The position numbers and the translations under genes were made by a program. DNA of 64,000 nucleotides, from assembly GCA_963555755.3 (NCBI GenBank), contig OY820905.2, forward strand, positions 3,777,196 to 3,841,195, read 5' to 3'. Under the pieces are notes generated by a model. That model was not told the origin of the DNA. It did not search any database and worked only from the letters and a program-made list of their open reading frames with translations. Each line of letters starts with the position of its first letter. Position 1 is the stretch's first letter. This document shows, piece after piece, positions 1 through 64,000 of this stretch. Origin of the DNA: Nitrospirales bacterium (lineage in GTDB: Bacteria; Nitrospirota; Nitrospiria; Nitrospirales; UBA8639).

Positions 1-15
1 CAGGTAACAATCGCA

Positions 16-939
16 ATGGTGATGATCATCGGCCTCACCTTCTTTGCTTCCGAAGGCTTTGGCTTTTTCGATCAAATTTTTAAGCCGGAGCCCAAGAAGC
101 AGAAAAGTCAAGAAGGTCAGGCCCAAGGAGGGCAACAAGAACAGCCTGGCTTGCTCGATGCCTTAGGAGCGTTTGGGGTCAAAAAGAAAGATATTGACCT
201 TTTAAAGAAGGGCGTAGGCGTTGTCCAAGCGCTTCAACCCATTGGCGAAGAAGAAGAAATTACGTTGGGCCAAGCCGTGGCCGTCGAAGCGTTTAGCCGA
301 TTTGGAGGGGAATATCGTGATGAACGTCTCACGCGTTACGTGAATCTGGTTGGGAAAACCATTGCGGATGTCTCGGATCGACCGAATCTCAATTTTCACT
401 TCGCCATCTTGAATACCCAAGAACAAAATGCCTTCGCCGCTCCCGGCGGCTATATCTTTGTGACCATTGGCCTATTGAAAACCTTAAAGAATGAAGCCGA
501 GTTGGCAGGAGTCTTGGCGCATGAAGTCGCGCACATCACCCAAAAACACATCCTCGAAACCATTCGACGAGGCGCGCTCTTATCCAATGTCTCGGAATTG
601 ACCTTGTCTGCGATGAACAAAGACCCAAAGATGTTTTCCAACGTCATTGACGAAATCACCGACAAACTCTTCACCAAAGGCATGGACAAAGACAAAGAGT
701 TTGAGGCGGATGTCTATGGTGTCGAGTTTGCTTATCGTGCAGGCTATCATCCCAGCGGCCTGCGGGATTACTTGAAAACGCTCAAGAGCCAAGAAGGTCA
801 TGCCCAATCCCGTTTCTTTACCACGCACCCTTCAACCAGCACTCGGATTAGCAAAATCGAAGGGCTGTTGGGGCAATATGCCGATGGCATGAAGTTCCCA
901 GTTTTGACTAAGCGGTTTCAGAGTTATCTGGGGGCGTGA
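16..939 (+). CDS. M48 family metalloprotease (BepA/YfgC-like); may start upstream of the window
   Basis: NAFAAPGG, HEVAH zinc motif, EFEAD and THP motifs; frame is open from base 1. Confidence 0.9.
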   Translation: MVMIIGLTFFASEGFGFFDQIFKPEPKKQKSQEGQAQGGQQEQPGLLDALGAFGVKKKDIDLLKKGVGVVQALQPIGEEEEITLGQAVAVEAFSRFGGEYRDERLTRYVNLVGKTIADVSDRPNLNFHFAILNTQEQNAFAAPGGYIFVTIGLLKTLKNEAELAGVLAHEVAHITQKHILETIRRGALLSNVSELTLSAMNKDPKMFSNVIDEITDKLFTKGMDKDKEFEADVYGVEFAYRAGYHPSGLRDYLKTLKSQEGHAQSRFFTTHPSTSTRISKIEGLLGQYADGMKFPVLTKRFQSYLGA

Positions 940-1041
940 GTTAGTGATGAAGCGATCAGTTTTTTTGAAAAAACATTTTGAATGTTAGGTTGGGAAACAC
1001 CTACCCTGCATTTTTTGGAATTGAGAATTTAGTGATCAGGA

Positions 1042-1446
1042 ATGCCTACGGTCCTCCGAGATGGTCCCTACCGGTTCTTCTTCTATGCGGGAGATCGTTA
1101 CGAACCACCTCATATCCATGTTGAAAGAGAAAGTTGGATTGCAAAAATATGGATTGATCCAGTTCGGCTTCAACGTTCTGGAGGCTTTACAAGAATCGAA
1201 CTCAAGCGTATTCTAAGAGTTGTTGAACCTAGAAACGGCAGTTGGGCACAAAAAAGACGTGTAAGATATTGGTGTGCATGGTGAAATAAAAAAAGTCGTG
1301 GTCACCTTTGTGGTGATGAGACATTTTTTTATTTTGCCAGGTGCGCCAAGAGCTTGCGCGGACTTTTGTGATCCAACTGCTGTTTCTAGGTTGAACAACA
1401 CCAAGAACAATTAATGAAGAGTTGGCATGAGTACTTCAAAGATTGA
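1042..1446 (+). pseudogene. DUF4160-domain protein interrupted by a MITE
   Basis: MPTVLRDGPYRFFFYAGDRYEPPHIHV N-terminus. Removing 1228-1390 plus one TTGAA restores ...RVVE-QHQEQLMKSWHEYFKD* (78 aa). Confidence 0.85.
1228..1390. mobile_element. 163-bp MITE with CCTAGAAAC termini and TTGAA direct repeats
   Basis: TIR CCTAGAAACGGCAGTTGG/CCAACTGCTGTTTCTAGG; TTGAA at 1223-1227 and 1391-1395. Confidence 0.9.
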
Positions 1447-1744
1447 AGCTTCCGAGCTTAAAGCCCAACAGGTTGTGGTGTCTGATGAGGCCTTAACAGT
1501 TGATCTCATCGATGGCAGAACATTATCTGTGCCTCTAGGCTGGTACCCTCGCTTGACTCATGCGTCACCACAGGAACGTGATAATTGGCGGTTCATTGGT
1601 GGGGGCGAGGGAATTCATTGGCCAGACCTGGATGAAGATATTAGCATTGAGAATCTGTGGTCTGGCAAACCTTCCGGCGAGAGTCAAGAATCGTTCAAAC
1701 ACTGGCTGAGCACTCGCCAATCTTCCAGCAAGTCGCCATCTTAG
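1427..1744 (+). CDS. DUF2442-domain protein (partner of DUF4160, TA-like pair)
   Basis: LTVDLIDGRTLSVPLGWYPRL...GIHWPDLDEDIS signature. Confidence 0.9.
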   Translation: MSTSKIEASELKAQQVVVSDEALTVDLIDGRTLSVPLGWYPRLTHASPQERDNWRFIGGGEGIHWPDLDEDISIENLWSGKPSGESQESFKHWLSTRQSSSKSPS

Positions 1745-1860
1745 TTTTCCAGTGCACGCCAAAGGGGGCCGATTCGGGACTGCGGCTCCGCCGCACCCAA
1801 CGCAAAAGAAATGTTCTATTAGGTATCGAATGAAATAGCTGTGTCGGGCAATGTCCATAT

Positions 1861-2967
1861 TGTCATTCCCGACATTTTTAATCGGGAATCCAGGTTTGTT
1901 TTTCTTTGCTATAGGTAGGTTGGAGGAATGGGTTTCTCTGCGGAATTATTAGATGCCGGGTTTCGCCACGGCGCGACGAGGCACTTTTGTTTCGGCAAAC
2001 GTGCCCAACACCAGTGTGCCGCGCATGTTCAACAGCTTGAGGGTGCAAGTCCCTTTGACAACCTGATGGAGGTGAAGTCATAGCGAAGCGCAAGGGCGTC
2101 GTCGTGAGGCGGGGTCTGAAGGAAGCGTAGAGCAACGGCGCGGGCCGATGAACAAGAACCAGATACGAGGCAGTCAGTGTCGGACGAGTGAGCTGGTTTT
2201 CACGAAGTCCATATCCATCAAGGGCATTGGGTGTAAATCTGGCGGTCGTGCGCTGAAGGCGGTTGAGCTTACCTCGGGAGACCTCTCGTCTGTCTTGGCA
2301 CCAAGACTGAGGATGGAGTGATCCATCTTGACCGGGTGAGAGGAGTCAGCAGAGGGCATAGTAGTCCCGGCAGGGACGAAGGCCTGAACGGTCCTGCGCA
2401 AGCAGGGTAAGAGGAGAGGCGAGGAGGCAGCGGCACTCATGAGCGACAAGCGGCTGAATAACCAGTTAACCCTGGCCTTCCCGACAGAGGATAGGGGTGA
2501 AGCCCTAAGGGCTGTCGAGGGAAGTGTCGAATCGCTTGCGGCGAACCGCCCAGTCGAACGCCCGGGTATGGGTGAGCAGTTGAGAGAAGTCTGTACTGGT
2601 GGCCAATCGCTTAACCCACCGAACCGCCGTATACGGACCCGTACGTACAGTGGTGTGACAGGGAAAGCGGGCGACCGCCTACCTATGTCGATTTTCCGCC
2701 CGTGCGCGGCCTTAAAGAGAATGATCAAAACGTTCGTCAGCAAGGCCGCAGGCGCTTTGGCGCGCGCAGCGTACGCGTTAGTACGTGAGCACGGCAAAGG
2801 GCCGAGAACGCCGCTGACGGACGTTTTGGTCATTCTCTTCCGGGTCCCTCCGCCTCCGCCCCGAATAAGAAGGCTCAGGAACTCGCGGAGTCTATCCTGA
2901 GTCTTGTCGAAGGACTCAAACAGCCCTCGCCGAAAAGTCGATTCGGGGCTGCGGCTCCGCCGCATCC
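1861..2967 (-). repeat. Long structured dispersed repeat (family B), copy carrying a nested intron and a nested ERIC-like element
   Basis: Near-identical to 3073-3360 once inserts 2014-2692 and about 2716-2828 are removed; includes an ATTCCC..GGGAAT palindrome. Confidence 0.8.
2014..2692 (+). mobile_element. ORF-less group II intron, class IIC-like, with internal deletion of the RT gene
   Basis: 5' GTGTG. Domain V GAACCGCCGTATACGGACCCGTACGTACAGTGGTGTG with CGC triad. Domain VI ends ..GTCGAT. IEP N-terminal remnant from 2439 is fused to the C-terminal NRRIRTRTY. Confidence 0.9.
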
Positions 2968-3072
2968 GAAGGCGAGAAGACATTCAAGAAACAAACCAAG
3001 TTTTCAAACTGAGGCGTGGGGATAGCAAATCTCATCAAAACTCAATACTCATGCCTAACACCAAATCCATAT

Positions 3073-3360
3073 CGTCATTCCCGACATTTTTAATCGGGAA
3101 TCCAGGTTGGTTGTTTCTTTGCCAAAGGTAGGTTGGAGGAATTGGTCTCTCTGCGGAATTATTAGATGCCGGGTTTCGCCCCGGCGCGACGAGGCACTTT
3201 TGTTTCGGCAAAAGTGCCCAAAACCAATGTCGAATGTTCGCCCGTGTGCGGCCCTGCGGGTCCCTCCGCCTCCGCCCCGAATAAGATGGCGAGGGAAACT
3301 CGCCCTGCTCAAACAGCCCTCGCCGAGAGGTCGATTCGGGGGTGCGGCTCCGCCGCACCC
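3073..3360 (-). repeat. Family B dispersed repeat
   Basis: GGGTGCGGCGGAGCC...CTTTTGCCGAAACAAAAG...GGGGCGAAACCC consensus on the minus strand. Confidence 0.85.
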
Positions 3361-3442
3361 GAAAGCGGGATGACACTTAAGAAACCAAAAAAATCATTCT
3401 CCTCCATTTTTCTGCTTTGCCTTATCGCATCAAATCGTGTTC

Positions 3443-3703
3443 TTATTTATGAGCTTCGTAGTAGGAGCGAAGCACTGCATTCATGCGGGTCTGATACCCA
3501 CGTCCCTGGGCTTTGAACCATTGTAAAATATCAGCGTCAAACCGAATGGTGGTCGCTTCTTTAGGACGATCAGGATAGACTACTTTCGCGTGCTTCCAAA
3601 AATCATCCGGCAATGGCGGCCCCGGCGGTGCGTCTTTCCGCGTTTTGCCCTTCTTCGTCATCGCCTCTTCAAGGGTGATGGTGGTGATATTTTTCTTCTT
3701 CAT
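3443..3703 (-). CDS. brnA: BrnA family antitoxin
   Basis: TTIRFDADILQWFKAQGRGYQTRMNAVLR motif. Confidence 0.9.
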   Translation of the reverse strand: MKKKNITTITLEEAMTKKGKTRKDAPPGPPLPDDFWKHAKVVYPDRPKEATTIRFDADILQWFKAQGRGYQTRMNAVLRSYYEAHK

Positions 3704-3941
3704 CTCGTCCTGCCTTCCACGCTGAAATTATCCGGCGCTTCTCCCCGCGCCAAGTCCATACCACAACAAAATACTCTTCCTTATCAAAGCCAATGGATAT
3801 CGTCCGGCTTTCACCGTAATCTTGTCTGGTATCCACCCATTCCAACACCGGATTGGAAAAAATCCGCACCACATCCAGAAAATCTATACCATGCTTTTCA
3901 AAGTTGCTTTGCTGTTTGTCATTATCCCATTCAAAGGTCAC
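3669..3941 (-). CDS. brnT: BrnT family toxin
   Basis: FEWDNDK...NFEKHGIDF...RRIISAWKA; overlaps the antitoxin. Confidence 0.9.
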   Translation of the reverse strand: MTFEWDNDKQQSNFEKHGIDFLDVVRIFSNPVLEWVDTRQDYGESRTISIGFDKEEYFVVVWTWRGEKRRIISAWKAGRDEEEKYHHHHP

Positions 3942-4078
3942 AATTTAAATATACTAACAATTGTACATATAAACAAGAAGTTTGCCCAGAACTTCTTTGT
4001 CCGAGGTAAGTCGCTTGAGTAGCGGAACGCTACCATTCTTAATTATTTGTCATGTCAGTCTTTGCACTTTACTCCGCT

Positions 4079-4335
4079 GGGCGCGGCGGAGCCTCTGTCC
4101 CGAATCGACCCCTTCAGGGAGGGCCGTTTGAGTCCTTCGACAAGGCTCAGGATAGACTCCGTGAGTTCCTGAGCCATCTTGACCTGTCCTGAGTCATGTC
4201 GAAGGATTCGGGACGGAGGCGGAGGACCCGTAGGCCTGTCCTGAGCTGAGTCGAAGGAGCTGCGCACCGGCAGAAATGGTTTTGGTCCCTTTTGCCGAAA
4301 CAAAAGGGACTCGTCGTGCCGGGGCGAAACCCGGC
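4079..4335 (+). repeat. Family B dispersed repeat with nested CTTCGACAAGGCTCAGG palindromes
   Basis: Family consensus, in inverted orientation relative to 3073-3360. Confidence 0.85.
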
Positions 4336-4607
4336 TATAAAGAAATCACTACAAAAAACCCTGAACTCACGAGCCCCAAGCGATACCATTTTTCCTTGTG
4401 AATCAGAATGGCAAGTGCTTGTTGTGTGAAGGAGTCCATGGTGTGATTCGGCGGGTTATATCCGACACAGGTTTAAGTATAAGTTTTAGTCAGCGAAGGG
4501 GGTGTACGATAAAAAACGGAATGCTGGCTTGATGTCGTTATTTCTAGAAGGACAGGCACGAAGGGTAGAAGGTTTGTATCCCCCCTACCCTTCGCCATCA
4601 AAGTTGG

Positions 4608-6818
4608 TTATTGATACAGCTTCGTACTTTCTTCTTCCAGCACTGGGCTCGTGAGTTGATCCGCATTCATCTCAACTCGGAACCGTAAGTCACCAGGCTG
4701 AACCCCTTTTACCGTGATGGTAAATGTCAGACTGTCTTTCGGCTTCAGAATGGGAACCGGGTCAAAATCAACCATTTTCCCAACGAGCACGAGCCTGGCC
4801 GTCGAACCCGTGGAGGAGACATATTCCATGCCGTCCGGGATTGTGGCTGATATTTTGATGTTGGTGGCATTGGCCGTTCCCTGGTTCGTCACGACAATGG
4901 AAAAGGTTGTCTGGGTTCCGATTTCCACGGGATCCGGGTTGTCCATGACTTCAAGGAGCAAGGCAGCTATGCCTTTTACGGTGGTGCAGGCTTCGGCACG
5001 GTCTTGCAGGCCTCGTGCTGTTTGGACAGTGGCGATATTGCACTGCTGACCTTGGGAAACAGCCCGGCCTGTCACGCGCAATGTTTTCGATTCTCCTGGT
5101 GCAATTGTGCCAAGATTCCACGAGACGTCGTTCGTTTTGGGTGTGTGATTGCCAGGAGGATTCGCGCTTTCAAACGTGAAGCCACTAGGAAGCGTATCTT
5201 GAACGATCACCCCAGTGGTTGGAGCACTTCCCGGGTTACTGATTTCAATCGTATAGGTTGCGGTCGTTCCCAGGAATCGATTGTTCGGGCCAGTTTTCTT
5301 TATGGCAATACCGGGTTTCTCTATTACCAGATCACAGCTCGTTTGTTCACGTAAATTTCTTCCGCCGGTGACCCGGGCCACGTTGGTCACATTGCCAGGT
5401 TGGTTGGCCGTGAAGGTAAAGACTTCGGTGGCGGTGGATCCTGCCGGCAAGACGCCAACTTGCCGCGTCACCTCCGGCTGTCCGGAGACATGACTCATGC
5501 CGCTCGGGACAATATCGGTAATCTGAACATTCCTGGCTTCTCCGGTACCGGTGTTCGCAACGGTGACAGAGAATTCTGACGTATCTCCCACAATGACGGT
5601 TGAGGGACATGTTTGTGAAAGAGACAGAACCGGTTCGCCGACTGCCACGGAACACATTGATTGACTGCGCACCCCGTCATTGGCTTGAACGAGGACTTCG
5701 TTCACCGGCGTGCCGCTGGTTTTTGCTTTCATGCGAATAATGACTTGCCTGCTGGTTTGGGCTGGCAAATCGGTCAAATTCCAGATTAAAGTATTTCCGG
5801 ACATCTGAGCTTGTGGATTCGCACCAATGAATTCCATCCCGTCAGGAATAGTGTTGCGCAGGATCACATTGCTGGCATCCACTTGCGAGGAATTGGTGAT
5901 CGTGATCGGGAATTCGACGACATCGCCCACTACCAGGGCTGATGGACATTGTTGGTCTAAGGTGAGGGATGGAGCCATCCAAGTGGTGGATGTAACGCCT
6001 TTGGCAATGACTCCACTGACCGCCGGGCAACACGCGCGGTCGGATTCTTCCGGTTTGACTACGTTGATATGAACCGCATTGCCACCCGGTCCTGGGGTTT
6101 GTTGGGACAACGTGACTTGGGCTACCCCATTTTCATCGGTTTCGGTTATGGCTTCAGCTTGCCCACTTTCCTCAAAAAAAGCTTCAGGTCCGGACGTGAC
6201 ATTCCATTCCACTTGGTAGCCGACAAGAGGCGCACCGGTTGAGGCTTTTCTCACTGAAGTGGTCAATGTTCGAGACGTTCCCACTTTCTGTGTGCCATCA
6301 GCAGGGAATTCCCATTGCGCATCTAACCAGTGCATGACCGCAAAGGCTTTATGATCGCTTTTGTCCTTAATGTCCGGGACGACCGCGATGAGATGTGTGG
6401 TGCCTTCTTGAACAGAGGTCAAGGTTACGGTGGATTCCCCTCGGCGATTGGCTCCACCGATGGCGTAGGTGTTGTCGATCTTCAATGCCCGCTTCAAGGG
6501 ATCTTGTCCGACTTCGATAATATCCCCGACAGCACCGTTGGCCCGTGCGAGAATCCATTCTACCACGGCGCTATAGACGCGTTTCCCTTTGGCATCTTTG
6601 ACCACCGCGGTGAACGTTTGTTGGGTGTTGATAGGGCTGGTGTGTTGAGCAGGTTCGATGGTCACGGTGGCCGGAGGAGAGGTAGGATCAGACAAGGGTC
6701 TGCCATATTTGGTCACATGCTCACTGTACTGAATTCAGTTACAGCCTTGAGCCACGACCACGACAACAACGAGCCAATTCCGTAAAATGCGAGTTTCTAG
6801 CCAGCGATCCCGATTCAT
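4608..6818 (-). CDS. OmcB-like cysteine-containing DUF11-repeat lipoprotein with in-frame TGA at codon 28 (pseudogene or read-through)
   Basis: RBS GGAGGA and ATG at 6818; signal peptide LVVVVVVAQG-C; TGA at 6735-6737 in frame with the 702-aa ORF; repeated Ig-like DUF11 units (ITITN...VILRNTIPDG, TYTIEISNPG...VQDTLP) with paired Cys. Confidence 0.75.
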
Positions 6819-6849
6819 AATGTCCTCCTGCAAAACACGTGATCGTTAA

Positions 6850-7028
6850 GGACCTGAGAGAAAATAACTTGGACACTATCGCGCCAAGTTTTGGGTTGGA
6901 TTTGGACGGAACGATTGAGAAAACCCCGAGGCATAGCACAGCTATGTCGAGGGTTTTTCGATTGAGGCCCGTTCAAAGATGGCCCGAAGATAGGATGCGA
7001 GATGTCCAAGTTATTTTCTCTCAGGTCC
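6850..7028. mobile_element. 179-bp MITE with 26-bp TIRs and TAA direct repeats
   Basis: GGACCTGAGAGAAAATAACTTGGACA at both ends; TAA at 6847-6849 and 7029-7031; a solo right end occurs at about 24003-24027. Confidence 0.85.
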
Positions 7029-7273
7029 TAAGGGGGATGAACGCTTTATTTCTCGACAAAAGCAGTGGATGACAATATCCGGCTTGTAGGGAATAAAAGC
7101 AAGACCAAATCATACCCGAGAGTAGCATGTCCATAGAGACGAGAATCTTTGTTCTCATAAATTCCTGGATTTCGATTTCCCCATGCCAAACTCGTTGGAT
7201 TCTTGTGGATTTTGCAGAACCTACCAAGAGTGCGTAGAAGGGTGCAAAGATACTCAGAACCTCACTTCCATGA

Positions 7274-7289
7274 TGTGACATACGTCACT
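7274..7289. promoter_or_regulatory. Possible CRP/FNR-family site
   Basis: TGTGA-CATACG-TCACT, one mismatch to TGTGA-N6-TCACA, between divergent genes. Confidence 0.35.
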
Positions 7290-7528
7290 CTTGATATTTG
7301 CAAAATGTGATGGGGTGCGGTTCAATATAGAAACAGATGCAGGCTGCGTGAACCCTAAAAACGGCAGAAACATGCCCACTCTCCCGTTCATGCTTCGACC
7401 CTTCGAACGAGCTCAGGATTTAGTATAACCGGGGTGCTGAGCCCATCATCTGTTGAGTGAGAGGCCGTTCGCCTTGAGCGCCGCAGCAGTCGAAGGGTTC
7501 CGAGTTTTCCAACGGCCGTTACGCGAAG

Positions 7529-7742
7529 GGGTCTGTTGAATATTTCAGGTCCATGACCCATAGATGCTCCAGGTAAGCCTGCTCGCATCAGTGGGAGGGA
7601 ATGTTCAAAAAAGCATGCCCTGAGTCTTTCCGAAGGGTCTATCCAGCAAGGCCGCAGCCCTTTTGACGCGCGGAGCGTACTCTCAGTACGTGAGCACGGC
7701 AAAAGGGCGAGAACGTCGCTGGCGGCTTTTTTCAACATTCCC
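7529..7742 (+). mobile_element. MITE family G-A (ERIC-like core), 5-bp TSD CGAAG
   Basis: Ends GGGTCTGTTGAA/TTCAACATTCCC; CGAAG at 7524-7528 and 7743-7747. Confidence 0.9.
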
Positions 7743-7771
7743 CGAAGAGAAAAAATAACTGGGAGCGTGCG

Positions 7772-8377
7772 ATGCTAATGCGGTTACGACATTCAAGGCG
7801 AATCAAGGGTTTGCTCTGGGCCGTGATTCTGGTCGCGGGCATGATGGCGCTGAGTGTACTGGTGGCCACGGCTGGTGAAGAGCAAAAGCCTCAACTTATA
7901 ACGATCCTCCTGACAGCGCTCGATATCCCGGAAGCGGTTGCTACGGTGTCCGTGCTCGAAGATCCGGATTCCCCGGTGGCCTCACTTATGGGGATCTGTG
8001 ACTCAGAGTTTGTCAAAAAACTACAGGTCGAGGGCGAAGATATTCAGGGAGCCATTCAAAAATTATGCGGCATGATGAAGGGGTTGGCCAAGGAAATCAC
8101 GCCGTTGCCCAAGGGGGTCACCTCGAATTCCTATTTTCTAAGTGTTCCCTTGAAGCAACCGCAAGGTCACATTCGCGCGATTACGTGGAAAGCGGAGTCG
8201 TTAGATGATGCACTGACTTTTGTGGAGTTGCTGAAAAATGGCCATTTGAAAGCCGTTAAAGTATTGTCCTCAATTCCCTGGTCTTCCAATCCCACCCAAC
8301 CCTGTGCAGAATGTCCGGTCAAAAACCTCGTCTTTCGGGTTGACGCGATAAAAGACAAGCGTCATCTCTTGAAGTAG
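7772..8377 (+). CDS. Exported hypothetical protein with a CxxC motif
   Basis: 201-aa ORF, hydrophobic N-terminus, PCAECP motif. Confidence 0.65.
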   Translation: MLMRLRHSRRIKGLLWAVILVAGMMALSVLVATAGEEQKPQLITILLTALDIPEAVATVSVLEDPDSPVASLMGICDSEFVKKLQVEGEDIQGAIQKLCGMMKGLAKEITPLPKGVTSNSYFLSVPLKQPQGHIRAITWKAESLDDALTFVELLKNGHLKAVKVLSSIPWSSNPTQPCAECPVKNLVFRVDAIKDKRHLLK

Positions 8378-8424
8378 ATGATACGGCTACAAACACGCAT
8401 CACGCCTGATGGGCTCACGTCTGC

Positions 8425-8622
8425 TTAATCGGCCTCGGGTTCAGAGCTGCCGTGTTTGTGGGTGACCTTATCCTCATCGAAGAGTTCCGCCATTTCCGCG
8501 GCAATCATGTCATCGTCGTGAGGAATAGACACCAGAGGGATTTCTTTTTTGGCCTTCGGCTTGTTCGCGGCTTCCGGATTTTCTGAAGGATCTGTTTCTG
8601 GTTGAGTGGGAGGATTGTCCAT
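8425..8622 (-). CDS. Small acidic hypothetical protein
   Basis: 65-aa ORF co-oriented behind 8651-9010. Confidence 0.5.
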   Translation of the reverse strand: MDNPPTQPETDPSENPEAANKPKAKKEIPLVSIPHDDDMIAAEMAELFDEDKVTHKHGSSEPEAD

Positions 8623-8650
8623 AGAAAGGTTCCAATCTAGTTGGTGGCGC

Positions 8651-9010
8651 CTACTCGAAAGATTCGAGTGACGATTGTTCAGGAAATTGATGCTGGCACG
8701 ACTGGCAGGTGAGAAAATAAATGGATTCGCGTACCGACATGATAATCCGAAAATTTAAGCTGTGATCCCTTTTCATGCAATTGGGGCAGGCGATTTCCCG
8801 CAATCGATACTTCACATCCGGTTGCGTTTGCAAATAAAATTCCATATCCGTATACACCGGAAATATGTAGTGGCAATCTATGCAGATCCCTTTCCAGTCC
8901 CCGTCTTCTTTCACGCTGCGACTATCAATTCCAAACCGGCTTTTCTTGCAAATAGCACATTTGGCCTGAGTTAAACGTGCTTCCACTTCTTTGACAGCTA
9001 TACTCGACAT
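8651..9010 (-). CDS. Hypothetical protein with four CxxC motifs (double zinc-ribbon-like)
   Basis: CAIC, CIDC, CPNC, CQSC; RBS GGAG upstream. Confidence 0.8.
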   Translation of the reverse strand: MSSIAVKEVEARLTQAKCAICKKSRFGIDSRSVKEDGDWKGICIDCHYIFPVYTDMEFYLQTQPDVKYRLREIACPNCMKRDHSLNFRIIMSVRESIYFLTCQSCQHQFPEQSSLESFE

Positions 9011-9123
9011 GCATTAACTCCTTTGAGAACACCCAACTATTCAGTATAGAAGCTTAACCGGATGGGCTGCAACTTGTTGTGGTGCCCCCCCCGTCTAATA
9101 ATCGAAAAAGTGGTTGATTGGCC

Positions 9124-9948
9124 ATGCCTGAACTTCCTGAAGTCGAAGTCGTTCGACGACAGCTCGAATCACACATAGTTGGGGCCACCATCCAGAACAT
9201 TTGGATCGGTCGTGACGATATCGTTCGTCAGGGGTTAGGAAGCCTTCCCTGGTACACAGGGGCCCGGCTGATTGATGTCCAACGACAGGGAAAAAGTCTG
9301 TCGATGGTGTGCCAACAAGGCGGAGAACGTCGCTACCTGGTGGCTGAGCTGGGGATGACCGGGCTGCTGCTCTTTGATCGTCGGTTAGTGCCAAGTGAGA
9401 AGCACCTGCATATGACTATCCACTTATCGAATAGCCAACAGGGCGCGCTTCATTATTGGAACGCACGACGGTTTGGAAGGCTGTATTTGTTTGATGAGAC
9501 GGAATGGGAAGCCTATCGTCAGCGACGTTTTGGAGTCGATCCGTTGACCGTTTCAGCAGAGGTTTTTTTGAGGTTAATACAAGGGTGTCGTGGTCGCGTG
9601 AAAGCGTTGTTGCTGAATCAGCAACGTATCGCGGGGATCGGAAATATCTATGCCAACGAAATGCTCTTTCGTGCCGGCATTCATCCGGATGCCCAGGGGA
9701 ATCGTTTGTCCAAAAAGAGAATTCAATTGTTGTTTGAGGAGATGCAGAAGGTGCTTGCCGATGCGATCCACGGAGGTGGCTCTTCCATTCGAGACTACTT
9801 GTCTCCAGACGGCAGGCGAGGACAATTTCAAAATTATCATCAGGTGTATCAAAAAAAGGGGCAGCCTTGTCCCCGTTGCTCCACCCCTATTCGTCGGCTG
9901 GTTAGTGAACGTAGTTCGTTTTTTTGTTCTACTTGTCAGAAGCGATAA
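9124..9948 (+). CDS. mutM: Formamidopyrimidine-DNA glycosylase
   Basis: MPELPEVE, LGMTG, GIGNIYANE, C-terminal zinc finger. Confidence 0.97.
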   Translation: MPELPEVEVVRRQLESHIVGATIQNIWIGRDDIVRQGLGSLPWYTGARLIDVQRQGKSLSMVCQQGGERRYLVAELGMTGLLLFDRRLVPSEKHLHMTIHLSNSQQGALHYWNARRFGRLYLFDETEWEAYRQRRFGVDPLTVSAEVFLRLIQGCRGRVKALLLNQQRIAGIGNIYANEMLFRAGIHPDAQGNRLSKKRIQLLFEEMQKVLADAIHGGGSSIRDYLSPDGRRGQFQNYHQVYQKKGQPCPRCSTPIRRLVSERSSFFCSTCQKR

Positions 9949-9954
9949 TTTTAT

Positions 9955-10385
9955 GCGGGGTGTCGTCCCCGCACGACGAGGTCCTTTTGTTTTGGCAAAA
10001 GTACCTCGTCTGCAGGGGCGAAACCCTGCATTTAATAACTCCCTAAGAGACCCATTCCTCAACCCTACCTTCCGCAAAGAAGAACCCAACCTGGATTCCC
10101 GATAAAAAATGTCGGGAATGACTGATCAAATAGTTGCAGGCAAATTTTTTTCATCTCATATTTCTTGGTCTTATAGATTCCAAACGCCTTTCACCCCGCG
10201 TTGGGTGCGGCGGAGCCGCAGCCCCGAATCGACTTTTCGGCGAGGGCTGTTTGAGCGGAGCGAGTTCCCTCGCCATCTTATTCGGGGCGGAGGCGGAGGG
10301 ACCCGTAGGGCCGCGCACGGGCGAAAATGGTTTTGGCTCCTTTTGCCGAAACAAAAGGACCTCGTCTGCAGGGGCGAAACCCTGC
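9955..10385 (+). repeat. Two family B repeat units (9955-10122 and 10203-10385)
   Basis: Family consensus motifs and a CTGGATTCCCG..CGGGAATGAC palindrome. Confidence 0.8.
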
Positions 10386-10523
10386 ATAAGATAATTTCCA
10401 GCGAAGCAAATCACATTTTATTAGCCCTGTACCGGGGGTCGATGTTTTTGTTGAGGGCCTGAGCCCCCTTTGCTAGAATGCTGCTGCGGTGTTTTCTAAT
10501 CCAGGAGGTTTCCAAAGTCTCAC

Positions 10524-11501
10524 GTGCGTAAAGTCAAACTTCGTGAAGGGGTGGACCTCGCTAATCTCTTTGGACCGCGGGATATGCATCTCCGGTTGAT
10601 TGAGGATGGCTTGCAGGTCCGGGTATCTGCGAGGGGTGATGAAGTCACTCTCGAAGGTCAGCCGGAGGCGGTTGGGCGTGCCGAACACCTTCTCTGCGAG
10701 TTGGCTGAACGGACGATCGGGCGGCGTCAATTAAAATCCGAAGACGTGACCCGGGCACTGAAAGCCACGGAAATTGACGCTCCTCCCAAGGCCGAATTTC
10801 TCGATCCTGCTCCTATCTTTACTCCCAAAGGGTCAGTTGTTCCGAAGACCCCCACTCAGCATTTGTACATCGAAGCGATTCAAAAACATGATTTGGTCAT
10901 TGGTATTGGTCCGGCGGGGACGGGCAAGACCTATTTGGCCATGGCCATGGCCTTGGGCGCGTTGATGAGAAAAGAGGTGAGTCGGATTGTGTTGGCGCGG
11001 CCTGCGGTCGAAGCCGGTGAGCGCTTGGGGTTTTTACCGGGGGACATGTACGCAAAAGTCCATCCGTATTTACGACCGTTGTATGACGCGTTGTATGGCA
11101 TGATGGATATGGATCGGGCGAATCGGTTGATAGAGCGTGGAGACATTGAGTTGGCCCCGCTAGCCTTTATGCGTGGGCGTACCTTGAACGATGCGTTTGT
11201 GATTTTGGATGAAGCCCAAAACGCCACGGCGGAACAGATGAAAATGTTTCTCACGCGGCTTGGGTCTAACTCTAAAGCCGTGGTTACGGGTGATATCACG
11301 CAAGTGGACTTGCCCCCGGATCGTACGTCGGGGTTGATCCAAGTGACTGAAATTCTTCGGGCGGTTGAGGGAATTAAATTTATTTATTTTCACGAACGAG
11401 ATATTGTGCGACATCGGTTGGTGCAAGATATTATTTTGGCCTATAACCAGCATGGGAATGAGGCTGGTCACGATCAGACGAGATCCGACGGAACGAAATA
11501 A
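10524..11501 (+). CDS. phoH: PhoH-like ATPase
   Basis: GPAGTGKT, RPAVEAGERLGFLPG, DEAQN. Confidence 0.95.
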   Translation: MRKVKLREGVDLANLFGPRDMHLRLIEDGLQVRVSARGDEVTLEGQPEAVGRAEHLLCELAERTIGRRQLKSEDVTRALKATEIDAPPKAEFLDPAPIFTPKGSVVPKTPTQHLYIEAIQKHDLVIGIGPAGTGKTYLAMAMALGALMRKEVSRIVLARPAVEAGERLGFLPGDMYAKVHPYLRPLYDALYGMMDMDRANRLIERGDIELAPLAFMRGRTLNDAFVILDEAQNATAEQMKMFLTRLGSNSKAVVTGDITQVDLPPDRTSGLIQVTEILRAVEGIKFIYFHERDIVRHRLVQDIILAYNQHGNEAGHDQTRSDGTK

Positions 11502-11595
11502 TTGATTTTCCCTTCCTGAACGTTCGGAACCGTTTTCTCAAAACCATTTAAACTTGCTATTCCCCGTAGCTTGCTACGGGGTAACCTAATGAGGT

Positions 11596-11626
11596 CCCCC
11601 CTTTGGAAAAGGGGGTTAGGGGGATT
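11596..11626 (+). repeat. Solo copy of the DUF559-associated REP-like hairpin
   Basis: CCCCCCTTTGGAAAAGGGGGTTAGGGGGATTT matches 17233-17265. Confidence 0.75.
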
Positions 11627-11707
11627 TTCAAATCATTGTTTCCTCTGAATACCCCGTCAGCTTGCTGCGGGGATCTTTATTCCCTGGTTTGCAGGATGGT
11701 GTGGACC

Positions 11708-12163
11708 ATGCCAGTCTTCGTTCGTAGTCGTGTGCATCGTGTGCTGGTTCGAGAGGCTGCGGTCCGGCGTATTGTTCAAAAGCTTCTAGCATGTGTGGGA
11801 GAGGCCGCCTCCGAGATCAGCATCGAATTCGTGGGTGGTGCGCGCATGCGTCGTTTGAATCGTGACTACCGACAGAAAGACCGAACCACCGATGTGTTAG
11901 CCTTTGCCTGTCGTGAGGCCGGCGGTCCGGCATCGCCGATGCTTGGCGATGTGGTGGTTTCAGTCCCTACGGCCATGCGGCAGGCGGTTTCTTTGAAACA
12001 TTCGTTGGACGAAGAACTCGTTCGATTATTGATTCATGGCCTGTTGCATGTAGTAGGGTATGATCACGAATGTGGTGAAAAAGAAGCTCGACGGATGCGC
12101 CGCAAAGAAGAGAAGCTTTTTGAAGCACTCAAACCCTTACCGAAATTGGTTGCCAGGTCGTGA
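11708..12163 (+). CDS. ybeY: rRNA maturation RNase YbeY
   Basis: DRTTDVLAF, LGDVVVS, HGLLHVVGYDH. Confidence 0.95.
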   Translation: MPVFVRSRVHRVLVREAAVRRIVQKLLACVGEAASEISIEFVGGARMRRLNRDYRQKDRTTDVLAFACREAGGPASPMLGDVVVSVPTAMRQAVSLKHSLDEELVRLLIHGLLHVVGYDHECGEKEARRMRRKEEKLFEALKPLPKLVARS

Positions 12164-12201
12164 TGCGTAATGCGTGAAGCGTGATGAGTAAGGAAAAAAG
12201 A

Positions 12202-12769
12202 GTGACGAATGGGTTGAAAACGCATAAAGATCTGGATGCATGGAATAAAGCAATGGAACTTGTTGAATGGGGCTGTTGAATAATTCACGTCAATAGCCAA
12301 TAAACGCTCCATATGAGCCCCACACCGAGTGGGAGGGAATGTTGAAAAAAGTCCGTCCAGCAAGGCCGCAGCCCTTTTGACGCGCGGAGCGTACACTTTG
12401 TACGTGAGCACGGCAAAAGGGCGAGAACGCCGCTGGCGGCTTTTTTCAACATTCCCTGAATCTATTTACAGGCTAACGACTCAATACCCCAAGGAAGAGA
12501 CGTATGGATTAACGTTGCAGACAAGACGGTCGGCCATTTCGATCCCGAGCAATATTGCTGAGGGTGCGGCGAGAAAATCTAAAAAAGAATTTATTCAATT
12601 TTTGCATATAGCCCTCGGGTCGCTTGCGGAACTAGAAACACAACTTATATTAGCGGCCAGGTTGAAATTTATTAGAAACCAACATGAGTTGAACCAAGTT
12701 AATCAGTTAAGGCAAATTCTCTTAGGCCTCTTGCGTTATTTGAAGCGAAGATCGGCTGCCAGTGAATAG
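12202..12769 (+). pseudogene. Four-helix-bundle protein (23S rRNA IVS / Avd-like family) interrupted by a MITE
   Basis: KTHKDLDAWNKAMELVE + SIYRLT...RRSAISIPSNIAEG...SLAELETQL rejoin in frame when 12269-12456 and one TGAAT are removed. Confidence 0.9.
12269..12456 (+). mobile_element. MITE family G-A, 5-bp TSD TGAAT
   Basis: GGGGCTGTTGAA...TTCAACATTCCC; TGAAT at 12264-12268 and 12457-12461. Confidence 0.9.
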
Positions 12770-12819
12770 GCGGTTGCTCAGTAACGCTTTACGCATCACG
12801 CATTACGGATAACGAATCT

Positions 12820-13725
12820 ATGAGTTGGATTGAACGGCTTAAGGAAGGTTTAAATAAAACCCGCAAAGGCGTGCAACGCTCGCTGCTGCAGTTAGTCGGA
12901 CAGGGGCATGATCCCGCGGTGTTAGAAGAAGTCGAGGCCTCGCTGTTGGGGGCTGATGTTGGTGTTCGCGCGGTGGATCGTTTGATGGAGCGCCTTCGCG
13001 ATGAGGTGGGTGGGGATTCGATCCAGACGTTGAAGGACACCCTTGTCGAGATTTTGGCGCCGGCTCAATCTGACTCGATAGAAACGGTGATTCGCTCGGG
13101 ACCCAAGCCTTTTGTTATTTTGGGGGTGGGGGTAAACGGAGTCGGGAAAACCACCAGCATGGCGAAACTTGCCAGTCGGTTGAAACGTCAAGGATTGACG
13201 CCCTTACTCATTGCCGCGGACACCTTTCGTGCCGCGGCGATCGAACAATTGGAGATTTGGGGAAACCGGATTGGGGTTGATGTGATTAAGCACCGACAAG
13301 GCGCCGATCCCTCCGCGGTGGTTTTTGACGGCTTGGCCGCAGCGAAGGCGCGTGGGGTCGATGTGGTTCTCATTGACACCGCTGGTCGATTGCACACCAA
13401 AGTCAATTTGATGGATGAGTTAAAAAAGATGAAACGTATCCTCGATCGGGAACTGCCTGGCGCGCCGCATGAAGTGTTACTCACCCTCGATGGAACCATT
13501 GGACAAAATTCGTTGGCTCAGGTGAAGCAATTCCATGAGGCAATCGGAGTTACGGGATTGGCTTTGGCGAAGCTTGATGGTACGTCAAAGGGTGGAGTGG
13601 TGGTGGCTATTGCCCAAGAATTCGCGATTCCCGTGCGCCTCATTGGAGTGGGCGAACAGGAAGAAGATTTACAAGATTTTCAGGCGCGGGAATTTGCTGA
13701 TGCCCTGCTCGAGGTTCAGGAATAA
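12820..13725 (+). CDS. ftsY: SRP receptor FtsY
   Basis: GVNGVGKTT, DTFRAAA, DTAGR, KLDGTSKGG. Confidence 0.97.
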   Translation: MSWIERLKEGLNKTRKGVQRSLLQLVGQGHDPAVLEEVEASLLGADVGVRAVDRLMERLRDEVGGDSIQTLKDTLVEILAPAQSDSIETVIRSGPKPFVILGVGVNGVGKTTSMAKLASRLKRQGLTPLLIAADTFRAAAIEQLEIWGNRIGVDVIKHRQGADPSAVVFDGLAAAKARGVDVVLIDTAGRLHTKVNLMDELKKMKRILDRELPGAPHEVLLTLDGTIGQNSLAQVKQFHEAIGVTGLALAKLDGTSKGGVVVAIAQEFAIPVRLIGVGEQEEDLQDFQAREFADALLEVQE

Positions 13726-13729
13726 ATGA

Positions 13730-13958
13730 GGGGATGTTGAAAAATGGCGTCAGCCTACGCCGGAGCTTCGGCAGACAAGCCAGCGGCGTTCTCGGCTCTT
13801 TGTCGTGCTCACGTACTCACCCGTACGCTCCGCGCGCCAAAGCGCCTGGGGCCTTGCTGAGCGCACCTTTTTGAACATCCCCCTACAAGCTTGGCGTTTT
13901 ATAAGATGAACTACGCGATAACGGCATTATTAAAATTTAAGTACTATTCAATAGGCCC
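13730..13958 (-). mobile_element. MITE family G-A, reverse orientation, TSD AATGA
   Basis: AATGA at 13725-13729 and 13959-13963; core motifs reversed. Confidence 0.85.
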
Positions 13959-13959
13959 A

Positions 13960-16107
13960 ATGAAACAATGTATCGTGGCGATGGGGTGTGGTGTGCTGGC
14001 TTGGGCTGGTGGTGGCCTTTTTTGTTATGCCGCCGAATTGAAAATTCAGCATCATGAGTTGGTGGTGGAGCTTTACCCATCAAGCCATACGATTGTGGCA
14101 CACGACACGATACAATTGGTTGGATTGCCTGAGAGTGAACCGATTATTCGTGTGAGTTTAAATCCCTATCTTGACATTGAAGAGGTGTTGGTTGGAGGTG
14201 GACCCTTAAATTTTTGGGAAGAGGCGCTGTTCTCTTCACCGGGCCGTGATGACTCCTCTGATTCTCAACTCACCCGAACTGTCGAAATTCGCTTGCCCTC
14301 CATGCCGGTTGATCGAGAGTCCTTGATTCTGCGGATTTTCTATCGTGGACACATCAATGATCCGCCGCGAGCGGCGCCCGGTTTGCGTTTTGTGCGACCC
14401 GATAAGACCAACGGACATATCGGTGAAGATGGCGTGTATTTAACCTCGGAAACCTTGTGGTATCCTGACGTCCTAGGATCTTTGGCGACGTTTCATGTCA
14501 CGGTCACACTCCCGAGTGATTGGCGCGCGGTCACCCATGGCCAGGAAGTGTCGTATGTGTCCCAAAGGAATACCTCAACGGCGGAATGGGTCGTCCGGTC
14601 CAATACGGAAGCGTTGACCTTGGCGGCCAATCGGTTCATGAAACAAGATCGACAATGGCATGGCATTGAAATTGCCACATATTTGTTTCCCGAGGATGAC
14701 CATTTGGCTACGCAGTATTTGGACGCCATCGTGCATTACCTGGAATTGTACACGGAGATCTTGGGGCCGTATCCGTTTCCGAAGTTTGCGGTCGTCGAAA
14801 ATTTTTTCCCGAGTGGGCTGGGCCTGCCGTCGTTTACGTTATTAGGAAGTCGCGTGATTAAGCGAAGGTACACGCAACCATATTCACTTGGTCATGAAGT
14901 GGTGCATTCGTGGATGGGCAATTCCGTGTTGAACCATTTTGAAACCGGCAATTGGGTTGAAGGTCTGACAACGTATCTGGCCAATTATTATTATGAAGAA
15001 CGGTTCGAGGGGCATGAGAAAGCCGTGGCCCATCGCCGGCGAATGATGGTGGAGTATAGCTTGTACAGCCATCCAAAAAATGATTACGCGGTGGTGAACT
15101 TTCATCATAAGGAAAATCGTGTGGATAACGCCATCGGGTATCAAAAGACCGCGATGATTTTTCACATGCTGCGACGGCAGATTGGGGATGACGTATTTTT
15201 CCGAGGTGTTCGCCAGTTGGTGGCCGAGTACACTGGTCGTTATGCCGGATGGAGTGAGTTGCAGCGTGTGTTTGAGCAGACGTCAGGAGCGGATTTATCC
15301 TGGTTTTTTATTCAATGGGTGGAACGGCCAGGAGCTCCGATGCTGGCTATTCAGGAAGCACGTGTTCAACCTGCTGCAGGCGAGGGTTTTTGGATTCGCC
15401 TTCGGGTGTCTCAGACTGGGGATTCTTACCGATTGCAGGTACCCGTTGTCATTCAATTGGATCAAGAAAATGTCTATCGTGCGATTTTCGATCTGCGGGG
15501 ACACGATCAATTGGTGTCACTGTGGGTTCCAACGAAGCCCATTCGTCTCACGCTTGATCCGGAATATCAGACATTTAGACGACTGAAGCGCAGCCAAATT
15601 CCGCCTATGTTGAATCTTTGGGTGACGGATCGGCATCGAGCCGTGTCTGTGCCGCCAGCAGAATCGGGACAAGCGTTGTTTCGTCCGGCGTTGGATCGAA
15701 TTCGATCTCAACAGGATGATGTTGTCTGGTTGGAGGGCATGGGTTATTCATCAGATGCCCAATCCGTGTTGGCGTTTGGGCGGCCCAATCAGAACGCTGT
15801 AACAGCGGAGCTCCTTCGTTGGTGTGGCCCACGCATCACCGTGAATGAACGTGCAGTGACGATAGACGGCACAACCTTTTCAGGTGAAAATGTGGCTGTC
15901 CTTGTCAGCTGCGCGAATCCGAATCATCCCGACCATGTTGGCACGGCCTTTTTTGGTTTGGGCCCGGACGCGGTTTCTCGCGTGGCACGGCTCTTATTTT
16001 TTTATGGTTGGGATAGTTATCTTGTGTACAAAAATGGAAAAGTGATTGGACGCGGTTCCTTTGCTCCCAAGGCGCAAGACCTAACCGTCGAATTGCAAGC
16101 AGCATGA
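13960..16107 (+). CDS. M1 family aminopeptidase
   Basis: GHEVVHSW...WVEGLTTY zinc motif; signal peptide from ATG 13960. Confidence 0.9.
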   Translation: MKQCIVAMGCGVLAWAGGGLFCYAAELKIQHHELVVELYPSSHTIVAHDTIQLVGLPESEPIIRVSLNPYLDIEEVLVGGGPLNFWEEALFSSPGRDDSSDSQLTRTVEIRLPSMPVDRESLILRIFYRGHINDPPRAAPGLRFVRPDKTNGHIGEDGVYLTSETLWYPDVLGSLATFHVTVTLPSDWRAVTHGQEVSYVSQRNTSTAEWVVRSNTEALTLAANRFMKQDRQWHGIEIATYLFPEDDHLATQYLDAIVHYLELYTEILGPYPFPKFAVVENFFPSGLGLPSFTLLGSRVIKRRYTQPYSLGHEVVHSWMGNSVLNHFETGNWVEGLTTYLANYYYEERFEGHEKAVAHRRRMMVEYSLYSHPKNDYAVVNFHHKENRVDNAIGYQKTAMIFHMLRRQIGDDVFFRGVRQLVAEYTGRYAGWSELQRVFEQTSGADLSWFFIQWVERPGAPMLAIQEARVQPAAGEGFWIRLRVSQTGDSYRLQVPVVIQLDQENVYRAIFDLRGHDQLVSLWVPTKPIRLTLDPEYQTFRRLKRSQIPPMLNLWVTDRHRAVSVPPAESGQALFRPALDRIRSQQDDVVWLEGMGYSSDAQSVLAFGRPNQNAVTAELLRWCGPRITVNERAVTIDGTTFSGENVAVLVSCANPNHPDHVGTAFFGLGPDAVSRVARLLFFYGWDSYLVYKNGKVIGRGSFAPKAQDLTVELQAA

Positions 16108-17225
16108 GGAGATTTACGAACATGGTTCAGGCGAAAACAGTGGTAGGGTTGTTTGTGTTGTGTGTCGTGGTCATGACTACGTGGACTCAAGAGACCTTGG
16201 CATTGGAGCCACAGGTTGGTGGAGAATCATCCCAAGCTCAGGACGTTGAACGCCATTTGGCGAATATTCGGCAATTGACCGCTGGTGGAAAAAACGCAGA
16301 GGCCTATTTTTCGTTTGATGGGGATCGCCTGATCTTCCAATCGACAAAAGACCCCGTAAGCCAAACCTTACAAGACTGTCACCAGATGTACGTTATGGAT
16401 TTGAAAGGTGAAAACATCTATCGAGTGAGTACGGGATACGGGGGAACGACCTGCGGCTATTTCTTCCCCGGAGGACGACGAGTGCTGTTCTCGTCTACTC
16501 ATATGACGGGGTTTCAATGCCCACCCAAACCTCAACGAGGTGCACGATATCGTTGGGCGTTAGATGATTATGATATTTTTTCCGTGAAAATCGATGGCCG
16601 AGATTTGCAACGGCTTACCAGCTCACGCGGATATGATGCTGAGGCGACCATTTCTCCTAATGGACGAACCATGGTCTTCACCTCTGTCCGAGATGGGGAT
16701 ATTGATCTCTATACCATGAATATTGATGGCTCTGGCGTGAAGAGATTAACGAACGAAGTGGGGTATGAGGGAGGCGCGTTTTTCTCACCTGATAGCAAAC
16801 GGATTGTGTATCGCGCTCAACACCCCAAGACCCCTGAAGAATTGAAGGCCTACAAAGATCTGTTAGCCCAAAACCTGATTGAGCCAGGCAATCTCGAACT
16901 CTTTGTCATGAATGCCGACGGATCCGAGAAACGGCAAGTGACATTCAATGGAGCCTCAAACTTTGCGCCCTATTTTCATGTTGATGGACGACAAATTATT
17001 TTTTCTTCGAATGTGTCCGATCCTCCAGGTGGCAAGGGCCGGCCGGCGTTTCAGTTACATCTCATCAATGATGATGGAACGGGCATGGAACAGATCACGT
17101 TCAAGGGGCACTTCAATAGCTTCCCGATGTTTTCTCCCGATGGAAAACTGTTGGTGTGGGTGTCGGACCGAAACACCACGACCCGCGGCGAATTTAACGT
17201 GTTCCTTGCCGATTGGGTTCCGTGA
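16104..17225 (+). CDS. TolB-like PD40 beta-propeller protein
   Basis: NAEAYFSFDG and repeated FSPDG-type blades. Confidence 0.9.
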   Translation: MRRFTNMVQAKTVVGLFVLCVVVMTTWTQETLALEPQVGGESSQAQDVERHLANIRQLTAGGKNAEAYFSFDGDRLIFQSTKDPVSQTLQDCHQMYVMDLKGENIYRVSTGYGGTTCGYFFPGGRRVLFSSTHMTGFQCPPKPQRGARYRWALDDYDIFSVKIDGRDLQRLTSSRGYDAEATISPNGRTMVFTSVRDGDIDLYTMNIDGSGVKRLTNEVGYEGGAFFSPDSKRIVYRAQHPKTPEELKAYKDLLAQNLIEPGNLELFVMNADGSEKRQVTFNGASNFAPYFHVDGRQIIFSSNVSDPPGGKGRPAFQLHLINDDGTGMEQITFKGHFNSFPMFSPDGKLLVWVSDRNTTTRGEFNVFLADWVP

Positions 17226-17232
17226 GATTAGG

Positions 17233-17703
17233 CCCCCCTTTGAAAAAGGGGGGTTGGGGGGATTTTTCTCGGGGGGATTTCCATTGATCAAATACAACCG
17301 ACATTACAAGCCGGAGGCACGAATGCTTCGAAAAACCATGACCGATGCTGAGCAAATGTTATGGAGTCGGTTGCGACGGAAACAAATTCAGAACGTGCAA
17401 TTCTACAGGCAAAAATGCATGGGGGATTTTATCGTAGACTTTTACGCTCCGAAGGCCAAGCTTGTCATTGAGGTCGATGGATCGCAACACTTCGAAAAAC
17501 CTAATCAAATGAAAGACCAGCAGCGTGACGCTTGTCTCAAACGCGAGGGGTTGCGAGTCATTCGATTCCACAACGGCCAGGTGTTACAAGAAATTGAAAG
17601 TGTCAGGGAAGCCGTTTATCAAACGGTGACATCGCGATTAGCTTAAACCTCTTGATGAATAACACGTGTTCAATCCCCCTCAATCCCCCTTTGAAAAAGG
17701 GGG
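17233..17703. repeat. Inverted pair of C/G-rich REP-like hairpins flanking DUF559 (17233-17265 and 17672-17703)
   Basis: CCCCCCTTTGAAAAAGGGGGG-TTGGGGGGATTT and its near reverse complement. Confidence 0.8.
17284..17646 (+). CDS. DUF559 (Vsr-like) endonuclease domain protein
   Basis: ARMLRKTMTDAEQMLWSRLR...FYRQ...IVDFY...LVIEVDGSQH...RD..L...G.RVIRF.N; start inferred at TTG 17284. Confidence 0.9.
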   Translation: MIKYNRHYKPEARMLRKTMTDAEQMLWSRLRRKQIQNVQFYRQKCMGDFIVDFYAPKAKLVIEVDGSQHFEKPNQMKDQQRDACLKREGLRVIRFHNGQVLQEIESVREAVYQTVTSRLA

Positions 17704-17740
17704 AGGTCAACACGCCTTTGTTCCTGTTGGGGGGAAAGCC

Positions 17741-18772
17741 GTGAGTCGATTGAAACCCTTGGCCATTATTTTTCTCTCCTGCGTCATTTTTTCCCTCTCC
17801 CTATTTTCTCTATCCCAACTGGACTACCAGGCGATCTTGTTTGTGCGTTCCCTTCATAACCCGATCATAGCACAGCTCGGGAATATCGGGAGTCGTCTTG
17901 GGCATGGAGGGACGTTAATCCTGGTCAGTATCGCCTTGTTCCTCGTCGGATACGTGTGGAAAAAAGATATATTTCGGCAGGTCGGAATCGATACCTTTGT
18001 CGCACATATGGCTGCGGGCATTGCCGTGCAAATTCCCAAGCACGTGATCGGTCGTCCACGGCCTCGATGGACGCATCAAAATGCCTTTGAATATGGCCCC
18101 ACGTTTCAAAGCGGCCTTGATACGTTTCCCTCCGGCCATACCACGGCCTCCTTTGCCGTGGCCGCTGTGCTTGCCCGCTCTTTTCCGGGGATGTCTTGGC
18201 TGTGGTATGGGGCCGCGTCATTCATCGCGCTCAGCCGTTTTTTGGGTGGTTCGCACTTTCCTACCGACGTACTTGTCGGAGCCGTGCTGGGGTACCTCGT
18301 GGGATATGTGTGTGCTCGACCATATAAGGAATGGCGGCAATCTTTGTATCAGGCTCTTCCGCTTGGATTACCTCTGCTGATCGGAGGACTTACCTTATTC
18401 TGGATCACGTTTCGCCAGCCTTTTTCCGGGGGGCTTGCGATTGGGATGGATTGGGTTGGGCTGTTCTTGCTGTTTGGAGGATTGGCCATGCGTTGGAATC
18501 TCATTCGGAATAATCTCTATGTTCCAGCCCGCGCACATGGCGTGATGTTTGAGGGGTCTTTGTTGATTGGGTTTGGACTTGCGCTGACAACCCATTCCCC
18601 CCTAGTGGTCATGTTGGCGAGTTTGGCTGGTCTGGTATGGTGGATACGGTTTGTTGGTGAGAAGGAAAATATGGATCAATACTTCCTTGCACGGGAAATT
18701 CTTCTGTGTTTTTTTCTGGTCGTGGTAACCGTGACGTTCCGGGGATTAAATGGGCTCATTCCACTGCAGTAA
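17741..18772 (+). CDS. PAP2 family membrane phosphatase
   Basis: K..IGRPRP, FPSGHT, SRFLGGSHFPTDV. Confidence 0.9.
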   Translation: MSRLKPLAIIFLSCVIFSLSLFSLSQLDYQAILFVRSLHNPIIAQLGNIGSRLGHGGTLILVSIALFLVGYVWKKDIFRQVGIDTFVAHMAAGIAVQIPKHVIGRPRPRWTHQNAFEYGPTFQSGLDTFPSGHTTASFAVAAVLARSFPGMSWLWYGAASFIALSRFLGGSHFPTDVLVGAVLGYLVGYVCARPYKEWRQSLYQALPLGLPLLIGGLTLFWITFRQPFSGGLAIGMDWVGLFLLFGGLAMRWNLIRNNLYVPARAHGVMFEGSLLIGFGLALTTHSPLVVMLASLAGLVWWIRFVGEKENMDQYFLAREILLCFFLVVVTVTFRGLNGLIPLQ

Positions 18773-18894
18773 GGGCTTCGTAATCCGTGAACCGTGAAGA
18801 GACCTTATGACTGCCCTTTGTAGAAAGCCACGACTGTCAAGCTGTGGCCTCCACTCATTACTCTTCACGGTTCACGGTTCACGGTTCACGGTTG

Positions 18895-20604
18895 TTAGTG
18901 AACGAGGGCTTCACTTGAAAGTAGGACCCATCCGTATCGCTGTAATACTGGGGTAAATTGAAAGACTGGTTGTGGGAGTCGGGAGTGAAGATGGGATTGG
19001 AGAATGACCATGATCCGGCCATTTTGCTTCACATGAGGGTGGAAGAGGTGGTCTTCGCCAGGGTTGATAGAGTACACCCTGCGTTTGGCATAAAATGCTA
19101 ACGAGGGGAGTTTTCGGCCAAATTGAATTAGCCGATCGTCTGGTCCAAGGTTGAGCCCGGCGATGGTCGCCAGTTGTTGTGGAGGGTTGACGAAATATTT
19201 TCCATAGTGCGGTAAGGTGAAGACGAGCACGATAAGTAACAATGCCCCCATTGCGCCGGAGATGATCCAAAATGCCTGAGATCGTTTGGTATCATGCCAC
19301 ACAAAATGACGAAATAGCACCACGCTGAGAAAGACTCCTAGCCCCAACACCAATGGGGAATACCCTACGCCAATTTTTGCAGCGGCTGGAAACTCCAAGG
19401 CAATTTTGGTCTTAAAGGCTTCAAAAATGGCTGGGGCTGAGACGAGGGCAATACTGAGAATATACCCGGTGATCAGGATAATTCGAACCGATATTGTGAG
19501 TCCGGAGGGAGAAGGTTCACGTAAGAAACGAGACCACAACACTGCCACGAGCAGTGAGGCTGCGGGAAACAACGGCAGAATGTAGTGCGGAAGTCGTGTG
19601 GCGGAGATCGTAAAAAACACTAAAATTCCAATGATCCACAGCGAACAAAATACTAAGAGTCCGTCCTCTCCCTTAGCCTCTTTTTCTCCGGATCGGTATA
19701 ACTTCCATTCTTTCAGCGATTGATAGATCCCCACCGGAAGAAAACCGCTCCACGGGAAAAATCCTACGAGAAGGATAGGAAAATAAAACAGCAAGGTTCC
19801 GCCATGGCCTTCCATGGGATTCGCAAAGCGCCCGGTGGTATTAGCTTGGGCCGCTGCCATATAATCCGCACCATGGATAGCAAACATGGCGAGGTACCAG
19901 GGGGCGGCGATCAACATGAACACCGCCCAACCAAGAACAGGCTTTCCTCCTGCGAAATACTTCTTCCACTGACGGGTGAGCGTGAGATATGGAATGACAG
20001 CCAGCAGGGGAATGATTATGCCCACTGGACCTTTGGCGAGCATGGCGAAAGCCATGCCAATATAAAACAACCATAAAAACTGTCGCTCCCGACCCTCGCC
20101 GTGGAAACCTATCCAAAAGCTGTATGTGGCTAGTGTAGTAAAGAAGACCAACTCGGGGTCGGTTAAGACCATCCGATGAATGCCGATGAATTCCGCATTG
20201 AGCAGGAGGATAAGTGAACCACCAAACGCGATGGCCGGTCCAAGGAAACGATTCAGAAAAAAGTATTGAAGGAAGAGCAACCCGAGTCCGAAAAGCGCCG
20301 ATGGTAATCGGGCCGTAAATTCATTCACGCCAAACAGAGCATAGGTGCTGCCGATGATCCAATACACAAATGCAGGCTTAGCGTATCGCGGTTCATAGTT
20401 CAGCGTGGGAGAGATCCAGTCCCCGGTTTCGAGCATTTCACGTGCGGCTTCGGCGTTGCTGCCTTCGTCGCGATCGGTGAGACCCATGTCGCCAAGCCCG
20501 ATGAGGAGCAGGAAGGACCCAACAATCAGCAGAAAAATAAGGTGGAGGGTTTGTGTGGAAAAGGGCTGTCCGAGTGACTTGGCTGGTGTGGACTGGTTAA
20601 CCAC
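18895..20604 (-). CDS. arnT: ArnT/GT39 family lipid A glycosyltransferase
   Basis: DRDEGSNAEAAREM, KPAFVYW, KGPVG, TRLPHYILP; many TM segments. Confidence 0.85.
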   Translation of the reverse strand: MVNQSTPAKSLGQPFSTQTLHLIFLLIVGSFLLLIGLGDMGLTDRDEGSNAEAAREMLETGDWISPTLNYEPRYAKPAFVYWIIGSTYALFGVNEFTARLPSALFGLGLLFLQYFFLNRFLGPAIAFGGSLILLLNAEFIGIHRMVLTDPELVFFTTLATYSFWIGFHGEGRERQFLWLFYIGMAFAMLAKGPVGIIIPLLAVIPYLTLTRQWKKYFAGGKPVLGWAVFMLIAAPWYLAMFAIHGADYMAAAQANTTGRFANPMEGHGGTLLFYFPILLVGFFPWSGFLPVGIYQSLKEWKLYRSGEKEAKGEDGLLVFCSLWIIGILVFFTISATRLPHYILPLFPAASLLVAVLWSRFLREPSPSGLTISVRIILITGYILSIALVSAPAIFEAFKTKIALEFPAAAKIGVGYSPLVLGLGVFLSVVLFRHFVWHDTKRSQAFWIISGAMGALLLIVLVFTLPHYGKYFVNPPQQLATIAGLNLGPDDRLIQFGRKLPSLAFYAKRRVYSINPGEDHLFHPHVKQNGRIMVILQSHLHSRLPQPVFQFTPVLQRYGWVLLSSEALVH

Positions 20605-20923
20605 TCGCAGTTCGCTTTCCTGTTTTATGGATCAGCATTAAATTTCGTAGGTATACAAATGCGCCGATTCCTTGTCCGGCAATAAACACTGGGTCTCGGC
20701 GATGGATGGCATAGGCCAACACGATCAGGCCGCCACCCAAACTCATGTACCAAAATGCCATGGGCATTTGACTCTCAGCTTTCCGTTCAGAGGCGATCCA
20801 CTGAATAATCCACCGAGAAAAAAACAGACTTTGGCCGAAAAATCCGATACCGAGCCAGACGCTTTCCATGAAGGTTAACGCGGCAAAGTAGGCGTTGATA
20901 TCCGAAAGAAATTCGCTCATCAA
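20597..20923 (-). CDS. Lipid-A-disaccharide synthase N-terminal domain protein
   Basis: GQSLFFSRWIIQWIASE...P.AFWYMSL.GG...D.VFI.GQ. Confidence 0.9.
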   Translation of the reverse strand: MMSEFLSDINAYFAALTFMESVWLGIGFFGQSLFFSRWIIQWIASERKAESQMPMAFWYMSLGGGLIVLAYAIHRRDPVFIAGQGIGAFVYLRNLMLIHKTGKRTASG

Positions 20924-20935
20924 GAATTACGAGGC

Positions 20936-21161
20936 GGGAAGGTTGAAAAAGGGCGTCAGCCTACGCCGGAGCTTCGGCAGACAAGCCAGCAGCGTTCTCG
21001 GCCCTTTGTCGTGTTCACGTACTATGAGTACGCTCCGCGCGTCAAAGTGCCTGCCGCCTTGCTGAGCGAACCTTTTTGAACATCCCCAGTTGCTCTTGGC
21101 GTTTTATAAAATGAGTTACATGCGAACGGCAATATAGAAATTTTAATTATTCATCAGCCCC
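20936..21161 (-). mobile_element. MITE family G-A, reverse orientation, degenerate TSD
   Basis: Closely similar to 13730-13958; flanks GAGGC/AAGAC. Confidence 0.8.
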
Positions 21162-21263
21162 AAGACGTAAAGAATGGGAGGATGAAGAATTAGGTGTACC
21201 TTACCTTTCAGTGTTTTGTCGAGGGGATGGGATTATTGAGGCAAGGAAGGTCATGCGCGAACC

Positions 21264-22025
21264 CTAAGACTGTGAGTCGGATGAATCGCTTGGGGTGTTG
21301 ACGATTTCATATCGAAAACAGCGTTTCTGCATCCACCGGACGGCGATCAGGTCGTACAGGCCGGCAAAGAGGCGATTGCCAATTCCATATTTGGACTGTC
21401 CATGGGCGCGTGGGAAATGTTGAACAGGCACTTCTGTGACCGAAAACCCGTACATCTTGGCGAGGGCCGGAAAAAAACGATGCATGTTGTGAAAGAGGGC
21501 CATTCGCTCAATGACGCTCCGCCGGAAAATTTTGAGGGAACAGCCCGTATCGTGAATGCCGTCATGAATGACCGCGTTCCGAATCAGGTAGGCTATGCGT
21601 GATGAGAGTTGCCGAATGATATTGTCGAGTCGTTTCTGTCGGCGTCCACATACCAGATCGTAGTCCTTGGTGAACGGTAACAGCTTGGTAATGTCGGCGG
21701 GATCGTATTGAAGATCGCCATCAAGGGTCGCAATGAGTTCGCCGTGGGCCGAGCGAAACCCTGCATCAAATGCTGCGGTTTGCCCATGGTTCCGATCGAA
21801 GTGGACCACCCGTACTTCTGGCGTGTGAAGGCTGATCTCGTCTAGCACGGTGGCACTGCCATCGGTACTGCCATCATCCACGTACACAATTTCGAAGGGA
21901 GCCGTTTGCGATTGCTCCAACGCGCCGAGTACCTTGATGAGTTGATTGGTCAAAGGCTGAAGGTTGTCCCGCTCATCTTTAATCGGCACAACAACGGAGA
22001 GCCAAGGTATGTGGGTGACAGTCAT
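21264..22025 (-). CDS. GT2 glycosyltransferase (ArnC-like)
   Basis: VDDGSTDG, RNHGQTAA, DGDLQ, DTGCSLK. Confidence 0.92.
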   Translation of the reverse strand: MTVTHIPWLSVVVPIKDERDNLQPLTNQLIKVLGALEQSQTAPFEIVYVDDGSTDGSATVLDEISLHTPEVRVVHFDRNHGQTAAFDAGFRSAHGELIATLDGDLQYDPADITKLLPFTKDYDLVCGRRQKRLDNIIRQLSSRIAYLIRNAVIHDGIHDTGCSLKIFRRSVIERMALFHNMHRFFPALAKMYGFSVTEVPVQHFPRAHGQSKYGIGNRLFAGLYDLIAVRWMQKRCFRYEIVNTPSDSSDSQS

Positions 22026-22391
22026 GAGTGCTTGGGATGGCTCGTGAACACGTTGAGTGTCATTCGTTAGATTGAAACACTCGGATGGGTGGTGGTGTAG
22101 GAAAACTTTTCACAAGACTGACTCAGGCATTCTACTCAATCCTTAAAAGAAGGGTCAAACGATCGAAGGCCGAGATTGGATAAGCAGCGATTTTGGTGCA
22201 GTCGGAGCCTCTTGTGTGATCAACCTGTCGTAGTGTTCACCCAGGGGCAAAGCCCGGACATCCCTAGATAGAATGCAATATTTCTAGCAGCTATAACTAA
22301 ACAGTATCAATGCTTCTCATGATGGGGGCGCCCAACAGAACGCGATTCGCAACTGTTGCCTATCTAACTTAGCTCTCTCTATTCACATATT

Positions 22392-22655
22392 TCATTGTGA
22401 CCGCCTTCTATAGACCTCCCGTCGATGGCCTATGCGTAACACGACAATGTCTGACTCGACCAGATCAAAAATAATACGGTAATCCCCAACTCGAAATCGG
22501 TAGGATCCAAGTTGAGAATCCGTCAATTTTTCTGAATGTTTTAGGGGATCAGATTGAAATCGAAGGAGAGCGTTGCGAAGGCGGGTTTTCGTCGAGCCAT
22601 CAAATTTTTCTAAATCTTTAAGTGCCCGAAGGGTAAAAAGATAGTGAAACGCCAC
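22392..22655 (-). CDS. relE: RelE/ParE family toxin
   Basis: YRFRVGDYRIIF...RIGHRREVYR. Confidence 0.9.
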   Translation of the reverse strand: MAFHYLFTLRALKDLEKFDGSTKTRLRNALLRFQSDPLKHSEKLTDSQLGSYRFRVGDYRIIFDLVESDIVVLRIGHRREVYRRRSQ

Positions 22656-22852
22656 TACCCAAAAACCTCTTTTAACGTCTTCACTTTCCCCTTTTTATAT
22701 TGAGCCCTTGCCTCCCGGATGCTGGCTAAATAGTCCGGTGAAGTCGAAGCTAAGAGGTCTTCTAAAAAAGCATCACGTTGTTTTTTTTTCATTTGTTTGA
22801 CAGCTCGAATAATGATCTCAGGCTGCACTTGCATGATGACAGATGTGGACAA
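22655..22852 (-). CDS. Putative antitoxin
   Basis: GAGGAGG RBS before TTG 22852; YLASIREARAQYKKGKVKTLKEVF; abuts the toxin. Confidence 0.75.
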   Translation of the reverse strand: MSTSVIMQVQPEIIIRAVKQMKKKQRDAFLEDLLASTSPDYLASIREARAQYKKGKVKTLKEVFG

Positions 22853-22924
22853 AACCAACCTCCTCAGGTGAAAGGTGAGTAACATTTGAATCGTATGTAA
22901 CAAGACAGTGAAAGTCAACGAACC

Positions 22925-23041
22925 GGAAATCCGGTTCCGAATCATGTATTTGGACACGGTGGCCTGCGAGATATGAATGTCGAATTTGAGCAGTTCCCCG
23001 TGAATCCGCAGTGCTCCCCACAAAGGGTTGGTCTGACTCAA
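22925..23041 (-). pseudogene. IS3-like transposase/integrase fragment
   Basis: MSQTNPLWGALRIHGELLKFDIHISQATVSKYM remnant. Confidence 0.7.
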
Positions 23042-23270
23042 GTTATTGTAATGTGCAATTCACAGAGTGACGACTGTTTTCAAGAGCTATTTTCAAGAAC
23101 ATCATGAAATCGTGCCCTCTTCCTGTGCAGCAATGGTCAATGGTGCCGGGAAGAGGCAGCATTAGATGCTACGGCTACAGGAAACACGATGTGGTCGAAA
23201 AGTGAGAAGCAGTTTGCCTCACTCCACCAACATTGCGATTGATCCATTAAAATGGGGATAGGCCGGAAGG

Positions 23271-23981
23271 CTACGAGTTGGTGATCACGCGAAACCGCAG
23301 GGTGCCCATTCTTGACATCTCATTGGCTTCATATCCGACGAAGATATCAATATGATAGTGGCCGGGTTTCCATCCTTGTTCCGAAGGGGGAAAGAATTTG
23401 AGATATCCACTTTCGTCTTCCAATGTGAGATACGCCATATCTTCATCGATCATGCTCTCAGTTGCCCCCCCCTCGACGAAATCATGGTACACCTGTCCAA
23501 TCACCTGATAGGCCTGATAATGTTTAAACACCTGGAATACGACGTATATCGCTGAAGCGTCTACAGTGAATTGGTCCGTCGGTCGTACGGGGTAATACAA
23601 GTTTCCACGCCGAAAATCCAAGTCTTCGTCAAAGTCTTCTGCCAGGGTGATATTTAAAAAGAGCCCTTCTGGTTTGTGGTCAAGTGGTGGCTGGCTATTT
23701 AGGTCGAGTTCCCGACGATTATCATAGTAGGGAAGGGGATTCGGAGACGCTTCTGAAGGATTAAAGGGGATCGTATCAAGCTCAGAAAAACCGTGCTTCG
23801 TTTCAGCTGGATCAAATGGTGCGGGTGATGGCGAGGGGCCCCCTGGTTCTTCACCCTTCGCCAGGTTTGGGTGGGCCATCATGAGGGTCAGACCAAGAGT
23901 GAGGAGTAAGGTGTAAGGAGTGAGAGGGAAAAATGAAGAGTCAAGGGTGAAGGGTGAAGAAAGTCTGGACGTATAACCCAT
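23271..23981 (-). CDS. Exported hypothetical protein (true start uncertain)
   Basis: 236-aa ORF; 5' end overlaps a heptamer repeat tract. Confidence 0.6.
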   Translation of the reverse strand: MGYTSRLSSPFTLDSSFFPLTPYTLLLTLGLTLMMAHPNLAKGEEPGGPSPSPAPFDPAETKHGFSELDTIPFNPSEASPNPLPYYDNRRELDLNSQPPLDHKPEGLFLNITLAEDFDEDLDFRRGNLYYPVRPTDQFTVDASAIYVVFQVFKHYQAYQVIGQVYHDFVEGGATESMIDEDMAYLTLEDESGYLKFFPPSEQGWKPGHYHIDIFVGYEANEMSRMGTLRFRVITNS

Positions 23982-24083
23982 TACGCATCACCCATCACGT
24001 GTTTCCAAGTTATTTTCTCTCAGGTCCCAAAGCCCCTGTCTCTTCCATCCCCAACTGGGCCCAATCACATCTCTCTCGCCTTC

Positions 24084-24297
24084 GTGCGCGGCGGAGCCGG
24101 AGTCCCGAATCGAGCCCTTCGGCGAGGGCTGTTTGAGCGCAGCGAGTTCCCGAGCCATCTTGATTTGGGACGGAGGCGGAGGCACCCCGGAGAGCCTGCT
24201 TCTGAGCAGGGTCGTAGGGGCCGCGTGCGGGCGAACATGGTTTTGGGCACTTTTGCCGAAACACAAGTGCCTCGTCGCGCGCGGGGGGGGCCGCATA
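24084..24297 (+). repeat. Family B dispersed repeat
   Basis: Family consensus. Confidence 0.8.
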
Positions 24298-24304
24298 CAA
24301 TTAA

Positions 24305-24445
24305 GGGCACCTCTAAAAACCGTCCTTTTCCGTGATGGCGGCGTCAGCCGCGTGCTCACATCCTCATGTATTCGCCCATACACTCCGGTTTTCCGCGCGC
24401 GGCTTCCTTGCCCTCACAAAAAATGCCTGGTTTGTAGAGGTGCCC
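24305..24445. mobile_element. 141-bp MITE with TTAA direct repeats
   Basis: GGGCACCTCTA..AAAC/GTTT..TAGAGGTGCCC; TTAA on both sides. Confidence 0.85.
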
Positions 24446-24637
24446 TTAATTTGTTCGTTGAACCACTGAACCCGGACGAGCTGAAACCAAAGACGTCGTT
24501 CCTCACTACTTCCTAACGGCCATGTCCCTTTTCTGTCAAGAAAGCCCACTTCCTTGCGGCCCCAAAAATCTGTTTGTTAGAATTCTGACTCTTTAGGTAG
24601 TAAATTTTACACCATAGGGCAGTTTGAGGTTTAATTC

Positions 24638-26086
24638 ATGGCCGCACAAACGGCAACATCCGAAGATTCACTTCCTCAGCTTCTAGGCGATTTTTTGCCC
24701 ATTGATGTCTGGCAGATCCACATGAACCACGTGTTCTATGGGCTTCGTGGCGGGCAACTCCGTGACCTCTATCAAACCTTTGCCGCCGCGGATTACCGAC
24801 TAGGGTTTGCCCTAGCCGCTGACTATATGGATCGAGTGCAGCAACGCGAAAAAACCAATCCCTCCGCGTCCTCCACGCCTCTGACAATTATGGAGTGGGG
24901 ATGTGGCAATGGAAACTTAGCCGCGTGTTTCCTGGATCGAGTGCAGGCGTTGGATTCGGCTGGAACGGTGTATCCACGCATCGAATACATTCTGATCGAT
25001 TCATCCGAGGTGGTGCTGGACAGCGCCAAAGCCAACGCGGATTTGGCCAAGCATCAAGGTCGAATCAAGTTCGAGCACGCTCAAGTCCCTGAGCTGCAAG
25101 GCTTTGCTGACGGTTCGGTCGATCGTATCATTTGCAACGAATTTTGGAATGAATCTTCTACCAAGCTCTTGCTCCGAAAAGCCGGGGACATCATGGAGGA
25201 ACATGTTCGTCCCAATCTCAAGGAAACTCGCCTGCAGGGTTTCCCGGATTGGACCGCGTTTATTCAGGCATTCGAACACCTCGATGTTCCGACCCTCAAA
25301 GGGCTGCCGAGTTTCTTGGAAGATATTGTGTGGGAGAGAACGTATAATAAAATCGAAGCCAAAGACGTTCCGTTTCGACGGCTCATCACGGATTTTTTAA
25401 AGTTCATTGATGAGGAAGTGTTGGTGCCCTATAATGTCGGGGCGGCCTCTTCGCTCAAAGAAGCCACTCGGCTGTTGGCCCCCGATGCCATTGGCCTCAG
25501 TGCCTTTGATGCGGGAACGGCGGACCTTTCAGTGCTTAATGATCCGGACAAGCCCTGTTATAACCTGCTTGGCGGTCAATTTAGTTTTATGGTAAATTTT
25601 GCCTTGCTTGAAGAGGTGGCCAAGCACTTGGGTAGTCGAGAGGTGCACATCGAACCTCAAAAAGAATTCGTCGGACGGAATCTTGGGACTAATGTGATGA
25701 GTCTCATGGATGTCCTGGCCTCTCACCCTCGTTTGCCGGAAGGTGACCAATGGGAAGTCGATCGATTCATTCTCAAAACGATCGGAGCCATTAATAATGC
25801 GTATCAAAGCCCGTACCACCGGACCATCGAATTTCCGGTTCCGCCAAATATACCAAATGATCAACGAGAAGAATTAGAGCGCCTTCAGGGTAGTCTGAAG
25901 TCTGCGGGCGTGCCTGATACGATTGCGTATTTAACAGAGGAAGAAGTGTTGGGCGTGGCGGGCACATTGGAAGAGCTGGGATACGACCGAGAAATACTTC
26001 GTACGGTATTGCAAGCACCGGCGCAACCGGTCGATTATTTTCATTTCCTTTTTGTTCCGGTGGGGGAGAAAAATAGTAAGGAGTGA
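24638..26086 (+). CDS. SAM-dependent methyltransferase, MidA/DUF185-like
   Basis: IMEWGCGNGNL motif I, IICNEFW, FSFMVNF..L..V. Confidence 0.8.
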   Translation: MAAQTATSEDSLPQLLGDFLPIDVWQIHMNHVFYGLRGGQLRDLYQTFAAADYRLGFALAADYMDRVQQREKTNPSASSTPLTIMEWGCGNGNLAACFLDRVQALDSAGTVYPRIEYILIDSSEVVLDSAKANADLAKHQGRIKFEHAQVPELQGFADGSVDRIICNEFWNESSTKLLLRKAGDIMEEHVRPNLKETRLQGFPDWTAFIQAFEHLDVPTLKGLPSFLEDIVWERTYNKIEAKDVPFRRLITDFLKFIDEEVLVPYNVGAASSLKEATRLLAPDAIGLSAFDAGTADLSVLNDPDKPCYNLLGGQFSFMVNFALLEEVAKHLGSREVHIEPQKEFVGRNLGTNVMSLMDVLASHPRLPEGDQWEVDRFILKTIGAINNAYQSPYHRTIEFPVPPNIPNDQREELERLQGSLKSAGVPDTIAYLTEEEVLGVAGTLEELGYDREILRTVLQAPAQPVDYFHFLFVPVGEKNSKE

Positions 26087-26407
26087 AAAATTAGGAGTGG
26101 AGAGGCACAGAAGAAGAGGGTTCTTTCCAACAGATATTACGCATTTGAAGTAGGCGGACTTGGGTAGATCAAACTATTCTTGGACGTAGGTTCCAAGGTC
26201 GATCATCGCAGGAATTTCACATATTAATGTGAAGTGTAGATGAAAACCGGTAGGCACACGATAGAGACTAAAGGGCTCATCAGTAAAATTTTCCTACGAT
26301 TAAGTGAATTTTGGGTAGATTTCTTGTTAATGACATTGTATACTGCGCCCGGTTGGGATAGTGCCAGATTGGTGCAGGAGCATAGTATTATCACCGAGAG
26401 GTTGTGA

Positions 26408-26761
26408 ATGATTGGATCGTTTGGATGGATGGAGCTCCTTCTTATTTTATTTATCGTCCTCATAATTTTTGGTGCTGGGAAGATTCCGCAACTTGGAGAA
26501 GGTTTGGGAAAAGCCATCAAAGGATTCAAAAAATCCATTCATGAACCTGATGCCATGGACGTCACTCCGCCACCGGATCAAGAAGGATTTCAACAAGGGG
26601 CCCCAATGCCAGCGCAACAGGTACCGGATCACACCATGGAACAAGCCAGCGTGCCACAATCTAGCGTACCACCCCTGGAACAGGTCAGCGTACCCTCCCC
26701 GCAAGAACAGCCCGTGCAGCAAGTCCCGGTGGAGCAACCTCAAGAAACGAAACAAGGATGA
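26408..26761 (+). CDS. tatA: Tat translocase TatA with long Q/P-rich tail
   Basis: [34 protein letters not shown]. Confidence 0.92.
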
Positions 26762-26839
26762 TGGAGAAAAGCATGAGGCGTGAGGAGTTATGAAGGATGA
26801 AAGAACATCTTTTCGTTTCACGCTTCACAGGAGTAAACA

Positions 26840-27133
26840 ATGTTCGGTTTAGGCGCAATGGAAGTTTTGATTATTTTGGTCATTGCGTTTTTGTTGTTCG
26901 GGCCAAAAGAGCTTCCTGAAATCGGGAAGCAAGTTGGAAAAGCCATAAAGGGATTCAAAGAGACGGCTGATGATCTTCGCCAAACAGTTGAACCAGAGAT
27001 CAACATGATTCAGCAGGAAGTGAAGATGGTCGAACAGGATCTTGAATCATCCATGAAAGAAGCTGAGGAAACCATCAAAAGTGTTGGCGATTCGGCATCG
27101 TCCAGTATCAAGGAAGAAACAAAAATAGGATAA
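26840..27133 (+). CDS. Tat translocase TatA/TatB family
   Basis: MFGLGAMEVLIILVIAFLLFGPKELPEIGK. Confidence 0.9.
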   Translation: MFGLGAMEVLIILVIAFLLFGPKELPEIGKQVGKAIKGFKETADDLRQTVEPEINMIQQEVKMVEQDLESSMKEAEETIKSVGDSASSSIKEETKIG

Positions 27134-27314
27134 CCATGGTTTGTAGCCGCAGCATTTAATGCTGCTTTTGGATAAGAGAAATCCAAAAAGGAAGCTTTAA
27201 TTCCATAAACCGTAATTTGTATGCATGTTGTATTTTTAAGACACTTTTGGAGGACGTGTCTAAATTAAAAATAAAAATAATAATACAATCAACATGTTGC
27301 AATGGGAAGTAAAA

Positions 27315-27330
27315 TGGCATAGTTTTGGCA
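27315..27330 (+). promoter_or_regulatory. Possible sigma-54 promoter
   Basis: TGGCATAGTTTTGGCA has correct -24 GG/-12 GC spacing, upstream of the porin gene. Confidence 0.35.
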
Positions 27331-27640
27331 TTAAAATAATTCACTAATGGGCATTATCTAATAGTTTTCACCCGAGTGCCCTGAGGCAACTCATTTAAAA
27401 CAAAGGAGGGGGGCCACGAAAAAATTAGAAAGGCATTGCAGGAAAATGGATGTTTTCCTAAAGATTTCAGCGTCCCGCGCCAAACGTGAAGGGACACAAA
27501 CGGGAAAGAAAGAATGTTTCAAATCGTTAAGGTTAAGGTAGTCAAAGTTGAAACGACACATTGGGGTAGTAAGGTTGAAAACCAGCGAATATTTAACGAG
27601 GAACTATCCCGCGGGGGAACCAACTTACAGGAGGAGTGCC

Positions 27641-29245
27641 ATGAAAGTATTTAGCAATGGTCTCAAGTGGGCAACGGCTGCAGTCTTATTCGTCACGATG
27701 ACAGCCGCGCCAGCTTTTGCCGCAAAAACAACACCGGCCACGGATAAGAACTCTGCCGTGCCTGCCGTGCCACGTGCCATTCCGAACTTGATTCCGTATC
27801 ACAAGTTTGATCCACCCACAAGCAAACTGTTTGACATCAACAAACTCAATATCACCGGAGATCTCCGGGTTCGGCCAGAATTCCGAAATAGCAATAAATT
27901 TGGTATTGGTAAAAGGCAAGCCTATAAAAGGGTTCTTTAGCGGTAGGTGCCATGCCATCAACCACTGAAAGAACAATGATTTCTTTGTCCAACAGTGGGT
28001 GCGGATTGGTTTCCACTACACCATTTCACCCGACGTAGTATTTTTCTTCCAACCCCAATACTCAAAAAACTGGGGGAGAAATATAGGAGGGGCCGGAGAT
28101 CCTAATAGTTCCGCGTCCAACCTATATGCCCGTCAAGCATTTATGTTGATTCGAAATGTGGGCGTGAAGAATTTAACCGCCAAAATTGGTCGACAATTAG
28201 TGGTCTGGGGCAACCACCGTATGTTTGGCCATTTTGATTGGAACAATATTGGTTGGGCATTAGATGGTGCCTCGCTGAATTATAAGGTCAGCAAAACTAT
28301 AACGCTGCAGGCTGCTTGGTTAAGAATAGCCGAAGGCGATTGTGGTGGTGCAGCCAGTGGAGGGTGTGGAGGTAGTGGTCAGCCAGCCGGGTCCAGCCGG
28401 GATGGTAATATTATTTTTCTTCGTGCGCCGATTAAAATTGCTGGCGTGACGGTGGAACCAGCCTGGATTTGGCATGATGGTGGAACGAATCGAGGCAAAG
28501 GCTTAGCACATAATCGACCAGCTAACCAATCTCGTCATACGATCGGTGGTCGCGCCACGACGAAACAAACACTTTCAAAACTCCGTGTTGATATAACCGT
28601 TGAAGGGTACTACCAGTTTGGGGAAATTGGAAATATAGGGCCTACTGCTGGATGGTTCTAGAAGTTTTGACATTGAGGCCTATGCCTTTCATGTTGATGG
28701 AGGCGTGACTCTTCCTGTGCCAATGCAACCTCGTATTGGTCTTGAATTTAATATTGCCTCCGGAGATTCAAAGGCCAACACTTGCAAGACCGATAACGCA
28801 TGCCCCTGGAACCTGTAATGCTAAATGGGGCGGGTTCGACCAATTATTCCCGACGAACCATATTCACTTCGGGTATATGGATCGGATGGCATGGAAGAAT
28901 ATGATTCATTTTGGTGCGACGTTGAATCTGCGGCCGACCAAGAATAGCCACTTGGATATCGGTGGCCATAAGTTCTTGCTGAATGAAGAGGGAGACAATT
29001 GGTACGGTGCCAGCCAAAATGTATTTATTAAGTCACCGACTGGTAACAAAGAAGATGACCTTGGAAGCGAAATCGATGTAGTCTATACCGTGTTCTTCAC
29101 GCCGGGTAACCATGTTGCCTGGCAAGTCGGTGGTGGGGTCTTCTTCCCTGGTGACTTTATTGACAGTAATCCCGCATCTGGCTATAATGGAGTAAGTGTT
29201 CCCAATGAAACCTGGGGTTATACCCAACTCTGGATCAATTGGTAA
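27641..29245 (+). pseudogene. Alginate-export-family outer membrane porin, multiply frameshifted
   Basis: RBS GGAGG, signal peptide, GDLRVRPEFRN, GRQLVVWGNHRMFG, QLFPTNH, terminal W; frame breaks near 27930-27980, 28655 and 28810. Confidence 0.8.
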
Positions 29246-29281
29246 TGTGATGTAAGGGGATCGATCCTCCCCGTTATCCTG

Positions 29282-29321
29282 AATCCCCGCTGAGGTTCAT
29301 CCCTCAGCGGGGATTTTTTTT
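29282..29321 (+). terminator. Rho-independent terminator
   Basis: 14-bp stem AATCCCCGCTGAGG/CCTCAGCGGGGATT followed by a T run. Confidence 0.9.
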
Positions 29322-29477
29322 GGCACAATCATGTATCCAAAATTATCGGCCCACTTTTCATAATGCCGAATTAAACTGAAATTAAAATTCTTCGTAGGTG
29401 CAACGTCTTATGCTGCCATAAAATACCAAACAAAAATTGGCGCCATTAGATGGCGCAGCAACAAAAGAAGGAGTATT

Positions 29478-29563
29478 GTAGCTGCAGCGTCTCACGCTGC
29501 CTCTTCCTGACGTCACTGGACATTGCTGCGTGGGAAGAGGGCACGATGATATCGTGCAGCTAA
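29478..29563. repeat. GTAG-family REP doublet (REPIN)
   Basis: GTAG-CT-GCAGCGT-CTC-ACGCTGC and an inverted partner GCACGAT-nnn-ATCGTGC. Confidence 0.85.
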
Positions 29564-29641
29564 AAACAAATTTCTGGAGCAGCATCATCTTATGCTGCCT
29601 TCTTGTTCATCGGCGCCCGGGCTTTCGCTTAAGCGATTGAA

Positions 29642-29804
29642 CCTAGAAACGGCAGTTGGGCGCAAAAAAGCCGTGTAAGATATTGGTGTGCATGATGAAA
29701 TACAAAAAGTCGTAGTCACCTCGGTGGTGATAAGACATTTTTGTATTTTATCAGGTGCGCCAAGAGCTTGCGCGGACTTTTGTGATCCAATTGCTGTTTC
29801 TAGG
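29642..29804. mobile_element. Second copy of the 163-bp CCTAGAAAC MITE, TTGAA direct repeats
   Basis: Same length and termini as 1228-1390; TTGAA at 29637-29641 and 29805-29809. Confidence 0.9.
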
Positions 29805-29817
29805 TTGAAGGCCAAAT

Positions 29818-30263
29818 ATGTCAAAAAGACCCAACCCCCCACGATATCGCAAACACCTTTGATTGCGTGGCTATGATTATCGTGAGAACGGATACTACTT
29901 TGTGACGGTCTGTACCAAAGATCGAAAACCTTACTTTGTTTCAGAAAGGGCCAAATCCATTTTACAAGAAAAAATAGATCAAATTCCTCGATTTTTTCCT
30001 GGTGTTACAATTGATCAGGCTGTTGTGATGCCGAATCACGTCCATGTCATTCTTCTCTTTCAATCATCTTCAAAATCTCTGGGTCAAGTCATTCAGGCCT
30101 TTAAATCTTGGGTGACACGGGGGGGGTAGGCCAATCCGTTTGGCAGCCTAATTATTATGAACACGTCATTCGAAATGAAATGGCCCTCCATAAAATTCGT
30201 GAGTACATTGTCAATAATCCCCTTATCGACCAGGTTGATTGCGACCAGTTTTATGAATTGTAG
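29818..30263 (+). pseudogene. REP-associated tyrosine transposase (RAYT, IS200-like HUH)
   Basis: L*LRGYDY..NGYYFVT.C, VMPNHVH, WQPNYYEHVIRN; TGA at 29860-29862 and a frameshift in the G run near 30120. Confidence 0.9.
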
Positions 30264-30330
30264 TGGGAACGGGTTGATAGTGCTTTGAAGAGGGTGCCAT
30301 GAACCGGCGCAGCTACAAAAGAGTGGCATT

Positions 30331-30408
30331 GTAGCTGCAGCGTCTCACGCTGCCTCTTCTTGGCGATTGTTGCGGGGAAAAGATGGCACGATGAGATCGT
30401 GCAGCTAC
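30331..30408. repeat. GTAG-family REP doublet (REPIN)
   Basis: Same two perfect hairpins as 29478-29563. Confidence 0.85.
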
Positions 30409-30420
30409 ACAAGAAAGAAT

Positions 30421-30513
30421 CCCAGGAAGGATAGACTGAAGGCCGAAGGCTTTTAGAGGCCAATAATGCGGATCATCCTTCAGCCCACAGCCTTTAGCCT
30501 TAATACCCGAGCA
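30421..30513. repeat. Family L repeat (GGCTGAA-type heptamer arms)
   Basis: Similar to 39829-39944 and 40496-40830. Confidence 0.65.
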
Positions 30514-30528
30514 GTTCCTCTGTCCGTG

Positions 30529-31767
30529 TCATTTTTTGAATCGAGAAAGAAAGGCCTCACATCGTTCTTTGATCTGCCTCATCACCTGATAAGCGACTTT
30601 GTGGTCGATCTCAATATCCGGCAATTGGGTGAGGATTTTATGGGCCAGTTCCGGAACATGCTGGACCACCATTGGCTTGGCCAGTCCGGCTTCTTGAGCC
30701 AGTGTCTCAAAATGTCGTGGGTAGAGTTGGCCGGAAACGGATTCTCCGCCAATCTTCATTGCTAAATGTTGGGAAAGCTCTGGGTAATACACCGTGCTGA
30801 CCACATCATACAAGGGTGCCAACCGAACGGAATGATCTTTCTGATAGAGGAGTGAAAAGTTTTTGGCATGGGCATCATGGTTTCCAATAAGCGCATGAAA
30901 AATTACGGCATCCAATAAATGTTGGAGGTCAATGACGGGAGCTGCTGAGACATTTCGGACCAAGTCAAAGCATTGTTTCAATGTTGGCCCACCCTCGCTT
31001 TGATATTTCCTTTCTGGAACCACCCCCAGTGCTTGGCAGAAATCTTCCTGATGCAATCGCCGCGTGTTTCCTTTTGAATCTCCCGTGCGGTCATAGCGTT
31101 CAATCAAAAGATAGTCGATCCTTTCAATGGTACCGATAGCCACGCTGGCCGTGGGCAGGCCGATCTTGCTCGCCAGGTTCATGCACACGGCTTCGTTAAG
31201 AACCACTCCTTCGAATCGCTCGATGGCCGGTTTGAGAATGTGGGTGCTTGGAGCACCTCTGAGTGGTACAGAAAAAATGTCAGTCCCGCTCACATGGACA
31301 GCAATTTTATCTTGAGCTCCAGCCAAAGAAAGACGGACTCCTTCCTCACCGGCCATTAAGGGACGACGGGGTAATTCCCGCAAAATCTTGGCCAGCTCCT
31401 TATCCCTCAAATGGCGATACGTCTCCTGACCTTCTCGTAGAAGCTCTCCCGTGGGAGTAAAGGTGATCGCGCCTGCACATTCCCCACCTATCCTTTCCAG
31501 CATAGCGAAATCATTTCTGGCACTGATACCAAGATTCCGTGCAATGATGTCCCGTTTGTTTCCTTCTGGAAGAATGCCTGCAAAAAAACCCCGGCATTCG
31601 GTACGGGTGAAAATGTTCTTTCGCAGTGGAAGCGATTGAGAAAGGGGTACAGCCTCGGATGTCTCAATCCAGCTTTGGGCATATTGGAAGAGCATTTGCC
31701 CATCATCATCCTGAGTCAGAAAGCCAACAAGTGTGTTGTGCAGATAGACATCAAGGGTTTTGGTCAT
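30529..31767 (-). CDS. hipA: HipA family kinase toxin
   Basis: SLAGAQDK, THILKP, GNHDAHAKNFS, LAPLYD. Confidence 0.95.
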   Translation of the reverse strand: MTKTLDVYLHNTLVGFLTQDDDGQMLFQYAQSWIETSEAVPLSQSLPLRKNIFTRTECRGFFAGILPEGNKRDIIARNLGISARNDFAMLERIGGECAGAITFTPTGELLREGQETYRHLRDKELAKILRELPRRPLMAGEEGVRLSLAGAQDKIAVHVSGTDIFSVPLRGAPSTHILKPAIERFEGVVLNEAVCMNLASKIGLPTASVAIGTIERIDYLLIERYDRTGDSKGNTRRLHQEDFCQALGVVPERKYQSEGGPTLKQCFDLVRNVSAAPVIDLQHLLDAVIFHALIGNHDAHAKNFSLLYQKDHSVRLAPLYDVVSTVYYPELSQHLAMKIGGESVSGQLYPRHFETLAQEAGLAKPMVVQHVPELAHKILTQLPDIEIDHKVAYQVMRQIKERCEAFLSRFKK

Positions 31768-31770
31768 GAC

Positions 31771-32001
31771 TTAGGCCATCCCACCAGGTCTTGGAGGAGT
31801 CAGTTTTAGTTTGATTCCCAAGGTGTGAAGAACCGTCAGGACTTTACCAAACTGACAGGTGGGTTTGCCCTTTTCCAATTCGATAATGAACCGTAGCCCT
31901 GTCCCGGATGTGAGCGCCAGGTCTTTTTGGGTCACCTTCATCTTCTTACGTGTATTCCTAACAAGGGTGCCAATGGTTTCTGGTGTGTATCTTACATGCA
32001 T
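31771..32001 (-). CDS. hipB: HipB-like XRE HTH antitoxin
   Basis: TQKDLALTSGTGLRFIIELEKGKPTCQ; start inferred at 32001. Confidence 0.88.
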   Translation of the reverse strand: MHVRYTPETIGTLVRNTRKKMKVTQKDLALTSGTGLRFIIELEKGKPTCQFGKVLTVLHTLGIKLKLTPPRPGGMA

Positions 32002-32008
32002 TATTTTG

Positions 32009-32125
32009 TATTCCCGTTCGGGAATATTACTTGTTTTTAAAGTGTGAATCAATAAAAATGTTACCCTTCGGGAATAAAATAGACAATTACCAAAGGAAAC
32101 AATAAAAAAATTCCCGATCGGGAAA
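32009..32125. promoter_or_regulatory. Three palindromic operators upstream of hipB
   Basis: TATTCCCGTTCGGGAATA (32009), GTTACCCTTCGGGAATA (32060), ATTCCCGATCGGGAAA (32110). Confidence 0.75.
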
Positions 32126-32189
32126 CTTTACGGTTTGTTTCATAGATCTAATTCATGAGCACACAAACATCTGTTATGTAATTCTGCTC

Positions 32190-32279
32190 TGTCATTTCGA
32201 GTGGAAGGAGAAATCTCTTTGTCCACCATTGGACGGTCTTGGCAGAAGCGGCAAGATTTCTTTCAAGGGCGAAATGACA
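32190..32279. repeat. TGTCATTTCGA..AGAAATCT / AGATTTCT..CGAAATGACA inverted repeat
   Basis: Inverted arms directly visible. Confidence 0.7.
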
Positions 32280-32305
32280 AAAAGAAAACCTGAATCCTCG
32301 ATAAA

Positions 32306-32572
32306 GGGTCTGTTGAATATTTCAGATCCATACCCATAGATGCTCCAGGAAAGACGGCCCGCATCAGTGGGAGGGAATGTTCAAAAAAGTCCGTCCAGCC
32401 CTGTCCTGAGCAGAGTCGAAGGAAAGGCCGCAGCCCTTTACGGCCTTCGTAGCTCACTTCGGCGGAGTAGGCATGACGCGCGGAGCGTACTCTCAGGCGT
32501 GAGCACGGCAAAAGGGCGACCGTGTCTGTGCGAAGCCCGAGAACGCTGCTGGCGGCTTTTTTCAACATTCCC
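32306..32572 (+). mobile_element. MITE family G-A, TSD ATAAA, with nested palindromes
   Basis: ATAAA at 32301-32305 and 32573-32577. Confidence 0.9.
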
Positions 32573-32673
32573 ATAAAGGATGTCGGGGATGATAAACAAG
32601 GAATGGATGGACAGGTTCCAATCAATCCACCTCCCTCATTTGATACGTCGATTCTTCCCTTAGGTTCCTGCGT

Positions 32674-32906
32674 GGGGCGCGGCGGAGCCTCCGTCCAGAA
32701 TCGACCCCTCTGGCGAGGCTGTTTGAGTCCTTCGGCAAGGCTCAGGATAGACTCCGCGAGTTCCCGAGCCATCTTGATCTGTCCTGAGCCAGGTCGAAGG
32801 ATTCGGGATGGAGGTGGAGGAACCCGAAGGGCCGCGCACGGGCAAACATGGTGTTGGGCACTTTTGCCGAAACAACAGTGCCTCGTCGCGCGGGGGCGAA
32901 ACCCCG
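32674..32906 (+). repeat. Family B dispersed repeat
   Basis: Family consensus. Confidence 0.8.
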
Positions 32907-33007
32907 AATTTAATATTCGGACAAACCAAAAGGGAAAGGGCCAAGGAAGAAGAAAAGAGGGATGGGGGAATGAGAAGCTGTTTTTTAGAAAACCAGTTGG
33001 GAATAAA

Positions 33008-34849
33008 TTACTGCGCCAGAGGGATTAATGCTTCAGGTGATTCCCTTGGGGGTGCGGAGGTGATTTCAGCTCTAGGCTTCACGTCTTCAAGAAACTCTTT
33101 AACGGTAATGGTTCCATTGCCGTTGGCATCGGCTCTTCCCAAAAGCCCAGCGAGAAGCTCGGCTGGCCCCTCATTCCTTTGACGAAATTTTTGACGAACT
33201 TGAATAACTTTCGTTCCTCCCTGTAGGGAAAGAGCAAGGCCGCTCGTCCATTTGATGGGAATCGACCCGTTGGCGCCGATGGACCCGGTCTGACGAAGCA
33301 GTGGGGTGGCCGGCGTATCAAGGATGAGCAAGGTCAATCGATTTCCCATTTTTCCCAACACCCGTTGAAGGGTGCGAAGGGAAATAAGCCGTTTAGCGGA
33401 GGCGGTAGGGGATCCTTCGAAGGGCACAAGATAGACTTCGCCAGTGGTCGGGTGGCTCAGAGCTTGCCCGGAAAAATGAAAAATCAGAATTGAGTCTTTT
33501 CCCAAACGTTGCCGGCCCCAGGAAAGCAGGGCTTCTTCAATATCAGTTTTGGTGGCATGAGACCCTCGGAGAACCCGAATGTTTTTTTCAGAAAACACTC
33601 CGGTTGTTTGCAAGGTATTCTTGAGTGCTTGGAGTTGACCCTTTGGGATTCGATAGACCTTTTTCCATTTGTCCCGATACTGATCCAACCCAATGAGAAT
33701 CGCGACATATGTATTCACCGAGGGATCGATTTTTTGTTGAGGAGCCTTTGAGGTAAATTGCGTTGAATTTCTTTGCCCTGTTGTTGGGGTGGCGGACTGA
33801 AGGGCGGCTAAGATTCGATGCGACCCGACAATGGAACCATCACGCGGCTTTAAAGTCACAACCAATTCGCCCTTATTCTCCGGGACTTGAAAGGGTATCC
33901 GCCCGCGTATTTCAATGGTTTTTGTTTCTCCAGGCTGAAAATCACCAAAGGAAATGGGAAGGGGCGTCATTTCTGAAAACGCCTGAAGAAGCGTTTGGCT
34001 TCCCTTCAACTCTATATTCACTTCCAATAATGGCTGGGCCCCGGAGTTGGTCGCTTCAATTTGTAAGACCAACACCTCGCCACCTTCCAGAATCAGATTG
34101 TTGTTGCCATCTTTGAGCATGGTTCGAAATTTCAAGGCCGGCAGTGATGGTGTGCGAACTTGGTTTTGCGGGATTTGGGCGGTTAACGGTTGTTGAGGAT
34201 CTTGTCCGGTGAGTTGGGGAACGATGCTGACAAGTTGTCTGGCCAATTCAGCTGCAGCTCTACTCATTTCGTCGTCAAATGTTCCTGTGACACAGGAAAC
34301 GGAATTACCTGTGAGGGAAGGTGTCCAAATCGAAGCTTGGGCACTATAATTTAGAGGTGTCTGAGCGAGTTGTTTTCCCGTGGCGTCCATGAAAACCGCG
34401 AGCATCTGCAAATTGACAAAGGCGATGTACGTATCTTCCTGAGCTATTTTGGTGGCTGGTTGAAACGATTGATGAACGAGCCGTAAATGAACCGTCAAGT
34501 CACTCTGTTGAGATGCCTGCACTGCTTGTCCCGATCCTGAATAGGCCGCGACGGACGCAAATCGTTCTTGGCCGACTGCTAAAAAGGCCTGCGGAATAAT
34601 CTCCCCGGTATTGATCGTATAGGGCAACCCACAGGCATCAACTTCCAATGTCGCTTGCGTCACACTCGGATCAAAGGCATAAGAAACCGAGATGGGAAGT
34701 CTCGGCTCGGATTTCTTTCCAAACCCCAATTCTGGCATGTTCAATTCTGGTATAGCGATTTCGGGCATGCTTACGCTGTTACAACCATTTAGGGCGAATA
34801 TTGCTGCCAGTGCCAGGATCGCTCTGAGTGCTACGAGGGGCCTATCCAT
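33008..34849 (-). CDS. Lipoprotein with a C-terminal caspase-like (peptidase C14) domain lacking the catalytic dyad
   Basis: Lipobox LNGC; VAILIGLDQY...ATKTDIEEAL...IFHFSGQA...YLVPFEG...LLILDTP. Confidence 0.75.
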   Translation of the reverse strand: MDRPLVALRAILALAAIFALNGCNSVSMPEIAIPELNMPELGFGKKSEPRLPISVSYAFDPSVTQATLEVDACGLPYTINTGEIIPQAFLAVGQERFASVAAYSGSGQAVQASQQSDLTVHLRLVHQSFQPATKIAQEDTYIAFVNLQMLAVFMDATGKQLAQTPLNYSAQASIWTPSLTGNSVSCVTGTFDDEMSRAAAELARQLVSIVPQLTGQDPQQPLTAQIPQNQVRTPSLPALKFRTMLKDGNNNLILEGGEVLVLQIEATNSGAQPLLEVNIELKGSQTLLQAFSEMTPLPISFGDFQPGETKTIEIRGRIPFQVPENKGELVVTLKPRDGSIVGSHRILAALQSATPTTGQRNSTQFTSKAPQQKIDPSVNTYVAILIGLDQYRDKWKKVYRIPKGQLQALKNTLQTTGVFSEKNIRVLRGSHATKTDIEEALLSWGRQRLGKDSILIFHFSGQALSHPTTGEVYLVPFEGSPTASAKRLISLRTLQRVLGKMGNRLTLLILDTPATPLLRQTGSIGANGSIPIKWTSGLALSLQGGTKVIQVRQKFRQRNEGPAELLAGLLGRADANGNGTITVKEFLEDVKPRAEITSAPPRESPEALIPLAQ

Positions 34850-35004
34850 GGTGGTAACCTACCTGATGGCCTTCTTCGATGCAACATCGGGAATAATAAT
34901 TTTTCTGACCCAAGTTCTTGACCTTTTGGTAGGCCGCCGGCGAGAATAATTCTAACGGATCTCTTAAATCGCAACGGCGATTTGCATACCAAAAGGAGGC
35001 TCCC

Positions 35005-35748
35005 ATGGGCACGTATCGCGTGATGTTGGTATCGGGTCTTATGTGTATTTCGTTTGTGGGATGTTCGGCTGGATGGCCGCAGGCTCGTTTGGCAACCTAC
35101 CTTGGTCCGACCCCTTCTCCGCCAGCCCCAACAGAGATACTAAAGCGCGGAGAGGTCAGGGCCGGACTCTTGGTGATTAACGACACGTCCGCTCATGATT
35201 CGGCGCCTCAACTGTCGGCAGAGTCCTTTGATGCCACCAAGGAACATATCCAATTTCAGTTGACCAAAGAAGTTCCCATGGTGCTCGTAGGACTGGACAC
35301 CCCCATCCCGTCAACCCTACCTACGGAGCTCGTCTCGTTGCTTCAGATGGCCAAAGACCAGCAGGTGGATTACGTGGTCCTCGCCGTGGTTTCGAGTACC
35401 GAAATCGAAGTCCCGGATCGTCTCCCATTACAAGGGTCATTTTCTGGGGGTGGCATGCGAGGATTGTTGGTGGGCTATCGAGCTGAAAACTTTGCCCTTG
35501 CCGAGCTGGCGTTGGTGGATGTTCAGACTGGCCAGACTCTTATCCAGGCGGATGGCCAAGCGTGGGCCTCTTTGGAGCGATTGGACGTCCCTCTCGAATC
35601 GAATATTTATCCCGTGGTGCGCCGGGGCCTGGAAATTCCTCCGATCTACCCTACCAGAGAGGACCGAGCTCATGACGTGATGCGAGCCGTGGCGAGTAGC
35701 GATGCTATCAATCAAGCCGTCATGCATTTTAAAGAATCGTGGGGCTAG
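35005..35748 (+). CDS. Hypothetical lipoprotein
   Basis: Lipobox FVGC; paralogous to the next ORF. Confidence 0.75.
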   Translation: MGTYRVMLVSGLMCISFVGCSAGWPQARLATYLGPTPSPPAPTEILKRGEVRAGLLVINDTSAHDSAPQLSAESFDATKEHIQFQLTKEVPMVLVGLDTPIPSTLPTELVSLLQMAKDQQVDYVVLAVVSSTEIEVPDRLPLQGSFSGGGMRGLLVGYRAENFALAELALVDVQTGQTLIQADGQAWASLERLDVPLESNIYPVVRRGLEIPPIYPTREDRAHDVMRAVASSDAINQAVMHFKESWG

Positions 35749-35783
35749 GAGCCTGTCCGAGATTGACTTGAGAGGAAATTGAG

Positions 35784-36500
35784 ATGAATCCCAAAATAAT
35801 ATTTTCGGGGGTTCTTATGCTGCTCGTGTGCACGTTTCTGATCGCTGGATGCCAAACGCAGGCTCCAAGATTACCTGCCTATTTAGGACAGGTCGAAGGT
35901 CTTCATGACGTTCAGAATCCTCATCCGCAATCATTGCCGAGCGCCATCAACCAAATGGGTGTTCTGGTCATGACTGATACCTCCTTTCCAAATTCCGCCC
36001 TGCCTTTAAGTCCAGACATGCTGGCGATTTTAGAAAACCGCCTTGTCAAAAAAATGGACGAGTTCTTTGGTCTACAGGTCATAAACATTCGACCTGAGCA
36101 GCCGCTTCAACCCACTGGGAATGTGGGCCCGTTTACCCTTCTCACCAAAGCTCACAAGCTCGATTTCATGCTACTCGTCGTGCTGTCGAGCACGGAGGAG
36201 GAAAGTCATATTGAAATAGGTGAGGAGACCATGATGACACGGATGTCCGGAGTATCAATTGACAATGAGGCGCTGGCTGAGCTTGCCGTGCTCAATGCTG
36301 ATTCTGGAAAAATCGCACTTCATGCCACAGGCCATGGGGCGAGCAGCATGGAACAATTGGCTGCCCCGATTGGGGAAGATTATCCGAGAAAAGAAGACGC
36401 GCGAGATATTTTGCGGGCCAATGCCGCTCAACAGGCACTTGATCAAGCGTTACTCGCGTTGCAGCGTCAATGGGGGAGAAGCCTGGTTACAGGAAGTTGA
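35784..36500 (+). CDS. Hypothetical lipoprotein (paralog of 35005-35748)
   Basis: Lipobox IAGC; shared blocks DTS..SA..LS, V.SSTE, ALAELA. Confidence 0.75.
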   Translation: MNPKIIFSGVLMLLVCTFLIAGCQTQAPRLPAYLGQVEGLHDVQNPHPQSLPSAINQMGVLVMTDTSFPNSALPLSPDMLAILENRLVKKMDEFFGLQVINIRPEQPLQPTGNVGPFTLLTKAHKLDFMLLVVLSSTEEESHIEIGEETMMTRMSGVSIDNEALAELAVLNADSGKIALHATGHGASSMEQLAAPIGEDYPRKEDARDILRANAAQQALDQALLALQRQWGRSLVTGS

Positions 36501-36549
36501 GGGAATGGGTGTTACGCTAAGGATCTGCTTTATGGGTTTTTCGTGTCTT

Positions 36550-36708
36550 AAACTCGAATATCGAAATCCGAAACAAATCCGAAATTCGAAACTCAAATGT
36601 TTCAAACGGATTCTGTCGACTGATGCCACATGTCGTTGAAATGGCGTTTTAGGTATTTGGTCATTTGAATTTGTTTCGGATTTCGATATTCGAGTTTCGG
36701 ATTTATGG
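36550..36708. repeat. Inverted CGAAAT(C/T)-heptamer arrays between convergent genes
   Basis: CGAATATCGAAATCCGAAACAAAT... and ...ATTTGTTTCGGATTTCGATATTCG. Confidence 0.8.
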
Positions 36709-36768
36709 AACGTATTTCTGCGCAAAACCTTAGCTAAACACCTATGAAGTTGAGAGGCGCCTTCACGC

Positions 36769-37266
36769 CTACCGAAAATTGATGAATTGAAGGTCGATCC
36801 CAAAGTCCTGTTGTTTCAGAAAAGCGATGACGGACTGGAGCTCGTCTTTGCTTTTACTTTGAACCCTGACCTGATCGCCTTGAATTTGGCCTTGGGCTTT
36901 GAACTTTTTTTCCTTTATACTTTTCACGATCGCTTTGGTTTTCTCATCCACGATGCCACTTTGAATCGTGATGTGTTGTCGAACGGTTCCGCCGAGTGCT
37001 TGCTCGACCTTTCCATAATCCAGCGCTTTGAGGGAAATGTTTCGTTTGACCCATTTGGCTTTTAAAATGTCCAACACGGCCTTTAATTTGTAATCGTCAT
37101 CTGATACGACTTCCAAAATCTTTTCTTTTTCCTTCAAAGTCAGTTCAGACTTTGATCCTTTAAAATCGAATCGTTGTCCAAGCTCCTTTAAGGTCTGGTC
37201 CACCGCATTCTTCACTTCCTGCATATCGACCGTCGACACCACATCAAACGAAGAATTATCAGCCAT
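36769..37266 (-). CDS. yajQ: YajQ family cyclic-di-GMP/nucleotide-binding protein
   Basis: [25 protein letters not shown]; [16 protein letters not shown]. Confidence 0.97.
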
Positions 37267-37319
37267 TTCGCTCACTCCTTTGTATGTGCTCTAAAGAAAA
37301 TTTTCCACTAGTAACCTGG

Positions 37320-39260
37320 TCAGGCTGGAATACGAATGCCTTCTCCGTCAACAATCTCGGTACTCGTATACGGACGTTTCAGAATTAAATATCCATACCA
37401 TTTGATTGAGCTTTCCGCCAGGACAATCAAGGCGAGGATGGCGATGAGTCCCACGAGGCCAGCGTTCAAATACATCGTCATGTATTGGACGGATTCCGTC
37501 GCGGTGGCAGCTCGGTCGAGAAATAGCCACCACAGTTGGTAGCATCCTGTCAGTGTCATTACACCGACAAACACCATGGGAATAGCTGTGACCCAGATGT
37601 ATCGGGCTTTTCCCATCTTGATCAATAGCGTTGTGCCAATACAGAGGGCCAGTGTTCCCAGGAGCTGATTGGCTGCGCCAAACATTGGCCAGATTGTGGC
37701 GATGTTTCCCGTCGCGATCAAATATCCCCAGGCTCCGACCACAATCGCGCTGCACAAGAATACCCCTGGCCACCAGTTGATTTGACGAAGTGGTTGGTAC
37801 AAATACCCACCCAATTCTTGAACGAGGTACCGGGCAACCCGTGTGCCGGCATCGATTGTGGTTAAAATAAACAATGCTTCGAAGAGTAAGGCAAATTGAT
37901 ACCAATAGGCCATCAACCCGGCCATGCCTGGCAAGGCGGAAAAGATCCAGGCCATTCCGACCGCAAGTGACACCGCGCCTCCGGGACGACCTGAGACATC
38001 GACTTCGACAAGTTGCGAGAGTTCGTGAATTTTACCAATCGGATATCCCAACGCAGCTAACGCGTCAGCAGAGAGGTGGGTGTTAATGGCCAAATAATCA
38101 CCGGGGATGAGAAGGCCGGCGGAAATGAGGGCGATGACTCCCACGAAACTTTCCAACAGCATGGCACCGTACCCGATCATGGCTTGGGATTCGCGAGCAA
38201 TCATTTTGGGTGTGGTGCCGGATGCTATAAGCGAGTGAAATCCGGATATCGCGCCGCAGGCAATCGTGATGAACAAGAAGGGAAAAATCGGCCCGGGAAT
38301 AATGGGTCCGCCTCCGTGGATGAATTGTGTGATTCGCGGTATTTGCATGTCGGGAGCCAAGATGATGATGCCTACCGCCAGCAGGGCAACCACCCCGAGC
38401 TTCATGAATGTGGAAAGGTAATCTCTTGGGACGAGGAGCATCCAGACCGGCAGCACGGACGCGAGAAATCCGTAGCCTGCGAGCAGGCAGACTAAGGTGG
38501 CCCGTTCCAAACTGAACCACTCACCGAGCTCTGATTGAGCCACGACTCTTCCCACCGCCACCGCAATGAATAGCAAGACAATCCCGATGATTGACATTTC
38601 ACCAACCCAACCCGGGCGAATCTTGTGGTGATATAATCCCATCAACAACGCAATGGGAATGGTCATGCCAATCGTGAATGTTCCCCACGGATTGAGAAAG
38701 AGTGCATTCACCACCGCCAGCCCCAGTCCGGCTAAGGCCACAATGATAATGAAGAACACAGCTATGGCGGTGGCCATGCCCGTGACCCATCCGATTTCTG
38801 CTCTGGCAATTTCGGGTAAGGATTGACCATTCCGGCGAAGAGAGCCAACGAGGATCACGAAATCCTGAACCGCTCCCGCGACCACCGCTCCAATGACAAT
38901 CCAGAGGAAGCCTGGTAAAAATCCGAACTGCACCGCGAGCACGGGACCGAGAAGGGGCCCGGCACCAGCAATGGCGGCGAAATGGTGGCCAAAGAGCACG
39001 TATTTATTGGCGGGATAATAATTGGTGCCATCTTCCAATCGGTAGGCTGGTGTGCCCCGTTGGTCATCGAGGTTCATGACCTGGTGCCCGAGAAATCGGC
39101 CGTAAAATCGGTAGGCAAGCACGTAAAAGCATCCTGCTGCCGTGACCAACCACAGGCCGTTGACTTTTTCGTCGGGGTTGAGAATTCCAGTGACGAACGC
39201 AAACGATATCGCACAGAGTATTGAGATCGTGGTCCACCCAATTGGCGCAAGCTTGATCAT
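37320..39260 (-). CDS. cstA: Carbon starvation protein A transporter
   Basis: LFGHHFAAIAGAGPLLGP, ITIACGAISGFHSLI, WPMFGAANQLL. Confidence 0.95.
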   Translation of the reverse strand: MIKLAPIGWTTISILCAISFAFVTGILNPDEKVNGLWLVTAAGCFYVLAYRFYGRFLGHQVMNLDDQRGTPAYRLEDGTNYYPANKYVLFGHHFAAIAGAGPLLGPVLAVQFGFLPGFLWIVIGAVVAGAVQDFVILVGSLRRNGQSLPEIARAEIGWVTGMATAIAVFFIIIVALAGLGLAVVNALFLNPWGTFTIGMTIPIALLMGLYHHKIRPGWVGEMSIIGIVLLFIAVAVGRVVAQSELGEWFSLERATLVCLLAGYGFLASVLPVWMLLVPRDYLSTFMKLGVVALLAVGIIILAPDMQIPRITQFIHGGGPIIPGPIFPFLFITIACGAISGFHSLIASGTTPKMIARESQAMIGYGAMLLESFVGVIALISAGLLIPGDYLAINTHLSADALAALGYPIGKIHELSQLVEVDVSGRPGGAVSLAVGMAWIFSALPGMAGLMAYWYQFALLFEALFILTTIDAGTRVARYLVQELGGYLYQPLRQINWWPGVFLCSAIVVGAWGYLIATGNIATIWPMFGAANQLLGTLALCIGTTLLIKMGKARYIWVTAIPMVFVGVMTLTGCYQLWWLFLDRAATATESVQYMTMYLNAGLVGLIAILALIVLAESSIKWYGYLILKRPYTSTEIVDGEGIRIPA

Positions 39261-39272
39261 AGGGGACCTATG

Positions 39273-39752
39273 CTAATGAGGTGTAAGACCTGATGTAAAG
39301 GGCTTTGTCCCAGGTGTGGTTGGGGGATCAAACGGTGGTTTGCTGCATTTGGCCCGAATCGCGTTCATGGCTTGGAACACCATCGGTTGGGTGAGCAGTT
39401 TATGCTCCAGCTTCCGTTTTCCTGGGAAGTCAAGCAGAGACATTCCAATGACCATTGTCAAAATCCCTTGGCCAGGAAGAACCAGCATGGCAATGCCAGC
39501 CAAAAGAAAAATTAGTCCTACCGTGTTTTTGCAGATCACTCCCATCTTCCTCAACACCGGATGATAGTTCTCCATCCAAACATGTTCCAGATCATGTTGG
39601 AAATAATTTGCAGGCAGTCGGCTTAAGATAATGGGAATCGCGACGAGGGTTCCCACAAACATGACAGCGGATAATACGCCGATTGTGATGAGGGCTTCTT
39701 CCGAAATAACGTCTGTCAGGCTGGTATACCAACGTTGGAATGTGTGCATCAA
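39273..39752 (-). CDS. PGPGW-domain membrane protein
   Basis: AGIAMLVLPGQGILT. Confidence 0.8.
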   Translation of the reverse strand: MMHTFQRWYTSLTDVISEEALITIGVLSAVMFVGTLVAIPIILSRLPANYFQHDLEHVWMENYHPVLRKMGVICKNTVGLIFLLAGIAMLVLPGQGILTMVIGMSLLDFPGKRKLEHKLLTQPMVFQAMNAIRAKCSKPPFDPPTTPGTKPFTSGLTPH

Positions 39753-39828
39753 CGAATCCTAAAATATTGGAGGAGAGATACCATGTTCGCCTAATGGGGC
39801 ACAAATATTCCTAATGGAACAGGGGTCC

Positions 39829-39944
39829 GGTAGCTCAGGTATTTGGGCTGAAGGCTAAAGGCTGAAGGTTCCTACTCATAATGTCTGATTTTTGTATGAT
39901 CACCCTAATAACCTCCGGCCTTCAGTCTATCCACCTGAGTTACC
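39829..39944. repeat. Family L repeat (empty form)
   Basis: GGTAGCTCAGGT...ACCTGAGTTACC termini, GGCTGAA arms. Confidence 0.75.
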
Positions 39945-40024
39945 TGGCATGCATTGAAGGCTGCAGGAAAGAAACGGTAGGATCAGGCCGTTCATTCGCA
40001 AATACGTGTGGAGGTGTGCGTCGT

Positions 40025-40483
40025 ATGTCTTCCTATTGGCTCTTAAAGTCGGAACCCTCGGTGTTTTCGATTGATGATCTGGCCCACTCTCCTGGACAGA
40101 CTACATGTTGGGAAGGCGTGCGTAACTATCAGGCGCGAAATTTTTTGCGAGCCATGGCTGTAGGTGATCAGGCGTTTTTTTATCATAGTAATGCTGATCC
40201 CCCTTCAATCGTTGGGATTGTCAATATTGTCAAGGCGGCCTACCCGGATCGTTTTGCATGGGATTCTCGAAGCAAATACTTTGACCAGAAAAGTTCGCGT
40301 GACAATCCGGCCTGGTTTATGGTCGATGTCCAATTTGCGAAAAAATTTACCTTACCCTTACCCCTTGATACATTACGTGTTGTCAAAGGTTTGGAAAACA
40401 TGGAGTTATTACGAAAGGGATCACGATTGTCGGTGCAGCCAGTGCGTGAGCCAGAATGGAACGTCATTCTAACATTAGCCTAA
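40025..40483 (+). CDS. EVE domain protein
   Basis: YWLLKSEPSVFSIDDL, WEGVRNYQARNF, SRLSVQPV. Confidence 0.95.
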   Translation: MSSYWLLKSEPSVFSIDDLAHSPGQTTCWEGVRNYQARNFLRAMAVGDQAFFYHSNADPPSIVGIVNIVKAAYPDRFAWDSRSKYFDQKSSRDNPAWFMVDVQFAKKFTLPLPLDTLRVVKGLENMELLRKGSRLSVQPVREPEWNVILTLA

Positions 40484-40572
40484 ACGGAGGGTAGCTACTC
40501 AGGTGGATAGGCTGAAGGCCGAAGGTTTTTAGGGTCCAATCATGCGTGATCATCCAACACTTCGGATATTAT

Positions 40573-40786
40573 GGGGCTGTTGAATAATTCGCGTTAATAG
40601 CCAATACACGCTCCAGATGAGCCACCCATCGTCAGTGGGAGGGAATGTTCAAAAAAGCATGCCCTGAGTCTTTCCGAAGGGTCTATCCAGCAAGGCCGCA
40701 GCCCTTTTGACGCGCGGAGCGTACTCATAGTACGTGAGCACGGCAAAAGGGCGAGAACGCCGCTGGCGGCTTTTTTCAACATTCCC
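40573..40786 (+). mobile_element. MITE family G-A, TSD ATTAT, nested in a family L repeat (40496-40830)
   Basis: ATTAT at 40568-40572 and 40787-40791; the empty site with a single ATTAT is seen in the 39829-39944 copy. Confidence 0.9.
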
Positions 40787-40879
40787 ATTATGAGTGATAG
40801 CCTTCAGTCTTCAGCCTACATACCTGAGTAGTGACAACGGAGGGAAAAAACACGGTGAGGGAGAAGAGGGAAGTCTTAA

Positions 40880-40938
40880 GGGCACCTCTAAAAACCGTCC
40901 TTGCCCTCACAAAAAATGCCTGGTTTTTAGAGGTGCCC
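40880..40938. mobile_element. 59-bp internal-deletion derivative of the TTAA MITE
   Basis: Same termini as 24305-24445, TTAA on both sides. Confidence 0.85.
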
Positions 40939-40945
40939 TTAATAT

Positions 40946-41230
40946 TTAGGAAGAGCTCTCTTCGGGAAAAACTTGTGTGAATGGATGAACCTCGACCCGT
41001 TCAAAAATTCCATCTACAACATAGGGGTCTCCCTGGGCAAACGCTTCAGCTTCAGACAACGACTCGGCTTCGATAATAATGAGACTGCCAGCTTTGTCCG
41101 TGAAGGGGCCCGCGCATATGAGTCGCCCCTGGTCTTGGAGTTTCTTCAGACGTTCGAGGTGTGCTGGTCGGTGCGTGGGTCGTTTGGTCTGCCCTTCAGG
41201 GCCGTCCCAGCCGATGATGACAAATTTCAT
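40946..41230 (-). CDS. YciI family protein
   Basis: RPAHLERL...CAGP...GSLIII..S..EA...DPY. Confidence 0.92.
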   Translation of the reverse strand: MKFVIIGWDGPEGQTKRPTHRPAHLERLKKLQDQGRLICAGPFTDKAGSLIIIEAESLSEAEAFAQGDPYVVDGIFERVEVHPFTQVFPEESSS

Positions 41231-41321
41231 TGGGTTTCAGGTTCTCTATGTTGCACGAAATCGGTAGCCCTTTTTGGGCAATACATCTAAGAAGAGAAAT
41301 CAAGGTAAAAAAGACTCTCGG

Positions 41322-41738
41322 TTATTGGGTCCCTTCTGGAATAGCTTGTCGTTCCGAAAAACCTGTGGTGATTTCGTGCCACCATTCAATTTTGTCTTCA
41401 CCCAATTTCCAGCACAAATAGACAATTCGCCCGTCTAGCAAATAGGGAAAATCACAAAGTCCTAATTCCAGGTCTTTGACAATGACACCCATTTCTTGAA
41501 TGTTTCCAATATTTTCGTGCATGTTTTCGAGAGCCGTTACGTAGCGCGGTCCGACAACACTGCCTCCGCCATATTCCGCTTTGGCACAGGCCTTTGTAAT
41601 TTCGTCTTTGGTGTGAATGAGGATCGATCGACCATCTTTGGCTTTGGAGAGAAAGCTTTCGAGTTTGGGAATGAGAGCTGTCGCCTCGGCCAGTGTGAAC
41701 AGGCGATCATCCGATGTATCTTCGTCGTGTTGTGCCAT
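41322..41738 (-). CDS. DUF2203 family protein
   Basis: FTLAEATALIP, VKDLELGLCDFP, YLCWKLGE. Confidence 0.9.
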   Translation of the reverse strand: MAQHDEDTSDDRLFTLAEATALIPKLESFLSKAKDGRSILIHTKDEITKACAKAEYGGGSVVGPRYVTALENMHENIGNIQEMGVIVKDLELGLCDFPYLLDGRIVYLCWKLGEDKIEWWHEITTGFSERQAIPEGTQ

Positions 41739-42513
41739 GGGGAATTCTACAATTTATCAAAAGGCCTTTTTGGACAGGGCGTCAATCTTTCTTTTCTTTA
41801 TCATAACTGATTCTGCCTCGCAAATAGCGTTTTGTAGATGGCTGAATGCCCAAAAGTCCTTTGAAACAATAGCTTGGGCTTACCAAGGCTCTCATGATTC
41901 CCATGAAAGCTAGGCGTGTAGTGTGGAATTGGGGCAGATGAGAGCGTTTGGCAAGAACTGACAGAATCTCTACTAAAGTTCCATGAACGAATGTCCGAAA
42001 GAAACTATTGACAATATGGAGAGTCATGGTATACAAAATAATTGTACCTTCCACTTACTCACAAGGAATTCACCTTCTTCCTACATGACTTTCCGTTTCT
42101 GCTAAAGCCCATTCTCGTTCTAAACGTTTATAGCCACTAAACATTTCGTTACTTATGATTATTGCTTTACATTTTCATTCGCATACTCGTCTATGATGAA
42201 GGAATTGAGGAGCTCAAGGTATTATGTTGACTGACTCAACACTACATGCGTGTTCTTTGCCTGCTGGGATTGTCTGACTTCATACCTTAAAAGACTCCAT
42301 ATTCAATGTATCTGTCATCCATCAGGGACAAAATGTTCATTGTCCCCCCCAAAAAATTATCGCGAATTGAGATCGTAAATATCCATTCACCACAGATGGA
42401 CCTTTCTGTGGATGTGAGAAGAAATGGATAGAGAGAACCCATCGTAGGATCCAAACCAGGACAGCATTGACAATACCATCCTACCCATTAAATACCCACC
42501 CTAGGAGAAGCAC

Positions 42514-43764
42514 ATGCACCTCGCCGAATTAAAACAGAAAAACATTGGTGATCTCGCCGAACTCGCTCGCACCTTGAAGGTTGATGGAGCAGCGAATTTG
42601 CGCAAACAGGAACTTATTTTTGCCATACTCCAAGGCCAGTCAGAGAAGAATGGAGTGATTTTTGGAGAAGGAGTGCTAGAATCCTTGTCAGATGGGTTTG
42701 GGTTTCTTCGTGCGCCGGATTCAAATTATTTGCCGGGGCCTGACGATATTTATATCTCCCCTTCGCAAATCCGTCGATTTAGTCTTCGGACCGGCGACAT
42801 TGTGTCGGGCCAAATTCGGCCACCAAAAGACGGGGAGCGCTACTTCGCGTTACTCAAGGTTGAGAAAATCAATTTTGACGAACCGGAAATGCAGCGGGAC
42901 AAGATTCTCTTTGATAACCTGACCCCACTCTATCCTGAGCAACGGATTGAGCTAGAGTTTGATCCGGAAGAGTACTGTACGCGAATAATGGACCTCACGA
43001 CGCCAATCGGGATGGGGCAACGCGGACTGATTGTCGCCGCACCGCGAACAGGAAAGACCATGCTGCTTCAAGCCATTGCCCGCGCGATATTGACCAATCA
43101 TCCGGAAACGGTGCTGATTGTCCTGTTGATTGATGAGCGGCCAGAAGAAGTCACGGATTGGCAACGGCAGGTGAAAAAAGCCGAAGTCATCAGCTCGACG
43201 TTTGATGAGCCGGCCCAACGTCATGCGCAAGTGGCAGAAATTGTCATGGAAAAAGCCAAACGATTGGTGGAGCACAAACGGGATGTGGTCATTCTTCTGG
43301 ATAGCATTACACGCTTGGCCCGAGCCTATAACTCGATTGCTCCGCCGAGTGGGAAGGTGTTGTCCGGAGGTCTTGATTCAAACGCCTTGCAACGCCCCAA
43401 ACGATTCTTCGGCGCCGCTCGGAATATTGAATTTGGCGGGAGTCTCACCATTATGGCCACGGCCTTGGTGGACACCGGGAGCCGGATGGATGATGTGATT
43501 TTTGAGGAGTTTAAAGGTACGGGTAATATGGAAGTCCACCTCGATCGTCGGTTGGCCGACAAGCGAATCTTCCCGGCCATTGACATTAGTCAATCCGGCA
43601 CCAGAAAAGAAGAACTTCTTGTTGATCGTGATCGATTAAACAAGATGTGGATTTTGCGAAAGGTTCTGAGCCCGCTTGGGACCATGGAGGCCATGGAGTT
43701 TCTCATGGATAAAATGGCAGGCACCAAGACCAATCAGGAATTTTTGCAGTCGATGAATCGCTAA
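42514..43764 (+). CDS. rho: Transcription termination factor Rho
   Basis: [40 protein letters not shown]. Confidence 0.99.
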
Positions 43765-43865
43765 TAATTTTTGACAGGCTCCTAGCAACATCCTGCCAGT
43801 TTTGCCAACCACCCGTCATTCATGGTACACATACTGGGTACACTTCAAAGTGTGACGTTTGCGAA

Positions 43866-44022
43866 GGACTCGCGCGAGAATACCTTTCCCTGTTTGGGTG
43901 CTGAGGCACCTGTCTGGCAAGGCGCGAGGACTGCGCATACTCTTCGTATGGAAAGGACGAGCAACGCCGCCAGACGAGATGGATCGACGCACAAACAGGG
44001 GAAGTTATTTTTGCGCGAGCCC
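43866..44022. mobile_element. 157-bp MITE-like element with a diverged ERIC-like core
   Basis: Inverted ends GGACTCGCGCGAGAATA/TATTTTTGCGCGAGCCC; core GCAAGGCG..GCATAC-loop-GTATG..AACGCCGC. Confidence 0.7.
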
Positions 44023-44040
44023 TAAAGGAGACTTTTTGTA

Positions 44041-44250
44041 ATGAAAGCAGGGATTCATCCAGATTACCGCGAGGCGACCGTGAGTTGTGCATGTGGTGCG
44101 AAATTTCAAACTCGTTCCACAGTCGGAAACCTCAAGCTCGATATTTGTTCCAGTTGCCACCCCTTCTTTACCGGAACCCAAAAAATTGTAGATGCGGAAG
44201 GGCGTGTGGAACGGTTCAGGAAAAGATACGCGAAAAAAGCCAAGGCTTAA
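44041..44250 (+). CDS. rpmE: 50S ribosomal protein L31
   Basis: [26 protein letters not shown]. Confidence 0.98.
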
Positions 44251-44540
44251 GAGCCTGTCCCAGATTAGCCGAATCTACTGCGGATGTGCTGGAGGTGGCC
44301 AGATGTTCCGATCCTTTTCGGGGAATGTTGAAAAAGACCGCCAGCTGCGTTCTCGGGCTTTTGGCGTGCTCACGTACTCCGTGTACGCTCCGCGCGCTAA
44401 AAGCCCTGCGGCCTTGCTGGACGGCCTTTTTGAACATTACCCGTTTTCGTTGAATAGTCCCACTATTCGCCTCAAACGATCGAAACATCTGACTCAAACC
44501 AGCACATCCTCGTGACGATCGATAATCTCGGACAGGCTCC
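44250..44540. mobile_element. MITE family H (GGAGCCTGTC termini, TA target) with a central ERIC-like core
   Basis: TA|AGAGCCTGTCC...GGACAGGCTCC|TA at the rpmE stop codon. Confidence 0.85.
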
Positions 44541-44618
44541 TAGCCCCCTCAGCATTATTCGAGACCTCAGTAATTCGTCAGGTTTTCGCGAAACCTCATC
44601 TGCTTCCCAGCTGTCACT

Positions 44619-45740
44619 ATGTCCGGAGATCAGAAGGATAATGCTCAAGTTGAGGGATGGCTTTCTCAATGGGAAGCTGTGGCCAATCGGTATGAGAATT
44701 TAACCCACCAATTGGCCGATCCGGCTGTTTTGAATCAAACCTCATTGTTGGTTTCCATCAATAAAGAACGAGCCGAGCTCGAAGACACGAGCCAACTCTT
44801 TTATCGTCATCAGGCTCTGTTGACAGATATTCAGAACACCACACGTATGCTGGGCGATGCGCAGCTTGAGCCCGAGTTGCGGGAGTTGGGTGAAGAGGAA
44901 CTTGAGTCCTTACGCGCGCAACGCCAGGATATTGAACGGCAGGCGCTGGAATTGTTGCATCCCAAAAATGCCGAAGACGATAAAAACTCATTTATCGAAA
45001 TTCGAGCCGGAACCGGGGGGGAGGAAGCCGCATTGTTTGCGGCAGCCCTTCTGCGTATGTATGTTCGCTATGCCGAGAAAAAAGGGTTGCGCGTGGAAAT
45101 GGTCGATTCGAGTGAAACGGGAATCGGTGGAATCAAGGAAGCGGTGTTTCTTGTTGAGGGGAAAGGAGCCTACGGGTGCTTCCGCTACGAAAGTGGCGTG
45201 CATCGTGTTCAGCGTGTGCCAACCACCGAGGCCAGTGGCCGCATTCATACGTCCACCGCGACAGTGGCGGTGATGCCTGAAGTCGAAGAGGTCGATGTGC
45301 ACATCGACCCGAAGGACTTGCGAATCGATACATTCTGCTCGTCGGGTGCCGGTGGCCAAAGTGTAAATACCACATACTCGGCTGTGCGTATTACTCATAT
45401 CCCCACAGGCGTGGTGGTGTCCTGTCAAGATGAACGGTCGCAATTAAAAAATCGCGAAAAAGCCATGCGAACCTTGCGATCAAGAATTGGTGATGCTGAA
45501 CGGGCCAAGCAGGAAGCCTCAATCGCCGAGCATCGACGCTCTCAGGTGGGAACGGGAGAGCGAAGTGAAAAAGTTCGCACCTATAATTATCCGCAAAATC
45601 GGATTACCGACCATCGGATTGGCTTGAGTCTTCATAAACTGGAAGCGATTCTCGATGGCGATCTTGATGAACTCGTTGAAACATTACAAGCGGCGAGTGA
45701 AGTGGAGTCGCTTCGCCAAGACGGCATGAACAAAGCTTAA
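44619..45740 (+). CDS. prfA: Peptide chain release factor 1
   Basis: GVHRVQRVPTTE (PxT), GAGGQ. Confidence 0.97.
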   Translation: MSGDQKDNAQVEGWLSQWEAVANRYENLTHQLADPAVLNQTSLLVSINKERAELEDTSQLFYRHQALLTDIQNTTRMLGDAQLEPELRELGEEELESLRAQRQDIERQALELLHPKNAEDDKNSFIEIRAGTGGEEAALFAAALLRMYVRYAEKKGLRVEMVDSSETGIGGIKEAVFLVEGKGAYGCFRYESGVHRVQRVPTTEASGRIHTSTATVAVMPEVEEVDVHIDPKDLRIDTFCSSGAGGQSVNTTYSAVRITHIPTGVVVSCQDERSQLKNREKAMRTLRSRIGDAERAKQEASIAEHRRSQVGTGERSEKVRTYNYPQNRITDHRIGLSLHKLEAILDGDLDELVETLQAASEVESLRQDGMNKA

Positions 45741-45744
45741 AATT

Positions 45745-46671
45745 ATGGTTTCTTTAGACGTGATTTCCGATTCGATTCACAGATCTCTTTACCAGGAGAC
45801 CCCCGTGACCTATGCTGTGGGTTATCGAGAAGGTGTATCCCTGTTATCGAACGCTGGTGTGTCCAATGCAAAGAATGAAGCCTTGTGGTTACTGGAAACA
45901 GCTTGGGGGATTTCGAGTGTAGACCTTCATACCGAACCCCAAACGATTGTGGCTGAATCGTCTTGGTCTGGAGCCAAAGAGTTATTTCTTAGACGTGCCG
46001 CGGGAGAGCCTCTTCAGTATATTCTCGGTACTCAGGCATTTCGCGGTTTGAACATTGCTGTGCGGCCAGGCGTCCTCATCCCGCGGCCTGAAACGGAACT
46101 TATCATTGAAGAGGTGCATTCCGTTCGGCTTTCTCACAATAGTCTTCCCATGGCGGATGTGGGAACGGGGTCTGGCTGTCTTTCCATCGCCTTGGCGGCA
46201 GAGTTTCCTGAATCGACGATTTTTGCAACGGATTGTTCTGACGTCGCCATTGAAGTGGCCAAGTCCAATGCGAGTCGGCACAGGGTTCAAGAGCGGATCA
46301 GGTTTCTGTGTGGCGACTTGCTGGAGCCTTTGACATCGTGCCCGGAACTCAAAGCCGGCCTTTCGGTCATTGTGGCGAACCCTCCGTATATCCCGACTCG
46401 TGAACTTGACACTCTTCCACGTGAAGTTCGAGACTTCGAACCCCAACTTGCGTTTGATGGCGGAGCCGATGGCCTTTTCTTCTATCGAAGGCTGCTTCGT
46501 GAAGCCCTGTTGTTTTTACAGCCAGGCGGGAGCCTGGTGATGGAAATGGGAGAAGGTCAGGCTCTTCATATCCGTGAAGAAGCTGAACGTCTGTCTGGAT
46601 GGCATATTCAAAACATTCGACAAGATGATGCGGGCATTGATCGTATCATTTCCCTGAAGCGGAAGGGCTAG
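45745..46671 (+). CDS. prmC: Release factor glutamine methyltransferase
   Basis: GEPLQYILG, LIPRPETE, DVGTGSG, NPPY. Confidence 0.96.
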   Translation: MVSLDVISDSIHRSLYQETPVTYAVGYREGVSLLSNAGVSNAKNEALWLLETAWGISSVDLHTEPQTIVAESSWSGAKELFLRRAAGEPLQYILGTQAFRGLNIAVRPGVLIPRPETELIIEEVHSVRLSHNSLPMADVGTGSGCLSIALAAEFPESTIFATDCSDVAIEVAKSNASRHRVQERIRFLCGDLLEPLTSCPELKAGLSVIVANPPYIPTRELDTLPREVRDFEPQLAFDGGADGLFFYRRLLREALLFLQPGGSLVMEMGEGQALHIREEAERLSGWHIQNIRQDDAGIDRIISLKRKG

Positions 46672-46677
46672 AAACAG

Positions 46678-47937
46678 GTGACGCGAATTACGATTACAGG
46701 AAGACGACAATTAACAGGTCAGGTGCAGGCTGCCGGGGCAAAAAACGCGGCATTGCCGATTCTTGCGTCCACGCTGCTGGGGGGTGGGGACTGTCAGATT
46801 ACCAATCTTCCGCAGGTTCGTGACGTTGCCACGATGAATACGTTGCTGAGTCTTATCGGTGCCTCCGTGAAACAAGATGGAAATCAGGTAGTGATCAATA
46901 CCGACACGGTCCAATCGTTCGAAGCCCCTTATGATCTCGTGAAAACCATGCGCGCGTCCGTGCTGGTTTTGGGCCCATTGTTGGCCCGGTTTGGTGAAGC
47001 GATCGTGTCCCTTCCCGGAGGTTGCGCGATTGGCTCAAGGCCGGTGAATCTTCATCTTGATGGTTTCAAAAAACTCGGGGCGACGATTGAGCTGGAACAC
47101 GGGTATATTCGTGCTCATACCACCGGGCTGAAGGGCCAACGGATTGATTTGGAAACGCCAACAGTCACGGGAACGGAAAATCTGATAATGGCCGCATGTT
47201 TGGCAAAGGGGACGACAATTATTAATAATGCGGCGATGGAGCCGGAGATTGAAGATCTCGCCAATTTTCTCAACACGCGAGGGGCAGACATTATGGGAGC
47301 GGCGACTGGCCGTATCCTGATCGAGGGCGTCTCGCAACTTCACGGAGCCGAGTATACCGTTATGCCAGACCGAATCGAAACCGGGACCTATTTGATCGCC
47401 GGCATGGTGACGGGCGGAGACGTTGAAGTGCATCATTGCATTCCTAGGCATCTTGATTCCCTGATTTCCAAGCTTCGGGAATGTGGCGCGGAGGTTCATG
47501 AGACAACTGATTCGATCAGAGTCAAAGCTCCCAAACGGATTCAAGCTTTGGACGTACAAACCTTTCCGTATCCCAGGTTCCCAACGGATCTCCAGGCTCA
47601 GATGATGGCGATGATGTCCGTGGCCGATGGCACCAGTGTCATTACCGAGAATGTATTCGAAGGTCGGTATCTTCATGTGCCTGAACTGCAACGAATGGGA
47701 GCGTCAATTACGGTGGATGGATCGCGAGCGGTGGTCAAAGGAGTCCCGCAGCTCACGGGAGCCCAGGTGATGGCCTCTGACCTTCGAGCCAGTGCCGGGC
47801 TAGTATTGGCAGCCTTGGCCGCTGAGGGCGAAACCCAGATTACCAGGGTGTACCATCTTGAACGTGGCTATGAGCGAATGGAAGATAAACTTCAGGGATT
47901 AGGAGCCATGGTGCATCGGGAGCCTGCATCCCCATGA
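46678..47937 (+). CDS. murA: UDP-N-acetylglucosamine 1-carboxyvinyltransferase
   Basis: GAKNAALP, MRASVLVLGP, PGGCAIGSRP, FPTDLQAQ. Confidence 0.98.
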   Translation: MTRITITGRRQLTGQVQAAGAKNAALPILASTLLGGGDCQITNLPQVRDVATMNTLLSLIGASVKQDGNQVVINTDTVQSFEAPYDLVKTMRASVLVLGPLLARFGEAIVSLPGGCAIGSRPVNLHLDGFKKLGATIELEHGYIRAHTTGLKGQRIDLETPTVTGTENLIMAACLAKGTTIINNAAMEPEIEDLANFLNTRGADIMGAATGRILIEGVSQLHGAEYTVMPDRIETGTYLIAGMVTGGDVEVHHCIPRHLDSLISKLRECGAEVHETTDSIRVKAPKRIQALDVQTFPYPRFPTDLQAQMMAMMSVADGTSVITENVFEGRYLHVPELQRMGASITVDGSRAVVKGVPQLTGAQVMASDLRASAGLVLAALAAEGETQITRVYHLERGYERMEDKLQGLGAMVHREPASP

Positions 47938-48584
47938 GTGAAACCGTGATTGTGGCCCTATCAAAGGGGAAGCTGCTTGATCCGACGATCGAACTCTTTC
48001 GCCAAGCCGGGTATGCTGGGCCAGACCTGTCTTCTGACCCAAGACGGCTAATTTTTGAGGTTCCGCAGTCCGGATTGACGTTTCTCATTGTGCGGCCCAC
48101 TGATGTGCCAACCTATGTTGAGCATGGAGCTGCAGATGTCGGGATCGCCGGGAAGGATTTGCTTCTGGAACAACAGAGCGATGTGCATGAACCGTTAGAC
48201 TTACGCATTGGCGGGTGTCGTATTGCTGTTGCCGGATTGCAAGGCTGTGATATGCCGACGCGATTATCTTCAAAATTGCGGGTGGCCACCAAATATCCCA
48301 ACATCACTGAATGGTATTTCAATCAACAGGGGATTCCGGTAGAAATCATTAAACTGTACGGGTCCATGGAACTTGCGCCGGTGGTGGGGTTGGCTGATCG
48401 CATTGTGGACTTGGTATCAAGCGGACAAACGTTGAAGGCCAATAACCTGAAAGAAACGGAGGTGATTGCGTGGTCAACGGCCCGGTTGATTGTGAATCGT
48501 GCCAGCCTCAAAATGAAGCATCAGGTGATTTCCCAAATGATTGAGAGGCTACGCAAATGCCGACCCAAGACGATGCCACGTTAA
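47934..48584 (+). CDS. hisG: ATP phosphoribosyltransferase, short form (HisZ-dependent)
   Basis: ALSKG, RPTDVPTYVE.GAADVGI.G.D, VATKYP, GSMELAP; 216 aa. Confidence 0.96.
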   Translation: MSETVIVALSKGKLLDPTIELFRQAGYAGPDLSSDPRRLIFEVPQSGLTFLIVRPTDVPTYVEHGAADVGIAGKDLLLEQQSDVHEPLDLRIGGCRIAVAGLQGCDMPTRLSSKLRVATKYPNITEWYFNQQGIPVEIIKLYGSMELAPVVGLADRIVDLVSSGQTLKANNLKETEVIAWSTARLIVNRASLKMKHQVISQMIERLRKCRPKTMPR

Positions 48585-48592
48585 TTTTTTTC

Positions 48593-48682
48593 GTGAAGCG
48601 TGAAGCGGAAGAGACAGTTAAGGGTGCTATTTCCCTTTTTTTCTCATTACGCATGACGCATCACGCATTACTCATTACGAAA
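48593..48682. repeat. Inverted heptamer arrays (empty hairpin) between hisG and hisD
   Basis: CGTGAAGCGTGAAGC ... TTACGCATGACGCATCACGCATTAC. Confidence 0.75.
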
Positions 48683-48714
48683 TAAGCCTTGCTACGCAGT
48701 CCCTTAAGGCGATT

Positions 48715-49998
48715 ATGAAAATCATTTCACATAACGATCGAGAGTTTAAAAAAACCCTGGATCAGGTGTGCCGTCGCGGGTCTCAACAAAATGCTAAGAT
48801 TGAGGCTCGGGTCAAACGAATTCTTCGATCCGTGGAAAGAGCCGGAGATGCTGCCGTTTGTCGATATGTGAAGCAATTTGACGGTCTTCGTCTACGTCCG
48901 AACGAATTTCAGGTGAAGAAAGACGAGATCGAGCAAGCCTATCAACACATTGGCAAACAGGAGCGCAATGCCCTTCGAATGGCCGCGAAACGCATTCGGT
49001 CATTTCATGAGCGTCAACGTGTTTCGACTTGGATGCATACGGAAAAAGGCGTGAAGCTTGGTCAACTCATTTCGCCTTTGGACGTGGTAGGTCTCTATGT
49101 GCCTGGGGGCAAAGCGTTGTATCCTTCGACCGTGTTGATGAACGCGGTCCCTGCGAAGGTGGCTGGGGTGAAGCGGGTGATCATGTGTACGCCGACGGCC
49201 AGTGGTGAAATTCACCCATATTTACTCGTTGCCGCGGATGTGGCTGGTGTCGATGAAATTTATCGTATCGGTGGTGTGCAGGCTATCGGGGCGATGGCGT
49301 ATGGGACCCAGCACATTCCCAAGACGGATAAAATTGTTGGGCCAGGCAATATGTATGTGGCCGCGGCCAAACGTGTGGTGTATGGGACCGTCGGGATCGA
49401 TATGATCGCTGGTCCCAGTGAGTTATTGGTGATCGCGGATGACACGGCAAACCCCGTGCATTGTGCTGCCGACTTGTTGTGTGAAGCCGAACATGATGAA
49501 GAAGCGCGCGTGTATCTCGTGACTCCTTCTGCTAGCATAGCCAAAGCGGTGGTCAAGGAGGTTGCCAAGCAGTTAGCCAGATTAAGTCGAAAGCAGATTG
49601 CGACGCATTCCGTGGGGCAGTATGCTATAGCCTTTGTGACGTCAACGATGGAACAGGCGTTTGATGTCGCGAATGCCATTGCAGCGGAGCATCTCGAATT
49701 ATTGGTGACACGTCCCTTTCAGGCATTAAAAAAAGTGCGGCATGCCGGAGCGGTCTTCGTGGGGGCGTATACGCCCCCCGCAGTCGCGGATTATGTGGCC
49801 GGTCCCAATCATGTTCTCCCGACAGGAGGGTCCGCTCGCTTCTTTTCCGCGTTGTCTCTGGATGATTATGTGAAGAAAACCAATATTGTGGCGTATAACA
49901 AAAAACAGCTCAAAGCGGTTCAACCGTACGTGACCTGTTTGGCAGGGATGGAAGGGTTTCAAGCCCATGCACGTTCTATAGAAAGTCGGAATTTATGA
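48715..49998 (+). CDS. hisD: Histidinol dehydrogenase
   Basis: [37 protein letters not shown]. Confidence 0.98.
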
Positions 49999-50597
49999 AC
50001 ATGTCGAAAAACTCTCGTTGGGGCAAGATCGAACGAACCACTTCTGAAACATCAGTGTGCGCGGAATGGGGTTTGGATGGGACGGGTACTGGAAAGATCG
50101 ACACGACGATTCCATTCGTTGACCACATGCTGAACTTGTTGGCTAAGCATGGCTTATTTGATTTGACCGTGGAGGCCAAGGGCGATACGGAAATTGATCA
50201 TCACCACACCGTGGAAGATGTTGGCCTTGTCCTTGGATTGGCCCTGAAGGAAGCGTTGGGTGAGAAGTCTCAAATACGTCGGTTTGGGTGGGCCATCGTT
50301 CCCCTCGATGAGACCTTAGCAGAAGTCGTGGTCGATCTGAGTGGCCGCCCATTCCTCGTGTATAACGTCGAGTTTCCTCATCGTCAGATAAAGGATTTTG
50401 ACCTTGGTTTGTTTGAAGACTTTTTTCAGGCCTTGGTGACCCAGGGTGCATTGAATCTTCACATCAATCTGAAGTATGGGCGAAACCCGCATCATATTAT
50501 TGAGGCGGTGTTTAAAGCTTTCGCCAAGGCCCTGGATCAAGCGACCACCATAGATGATAGAGTTTCAGGTGTTCTATCCACGAAAGGTTCTTTGTAA
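49995..50597 (+). CDS. hisB: Imidazoleglycerol-phosphate dehydratase
   Basis: [25 protein letters not shown]. Confidence 0.98.
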
Positions 50598-50599
50598 TA

Positions 50600-50698
50600 G
50601 AAGCGTGATGCGTGAAGCGTAAACCGTGATGCGAATAAGATTAAAATATAAATCAATCCTTCTACACGCATTACGCATCACGCATCACGCATCACGGG
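50600..50698. repeat. Inverted heptamer arrays (empty hairpin) between hisB and hisH
   Basis: CGTGATGCGTGAAGCG ... CGCATTACGCATCACGCATCACGCATCACG. Confidence 0.8.
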
Positions 50699-50705
50699 TC
50701 CCGAA

Positions 50706-51326
50706 ATGATTGCTATCATTGACTATGAAATGGGAAATCTTCGGAGCGTTCAAAAAGGCTTCGAAACCGTTGGGTATGATGCCATAGTCACGCGGGACCC
50801 AGCAGTCATTGACCGAGCCTCTCATGTGGTATTGCCAGGGGTCGGCGCGTTTGGCGATTGTGTGGCAAATCTCAATCGGTTCGAGTTAGTGGAACCCCTC
50901 CGTCGTTCCATCTCTCAAGGAAAGCCGTTTTTAGGAATTTGTTTAGGCCTGCAAGTGTTGTTTACGGAAAGCGAGGAGTTTGGCTCCCATCAGGGGTTGG
51001 ATATTTTTAAAGGCAAGGTCAAACGTTTTTCTTTTGCCGAGCACCACGGGAAGGGCTTAAAGGTTCCTCATATGGGATGGAATGCCATTCGTATCCAGAC
51101 TCCGAGTCCGCTTCTGAAGGGAATCGAACCTGAGTCGTATGTCTATTTTGTGCATTCGTATTATGTCGAACCGGCGGAGTCAGAGGTGATCTGTACGGAA
51201 ACGACCTATGGGATTCCGTTTGTCTCGAGTATCGCACATGACAATATTTTTGCCTGCCAATTCCATCCGGAAAAAAGCCAACGCATCGGTCTTCAACTTC
51301 TTCGCAACTTTGGAGCATGGAATTGA
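50706..51326 (+). CDS. hisH: IGP synthase glutaminase subunit
   Basis: PGVGAF, GICLG, HMGWN, QFHPEKS. Confidence 0.98.
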   Translation: MIAIIDYEMGNLRSVQKGFETVGYDAIVTRDPAVIDRASHVVLPGVGAFGDCVANLNRFELVEPLRRSISQGKPFLGICLGLQVLFTESEEFGSHQGLDIFKGKVKRFSFAEHHGKGLKVPHMGWNAIRIQTPSPLLKGIEPESYVYFVHSYYVEPAESEVICTETTYGIPFVSSIAHDNIFACQFHPEKSQRIGLQLLRNFGAWN

Positions 51327-52075
51327 TTAGGCCGCTGTCTGTCAGAACGAGGGGTCGCTGGTGTTTCCAGACTGTTGGAGTCTTAGCTTTGGGGATTATG
51401 GGATGTGCTCCAGATACCGTGACCGTGAAGACGCATCCAACATTCGTGCCCCTGTCGATTAAGACGGTTGCGGTCATTCCGTTTACCGCCATCAAAGGGT
51501 CGCCTGGTGTATACCAATCGCTCGGTAACCCTCCTCCTCCTGATGTGGGTTCGTCAGAGATTCGACCCTCTTTTGCCGGGTTGGCATCGCCCGTGCCTCA
51601 TCGGTCCTATTCGACACAGGCCTCTGTGCCTTCAATCGCGGCAGAAAAAGTGACGGAGATGGTATATGCCAACTTGAAACTTCGCCCTGGTTTGAAGACG
51701 CTATCTGCGTATGAGGTCACGCACGCCTTGAAACGGACGGGCCTGAAATATTCGAAGTTGCTGGGCCCACGACTCGCGCAGGAGTTGGGCAAAGCCTTAT
51801 CACTGGATGCGGTGATTGTTGGTCAGGTGCGGGTCTATCGTGAGCGGGATGGGCAAAAGTTTGCAGCCATTCCCGCGGCAGTCGGGTTTGATGTGCAACT
51901 GATCAATGCGAAAAACGGAACCGTGATGTGGATGGGAGATTACTTTGAAGAACAAAAACCCCTCACGGAAGATTTGAAGGGATTTTTGGAACGAGGCGGG
52001 AAATGGGTAACCGCTGAAGAATTAGCGCGATCGGGTGCCAAGCGAGTCATGCAACGTTTACCATTAGGAAATTAA
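51317..52075 (+). CDS. Lipoprotein, CsgG/LpoB-like fold
   Basis: Lipobox IMGC; VAVIPF, DAVIVG.V, VGFDVQLI...G.V.W. Confidence 0.7.
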   Translation: MELIRPLSVRTRGRWCFQTVGVLALGIMGCAPDTVTVKTHPTFVPLSIKTVAVIPFTAIKGSPGVYQSLGNPPPPDVGSSEIRPSFAGLASPVPHRSYSTQASVPSIAAEKVTEMVYANLKLRPGLKTLSAYEVTHALKRTGLKYSKLLGPRLAQELGKALSLDAVIVGQVRVYRERDGQKFAAIPAAVGFDVQLINAKNGTVMWMGDYFEEQKPLTEDLKGFLERGGKWVTAEELARSGAKRVMQRLPLGN

Positions 52076-52094
52076 TCAGAGCTGGGCAAAACAT

Positions 52095-52850
52095 ATGATT
52101 GTCATTCCTGCTATTGATTTAAAAGATGGATGCTGTGTTCGACTTCGACAAGGCGATATGAATCAGGAGACCTCCTATTCTCAAGACCCTCCGGCCATGG
52201 CGAAACATTGGGAATCCTTAGGTGCGCAACGGCTCCATGTCGTCGATCTCAATGGCGCCGTTGATGGGAAACCGAAAAATTTCGACAATGTCTTGGCCAT
52301 TACTCGAGCCATTTCCATCCCTGTTCAAGTGGGAGGCGGCATTCGTAATCTTGACACGATTCGGGACTACCTTTCTCGGGGAGTGAGTCAAGTCGTTCTC
52401 GGGACTGCCGTGTTGGAGAACCCGTCGTTACTGGAAGAGGCAAGTCGAGAATTTCCCGGCCGTATTTTGATCGGGGTTGATGTGAAACATGGGAAGGTGG
52501 CTATGCATGGTTGGACCAATGTGTCTGAGTCCACCCCCGAGGAAGTCTTTCAGACTCTCAAATCCTATACCCTGGCCGGCGTCATCTTTACGGAAATCAG
52601 TCGAGACGGGATGCTTGAGGGTCCGAATTTGCCTGCGTTGAAACAGGCCGCACAATCCTCGCCATTTCCCGTGATCGCCTCAGGGGGAGTCACGAGAGTC
52701 GAAGACATTCAAGCCGTGAAACAGTTGGGAAACAAGATCACCGGCGTCATCGTTGGAAAAGCTCTGTACGAGGGAACGTTGAGTTTTCCTGCCGCGCTTG
52801 AAGCCGCGGCTTCCCCTGAATCCGATGGCCCCGTTCGTGAATCATGCTGA
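52095..52850 (+). CDS. hisA: ProFAR isomerase
   Basis: [30 protein letters not shown]. Confidence 0.98.
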
Positions 52851-53635
52851 CCAAGCGTATTATTCCCTGCTTGGATGTGAAGGATGGCCGGGTTGTCAAA
52901 GGTGTGTCATTTGTCAATCTTCGTGATGCGGGCGATCCAGTAGAAGTGGCCAAACTGTATGATCAAGCCGGGGCCGATGAGCTGTGCTTCTTGGACATTA
53001 CCGCTTCTCATGAAAATCGAGGAATTCTGCTCGATGTTGTTTCGCGAACCGCTGAACAGGTATTCATGCCCCTCACGGTGGGTGGCGGTGTTCGAACCTT
53101 AGATGACATTCGGCACCTGCTGAAGGCTGGTGCTGACAAAGTCAGCATCAATACGGCAGCGGTTCAAAATCCTGAGTTTGTTACCGAGGCCGCTAATCGA
53201 TTCGGGACGCAATGTATTGTCGTGGCGGTTGATGCCAAGCAAGTCTCTACGGCTTCTGAGAATCAAGGTCGGTGGGAAATTTTTACGCATGGCGGACGAA
53301 ACCCCACAGGCCTTGATGCCATCGAATGGGCCAGGCATATGGAGGCCAAGGGTGCAGGAGAGATCCTGCTGACGAGTATGGATCAGGATGGGCAACAGGA
53401 CGGGTATGATCTTCCACTGACCGCAGCTGTATCAGATGCGGTGTCGATTCCGGTCATTGCATCGGGTGGTGCGGGAACCCTGGATCATCTGTATGACGCG
53501 CTAGCAGTTGGAAAAGCCGATGCGGTGTTGGCTGCGTCAATTTTTCACTACCGAACGTATAGTGTGGCGGAGGCCAAAACGTATTTATTCAACCGCGGGC
53601 TTCCCATTCGACAGGTGAATGGTTATGAATCGTAA
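52844..53635 (+). CDS. hisF: IGP synthase cyclase subunit
   Basis: [32 protein letters not shown]. Confidence 0.98.
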
Positions 53636-54332
53636 TTCCAAATTAGCAAAGCGACACATTGCCGAAACCCTCCAATTTGATGAACATGGGCTCATCCCTG
53701 CGGTGGTTCAGGATTGGAGAAATGGCACGGTCCTCATGCTCGGATTTATGAATCAGGATGCACTTGATCAGACCATGCACACGGGGAATGTGCATTTTTG
53801 GAGTCGCAAACGACAACGATTGTGGGAAAAAGGAGAAGTGTCGGGGAATTATCTCCAAGTGAAACGTCTGTTCGTCGATTGCGATGGGGATACATTGCTT
53901 ATCAAGGCGGAACCAATGGGACCGACCTGTCATACGGGAAGCCGGTCCTGTTTTTTTTCTGAAATATCAGACGAGGGAATCTCAATAGAACCCGAAAGCG
54001 AAAAGGCGAATGGAACCATACTCGATCGTTTGTACGAAATGGTGTTGAACAGAAAACAGGATCCTCAAAAAGATTCCTATGTGGCGTCCCTGTTACAAGG
54101 TGGAGACGATCGGGTCCTGAAAAAAGTGACGGAAGAGGCCGGGGAAGTCTTGCTGGCCGTGAAGAACCACAACAAAGAAGAAATTGTGTGTGAAGTGGCC
54201 GACCTCTTGTTTCATACGATTGTGACGCTTGGGCATTGTGGTATTCCGGTGACGGATATTCAGGAAGAACTGGGCCGACGGTTTGGGGTGTCCGGGCTTA
54301 AGACCAAGCCTGAAACACGAGCGGGTGAGTAA
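53625..54332 (+). CDS. hisIE: Bifunctional PRA-CH / PRA-PH
   Basis: [35 protein letters not shown]. Confidence 0.96.
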
Positions 54333-54333
54333 A

Positions 54334-54412
54334 CCTTGAAACGGCAGTTGGGCGCAAAACAGCGGTGTACGATATTGGTGTGCATGGTGCAATACAAAAA
54401 GTCGTGGTCACC
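54334..54412. mobile_element. Truncated left half of the CCTAGAAAC MITE
   Basis: CCTTGAAACGGCAGTTGGGCGCAAAA..GATATTGGTGTGCATGG..AAAAAGTCGTGGTCACC. Confidence 0.8.
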
Positions 54413-54603
54413 TGGCTTAGTTTTTGATCAAGTTTCCATTAGACACCTGAGGCCATGATCAAAAAATGTCCTACGGTGTTGTCGTCAGTTGACTTGTTTG
54501 TTCCCCCTTGTTATAGTCCAGTAAATTGTTCTTATTTTACAATAGCTTACAAAGAATTTGCCCTTCAAACACCAGGTTAGCAGAAAGGCCTTAGGGAAGA
54601 GCC

Positions 54604-56436
54604 TTGGCAACCGATCGGGGTGGGATCCCACCTACCACTCTTCAACACATTCGTGACACGGTCGATATCGTGGATGTCGTATCCCGGTACGTCACCTTGT
54701 CCAAAACCGGCCAAAACTATCGTGGCCTCTGCCCTTTTCATAATGAGAAAACGCCGTCCTTTACTGTGACTCCCACACGACAGATGTTTTACTGCTTTGG
54801 TTGTGGCACGGGCGGAGATGTCTTTTCCTTTTTGATGAGTCGGGAACGATTCGGTTTCGTTGAAGCGGTGACGGAGCTTGCTCAGCAAGTTGGCATCGAA
54901 ATTCCTGCATCCTCTTTCCCACGTTCCTCGCAGCCAGATCGTGATCAACGCAAAACGCTTGAACAGCTTCATGCCTTAGCGAGCGATTGGTTTCAACAGT
55001 ACCTGCATGATTCGACGCAGGGTGGGGGAGCGTTGACCTATCTCCTCAATCGTGGCCTGACGTTGGATACTCTTAAAGAGTTTGGTGTGGGCTACGCGTT
55101 ACCGTCTTGGGATTCATTGACCCAACATCTTCTACGCAAAGGGGCAAAGTTGGCGGATCTGGTTCAGTCAGGTTTGGTGGTGCCCAAACAATCGAGCCAG
55201 CCCGAAGATGCGAAGCGGGACGGGTGTTATGATCGATTTCGTGCTCGGGTGATGGTGCCGATAATGGATTTGCGTGGCCACGTCATTGCTTTTGGAGGGC
55301 GGGTCTTGGATGACGGAACGCCGAAGTATTTGAATTCACCGGAAACTCCTCTCTTTAACAAGCGGCGATTTCTTTTTGGATTGGATCGAGCCCGCGATTC
55401 TGCTAGCCAACGCAATGCCTTGCTGGTTGTCGAAGGATACTTTGATGTGCTGGTGTTGCACCAGTTTGGCCTCCACCATGCGGTGGCTCCACTTGGTACA
55501 GCGTTGACCGCCGAGCATGTGTCGCTGATCCGGCGATTCGTCAAAAACGTGGTTTTGATGTTTGATGGCGATGCCGCCGGAGTCAAGGCGACATTGCGGA
55601 CGATGGATGTCTTCCTCAATAGCGGCGTGACGGTCAATGTTGTCCGACTGCCATCGGGGGAAGATCCGGATTCCTATGTGAGGGCGCATGGGGCCGAACA
55701 ACTATTGGAATTGGAACAGCAAGCCTGTCCCTTAGTCGAGTTTGCCGTGGAGCAATGCCTCGCCGGAGTGACGCAAGCCTCAGTGGAAGAACGGATGCGT
55801 CGAGTCGATGAGGTGCTGAGCATTCTGGCTAAGGTTTCTAACCCGATTGAAAAAGAGGAATATCTCAAGCAAGTCGCGGAGCGATTGGGAATTCGGCAAT
55901 CATTACTGATGGAACGTTCTCCTGTACTGGCGGCGCGAGAACGGTCGCATATCTCCCGTCAACAATCTCAATCCATTCCACCGCGGCCCCGGACTCCAAA
56001 AAGAAAGGGAAGCCGTGAGGAACGTGATATTGTTACGCTCTTGGTGCAGGGCCTGCTTGAGCCAGCACAGGTGTCGATGTTACGGGCAGAGGATTTTTGG
56101 GCGCCGGAATATCGCCGGCTCGTGGAAATAAGCCTGGGTCAAGTTGGTGAAGATGGGCAATTGAACGTCGACGCGTTCCTGGCCGAGGCGGGAGTTGATC
56201 CTGACAGTGCTTCTGTCGCAGCAGAGTTAGCCGTGTCAGAACAACATTTTGATGATTGTCATGATTATTTTAAGGGATGTATGGAGGCCTTAGCACGCAG
56301 ACGTCTCAAAACCACTTTGGATGGGCTCATTGCTCGGCTTCGAGTGGCTGAACATGAACAACGAGTTGAAGAAGTTGATGCAATCAATGCGGAGATAGAA
56401 TCCTTGCGCGAGCAGAAGGCTGGGCTCGTCGTCTGA
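54604..56436 (+). CDS. dnaG: DNA primase
   Basis: CPFHNEKTPSF..C.GC zinc finger, KYLNSPET, VEGYFDV, FDGD.AG. Confidence 0.98.
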   Translation: MATDRGGIPPTTLQHIRDTVDIVDVVSRYVTLSKTGQNYRGLCPFHNEKTPSFTVTPTRQMFYCFGCGTGGDVFSFLMSRERFGFVEAVTELAQQVGIEIPASSFPRSSQPDRDQRKTLEQLHALASDWFQQYLHDSTQGGGALTYLLNRGLTLDTLKEFGVGYALPSWDSLTQHLLRKGAKLADLVQSGLVVPKQSSQPEDAKRDGCYDRFRARVMVPIMDLRGHVIAFGGRVLDDGTPKYLNSPETPLFNKRRFLFGLDRARDSASQRNALLVVEGYFDVLVLHQFGLHHAVAPLGTALTAEHVSLIRRFVKNVVLMFDGDAAGVKATLRTMDVFLNSGVTVNVVRLPSGEDPDSYVRAHGAEQLLELEQQACPLVEFAVEQCLAGVTQASVEERMRRVDEVLSILAKVSNPIEKEEYLKQVAERLGIRQSLLMERSPVLAARERSHISRQQSQSIPPRPRTPKRKGSREERDIVTLLVQGLLEPAQVSMLRAEDFWAPEYRRLVEISLGQVGEDGQLNVDAFLAEAGVDPDSASVAAELAVSEQHFDDCHDYFKGCMEALARRRLKTTLDGLIARLRVAEHEQRVEEVDAINAEIESLREQKAGLVV

Positions 56437-56448
56437 CCTCAAGTCTAA

Positions 56449-56661
56449 CAGGATGTTGAAAAAGGCCCGTCCAGCAAGGCCGCAGGTGCTCCCGGCCTTC
56501 GTAGCCACTTCGGCGGAGTAGGCTTGGCACGCGGAGTGTACAAGAGGTACGTGAGCATGACCAAGCACCGACCTGCCTGCGCGAAGCCGATCAGGCGAAG
56601 GCAGGAAATGCCGCTGGCGGACCCTTGGGCAAGACTCAGGGCATGCTTTTGCAACATCCTG
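56449..56661 (+). mobile_element. ERIC-like core in CAGGATGTTG termini, with nested palindromes
   Basis: CAGGATGTTGAAAAA...TTTTGCAACATCCTG. Confidence 0.75.
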
Positions 56662-56684
56662 CTTATCTAAGGAGAGGACGTTCT

Positions 56685-58514
56685 ATGGCGAAAACCGTAC
56701 TGTCGAGAAAATCGAAAGTGGTTCTAGCTTTTGAGAAAAAGAAAAAACGGACTCTGGCGAAGCCTATGAATTCTGCTGTCCAGACTGTTGTCTCAACCGC
56801 TACGCATGTTGCAAATCTCGTCCAGGCCATCGAAAAAACGGAAGGACAAGGGCGGGCTGCTGTGGAATCGGGGAATTCATTATCCCAAGCCTCAACTCCG
56901 CCTGAGCGTGTGTCGTCGGGCTCTGATACTCGTGAGGAGGGCAAAGCCCTGCCGGAGGACAGTGAGCGTGAGATTGATCTCACGCCTGGAGAACTTAGTA
57001 AAACCGATGATCCGGTGCGGCTGTATCTCCGGGAAATGGGCAGTGTGTCATTGCTCAGCCGCGAAGGCGAGATTGAGTTAGCGAAACGGATTGAAGATGG
57101 CAAACATGAATTAGCTTTTGCCATTGCCGGCATGCCCATGACGTTGCTCTATTTGGATGCCCTGCGTCTCGCGATAAAAAAAGGGGACTTACGGGTTCGA
57201 GATTTCGTGCTGGTTCATGTGCCCACCGAAGAGGAGGAGCTCGAGGAAGAAGACGTCGAAGACGAACAAGATGAAGAAGAACTCCTGCAGCGCACCCTGG
57301 CGGAACTCGAGAAAATGCGCCGGGTGGGCAAGAGCCTACTCACCATCTATGACAAGCGGCGCAAGGCCTCGTCAGCGCAGCAGGCCCGGATTGGGAAGCA
57401 ACTCCATGGAGTGCAGCAACAGATTGTCGAGCGGCTTGATGCCATGAATGTGCAACAGGCAGTACGGGATGAGCTGTTGCGGCGGATTAAAGAGAAAGGG
57501 GTCGCGTTACGGGGAGCCGAGCGTGTGGTGGAGGATTGTTGCCGGCGGCTTGGGAAGCCACGGACAGAAGCCGCCAAAGTGATTCGGCAGATGGGGCGGA
57601 AGCGGACGGTCTACACGGCGGTGCGGCGGAGGACGGGCTATAGCGATGAGGCCTTAGAAAAGCTGATGCGGGCGTTTCAGGACGGGCAGGGGACGGTGCG
57701 GCGGATCGAACAGGAAGAGGTGCTGCTGCCGGCGGCCGAATTCAAGAGGGCGTTCCTGACGTTAGAGTGGGCCGAGGAGAAGATGAAGCGGGGAAAGGCG
57801 GAGTTGATTGAAGCGAACCTGCGGTTGGTTGTGAGTATTGCGAAGAAGTATACGAACCGGGGACTGCAGTTTTTAGACTTGATCCAAGAGGGCAATGTTG
57901 GGTTGATGAAGGCGGTGGATAAGTTTGAATATCAGCGGGGATATAAATTTAGTACGTATGCGACGTGGTGGATTCGGCAGGCGATCACGCGAGCGATTGC
58001 GGACCAGGCGCGAACTATCCGCATCCCCGTGCATATGATCGAAACGATCAACAAGCTGGTGCGGACGTCGCGGCATTTGGTACAGCAATTGGGGCGGGAG
58101 CCGACGCCGGAGGAGATTGGGGAGCGGATGGAGGTGCCGCTGGAGAAAGTGCGGAAGATCTTGAAGATTGCGAAGGAGCCCATCTCGTTAGAGACCCCGA
58201 TCGGAGAGGAAGAGGACAGTCATTTAGGGGACTTTATCGAGGATAAGAAAGCGGTGTCGCCAATAGAAGCTGCCGTGCGCTATGATTTACACCGTCAAAT
58301 TTCTACGTCGTTGAGCACGTTAACCCCCCGAGAGGAAAAGGTTCTTCGCAAGCGGTTTGGGATTGGGGAGGCGACGGACCATACGTTGGAGGAAGTGGGA
58401 CAGGATTTTGCTGTGACGCGGGAGCGGATTCGGCAAATTGAAGCCAAGGCGTTGCGGAAACTGCGGCATCCCACGCGGAGCAAGAAGTTACGGAGTTTTG
58501 CCGAAGGATTTTAA
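56685..58514 (+). CDS. rpoD: Primary sigma factor RpoD
   Basis: [56 protein letters not shown]. Confidence 0.98.
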
Positions 58515-58580
58515 ATCGTGATTCGATACGCGTGAGGCGTGATCTGAAACGTGTTTTCCCTCTTGCGTTTTCACGCTTCA

Positions 58581-58794
58581 CGGCCTGTTGAGTATATCAC
58601 TCCAACAGCCAATAAAAGCTCCAGATGAGCCACGCATCGTCAGTGGGAGGGAATGTTCAAAAAAGCATGCCCTGAGTCTTTCCGAATGGTCTATCCAGCA
58701 AGGCCGCAGCCATGTTGACGCGCGGAGCGGACTCATAGTACGTGAGCACGGCAAAAGGGCGAGAACGCCGCTGGCGGCTTTTTTCAACATTCCC
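58581..58794 (+). mobile_element. MITE family G-A, TSD CTTCA, nested in a heptamer hairpin
   Basis: CTTCA at 58576-58580 and 58795-58799. Confidence 0.88.
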
Positions 58795-58821
58795 CTTCAC
58801 GGATGACGCTTCACGAATTCC

Positions 58822-58898
58822 GGGCCCATAGCTCAGTTGGTTAGAGCGGCGGACTCATAATCCGCTGGTCCCAGGTTCAAGTCCTGGTGGGCCCACCA
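58822..58898 (+). tRNA. tRNA with CAT anticodon, probably tRNA-Ile2 (lysidine)
   Basis: Cloverleaf, anticodon loop CTCATAA, encoded CCA; position after rpoD fits Ile2. Confidence 0.92.
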
Positions 58899-59085
58899 GC
58901 CTTCGCCAAGGCTTCGGCTGGCATGCCTGAAGAAAAGGCTGTCCGCCAGAGGTGGCTTTAGCATCGAGGGCGAAGGCGGATTGAATTGAACTTTCTCGTA
59001 GACTTTCTGCCATCTTTGATCTTTTATGATGAGATTCGGTAATGTAAGCTTTCGTTGACACAGACTTCTCCTTTCTAACATAGAG

Positions 59086-59847
59086 GTGTTCTTGAACGCA
59101 CAACTGTCCCTCCTGGTTCAGCTTCAACAGTTCGATCTCAACATTCATAAACTGGATGATCAACGACACAAGATTCCTGCCCGTATCGATGAAGCCCGTT
59201 TTGCCTTCGATCAGGCCAATTCGCGCCTGGAAGATATCAAGACGGCACTAGAAAAGGCCACGACTGACCGGCGCAGTGGTGAGCAAGATCTCGATGAACA
59301 AGAAAGCCATGTGCAAAAACTTCGTACGCGGCTCATGGAACTCAAAACGAATAAGGAATATCAGGCGCATTTATTTGAAATCGATTTAGCCAACAAAAAA
59401 AAGGATTCGTTAGAGGAGCGAGTTTTGCTGGCCATGGAACGTGGCGAGGAAAAGCAGAAGGAACTTGAAGAGGTTCAGGGTCTTGTTAATGATGCGATTC
59501 AATCTTTTACGCAAGAGAAAACTCAATTAGAGTCCAAGGCCATTGACCTTGACCGGGAACTCGGGGAAATGAAGGTCCAGAAAGACGACGTGCTAAAGTT
59601 GTTGGACAAATCCGTGTACGCGCGGTACACGAAACTCAGGTCTACCCTGAAAGTTCTCGTGGTCGCGCAAGTGAGTGGTGGTACCTGCCAGGGCTGTCGA
59701 TTACAAGTTCCCCCTCAGTTAGTTGCTGATGTCAAACGCGCGGATCAATTACTGACATGTCCGTACTGTTTTCGAATTTTGTACGCCGAAGATTTGCCTG
59801 GTACGGCGCCTGAGTTTTCCAATGCTCAGGAAGTCGCTGATGTTTAG
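59086..59847 (+). CDS. Coiled-coil protein with a C4 zinc ribbon (CT398/DUF164-like)
   Basis: KTNKEYQA..EI, CQGC..PPQ...CPYC.RIL. Confidence 0.92.
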   Translation: MFLNAQLSLLVQLQQFDLNIHKLDDQRHKIPARIDEARFAFDQANSRLEDIKTALEKATTDRRSGEQDLDEQESHVQKLRTRLMELKTNKEYQAHLFEIDLANKKKDSLEERVLLAMERGEEKQKELEEVQGLVNDAIQSFTQEKTQLESKAIDLDRELGEMKVQKDDVLKLLDKSVYARYTKLRSTLKVLVVAQVSGGTCQGCRLQVPPQLVADVKRADQLLTCPYCFRILYAEDLPGTAPEFSNAQEVADV

Positions 59848-60136
59848 GAGCCTGTCAAAAATTAGATGGATCAACGTCGGGTGTCCTTGATTTGGCCATA
59901 TTTCCGATCCTTTTCGGGGAATGTTGAAAAAGACCGCCAGCTGCGTTCTCGGGCTTTTGGCGTGCTCACGTACTCCGTGTACGCTCCGCGCGCTAAAAGC
60001 CCTGCGGCCTTGCTGGACGGCCTTTTTGAACATTCCCCGTTTTCGTTGAATAGTCCCACTATTCGCCTCAAACGATCGAAACATCTGGCTCAAACCAGCA
60101 CCCTCTCATGACGATCGCTAATCTCGGACAGGCTCC
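59847..60136. mobile_element. MITE family H at a stop codon
   Basis: TA|GGAGCCTGTC...GACAGGCTCC|TA. Confidence 0.88.
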
Positions 60137-60214
60137 TAGCGGTATCCTTCACACCGATAGAAACAGCCAAGATTGCTTGTTTCCTCTAAAACAGCCTATT
60201 ATTATTCATGGAAT

Positions 60215-60677
60215 CATGGAGTGGGTGAGGTGATCGCTCGTTCTCGTTTGGGCCAGGGAATGAGAGGAAAGTCCGGACTCCAGAGGGCAGGGTGCTGGGT
60301 AACGCCCAGGCGGAGCAATCCGACATGAGCGCCACAGAAAACATACCGCCGAAGGCCTGGATCTTTCGAGATCCTTGGCCAGGTAAGGGTGAAATGGTGG
60401 GGTAAGAGCCCACCGCATTCATGGTGACATGAATGGCAGGGCAAGCATCACCCGGAGCAAGACCAAATAGGGGGACGAGCCGAACGGGTTTCTCTTCATT
60501 CCATATCTAGGCCCATCGGGATGAAGAGTGAAATCGTGATGTTCGGGGGAGGTCGGCCCGGCCGAAGTTCTCGGGTAGGTTGCTAGAAGCTCACGGTAAC
60601 GTGGGTTCCAGAGACATGATCACCCCCGTGGTCTTTTGGACTACGGGACAGAATCCGGCTTATCAACCCACTCCATG
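60215..60677 (+). ncRNA. rnpB: RNase P RNA (bacterial type A), unusually long
   Basis: GAGGAAAGTCCGGACTCC, GGAGCAAGACC, ACAGAATCCGGCTTAT; P1 helix CATGGAGTGGGT/ACCCACTCCATG. Confidence 0.95.
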
Positions 60678-60816
60678 TATTTCCTTTTTTGTCATTGCCA
60701 AACGGGAAATAATTCGTCATAGAGAGTGTCTCTAGGCGAATTTCACTTTTCATTTGTTTGACGAGGGTAGACCCCTTTGTTACCATGCCCCTACCTTTTT
60801 TCAGCATTCGAGTATA

Positions 60817-60894
60817 GTCCCCATCGTCTAGCCTGGCCTAGGACGCCGGCCTTTCAAGCCGGCAACACGGGTTCAAATCCCGTTGGGGACGCCA
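60817..60894 (+). tRNA. tRNA-Glu (TTC)
   Basis: Cloverleaf, GCCGGC-CTTTCAA-GCCGGC anticodon arm, CCA end. Confidence 0.95.
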
Positions 60895-60904
60895 CGATAA
60901 CCAA

Positions 60905-60938
60905 GGCCGCTGAACCTCGTTTCAGCGGCTCTTTTTTT
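60905..60938 (+). terminator. Rho-independent terminator after tRNA-Glu
   Basis: GCCGCTGAA/TTCAGCGGC stem followed by a T run. Confidence 0.8.
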
Positions 60939-61130
60939 ATCTGGTATGCGAGGTTGAATCAGGTACCACAGGGGCTCTCATAACAGTGGGGTTTTCTCGG
61001 TTGTGATCACTGAACCCACTTTGTACAATGGGGAAGCAGTATCGAATGAGTGTGCCAGGAATAATTGGCCACGACATACGAACAGAATTACACCCTGTTT
61101 TTACTTTGAGCTGGTATTGGAGGATGGGTC

Positions 61131-62096
61131 ATGCTTTGGGAAACACTTAAAAAAACTGGAGTATGCTTGACGTATATCGTTGGAGTTGTGGGAGTCGTAC
61201 TTGGAGGGCATCCAGCGGAGGCTGAATGGAAATATGATTCATCCGGACCGTCGATCGAATCACACTTTGAAATGACAACAGGAAAAGATGGCGCTCCCAT
61301 GATTAAAATCCCCGAAGGGGAATTTCTGATGGGAGCGAACGATGGCCCCAGAAATGAACGTCCTGAGCATACGGTATATTTGGATGCCTATTATATCGAT
61401 CAGTTTGAAGTGACGATGGAGCGATATCAGGTCTTTTTAGATGAAACCTATCATGATTTTCCTCCTCTCTGGAATGATGGTGCTGCGGTAGAAGAAGCCA
61501 AGGATCGGCCAGCCGTTGGCATGGCGTGGGCCAGTGCCAAAGTCTATTGCGAGTGGGCGGGCAAGCGCTTACCGACCGAAGCCGAGTGGGAAAAGGCAGC
61601 TCGGGGAACCGATGGGCGTCGTTATCCCTGGGGGCACATGCAGCCCTTTGTGGATATCGCTCGATATAATCTTGGTACTACCGGGTGGGTCAGTTATGAT
61701 ACTACGCTTGCTTCGGTGACGAGTGGAACATCAGGGATGAGTATTCGCCACGGCTTGAAACAAGGCACAAAAAGTCCCTTTGGGCTTTATCACATGGCGG
61801 GGAATGCTTCGGAGTGGGTGGCTGACTGGTATGACCGATCCTATTATGAAGAGAGTCCTGTAAAAAACCCCACCGGTCCTGCCGAAGGGGAACGAAAAAT
61901 CTACCGCGGTGGATCCTGGGAAGACCCGCCTAAACGCCTTCGGGTGACCGCTCGTGCCGGTGCGGAATCGGACTTTCCGATTGAAGCCAACGATCTCACT
62001 ATTGGGTTTCGTTGTGTGCAGGACGGGAAAAATGAAAGTAGTACAGTTACACAAGTGTCGCCAGAAACAGATAACGGAGAGTTAAAGAAGGACTAG
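61131..62096 (+). CDS. FGE-sulfatase (SUMF1-like) domain protein
   Basis: RLPTEAEWEKAARG, SPFGLYHMAGNASEW, RGGSW, GFRC. Confidence 0.93.
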   Translation: MLWETLKKTGVCLTYIVGVVGVVLGGHPAEAEWKYDSSGPSIESHFEMTTGKDGAPMIKIPEGEFLMGANDGPRNERPEHTVYLDAYYIDQFEVTMERYQVFLDETYHDFPPLWNDGAAVEEAKDRPAVGMAWASAKVYCEWAGKRLPTEAEWEKAARGTDGRRYPWGHMQPFVDIARYNLGTTGWVSYDTTLASVTSGTSGMSIRHGLKQGTKSPFGLYHMAGNASEWVADWYDRSYYEESPVKNPTGPAEGERKIYRGGSWEDPPKRLRVTARAGAESDFPIEANDLTIGFRCVQDGKNESSTVTQVSPETDNGELKKD

Positions 62097-62386
62097 GAGC
62101 CTGTCCAAGATTAGCGATCGTCACGAGGATGTGCTGGATTGAGTCAGATGTTTCGATCGTTTGAGGCGAATAGTGGGACTATTCAACGAAAACGGGGAAG
62201 GTTGAAAAAAGGCGTCCAGCAAGGCCGCAGGGCTTTGGGCGCGCGGAGCGTACACGCAGTACGTGAGCACGCCAAAAGCCCGAGAACGCAGCTGGCGGTC
62301 TTTTTCAACCTTCCCCGAAAAGGATCGGAAGATCTGGCCACATCCAGCGCATCAACCGTAGATCTGTCTAATCTTGAACAGGTTGC
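62096..62386. mobile_element. MITE family H, reverse orientation, degenerate right end
   Basis: Reverse complement of 44250-44540; begins at the TAG of the upstream gene. Confidence 0.85.
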
Positions 62387-62676
62387 AAGTCTGGGGTTTT
62401 GAGCCCGTAGAGCCAGCGGGCGGTTTTCTTCCCAACGTTCTTCACGGTATGTGGAACGCGGGCCGGGATGAGGACTTCTTCTCCGATTTTTGGGCGAATG
62501 CATCGTCCACCCATTTCAATTTCCAGTTCTCCGGCGATGGCCATGAACAATTCATCGGTGTCATGCCAATCGTCTTGCCAGGTTCGACGGGCGTGATCAA
62601 TCCACATTCCACAACTGAACCCTCGGGCATGCCATTGTTTTTCAATGTCTGTTTTTTCAACTTGTGCGATGTTCAC
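62368..62676 (-). CDS. Cupin domain protein
   Basis: WHDTDELF..G.....G.EVLIPA.VPH.V.N. Confidence 0.85.
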   Translation of the reverse strand: MNIAQVEKTDIEKQWHARGFSCGMWIDHARRTWQDDWHDTDELFMAIAGELEIEMGGRCIRPKIGEEVLIPARVPHTVKNVGKKTARWLYGLKTPDLQPVQD

Positions 62677-62715
62677 TGTTCAGTCCTTTCCAGTCTTAGC
62701 TGAAATGGCGTGTAT

Positions 62716-64000
62716 TTATGAGCACCCCGTGGTTTCGCCACAATTTCGGCAGACCAAGCACATGCCGTTCCGCACCAATTTAAACTGTTTGCAATTCTGG
62801 CAGGGGTCCCCTTCAAATCCAGTCTGATGGGCCGTATCGATCTCTGCGGTGTGGGTGACGGATTCCCGTGTCAATTCAAGTTTGTGTGAGACTTTTCCGT
62901 TTCCTCGCCCATTCCCGTGTTGTCCATTTTTATTGCCTCGCCGTGAAGGAAACAGCTCCGAGCTGATGGTGGCAGAGGTAATGGTTCTTGGGTCAGCGGG
63001 TTCATCGTCGGTGCATTCAGGGTCTTGTTTGACGGAATCTCCCCGAAGGTCTTCCTGTACAACCTGTTGCAGGTCAGTCCGGTCTAGATACGTGATGGCG
63101 AGTTCACGGAAGATGTAGTCGATGATTGAAGTCGACATTTTGATATGGTCATTCAGTTTGACGGGGCCATTGGGTTCGAACCGGGTGAAGAGGAAGGCTT
63201 CTACGAACTCTTCGAGTGGGACGCCATGTTGGAGCCCCAAAGAAATGGCGATGGCGAAGCAGTTGATCAAACTGCGGAAGGCGGCCCCTTCTTTGTGCAT
63301 ATCGAGGAAAATTTCTCCCAACGTGCCATCTTCATATTCTCCGGTTCGAAGATAAATTTTGTGACCGCCGACATTCGCCTTTTGGGTATAGCCCACTCGT
63401 CGAGTGGGAAGTGGACGACGTTTAGCTAAATACCGAACCATGATGCGTTCCGTGATCTGCTGAGCCTTGACCATGATCTCATCAGATGCTTCTGTGGTCT
63501 GGATAATGTCACTGGAGGCGCTCAGTGGTTGGCTGAGTTTCGAGCCATCACGATAGAGGGCCACGGCTTTGAGCATGTTTTTCCACCCCAAATAATAGGC
63601 ATCCTTGACATGGCCGACGGTGGATTCTGCTGGCATGTTGATGGTTTTGCTAATAGCTCCGCTGATAAACGGTTGGGCTGCGGCCATGGTGCGAATATGG
63701 GCATCAGTGGAAATATATCGTTTTCCAATTCGGCCACAGCGGTTGGCGCAATCAAAGACGGGCAAATGCTCAGTTTGGAGATGAGGCGCTCCTTCAACTG
63801 TCATCGTTCCGCAACAAAAATCATTTGCTGCTAAAATTTCTTCCTGTGCAAATCCTAGTTCCTTGAGCATATTGAACTTTGGGTCATTGAGTTGGGTATC
63901 CGTGAATCTTAAGCGATCTCGACAGAAGTCTTCGCCCAAGGTCCATTTATTAAACGCAAATTGAATTTCGAATACCCCATCGAGCGTGGCTTCGATTCGT
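62716..64000 (-). CDS. nrdJ: Vitamin B12-dependent ribonucleotide reductase, C-terminal part (5' end outside the window)
   Basis: [40 protein letters not shown], terminal C..C...C..CG; frame open to the window edge. Confidence 0.95.

Follow-up and report, generated by a model that had tools for sequence, protein, structure and literature searches.

What is the 679-nt insertion that splits one copy of a dispersed intergenic repeat near the start of the window, the 64,000-nt stretch of Nitrospirales DNA analyzed here? An earlier note, made from the letters and their open reading frames, had read positions 2014-2692 as a group IIC mini-intron that lacks a reverse transcriptase (RT), sits behind a hairpin of the repeat, and is mobilized in trans. 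We confirmed its observations almost to the base, and its interpretation is largely supported. The insertion is a member of an ORF-less mini-intron family spread through Nitrospirales genomes, and it is very probably one copy of a non-autonomous group IIC family that is mobilized in trans and homes to the repeat hairpin.

The intron is complete, and each part named in the earlier note was found at its place:

2014-2692, plus strand: complete ORF-less group IIC intron, 679 nt (Rfam matches; full-length alignment to 16 other mini-introns, 86-94% identity)
2014-2277, plus strand: domain I (RNAalifold consensus with a count of broken pairs per copy; RF02001 match at 2098-2268)
2278-2347, plus strand: domain II (consensus helices 14-16)
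2354-2385, plus strand: domain III (3' part of the RF01998 match; helices 17-18)
2389-2620, plus strand: domain IV remnant, with an ORF stub and the deletion junction (alignment with the parents, consensus fold)
2439-2609, plus strand: what is left of the gene for the intron-encoded protein (aligned with full-length parents L010, L011, and L025)
2623-2654, plus strand: domain V (RF00029, consensus fold)
2656-2690, plus strand: domain VI; its branch point is the bulged A at 2685, located 7 nt before the intron's 3' end (RF00029, consensus fold)

The intron begins with GTGTG (2014-2018) and ends with ...GTCGAT (2687-2692), its last two letters being the AT at 2691-2692; both ends conform to the GUGYG...AY pattern of group II introns, and the bulged A of domain VI falls within the 7-8 nt from the 3' terminus that is expected of them. 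The catalytic triad of domain V is CGC (C2625, G2626, and C2627), typical of IIC introns, and comes with the conserved G.U wobble. The two Rfam models of domains I to IV scored above gathering: RF02001 (group-II-D1D4-3) reached 129.5 bits at 2098-2268 (gathering score, 32) and RF01998 (D1D4-1) reached 56 bits at 2308-2384 (gathering score, 35). The domain V/VI model, RF00029, stayed just below its gathering score of 40 (35.4 bits, E value of 4.6e-5 on 1 kb, at 2622-2692); since the intact relatives L086 and L133 also miss this threshold, the low score is a trait of the lineage and not solely of the window copy.

Thermodynamic folding of the window intron as a single sequence gave z = -1.6, which is uninformative for an RNA of 679 nt, and we therefore folded the alignment instead. 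Predicted partners were paired in 99.3% of alignment cells, compared to 34-43% when the partners were slid, and 18 pairs were altered on both sides, compared to 2-5 in the slid controls; the observed values were reached in none of 500 shuffles. Covariation between copies is strong in the GUGA-capped hairpin of domain II, where three pairs of helix 16 changed on both sides, and is also seen in the upper stem of domain VI (GCGG/CCGC versus GUCC/GGAC); the helices of domains V and VI are wholly kept in 17 copies. The ribozyme fold is thus maintained by compensatory changes.

The protein gene, by contrast with its full-length parents, is a stub. It starts at the ATG at 2439 and runs through 52 N-terminal codons (2439-2594), which are joined directly to the parental ORF's final 4 codons and its former stop codon (2595-2609). 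The earlier note had described the first ~50 codons fused at about 2594 to the last ones without RT motifs, an accurate account, and a Pfam search of the remnant ORF returned no domain. At the junction (~2594/2595 in the window copy) about 1.2 kb of domain IV is gone; the parental stop codon is mutated in the window copy, and the frame runs on through domain V. Every mini copy carries its deletion in the same junction region. Variants of EBS1, domain VI, and the 5' end are nevertheless distributed as a mosaic across mini and full-length copies, so a single deletion followed by simple descent does not suffice, and recombination or recurrent deletion is required.

The remnant protein, used as a query, first gave short ORFs only; the full-length parents were found through N-terminal fragments and the contigs that carry them. 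Intact RT/maturases of 459 aa are encoded by full-length relatives (P0143-P0147, P0149, and P0150; 89-94% identity). The parental protein (read through from L011) aligned over residues 49-458 with the GsI-IIC RT (6AR1; E value of 5.7e-132), and its whole-sequence score was 443.6 bits to that RT, 306 to the Eubacterium rectale IIC protein (7UIM), 136 to LtrA (IIA), and 121 to TeI4h (IIB). It also matched TIGR04416 at 393 bits, and its 459 aa contain RVT_1 and GIIM as the only Pfam domains, with no endonuclease domain. By these scores, a proxy computed on the full-length relatives against a PDB set that lacks classes D, E, and F, the parental protein appears to belong to class C. Acidobacteriota introns that share a 26-nt D1 signature with the family point the same way: 70 of the 83 lie behind a terminator-like hairpin, which is followed by a T-run in 59 of those 70. 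The IIC class given in the earlier note fits both observations. A CGC triad as such is possible in some group II introns (PMC4424553).

Complete mini-introns number 17 (20 with incomplete copies) and are spread over separate loci, in no fewer than six genomes or assemblies of Nitrospirota; they measure 651-679 nt (L001, L007-9, L018, L037, L048, L075, L086, L088, L090, L102, L107, L112, L117, L126, and L129). The closest relative of the window copy, L001, is 94% identical and comes from the same sample. The locus of the window itself is present in a second assembly (L131, ENA sample ERZ21829562) with a near-identical copy; outside repeats, a comparison with the loci retrieved before it gave no sequence in common with the window. 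At L102, two 660-nt copies and a third of 931 nt stand in tandem, head to tail, at one site. Full-length relatives are ~1.87 kb long, and at least six of them occupy the same repeat position. L132 is an intact full-length intron at this site, while others are broken by a stop codon (L010), by frameshifts (L011 and L027), or by an IS element in domain I (L065); the MFD06229 genome holds L025, whose 438-aa ORF is frameshifted near the C terminus. The 4.63-Mb contig CBDFIV010000015.1 carries two full-length copies, L133 and L065, whose RT/X frames are open over 416 aa, alongside 13 further copies that are not full length, 10 of them complete mini-introns. Non-autonomous copies outnumber autonomous ones by ~5:1 in one complete genome. 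In each of the five loci for which genes were called, the intron follows a co-oriented gene at a distance of 100-270 nt.

The site of insertion is equally well defined:

1941-2013, plus strand: 5' exon, the 5' half of a family B dispersed repeat (colinear with uninterrupted copies)
1957-1972, plus strand: first small hairpin of the 5' exon, CCGGGTTTCGCCACGG
1980-2005, plus strand: target hairpin, GGCACTTTTG / TTTCGG / CAAACGTGCC, with one T.C mismatch in the window copy
2007-2013, plus strand: IBS1, AACACCA here and AAAACCA in the repeat consensus
2194-2200, plus strand: EBS1, UGGUUUU, in a terminal loop closed by a GUGA/UCAC stem (a loop of the RF02001 model)
2693-2711, plus strand: 3' exon, the family B continuation TTTCCGCCCGTGCGCGGCC (alignment with other repeat copies)
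2712-2839, no strand assigned: second, unrelated palindromic dispersed element in the same repeat copy (inverted self-match; at least 9 further copies within the window)
2840-2990, plus strand: rest of the family B 3' part (alignment with other repeat copies)
3110-3275 (plus), 4240-4385 (minus), 10285-10450 (minus), 24200-24330 (minus), and 32810-32960 (minus): uninterrupted family B copies

Joining the exons restores an uninterrupted family B repeat, colinear with all five of these copies. The 19-mer that the earlier note had quoted across the exon junction matches exactly at 10316-10334 on the minus strand, and four matches were found with at most 3 mismatches, compared to 0.03 expected by chance. 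The insertion point lies 9 nt past the stem as that note had drawn it and 8 nt past the full stem. Outer pairs of the target stem covary among repeat copies (CAC/GTG, TCC/GGA, and CCC/GGG). The hairpin is followed by CCAAAACCA with no T-run and is not a target of the intrinsic terminator or attC type. As a separate observation, contigs with the palindromic element, which starts 19 nt 3' of the intron, had very high depth in metagenomes.

Within the intron, EBS1 is complementary to the repeat consensus over 7 bp and to the window copy over 4 contiguous bp (6 of 7 positions). Between copies it covaries with the site: CUGGUUUUC accompanies insertion after ...AAAACCA, CAUGGAUUC insertion after ...AACCAU, and CCUGGAUUC insertion after ...AACCAG; a 1-nt shift of the insertion point covaries with the EBS1 loop. 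All 28 readable occupied sites, of mini and full-length copies alike, lie 8-9 nt past the same repeat hairpin. One full-length copy, L027 (76% identical), sits directly after ...AAAACCAG, and its EBS1 loop did not match that site. The consensus fold predicts no extra domain I hairpin able to carry an EBS2, as expected of IIC introns, whose targets lack an IBS2-EBS2 pairing. Recognition of an upstream stem-loop in the manner of IIC introns, and use of the repeat as a homing site, had both been proposed in the earlier note; they are supported by the common position and by the covariation of EBS1 with it.

Several other origins of the window insertion have to be weighed. The 64-kb window holds a single intron copy, which is what would be expected if one intron had inserted once, lost its ORF in place, and left no relatives at repeat sites; the mini and full-length copies that occupy the same repeat position elsewhere refute this account, to which we assign next to no probability. 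The small ORF that the copies retain (84-153 aa) might instead encode a functional protein, and the element would then not be truly ORF-less. In the window an uninterrupted frame spans 2439-2900, several copies likewise have one, and its 48 N-terminal residues (MSDKRLNNQL..LAFPTE..GEA) are conserved in thousands of class C proteins, but the RNA structure of domain IVa explains this conservation better. Frameshifts of the remnant in P0006, P0009, and P0015-P0023 show that its coding sequence is not conserved; the frame is re-entered in P0006 and P0009 and ends early in P0017 and P0019. Its 3' part consists of domain V read as codons and then of exon sequence that varies by locus, and the stretch is out of frame in the full-length copies of CBDFIV010000015.1. 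Given the frameshifts between copies and the lack of a Pfam domain, we rejected a functional small protein in domain IV as highly unlikely. It is also very improbable, though slightly less so, that an early insertion spread passively as its host repeat duplicated or transposed. All copies do occupy the same place in the same repeat, as if repeat and intron were copied as a unit. However, the introns of CBDFIV010000015.1 share a mean identity of 97.2%, whereas their 70-nt upstream flanks share 81% and their 60-nt downstream flanks 59%, and the introns of L107 and L117 are 100% identical within flanks that are 74% and 57% identical; on this contrast we rejected passive copying with the repeat. 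The hairpin stems and the 3' halves of occupied repeats come from different repeat subtypes, and the movement of the insertion point along with EBS1, the head-to-tail tandem at L102, and the full-length copies at the same site also argue against it. So does a strand bias that is present in occupied sites and absent from empty ones. With the intron excluded from the skew, its sense strand is G-rich at 18 loci and C-rich at 2 (23 to 1 when the whole locus is used), while among empty repeat copies the numbers are 7 and 9 (Fisher P = 3e-4 versus occupied sites), with the skew taken from blocks of 2.5-8 kb only.

Whether the window copy itself is still alive is a different matter, and here we put the chances at about even: it may be a dead relic of a family that is mobile now or was earlier, neither splicing nor moving and decaying within an intergenic repeat. 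It has two unique substitutions that break pairs. An A-to-C change at 2022 opens one pair of the helix that closes domain I (2019-2023/2273-2277), and a G-to-A change at 2649 leaves a C2628.A2649 mismatch beside the CGC triad; position 2649 is G in all 16 other copies, also in contigs of other sequencing runs. IBS1 and the hairpin stem each deviate from the repeat consensus by one mismatch, the identity of 94% to L001 compares with 95-100% among the CBDFIV010000015.1 copies, and a second element has inserted 19 nt downstream. The window copy may thus be inactive because of the mismatch beside the triad, the broken closing pair of domain I, and the mismatch in IBS1. On the other hand, the ribozyme may tolerate both a C.A mismatch and the loss of one pair from a helix of 5 bp; of the 194 remaining predicted pairs, just one, in domain IV, is broken, and a near-identical copy persists in the second assembly of the locus. 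Death of this copy would be compatible with a family mobilized in trans, as it concerns the window copy alone. Logan contigs from a metatranscriptome and from three further runs, aligned over 1700-3000, are fragments of 90-540 nt from a repetitive region. One metatranscriptome contig covers the unspliced 5' junction; where a contig leaves out the intron, the two sides of the joint are separated by other letters, and such joints are not distinguishable from empty repeat copies elsewhere.

The reading that we prefer, a non-autonomous IIC intron homing to a repeat hairpin, would run as follows. A full-length IIC intron of ~1.87 kb lost ~1.2 kb of its RT/maturase gene within domain IV, while all six domains of the ribozyme remained, domain IV with its 5' part. 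The mini-intron would be transcribed by read-through from the co-oriented upstream gene, splice, and then be bound by RT/maturase from full-length copies elsewhere in the same genome, and the particle would reverse-splice into single-stranded DNA. As in other IIC introns, target recognition would combine a DNA hairpin with a short pairing of IBS1 to EBS1, located 8-9 nt downstream, and with a single IBS3 base. In the Nitrospirales lineage, the hairpin is the conserved stem-loop of a ~200-nt dispersed intergenic repeat (...CTTTTGTTTCGGCAAAAG..CCAAAACCA, with insertion before the following T), not a terminator or attC site, and EBS1 (UGGUUUU) has grown longer to fit the repeat consensus. Given the usual G excess of the leading strand, the strand bias would fit an intron that enters the lagging-strand template at replication forks and uses nascent DNA to prime its cDNA. 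The window copy has mutated since and may no longer splice. The earlier note had inferred a non-autonomous ribozyme mobilized on a high-copy repeat that serves as a renewable and harmless homing site. The shared deletion, the distinct loci, and the greater identity of introns than of flanks support the first part; the protein would be supplied in trans, for which the CBDFIV010000015.1 genome holds open RT genes beside its mini-introns, and a harmless, renewable site is a reasonable supposition. The mini-intron seems to be a parasite of a parasite, with a safe landing pad in the repeat.

A more far-reaching version, in which repeat and intron form a co-evolving pair of the SINE/LINE kind and the repeat is copied by the intron RT, for instance from read-through or unspliced transcripts, strikes us as a long shot. 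If true, the intron would both make and use up its own landing pads, which could explain the co-occurrence of repeat and intron in Nitrospirales and the 7-bp fit of EBS1 to the repeat consensus. By appearance, the repeats predate the introns and have diverged further, and empty copies show no bias in orientation.

The targets listed for bacterial group II introns are specific homing sites, terminators, and attC sites, and ORF-less bacterial introns have been described as rare (PMC4424553). The Nitrospirales lineage would add a fourth type of target, the hairpin of a dispersed chromosomal repeat, in the form of a IIC intron that acts like a MITE. Terminator-using relatives, full-length copies that use the repeat, and mini-introns whose EBS1 shifts the site by 1 nt make up a natural series. 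It could be used to learn how IIC introns read DNA hairpins, described as unknown (PMC3898094), and to ask how retroelements find neutral "safe harbors" in compact genomes. In such genomes, intron searches that rely on the RT would miss most copies.

Among known systems, the closest are the terminator-using IIC introns, B.h.I1 of Bacillus halodurans and GsI-IIC of Geobacillus stearothermophilus. The shared features are a protein that lacks an endonuclease and aligns end to end with the GsI-IIC RT, a small ribozyme with a CGC triad, sense orientation behind a gene, and a hairpin with a short IBS1 ~8-11 nt downstream, in keeping with the IIC target rules of a DNA hairpin followed by a short IBS1 (PMC3898094, PMC4424553); the Acidobacteriota relatives with the 26-nt D1 signature, too, lie behind terminators made of a hairpin and a T-run. 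Unlike in those introns, the hairpin here belongs to a dispersed repeat and no T-run follows it, EBS1-IBS1 pairing against the repeat consensus reaches 7 bp and so exceeds that of the relatives that use terminators, and the ORF is absent from most copies. The group IIC-attC introns of integrons are likewise a IIC sublineage that switched from terminators to another multicopy DNA stem-loop (PMC4424553, PMC3001079), but in our case the stem-loop is a chromosomal intergenic repeat instead of an attC recombination site, and we saw no link to integrons.

The ORF-less TeI3 introns of Thermosynechococcus elongatus (Mohr et al. 2010, PMC2882425) offer the nearest parallel for the loss of the ORF. There, as here, copies have common breakpoints in domain IV and keep remnants of both ORF ends, EBS and IBS pair well at each site, and ORF-less copies outnumber ORF-containing ones. 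The T. elongatus genome also encodes related "driver" proteins, a part that the open 416-aa frames could play in CBDFIV010000015.1; our copies also stand at distinct loci and are more alike than their flanks. TeI3 introns differ in being IIB/CL, with endonuclease-containing proteins, sequence-specific homing sites of 20-35 bp, and trans mobility that was shown experimentally (PMC2882425), whereas the Nitrospirales introns are class IIC, target a repeat hairpin, and would move in trans, judging from their sequences. Finally, a high-copy extragenic palindrome also serves as the place of insertion for those IS elements and group II introns that are linked to REP sequences (PMC1525189). In Pseudomonas putida KT2440, that association is partial, with two of nine group II intron copies linked to REP (22%) and the mechanism not analyzed (PMC1525189); in the Nitrospirales family, all 28 of 28 readable copies stand at one exact position of the repeat, matched by EBS1.

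The GTGTG 5' end and the domain V with a CGC triad described in the earlier note are both present in the mini-intron, and running the Rfam models that it had proposed placed both D1D4 models above their gathering scores.

2014-2692 (+): group II intron, 5' end GTGTG, 3' end GTCGAT
2098-2268 (+): group-II-D1D4-3 (Rfam), 129.5 bits, above gathering score
2308-2384 (+): group-II-D1D4-1 (Rfam), 56 bits, above gathering score
2622-2692 (+): Intron_gpII, domains V and VI, 35.4 bits, slightly below the gathering score of 40 (permissive Rfam scan), E 4.6e-5
2623-2654 (+): domain V, CGC triad at 2625-2627
2656-2690 (+): domain VI, bulged A at 2685, 7 nt before the intron end
1980-2005 (+): target hairpin GGCACTTTTG/TTTCGG/CAAACGTGCC in the 5' exon

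Because two intact relatives, L086 and L133, also score below the Intron_gpII threshold, the shortfall is a trait of the lineage. The sole sizeable plus-strand ORF of the intron starts at 2439, and a Pfam search with it returned no domain. Used as a query, its 84-residue stub retrieved short proteins only, some of them the same fused ORF on other contigs and some N-terminal fragments of genuine reverse transcriptases (RTs). The contigs of these matches led to full-length introns of 1,871 to 1,893 nt (L010 and L011, later L025, L132, and L133). Aligned with these parents, the window copy retains positions 1 to ∼565 and the final ∼95 nt, with the deletion junction at 2594/2595, where the earlier note had put the fusion; its reading of the ORF as a beginning joined to an end also held, the remnant comprising 52 N-terminal codons and the final 4. 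The parental stop codon is mutated, so the frame continues through domain V, and the motif NRRIRTRTYSGV is domain V read as codons. In other mini copies the stub is frameshifted and is thus not conserved as a coding sequence.

The class of the intron was assessed through the L011 protein, reconstructed by reading through its one frameshift. Residues 49 to 458 align to GsI-IIC RT (6AR1; E 5.7e-132, 443.6 bits for the whole sequence); the protein scores 306 bits against the Eubacterium rectale IIC protein versus 136 bits against LtrA (IIA) and 121 bits against TeI4h (IIB). Its domains are RVT_1 and GIIM; an endonuclease domain is lacking. Between class C proteins and IIC ribozymes the correspondence is one-to-one (PMC4424553). 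A 26-nt D1 signature scanned against one genome per species gave at least 118 stretches, and among 83 readable copies outside Nitrospirales, mostly from Acidobacteriota, 70 lie behind a hairpin with 6 bp or more whose end is no more than 14 nt away. A T-run is also present in 59 of these 70, placing them behind intrinsic terminators, the textbook position of IIC introns (PMC3898094, PMC4424553). Judged by sequence, the element appears to behave as a IIC intron, and every class feature examined was found except one: its stem-loop target differs from both terminators and attC sites. In a Bryobacteraceae MAG, a related IIC intron just ∼1,346 nt long (L124 3960-5305, reverse strand) lies behind a T-run and appears to be an independent partial ORF deletion.

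The joined exons are gaplessly colinear with five uninterrupted copies of the dispersed repeat in the window. As the earlier note had held, the exon junction recreates the repeat (the 19-mer quoted there is exact at 10316-10334, reverse strand) and the intron sits just past the repeat hairpin, with a gap of 8 nt. Its proposal that the repeat is the homing site is borne out by all 28 readable occupied sites, full-length introns included, which share the hairpin followed by CCAAAACCA(N); these introns, mini and full-length, come from different loci in several genomes. Complete minis of 651 to 679 nt, all with a common deletion-junction region, occur in ENA and NCBI assemblies: one from the same sample is 94% identical to the window copy (L001), three come from one MAG (L018, L037, L088), others are L007 to L009, L112, and L129, and the 4.63-Mb contig CBDFIV010000015.1 (the CBDFIV genome) has at least 10, nine of which are in our alignment. 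EBS1 is the terminal loop left unpaired by the D1D4-3 model. Copies with EBS1 CUGGUUUUC, among them the window copy and L011, start with GUGUG right after ...AAAACCA, whereas those with CAUGGAUUC (L001, L008, L010, L018, and others) start with GUGCG one base on, after ...AACCAU; L025, with CCUGGAUUC, lies after ...AACCAG. The window EBS1, UGGUUUU, could form 7 bp with AAAACCA, the consensus of the repeat; in the exon of this copy the corresponding letters are AACACCA. L027 (2329-4220, plus strand), a full-length intron sharing just 76% identity with the others, has the same repeat position (...AAAACCAG), and no pairing was found between its EBS1-region loop and this exon.

Introns could have spread by their own movement or by being copied along with the repeat. 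Mean pairwise identity in the CBDFIV genome is 97.2% for introns versus 81% and 59% for their flanks (70 nt upstream and 60 nt downstream), and L107 and L117 are identical introns with flanks only 74% and 57% identical, indicating that the introns moved independently of the host repeat. Compensatory changes in a domain II hairpin (AGGGA/UCUCU versus ACUGA/UCAGU) define two subfamilies, both multicopy in this genome. One repeat site (L102 5001-7251, reverse strand) holds three head-to-tail copies of 660, 660, and 931 nt, as expected if the 5' exon governs recognition, because a first insertion leaves that exon unaltered. Junctions of this kind, one intron following another, are also present in L046 and L115 (Acidobacteriota) and L093 (Nitrospirae MAG).

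Two partial sequences were also seen. At one locus in five assemblies (L002 to L005; e.g., L002 ∼1798-2300), a mini lacks its first ∼176 nt and has no recognizable repeat hairpin before it, reflecting either insertion in 5'-truncated form or a deletion that came later. Beside the window intron, an empty repeat copy (hairpin and AAAACCA within 3197-3226) carries ∼8 additional bases precisely at the insertion point (3227-3233), including ATGTCGA, the intron's last bases (ATGTCGAT) minus the final T. This insert, absent from every other empty copy examined, may be the trace of an intron since lost or of one with an extreme 5' truncation.

Selection on the fold was tested with an RNAalifold consensus of 196 pairs from 17 aligned mini copies. 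Standard pairs occupy 99.3% of cells, versus 34 to 43% when partners are slid by 1 to 3 columns; 18 pairs changed on both sides, versus 2 to 5 in the slid controls; and none of 500 shuffles attained the observed pairing values. The consensus derives from the same alignment, which favors structure, but the margin is nonetheless large, and its helices match those of the Rfam models. On this modeled structure, selection acts on the ribozyme of the mini copies. The window copy has two bases unique among the 17: C at 2022, where an A-U pair of the domain I closing helix is lost, and A at 2649, a C.A mismatch adjoining the triad, where contigs of four sequencing runs have G. It also has one mismatch in the hairpin and one in IBS1. 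From its sequence, the chances that it is still active look about even.

Intact 459-residue proteins of the lineage were found (89 to 94% identity), one of them (P0150) encoded in the complete intron L132, which occupies the same position of the repeat. The earlier note had suggested seeking a full-length parent with an RT in the genome of the window copy; in the CBDFIV genome, full-length copies with an open 416-residue RT/X frame number at least two (L133, its ribozyme apparently intact, and L065, with an IS element in domain I), alongside at least 13 others: 10 complete minis, one copy interrupted by an IS element, and two cut off at the edge of a block. Because minis and open RT/X frames coexist there, supply of the RT/maturase in trans is plausible; it has been demonstrated experimentally for analogous T. 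elongatus introns (PMC2882425). Most clade proteins (L132, P0143 to P0150) have 459 residues and a conserved 48-residue N-terminal extension that GsI-IIC RT lacks. In L133 and L065 this extension is not in frame with the rest, the open frame beginning at MGAQLMEAV, so the true start codon of the clade proteins is uncertain. The IS element, 989 bp with a 318-residue transposase-like ORF and terminal inverted repeats (CCCTGCATACCGGCTTAACTCCAGTTGC...), lies in L065 (∼5634-6626) and L072 (∼5766-6754), both on CBDFIV010000015.1, at intron position ∼96 in one copy and ∼225 in the other. The IS copies share 99.7% identity, and the direct repeat GTAAATCT flanking that in L072 is consistent with an 8-bp target duplication.

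Intron orientation is biased. Local GC skew of the intron sense strand, intron excluded, exceeds +0.02 at 18 loci and is below -0.02 at 2 (23 versus 1 by whole-locus skew), whereas empty repeat copies at the same loci split 7 versus 9 (binomial p = 3e-6; Fisher p = 3e-4). The leading strand is usually G-rich; if it is so here, the intron sense strand is the template for lagging-strand synthesis. Endonuclease-less introns insert in that template (PMC4424553, PMC8919778). In each of the five gene-called loci, a co-oriented gene precedes the intron by 100 to 270 nt, and read-through from it could transcribe the intron.

Other features of the window were recorded:

58822-58895 (+) and 60817-60891 (+): two tRNA genes flanking the RNase P RNA
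60218-60678 (+): RNase P RNA, bacterial class A, 304.7 bits
3443-3941 (-): BrnT/BrnA-type toxin-antitoxin pair, just downstream of the repeat cluster

One RNase P RNA helix has a ∼68-nt insertion (model-unaligned 60481-60548). The BrnT/BrnA domain calls come from the matching genes of L131, which is this locus as found in ENA sample ERZ21829562; L001 has a BrnT gene as well. L131 is 97 to 99% identical to the window locus and lacks 1226-1390 and ∼2995-3257, both of which contain repeats, reflecting either repeat polymorphism between strains or collapse in assembly. The repeat copy that holds the intron also contains, 19 nt past the intron's 3' end, an unrelated palindromic element of ∼125 nt (2712-2839), with further copies near 7644-7725, 12346-12457, 13781-13871, 20987-21076, 40688-40769, 44323-44438, 58696-58777, 59919-60035, and 62217-62305. 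No other repeat of the region is as abundant: in metagenomes its contig depth reaches up to 20 to 60 times that of adjoining sequence.

In the literature searched, which covered the key papers in part, we found neither a IIC lineage specialized on a dispersed repeat nor an ORF-less IIC family that has proliferated. For P. putida, a table lists two of nine copies of a group II intron as REP-associated, a loose association (PMC1525189). The minis resemble the ORF-less TeI3 introns of T. elongatus, which have common breakpoints and good EBS/IBS pairing and outnumber their parents (PMC2882425); unlike the present element, TeI3 introns are IIB and use long homing sites.

Follow-up and report, generated by a model that had tools for sequence, protein, structure and literature searches.

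The closest described system is ERIC/IRU (RU-1 of Delihas), a ~125-bp imperfect palindrome that occurs between genes in tens to hundreds of copies, has no known transposase, and for which RNase E site unmasking, TA flanks and a range of copy numbers have been described (PMC10969869, PMC3184786). Reviews restrict ERIC to the Enterobacteriaceae and Vibrionaceae. The window, by which we mean the whole 64-kb stretch of DNA analysed, contains a repeat that shares these general traits, and its short form (122–125 bp) is, like the ~127-bp ERIC palindrome, a single long hairpin. The two share three conserved modules, equally spaced (AAGGCGGC; GGAGCNTAC-loop-GTAN'GTGA; CCAACGC), and in both a G.U pair closes the tip and the internal loop is GA/GA. 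They also differ: the tip pair is G-C in the window and T-A in ERIC, the window elements add a bulged G and a conserved C.A mismatch under the tip, and their ends are GGGAATGTTSAAAAAAG with an A-run/T-run, whereas those of ERIC are TATACCC..ATTCGAG. Target duplications are 5–6 bp in the window family as opposed to the TA of ERIC, and the two have therefore moved differently; only an unrelated shell, family H, is TA-flanked in the window. The host range differs too, since the window host is Nitrospirota-like and relatives occur in many phyla.

Other small repeats resemble the family in part. Like the TIMEs (Tn3-derived MITEs), it has GGGG-initial ends, 5–6 bp duplications, a long stem-loop and the ability to build composite elements, but TIMEs are ~262 bp, usually single copy, and have 38-bp ends matching known Tn3-family transposons, whereas the window family is high-copy. 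With Correia/NEMIS, RUP, BOX, Nezha, Chunjie and other MITEs it shares small size, palindromy and intergenic location, as well as the class traits of co-transcription with neighbours and an ability to alter mRNA processing. Those families nevertheless have conserved ends and are each confined to a genus or family; the present one instead conserves its centre across phyla, and its ends vary. As in REP/BIME and REPIN (RAYT) elements, recognition concerns the hairpin and not a terminal repeat, and the build is mosaic and modular. REPs, however, are 20–40 nt, have a GTAG or CGTC head, make no target duplication and have a RAYT gene, none of which applies to the window family; we rejected REP/RAYT membership because size, target duplications and sequence differ.

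We conclude that the window repeat is probably a ~122-bp non-autonomous DNA transposon (MITE) that forms one long imperfect hairpin and belongs to the ERIC/IRU superfamily, a judgement that covers jointly the MITE identity, the kinship with ERIC, and the selection and function proposed for the core. The general hallmarks of a MITE are present: terminal inverted repeats, a target duplication, small size, no coding content and many copies. The k-mer depth of the repeat reached ~8700, compared to ~50 for unique sequence, which suggests a genomic copy number of the order of 100 or higher.

Kinship with ERIC was found by covariance-model searches in both directions. R1, built from 25 Nitrospirota cores only, gave 36 matches when run on 776 kb of Enterobacterales DNA, 29 of them on ERIC cores, full length and in register (best E 2.3e-5). 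R2, built from 26 ERICs only, returned window copies on the correct strand as its top matches when run on the window (E 4.6e-6 to 0.04). Values of ~1e-3 are not decisive by themselves, because R2 also gave E 0.002 to one long-hairpin MITE that is unrelated. The original prediction had proposed this relationship from the ERIC core, to be checked by structure-aware alignment, and that alignment is significant both ways in one register. The ERIC core that it gave is correct, real ERICs reading ..CAGGAGCTTAC-N4-GTAAGTGACTG.. where the window core is GCGGAGCGTAC-loop-GTACGTGAGC, one compensated pair apart; the helix below the tip differs. The T-A to G-C change that it singled out is a true compensatory pair at a tip position that covaries, and the flanking motifs that it took to be ERIC-like are equally spaced in ERIC.

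With filters off, R1 identified 14 copies in the window, the number that had been predicted, and all 14 are intergenic. Ten are intact, with full matches at E ≤ 3e-20 (2737+, 7643+, 12357+, 13780−, 20986−, 40687+, 44341−, 58695+, 59937− and 62216+); two are broken up by insertions in their interior (56522+, E 3e-5; 32474+, E 4e-4), and two, the anticipated diverged forms in a TTAA element (24335−, E 0.005) and a GGAC-ended element (43914+, E 0.06), are diverged. Pattern searches agree: exact GGAGCGTAC-N5/6-GTACGTGAG occurs 7 times in the window against 0 expected, and CAGCAAGGCCGCAG with up to 2 mismatches gave 13 matches, 11 of them real, against 0.4 expected.

The short form is exemplified by the element at 2715..2839 (+; core 2737–2817; R1 90 bits, E 7e-21), which has variant ends AAGAGAATGATCAAAACG...CGTTTTGGTCATTCTCTT, folds at −79.5 kcal/mol (z −10), and is the top window match of the ERIC-only model R2 at E 4.6e-6. 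Five long forms carry target duplications. The one at 7529..7742 (+; core 7643–7722) lies between 5-bp copies of CGAAG (7524–7528 and 7743–7747), ends on the right in CAACATTCCC, and has an extra left arm GGGGTCTGTTGAATA.., an inner GGGAATGTTCAAAAAAG and a 30-nt mini-hairpin insert. Three others also have perfect 5-bp duplications: 12269..12456 (+; core 12357–12436; TGAAT), in the ybeY/ftsY spacer, with a fold z of −9.5; 32306..32572 (+; ATAAA), with three internal insertions and a damaged tip; and 40573..40786 (+; core 40687–40766; ATTAT), which scores 109 bits with R1. The fifth, at 58582..58794 (+; core 58695–58774) in the rpoD/tRNA-Met spacer, has CTTCA(C). The predicted 5-bp duplications are thus real, in five demonstrable copies rather than the seven that had been counted.

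The element at 13730..13882 (−; core 13780–13860) has GGGGATGTTGAAAAA ends and carries an internal hairpin insert of 30 nt, beginning 5 nt past the ftsY stop and finishing 9 nt ahead of the next start codon; a second member of its subfamily lies at 20936..21087 (−; core 20986–21065). The element at 56449..56661 (+), in the dnaG/rpoD spacer, has ends CAGGATGTTGAAAAAG, three mini-hairpin insertions in its interior and the tip GGAGTGTAC..GTACGTGAG. The diverged relative at 24299..24451 (−; R1 E 0.005; R2 E 3e-4) has other ends (AATTAAGGGCACCTCTAAAAACC) and compensatory changes in its tip (GGAGTGTAT..ATACATGAGG), yet retains the GCAAGG and GACGCC motifs. The weakest member, a diverged and shortened relative at 43865..44023 (+; ends AGGACTCGCGCGAGAATACC..; R1 E 0.06), keeps CTGGCAAGGCG...GAGCAACGCCGCCAG and is without GGAG/TGAG. 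Finally, three copies are nested in family H shells: a short-form element at ~44320–44442 (core 44341–44420) in the TA-flanked shell at 44250..44540 (−; ends GGAGCCTGTCCCAGATTAG); an element at ~59916–60038 in the shell at 59845..60138 (−; TA|GGAGCC...GGCTCC|TA), upstream of the RNase P RNA gene; and an element at 62193–62316, with CGAAAA on either side, in the shell at 62096..62382 (+).

Across copies and phyla the architecture is AAGGC, ~20 nt, GGAGCNTAC-loop-GTAN'GTGA, ~17 nt, AACGC, and the hairpin of the window folds with z of −9 to −10. The conserved central ~80 nt comprise P1, an AA bulge, GGC:GCC, a 9-bp stem that varies, a (G)GA/GA internal loop, a 6-bp tip stem with G.U closure and an AAC bulge on the return strand. 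The centre is much more conserved than the ends, as originally predicted; the unpaired residues are the most invariant, and the adjoining P2 stem varies and covaries. Stems are maintained by compensatory changes: among 107 distinct sequences from several phyla, 22 of 27 pairs show double changes, and there are 326 compensatory cells compared to 78 ± 8 in shuffled and at most 109 in slid controls. The N/N' tip pair, partly free at both positions, is A..T in 119 of 125 matches and complementary in 121, while in a second set the free tip pair is complementary in 28 of 29. The 3' AAC(G/A), which lies outside the search pattern, is present in 115 of 129 matches as compared to 23 in shuffles. This covariation does not prove an RNA role, because DNA-level processes can cause compensatory change in palindromic DNA.

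In collection scans this architecture recurred in Nitrospirota, Bacillota, Bacteroidota, Alpha-, Beta- and Gammaproteobacteria, Desulfobacterota, Myxococcota, Campylobacterota and others. The exact 25-base tip occurs at no fewer than 109 loci (0.004 expected) and the generalised pattern at no fewer than 120 (~10 expected), with many matches from isolates or complete genomes (Desulforudis, Paenibacillus, Mesorhizobium, Phyllobacterium, Porphyromonas, Idiomarina, Morganella and Providencia). Relatives of the ERIC type thus reach many phyla, far outside the supposed range of ERIC. A tentative further reading is that the ~80-nt core (the AA bulge, GGC:GCC, variable stem, GGA/GA loop, G.U-closed tip and AAC bulge) could be an ancient structured nucleic-acid module with a putative conserved protein partner, selected in at least 10 phyla and serving as cargo or body of miniature transposons, with ERIC as only its enterobacterial branch.

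The original prediction went further, to a core repeatedly captured by unrelated IS termini, that is, a free-standing functional module taken up independently by wrappers of separate origins. Three insertion signatures in one window (5-bp duplications of the long forms, TA-flanked H shells and the TTAA-ended element at 24299–24451) speak for such capture, as do outer 27 nt that cannot be aligned across phyla and an A-run/T-run polarity of the outer part that is reversed between groups. Against it, 12 of the 14 window copies share one terminal-repeat type; the distinctive ends that had been noted at 56449 (CAGGATGTTG) and 2715 (GAGAATGATC) are present, but CAGGATG and GAGAATG have drifted from the common GGGAATGTTSAAAAAAG end and are not different termini. 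Family H was correctly described as having three copies at TA targets, the complete ones being TA-flanked, but it has a demonstrable empty site: metagenomes contain H shells lacking the inner element, in contigs that fuse 62186 straight to 62316, and the duplication at the empty site is 5–6 bp, with CGAAAA fitting both sides. Family H is a case of insertion inside another MITE, not of capture. Hairpin span has its mode at 120–129 nt in all three groups (window-type, ERIC and A-T tip), and the outer stem stays paired across phyla at a hairpin length of ~122 nt. Together with constant motif spacing this is more easily explained by descent of the whole hairpin; whole-element descent with fast-evolving ends fits at least as well as repeated capture. 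Nor could the termini be matched to cognate transposases, as had been suggested: neither the window nor the 109 tip loci (L001–L109) yielded an autonomous IS or transposon whose ends match, and candidate long elements in those loci were chance pairs around housekeeping genes. Capture by unrelated termini as originally stated is thus not borne out, and we consider independent capture in general unlikely; the ERIC-like core, the intermediates and the cross-phylum centre stand.

As a MITE of the ERIC/IRU superfamily, the repeat has ends of GGG(G)...CCC, inserts into short intergenic spacers with 5–6 bp target duplications and has diversified by three routes: small hairpin modules are inserted inside the element, an extra left arm is added to give the long form, and the element lands in the TA-flanked MITE family H and is then copied as a passenger. 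The mover would be a transposase supplied in trans. No Tn3-family transposase gene was found in the window; the GGGG ends and 5–6 bp duplications recall Tn3-family miniature elements.

For the role of the conserved core, our best guess is that it folds as a single strand and that a conserved partner binds this fold. Selection would act on a particular strand whose fold, as RNA or transiently as single-stranded DNA, the partner recognises; if the analogy with Yersinia ERIC holds, the core would most likely affect the processing or decay of read-through host transcripts, which would render insertions tolerable or useful. An RNA function is plausible. When the outer arms were compared strand-symmetrically, G.U on the sense strand exceeded A.C (147:43 in ERIC; 122:59 in the A-T-tip group). 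The window's own group lacks this excess (62:57), and in ERIC part of it may be inherited from a consensus and not reflect independent events. Relative to flanking genes, the elements are oriented almost at random (36 sense and 51 antisense in the G-C tip group; 55:45 in ERIC), which is unexpected if an RNA function that depends strictly on orientation is selected site by site.

These strand data also bear on the possibility that the element acts as DNA, with a host or transposon protein recognising a cruciform or single-stranded form and the RNA fold being incidental; candidates would be an HUH/RAYT-type enzyme (as for REP), a resolvase, or a nucleoid or replication protein. Independence from flanking transcription fits this reading, the G.U excess suits single-stranded DNA equally with RNA, and the sequence invariance of unpaired residues suggests protein contact. 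Orientation also shows a bias of ~2:1 relative to local GC skew (31:60 in ERIC and 32:63 in the A-T group, with the same trend, 35:49, in the G-C group), although local skew, taken over 8 kb, is a noisy stand-in for the direction of replication. The window copies, however, oppose the trend (8–9 on the G-rich strand and 4–5 on the other), staggered-cut target duplications are typical of DDE transposases and not of HUH enzymes, and no associated gene was seen. We therefore regard a purely DNA-level element as quite improbable.

Very unlikely, in our view, is that the copies are paralogous, non-mobile small RNA genes or cis-regulatory RNAs, attractive as the strong covariation and conserved loops make that idea. 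The repeat is present in RNA-library contigs, though assembler contigs show presence and not transcript ends. The Rfam ‘sRNA’ families V_AS5 (RF02818) and Ysr49 (RF02766) match bona fide ERIC at E 2e-6 and 5e-5 and are ERIC copies, which means that ERIC copies get seen as transcripts; both are narrow, sequence-level models. Yet no Rfam family matched the window copies at E ≤ 10, nor 17 loci from other phyla at E ≤ 0.1 or E ≤ 0.05, and the scanner gave no promoter or terminator at the elements. The target-site duplications, the empty site, a relative depth implying ~100 or more copies, and placement in any intergenic position in both orientations likewise argue against fixed RNA genes.

Convergence or chance likeness between two long GC-rich hairpins, for which the modest single E values (1e-5 to 1e-2) and the unrelated MITE scored by the ERIC model might speak, is largely refuted already and seems extremely improbable, given the shared register of the reciprocal matches, the concentration of R1 matches on ERIC cores, three separate motifs with identical spacing within an identical total length, and chimeric intermediates. 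The latter include an ERIC body carrying a G-C tip (L361), Morganella and Providencia ERICs with an A-T tip, and Nitrospirota bodies whose tips are A-T or C-G (L294 and L318). The host organism of the window, whose RpoD finds its best matches in Nitrospirales MAGs at 57–71% identity, was detected in marine-sediment metagenomes.

The element occurs 14 times in the window, a total that agrees with the roughly 14 core recurrences counted in the original prediction. It was obtained with R1, a covariance model trained on 25 related Nitrospirota cores, all from other genomes, and run on the window with filters off. R1 retrieved 10 intact copies, each at E ≤ 3e-20, two further copies (56522 and 32474) broken up by internal insertions, and two diverged relatives, at 24335 (minus strand) and 43914. 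The tip GGAGCGTAC-N5/6-GTACGTGAG has seven exact occurrences in the window against 0 expected, and there are 11 true copies of the 5′ motif CAGCAAGGCCGCAG. All 14 copies are intergenic and often nearly fill spacers between housekeeping genes (ybeY-ftsY, ftsY-peptidase, dnaG-rpoD, rpoD-tRNA-Met and the region upstream of RNase P RNA). In a DNA run holding this genome, relative depth reaches ∼8,700 over the repeat compared to ∼50 over unique sequence, which implies roughly a hundred element copies, if not more. The RpoD encoded in the window finds its closest matches in Nitrospirales MAGs (57–71% identity), and near-identical repeat flanks occur in one MAG labelled Nitrospinota. A contig found in both DNA run X1 and RNA-library run X25 joins 12181 to 12798 through AAAAAACCGTATTTTTTA at the depth of unique sequence; this junction is either an alternative, element-free ybeY-ftsY spacer or a paralogous locus without the element. 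Assemblers break at repeats, so that transcript ends are not readable from the RNA contigs.

The basic unit is 122–125 bp long, has the ends GGGGYCTGTTGAATA and GGGAATGTTGAAAAAAG, and is closed by the outer stem GGGAATGTT(C/G)AAAAAAG...CTTTTTT(C/G)AACATTCCC. Inside this stem follow, in order, P1 (CCAGC:GCTGG), an AA bulge, GGC:GCC, an internal loop of CGCA facing GAGAAC, the 9-bp stem P2, CG and GC pairs flanking a C.A mismatch, a GGA/GA internal loop, and a 6-bp tip stem (GCGTAC:GTACGT, with G.U closure) that carries a loop of 4–7 nt of free sequence. Every intact copy folds as one long hairpin, with z from −4.5 to −10 whichever strand is folded. Among 25 related copies the tip and unpaired residues are invariant, and P2 varies with compensation. 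For the cross-phylum set MAFFT and RNAalifold recovered the tip helix alone, and a model-based alignment of 107 distinct sequences from several phyla was used instead. Here 22 of the 27 pairs show double changes; compensatory cells number 326, whereas shuffles give 78 ± 8 and slid partners no more than 109. Fitting to the model inflates pairing, but the slid controls carry this bias too and remain far lower. The two hairpin arms have different irregularities and the unpaired residues are the most invariant positions, so that simple palindrome maintenance is insufficient to account for the conservation.

Target-site duplications, an empty site, many copies and persistence between genes show that the element is a DNA transposon. 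One terminal-repeat type is common to 12 of the 14 window copies. Of the different wrapper ends originally proposed, CAGGATGTTG and GAGAATGATC are indeed present, but they are drifted forms of the common end. Five window copies are long forms, with an added left arm that starts GGG(G/T)CTGTTGAATA; the unit from this arm through CAACATTCCC is bounded by 5-bp direct repeats, perfect in four cases (CGAAG, TGAAT, ATAAA and ATTAT), the fifth being CTTCA(C). Family H is a distinct, TA-flanked element of ∼290 bp with ends TA|GGAGCCTGTCCCAGATTAG, present in the window as three copies and one solo end, and each of the three encloses an entire short-form element. In metagenome contigs, H shells also occur empty: 62186 is joined straight to 62316, and the six letters CGAAAA at this point match both sides, which therefore marks an empty site with a 5–6 bp duplication. 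Family H is thus a nested composite, rather than a case of the core's capture by unrelated IS termini as had been suggested. The elements at 24299–24451 (TTAA-type ends) and 43865–44023 have other ends and diverged cores, and the former has an altered tip stem with compensation (GGAGTGTAT..ATACATGAGG). A search of the window and of the 109 exact-tip loci (L001–L109) for an autonomous IS sharing the element's ends returned chance pairs alone. Tn3-derived miniature elements likewise have GGGG ends and 5–6 bp duplications but, unlike the window element, are usually single copy.

ERIC has been described since 1990–91 and serves worldwide as a strain-typing tool; to our knowledge, neither its function nor its transposase has been identified. 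Reviews restrict its host range to Enterobacteriaceae and Vibrionaceae. The core sequence given for it in the original prediction matches the consensus of real ERICs retrieved from Enterobacterales. This consensus has AAGGCGGC ∼21 nt 5′ of the tip, the tip GGAGCTTAC-loop-GTAAGTGA with its GA/GA loop and G.U closing pair, and CCAACGC ∼17 nt 3′ of the tip, and the corresponding modules recur at equal spacing in the window element, whose tip differs by one compensated pair and stands on a different helix. R1, which had no ERIC in training, gave 36 matches at E ≤ 10 on 776 kb of ERIC-bearing loci, 29 of them on ERIC cores, with full-length alignments in register and a best E of 2.3e-5. Its bit scores for ERICs (up to 35) lie in the range of those for bona fide cross-phylum members with the identical tip (25–47). 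Conversely, R2, trained on 26 ERICs and nothing else, ranked the element copies top in the window, on the correct strand (E 4.6e-6 to 0.04), and gave the TTAA-type relative E 3e-4; it also scored an unrelated hairpin MITE at 6890–6987 (E 0.002), so that values near 1e-3 alone are not proof. There are also chimeric intermediates: a G-C tip, the window type, sits on an ERIC body (locus L361), A-T tips on Morganella and Providencia ERICs, and A-T or C-G tips on Nitrospirota bodies (L294 and L318). The element is very probably a MITE of the ERIC superfamily.

The exact 25-base tip occurs at no fewer than 109 loci, compared to 0.004 expected, with outer stems that are wholly unlike one another; the matches listed come from Nitrospirota, Nitrospinota, Bacillota, Alphaproteobacteria, Myxococcota, Gammaproteobacteria, Verrucomicrobiota, Actinomycetota and Spirochaetota. 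A generalised pattern that leaves the tip pair half free (AAGGC-N18-24-GGAGC[A/C]TAC-N3-7-GTA[G/T]GTGA) found at least 120 loci against ∼10 expected, adding Bacteroidota, Campylobacterota, Desulfobacterota and Betaproteobacteria among the matches listed. Tip invariance within a scan is built into the pattern; it is the flanking motifs, spacing, length and free pair that serve as evidence. Among 125 matches listed, that pair is A..T in 119, C..G in two and non-complementary in four; with both positions fully free, it is complementary in 28 of 29 cases on viral contigs. The 3′ AAC(G/A), absent from the search pattern, is found in 115 of 129 matches listed, compared to 23 in shuffles, and the commonest hairpin span is 120–129 nt in all three groups (window-type, ERIC and A-T). 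Searched at gathering and permissive thresholds, Rfam yielded no family matching the element, and for real ERICs only sRNA models derived from ERIC; literature searches returned unrelated primers only for the printed motifs and, by keyword, no account of ERIC-like elements outside Gammaproteobacteria. The window element is a variant of a type already known; the wider interest lies in an ERIC-type family spread across the bacteria and recognised by its centre. One A-T-tip copy, in Idiomarina seosinensis (L299, 212–258), lies between two tRNA genes in the rRNA-operon spacer beyond one 16S end.

G.U and A.C counts were compared strand-symmetrically in the outer arms; only these were used, because model-defined pairs suffer aligner bias and the symmetric whole-arm version is confounded by the conserved C.A mismatch. 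Sense-strand G.U:A.C is 147:43 in ERIC and 122:59 in the A-T group, with no excess in the window's group (62:57). The excess speaks for a fold of one specific strand (RNA or single-stranded DNA), although shared ancestry is a caveat. With respect to neighbouring genes the element is oriented almost at random. By local GC skew, its sense strand is the C-rich one roughly twice as often as the G-rich one (G-rich:C-rich 31:60 for ERIC and 32:63 for A-T, L110–L348), a bias found in two of the three groups, with the window tending the opposite way. An RNA role that operates site by site and depends on orientation therefore does not fit, and these two observations keep alive a model in which the core works at the DNA level. 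An RNA-level function of the core is a tentative proposal, modelled on ERIC, which on insertion unmasks an RNase E site (PMC10969869, PMC3184786). In the reading favoured here the element is a selfish hairpin transposon whose conserved centre would fold as a single strand and be read by a conserved partner, shaping transcript fate. The idea that the long-form left arm holds a self-contained sRNA gene (TTGAAT-17-AATAAA promoter and hairpin-U6 terminator) was rejected, as the −10 is missing its conserved last T, and a promoter and terminator scan at the elements found none. Likenesses to the K-turn, sarcin-ricin loop, SRP domain IV, boxA, attC, ssoA/PAS, hairpin ribozyme and CsrA site, compared by eye, were poor fits. 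If architecture and unpaired residues are indeed kept from Nitrospirota to Bacteroidota and Bacillota, the constraint would not be a lineage-specific accident, and a factor reading the hairpin should be widely conserved in bacteria, making the old ERIC question testable.

For annotation, many MAG “sRNAs” and “hypothetical ORFs” are copies of the element. One ordinary ERIC copy (L116, 4520–4681) is matched, below gathering scores, by the Rfam “sRNA” families V_AS5 (RF02818) and Ysr49 (RF02766), which look like transcripts of ERIC. A second, shorter repeat of Enterobacterales has the window's exact tip, CCGGAGCGTAC-ACGTA-GTACGTGAGG, within other flanks (..GGCGTTATTGGCGCAGGCAGTTTGAAC..TTCAAAATGGCAAGCAAAATAGCC..; L200 6420–6482, L206 1093–1156, L190 306–368 and L207 6514–6577); it is neither ERIC nor the RU-2 or RU-3 of Delihas.

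The window holds further repeats. Group II intron fragments (Rfam group-II-D1D4-3 and D1D4-1; 2098–2384), with no intact intron ORF nearby, lie ∼330 nt upstream of the element at 2715–2839, in a repeat-rich non-coding stretch (∼940–4600). The unrelated long-hairpin MITE at 6845–7035 has ends TTAAGGACCTGAGAGAAAATAACTTGGACA, tip CCCCGAGGCATAGC-ACA-GCTATGTCGAGGGG and a depth of ∼6,600 compared to 50 for unique sequence in the DNA run. An AT-rich repeat of ∼90–170 nt (families D9/D10; 1221–1395, 29635–29809 and 54327–54413) reaches depths of 590–4,300 in sediment metagenomes, compared to 6–65 nearby. Another abundant family (D7, D15, D16, D18 and D19; 4081–4315, 10180–10366, 24061–24276 and 32652–32887, also 2915–2995 and 3308–3388) has a conserved ..GCGCGGCGGAGCC..CCGAATCGA.. 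segment and a TTTTGCCGAAACAAAAG hairpin, and its copies often adjoin ERIC-like ones. Small hairpin modules of ∼25–35 nt (e.g. GCATGCCCTGAGTCTTTCCGAAGGGTC; CCTGCCTGCGCGAAGCCG..GGCGAAGGCAGG; GGCCTTCGTAGC.ACTTCGGCGGAGTAGGC) are inserted at fixed sites within several elements of this genome and of Nitrospira MAGs (window 7614–7640, 32389–32470 and 56488–56620; also L005, L007, L055 and L071), which suggests a layer of mobility at a yet smaller scale. Heptamer-like runs (ACGCATC/ACGCATT) occupy two intergenic spacers of one gene cluster, at 48634–48683 and 50658–50707.
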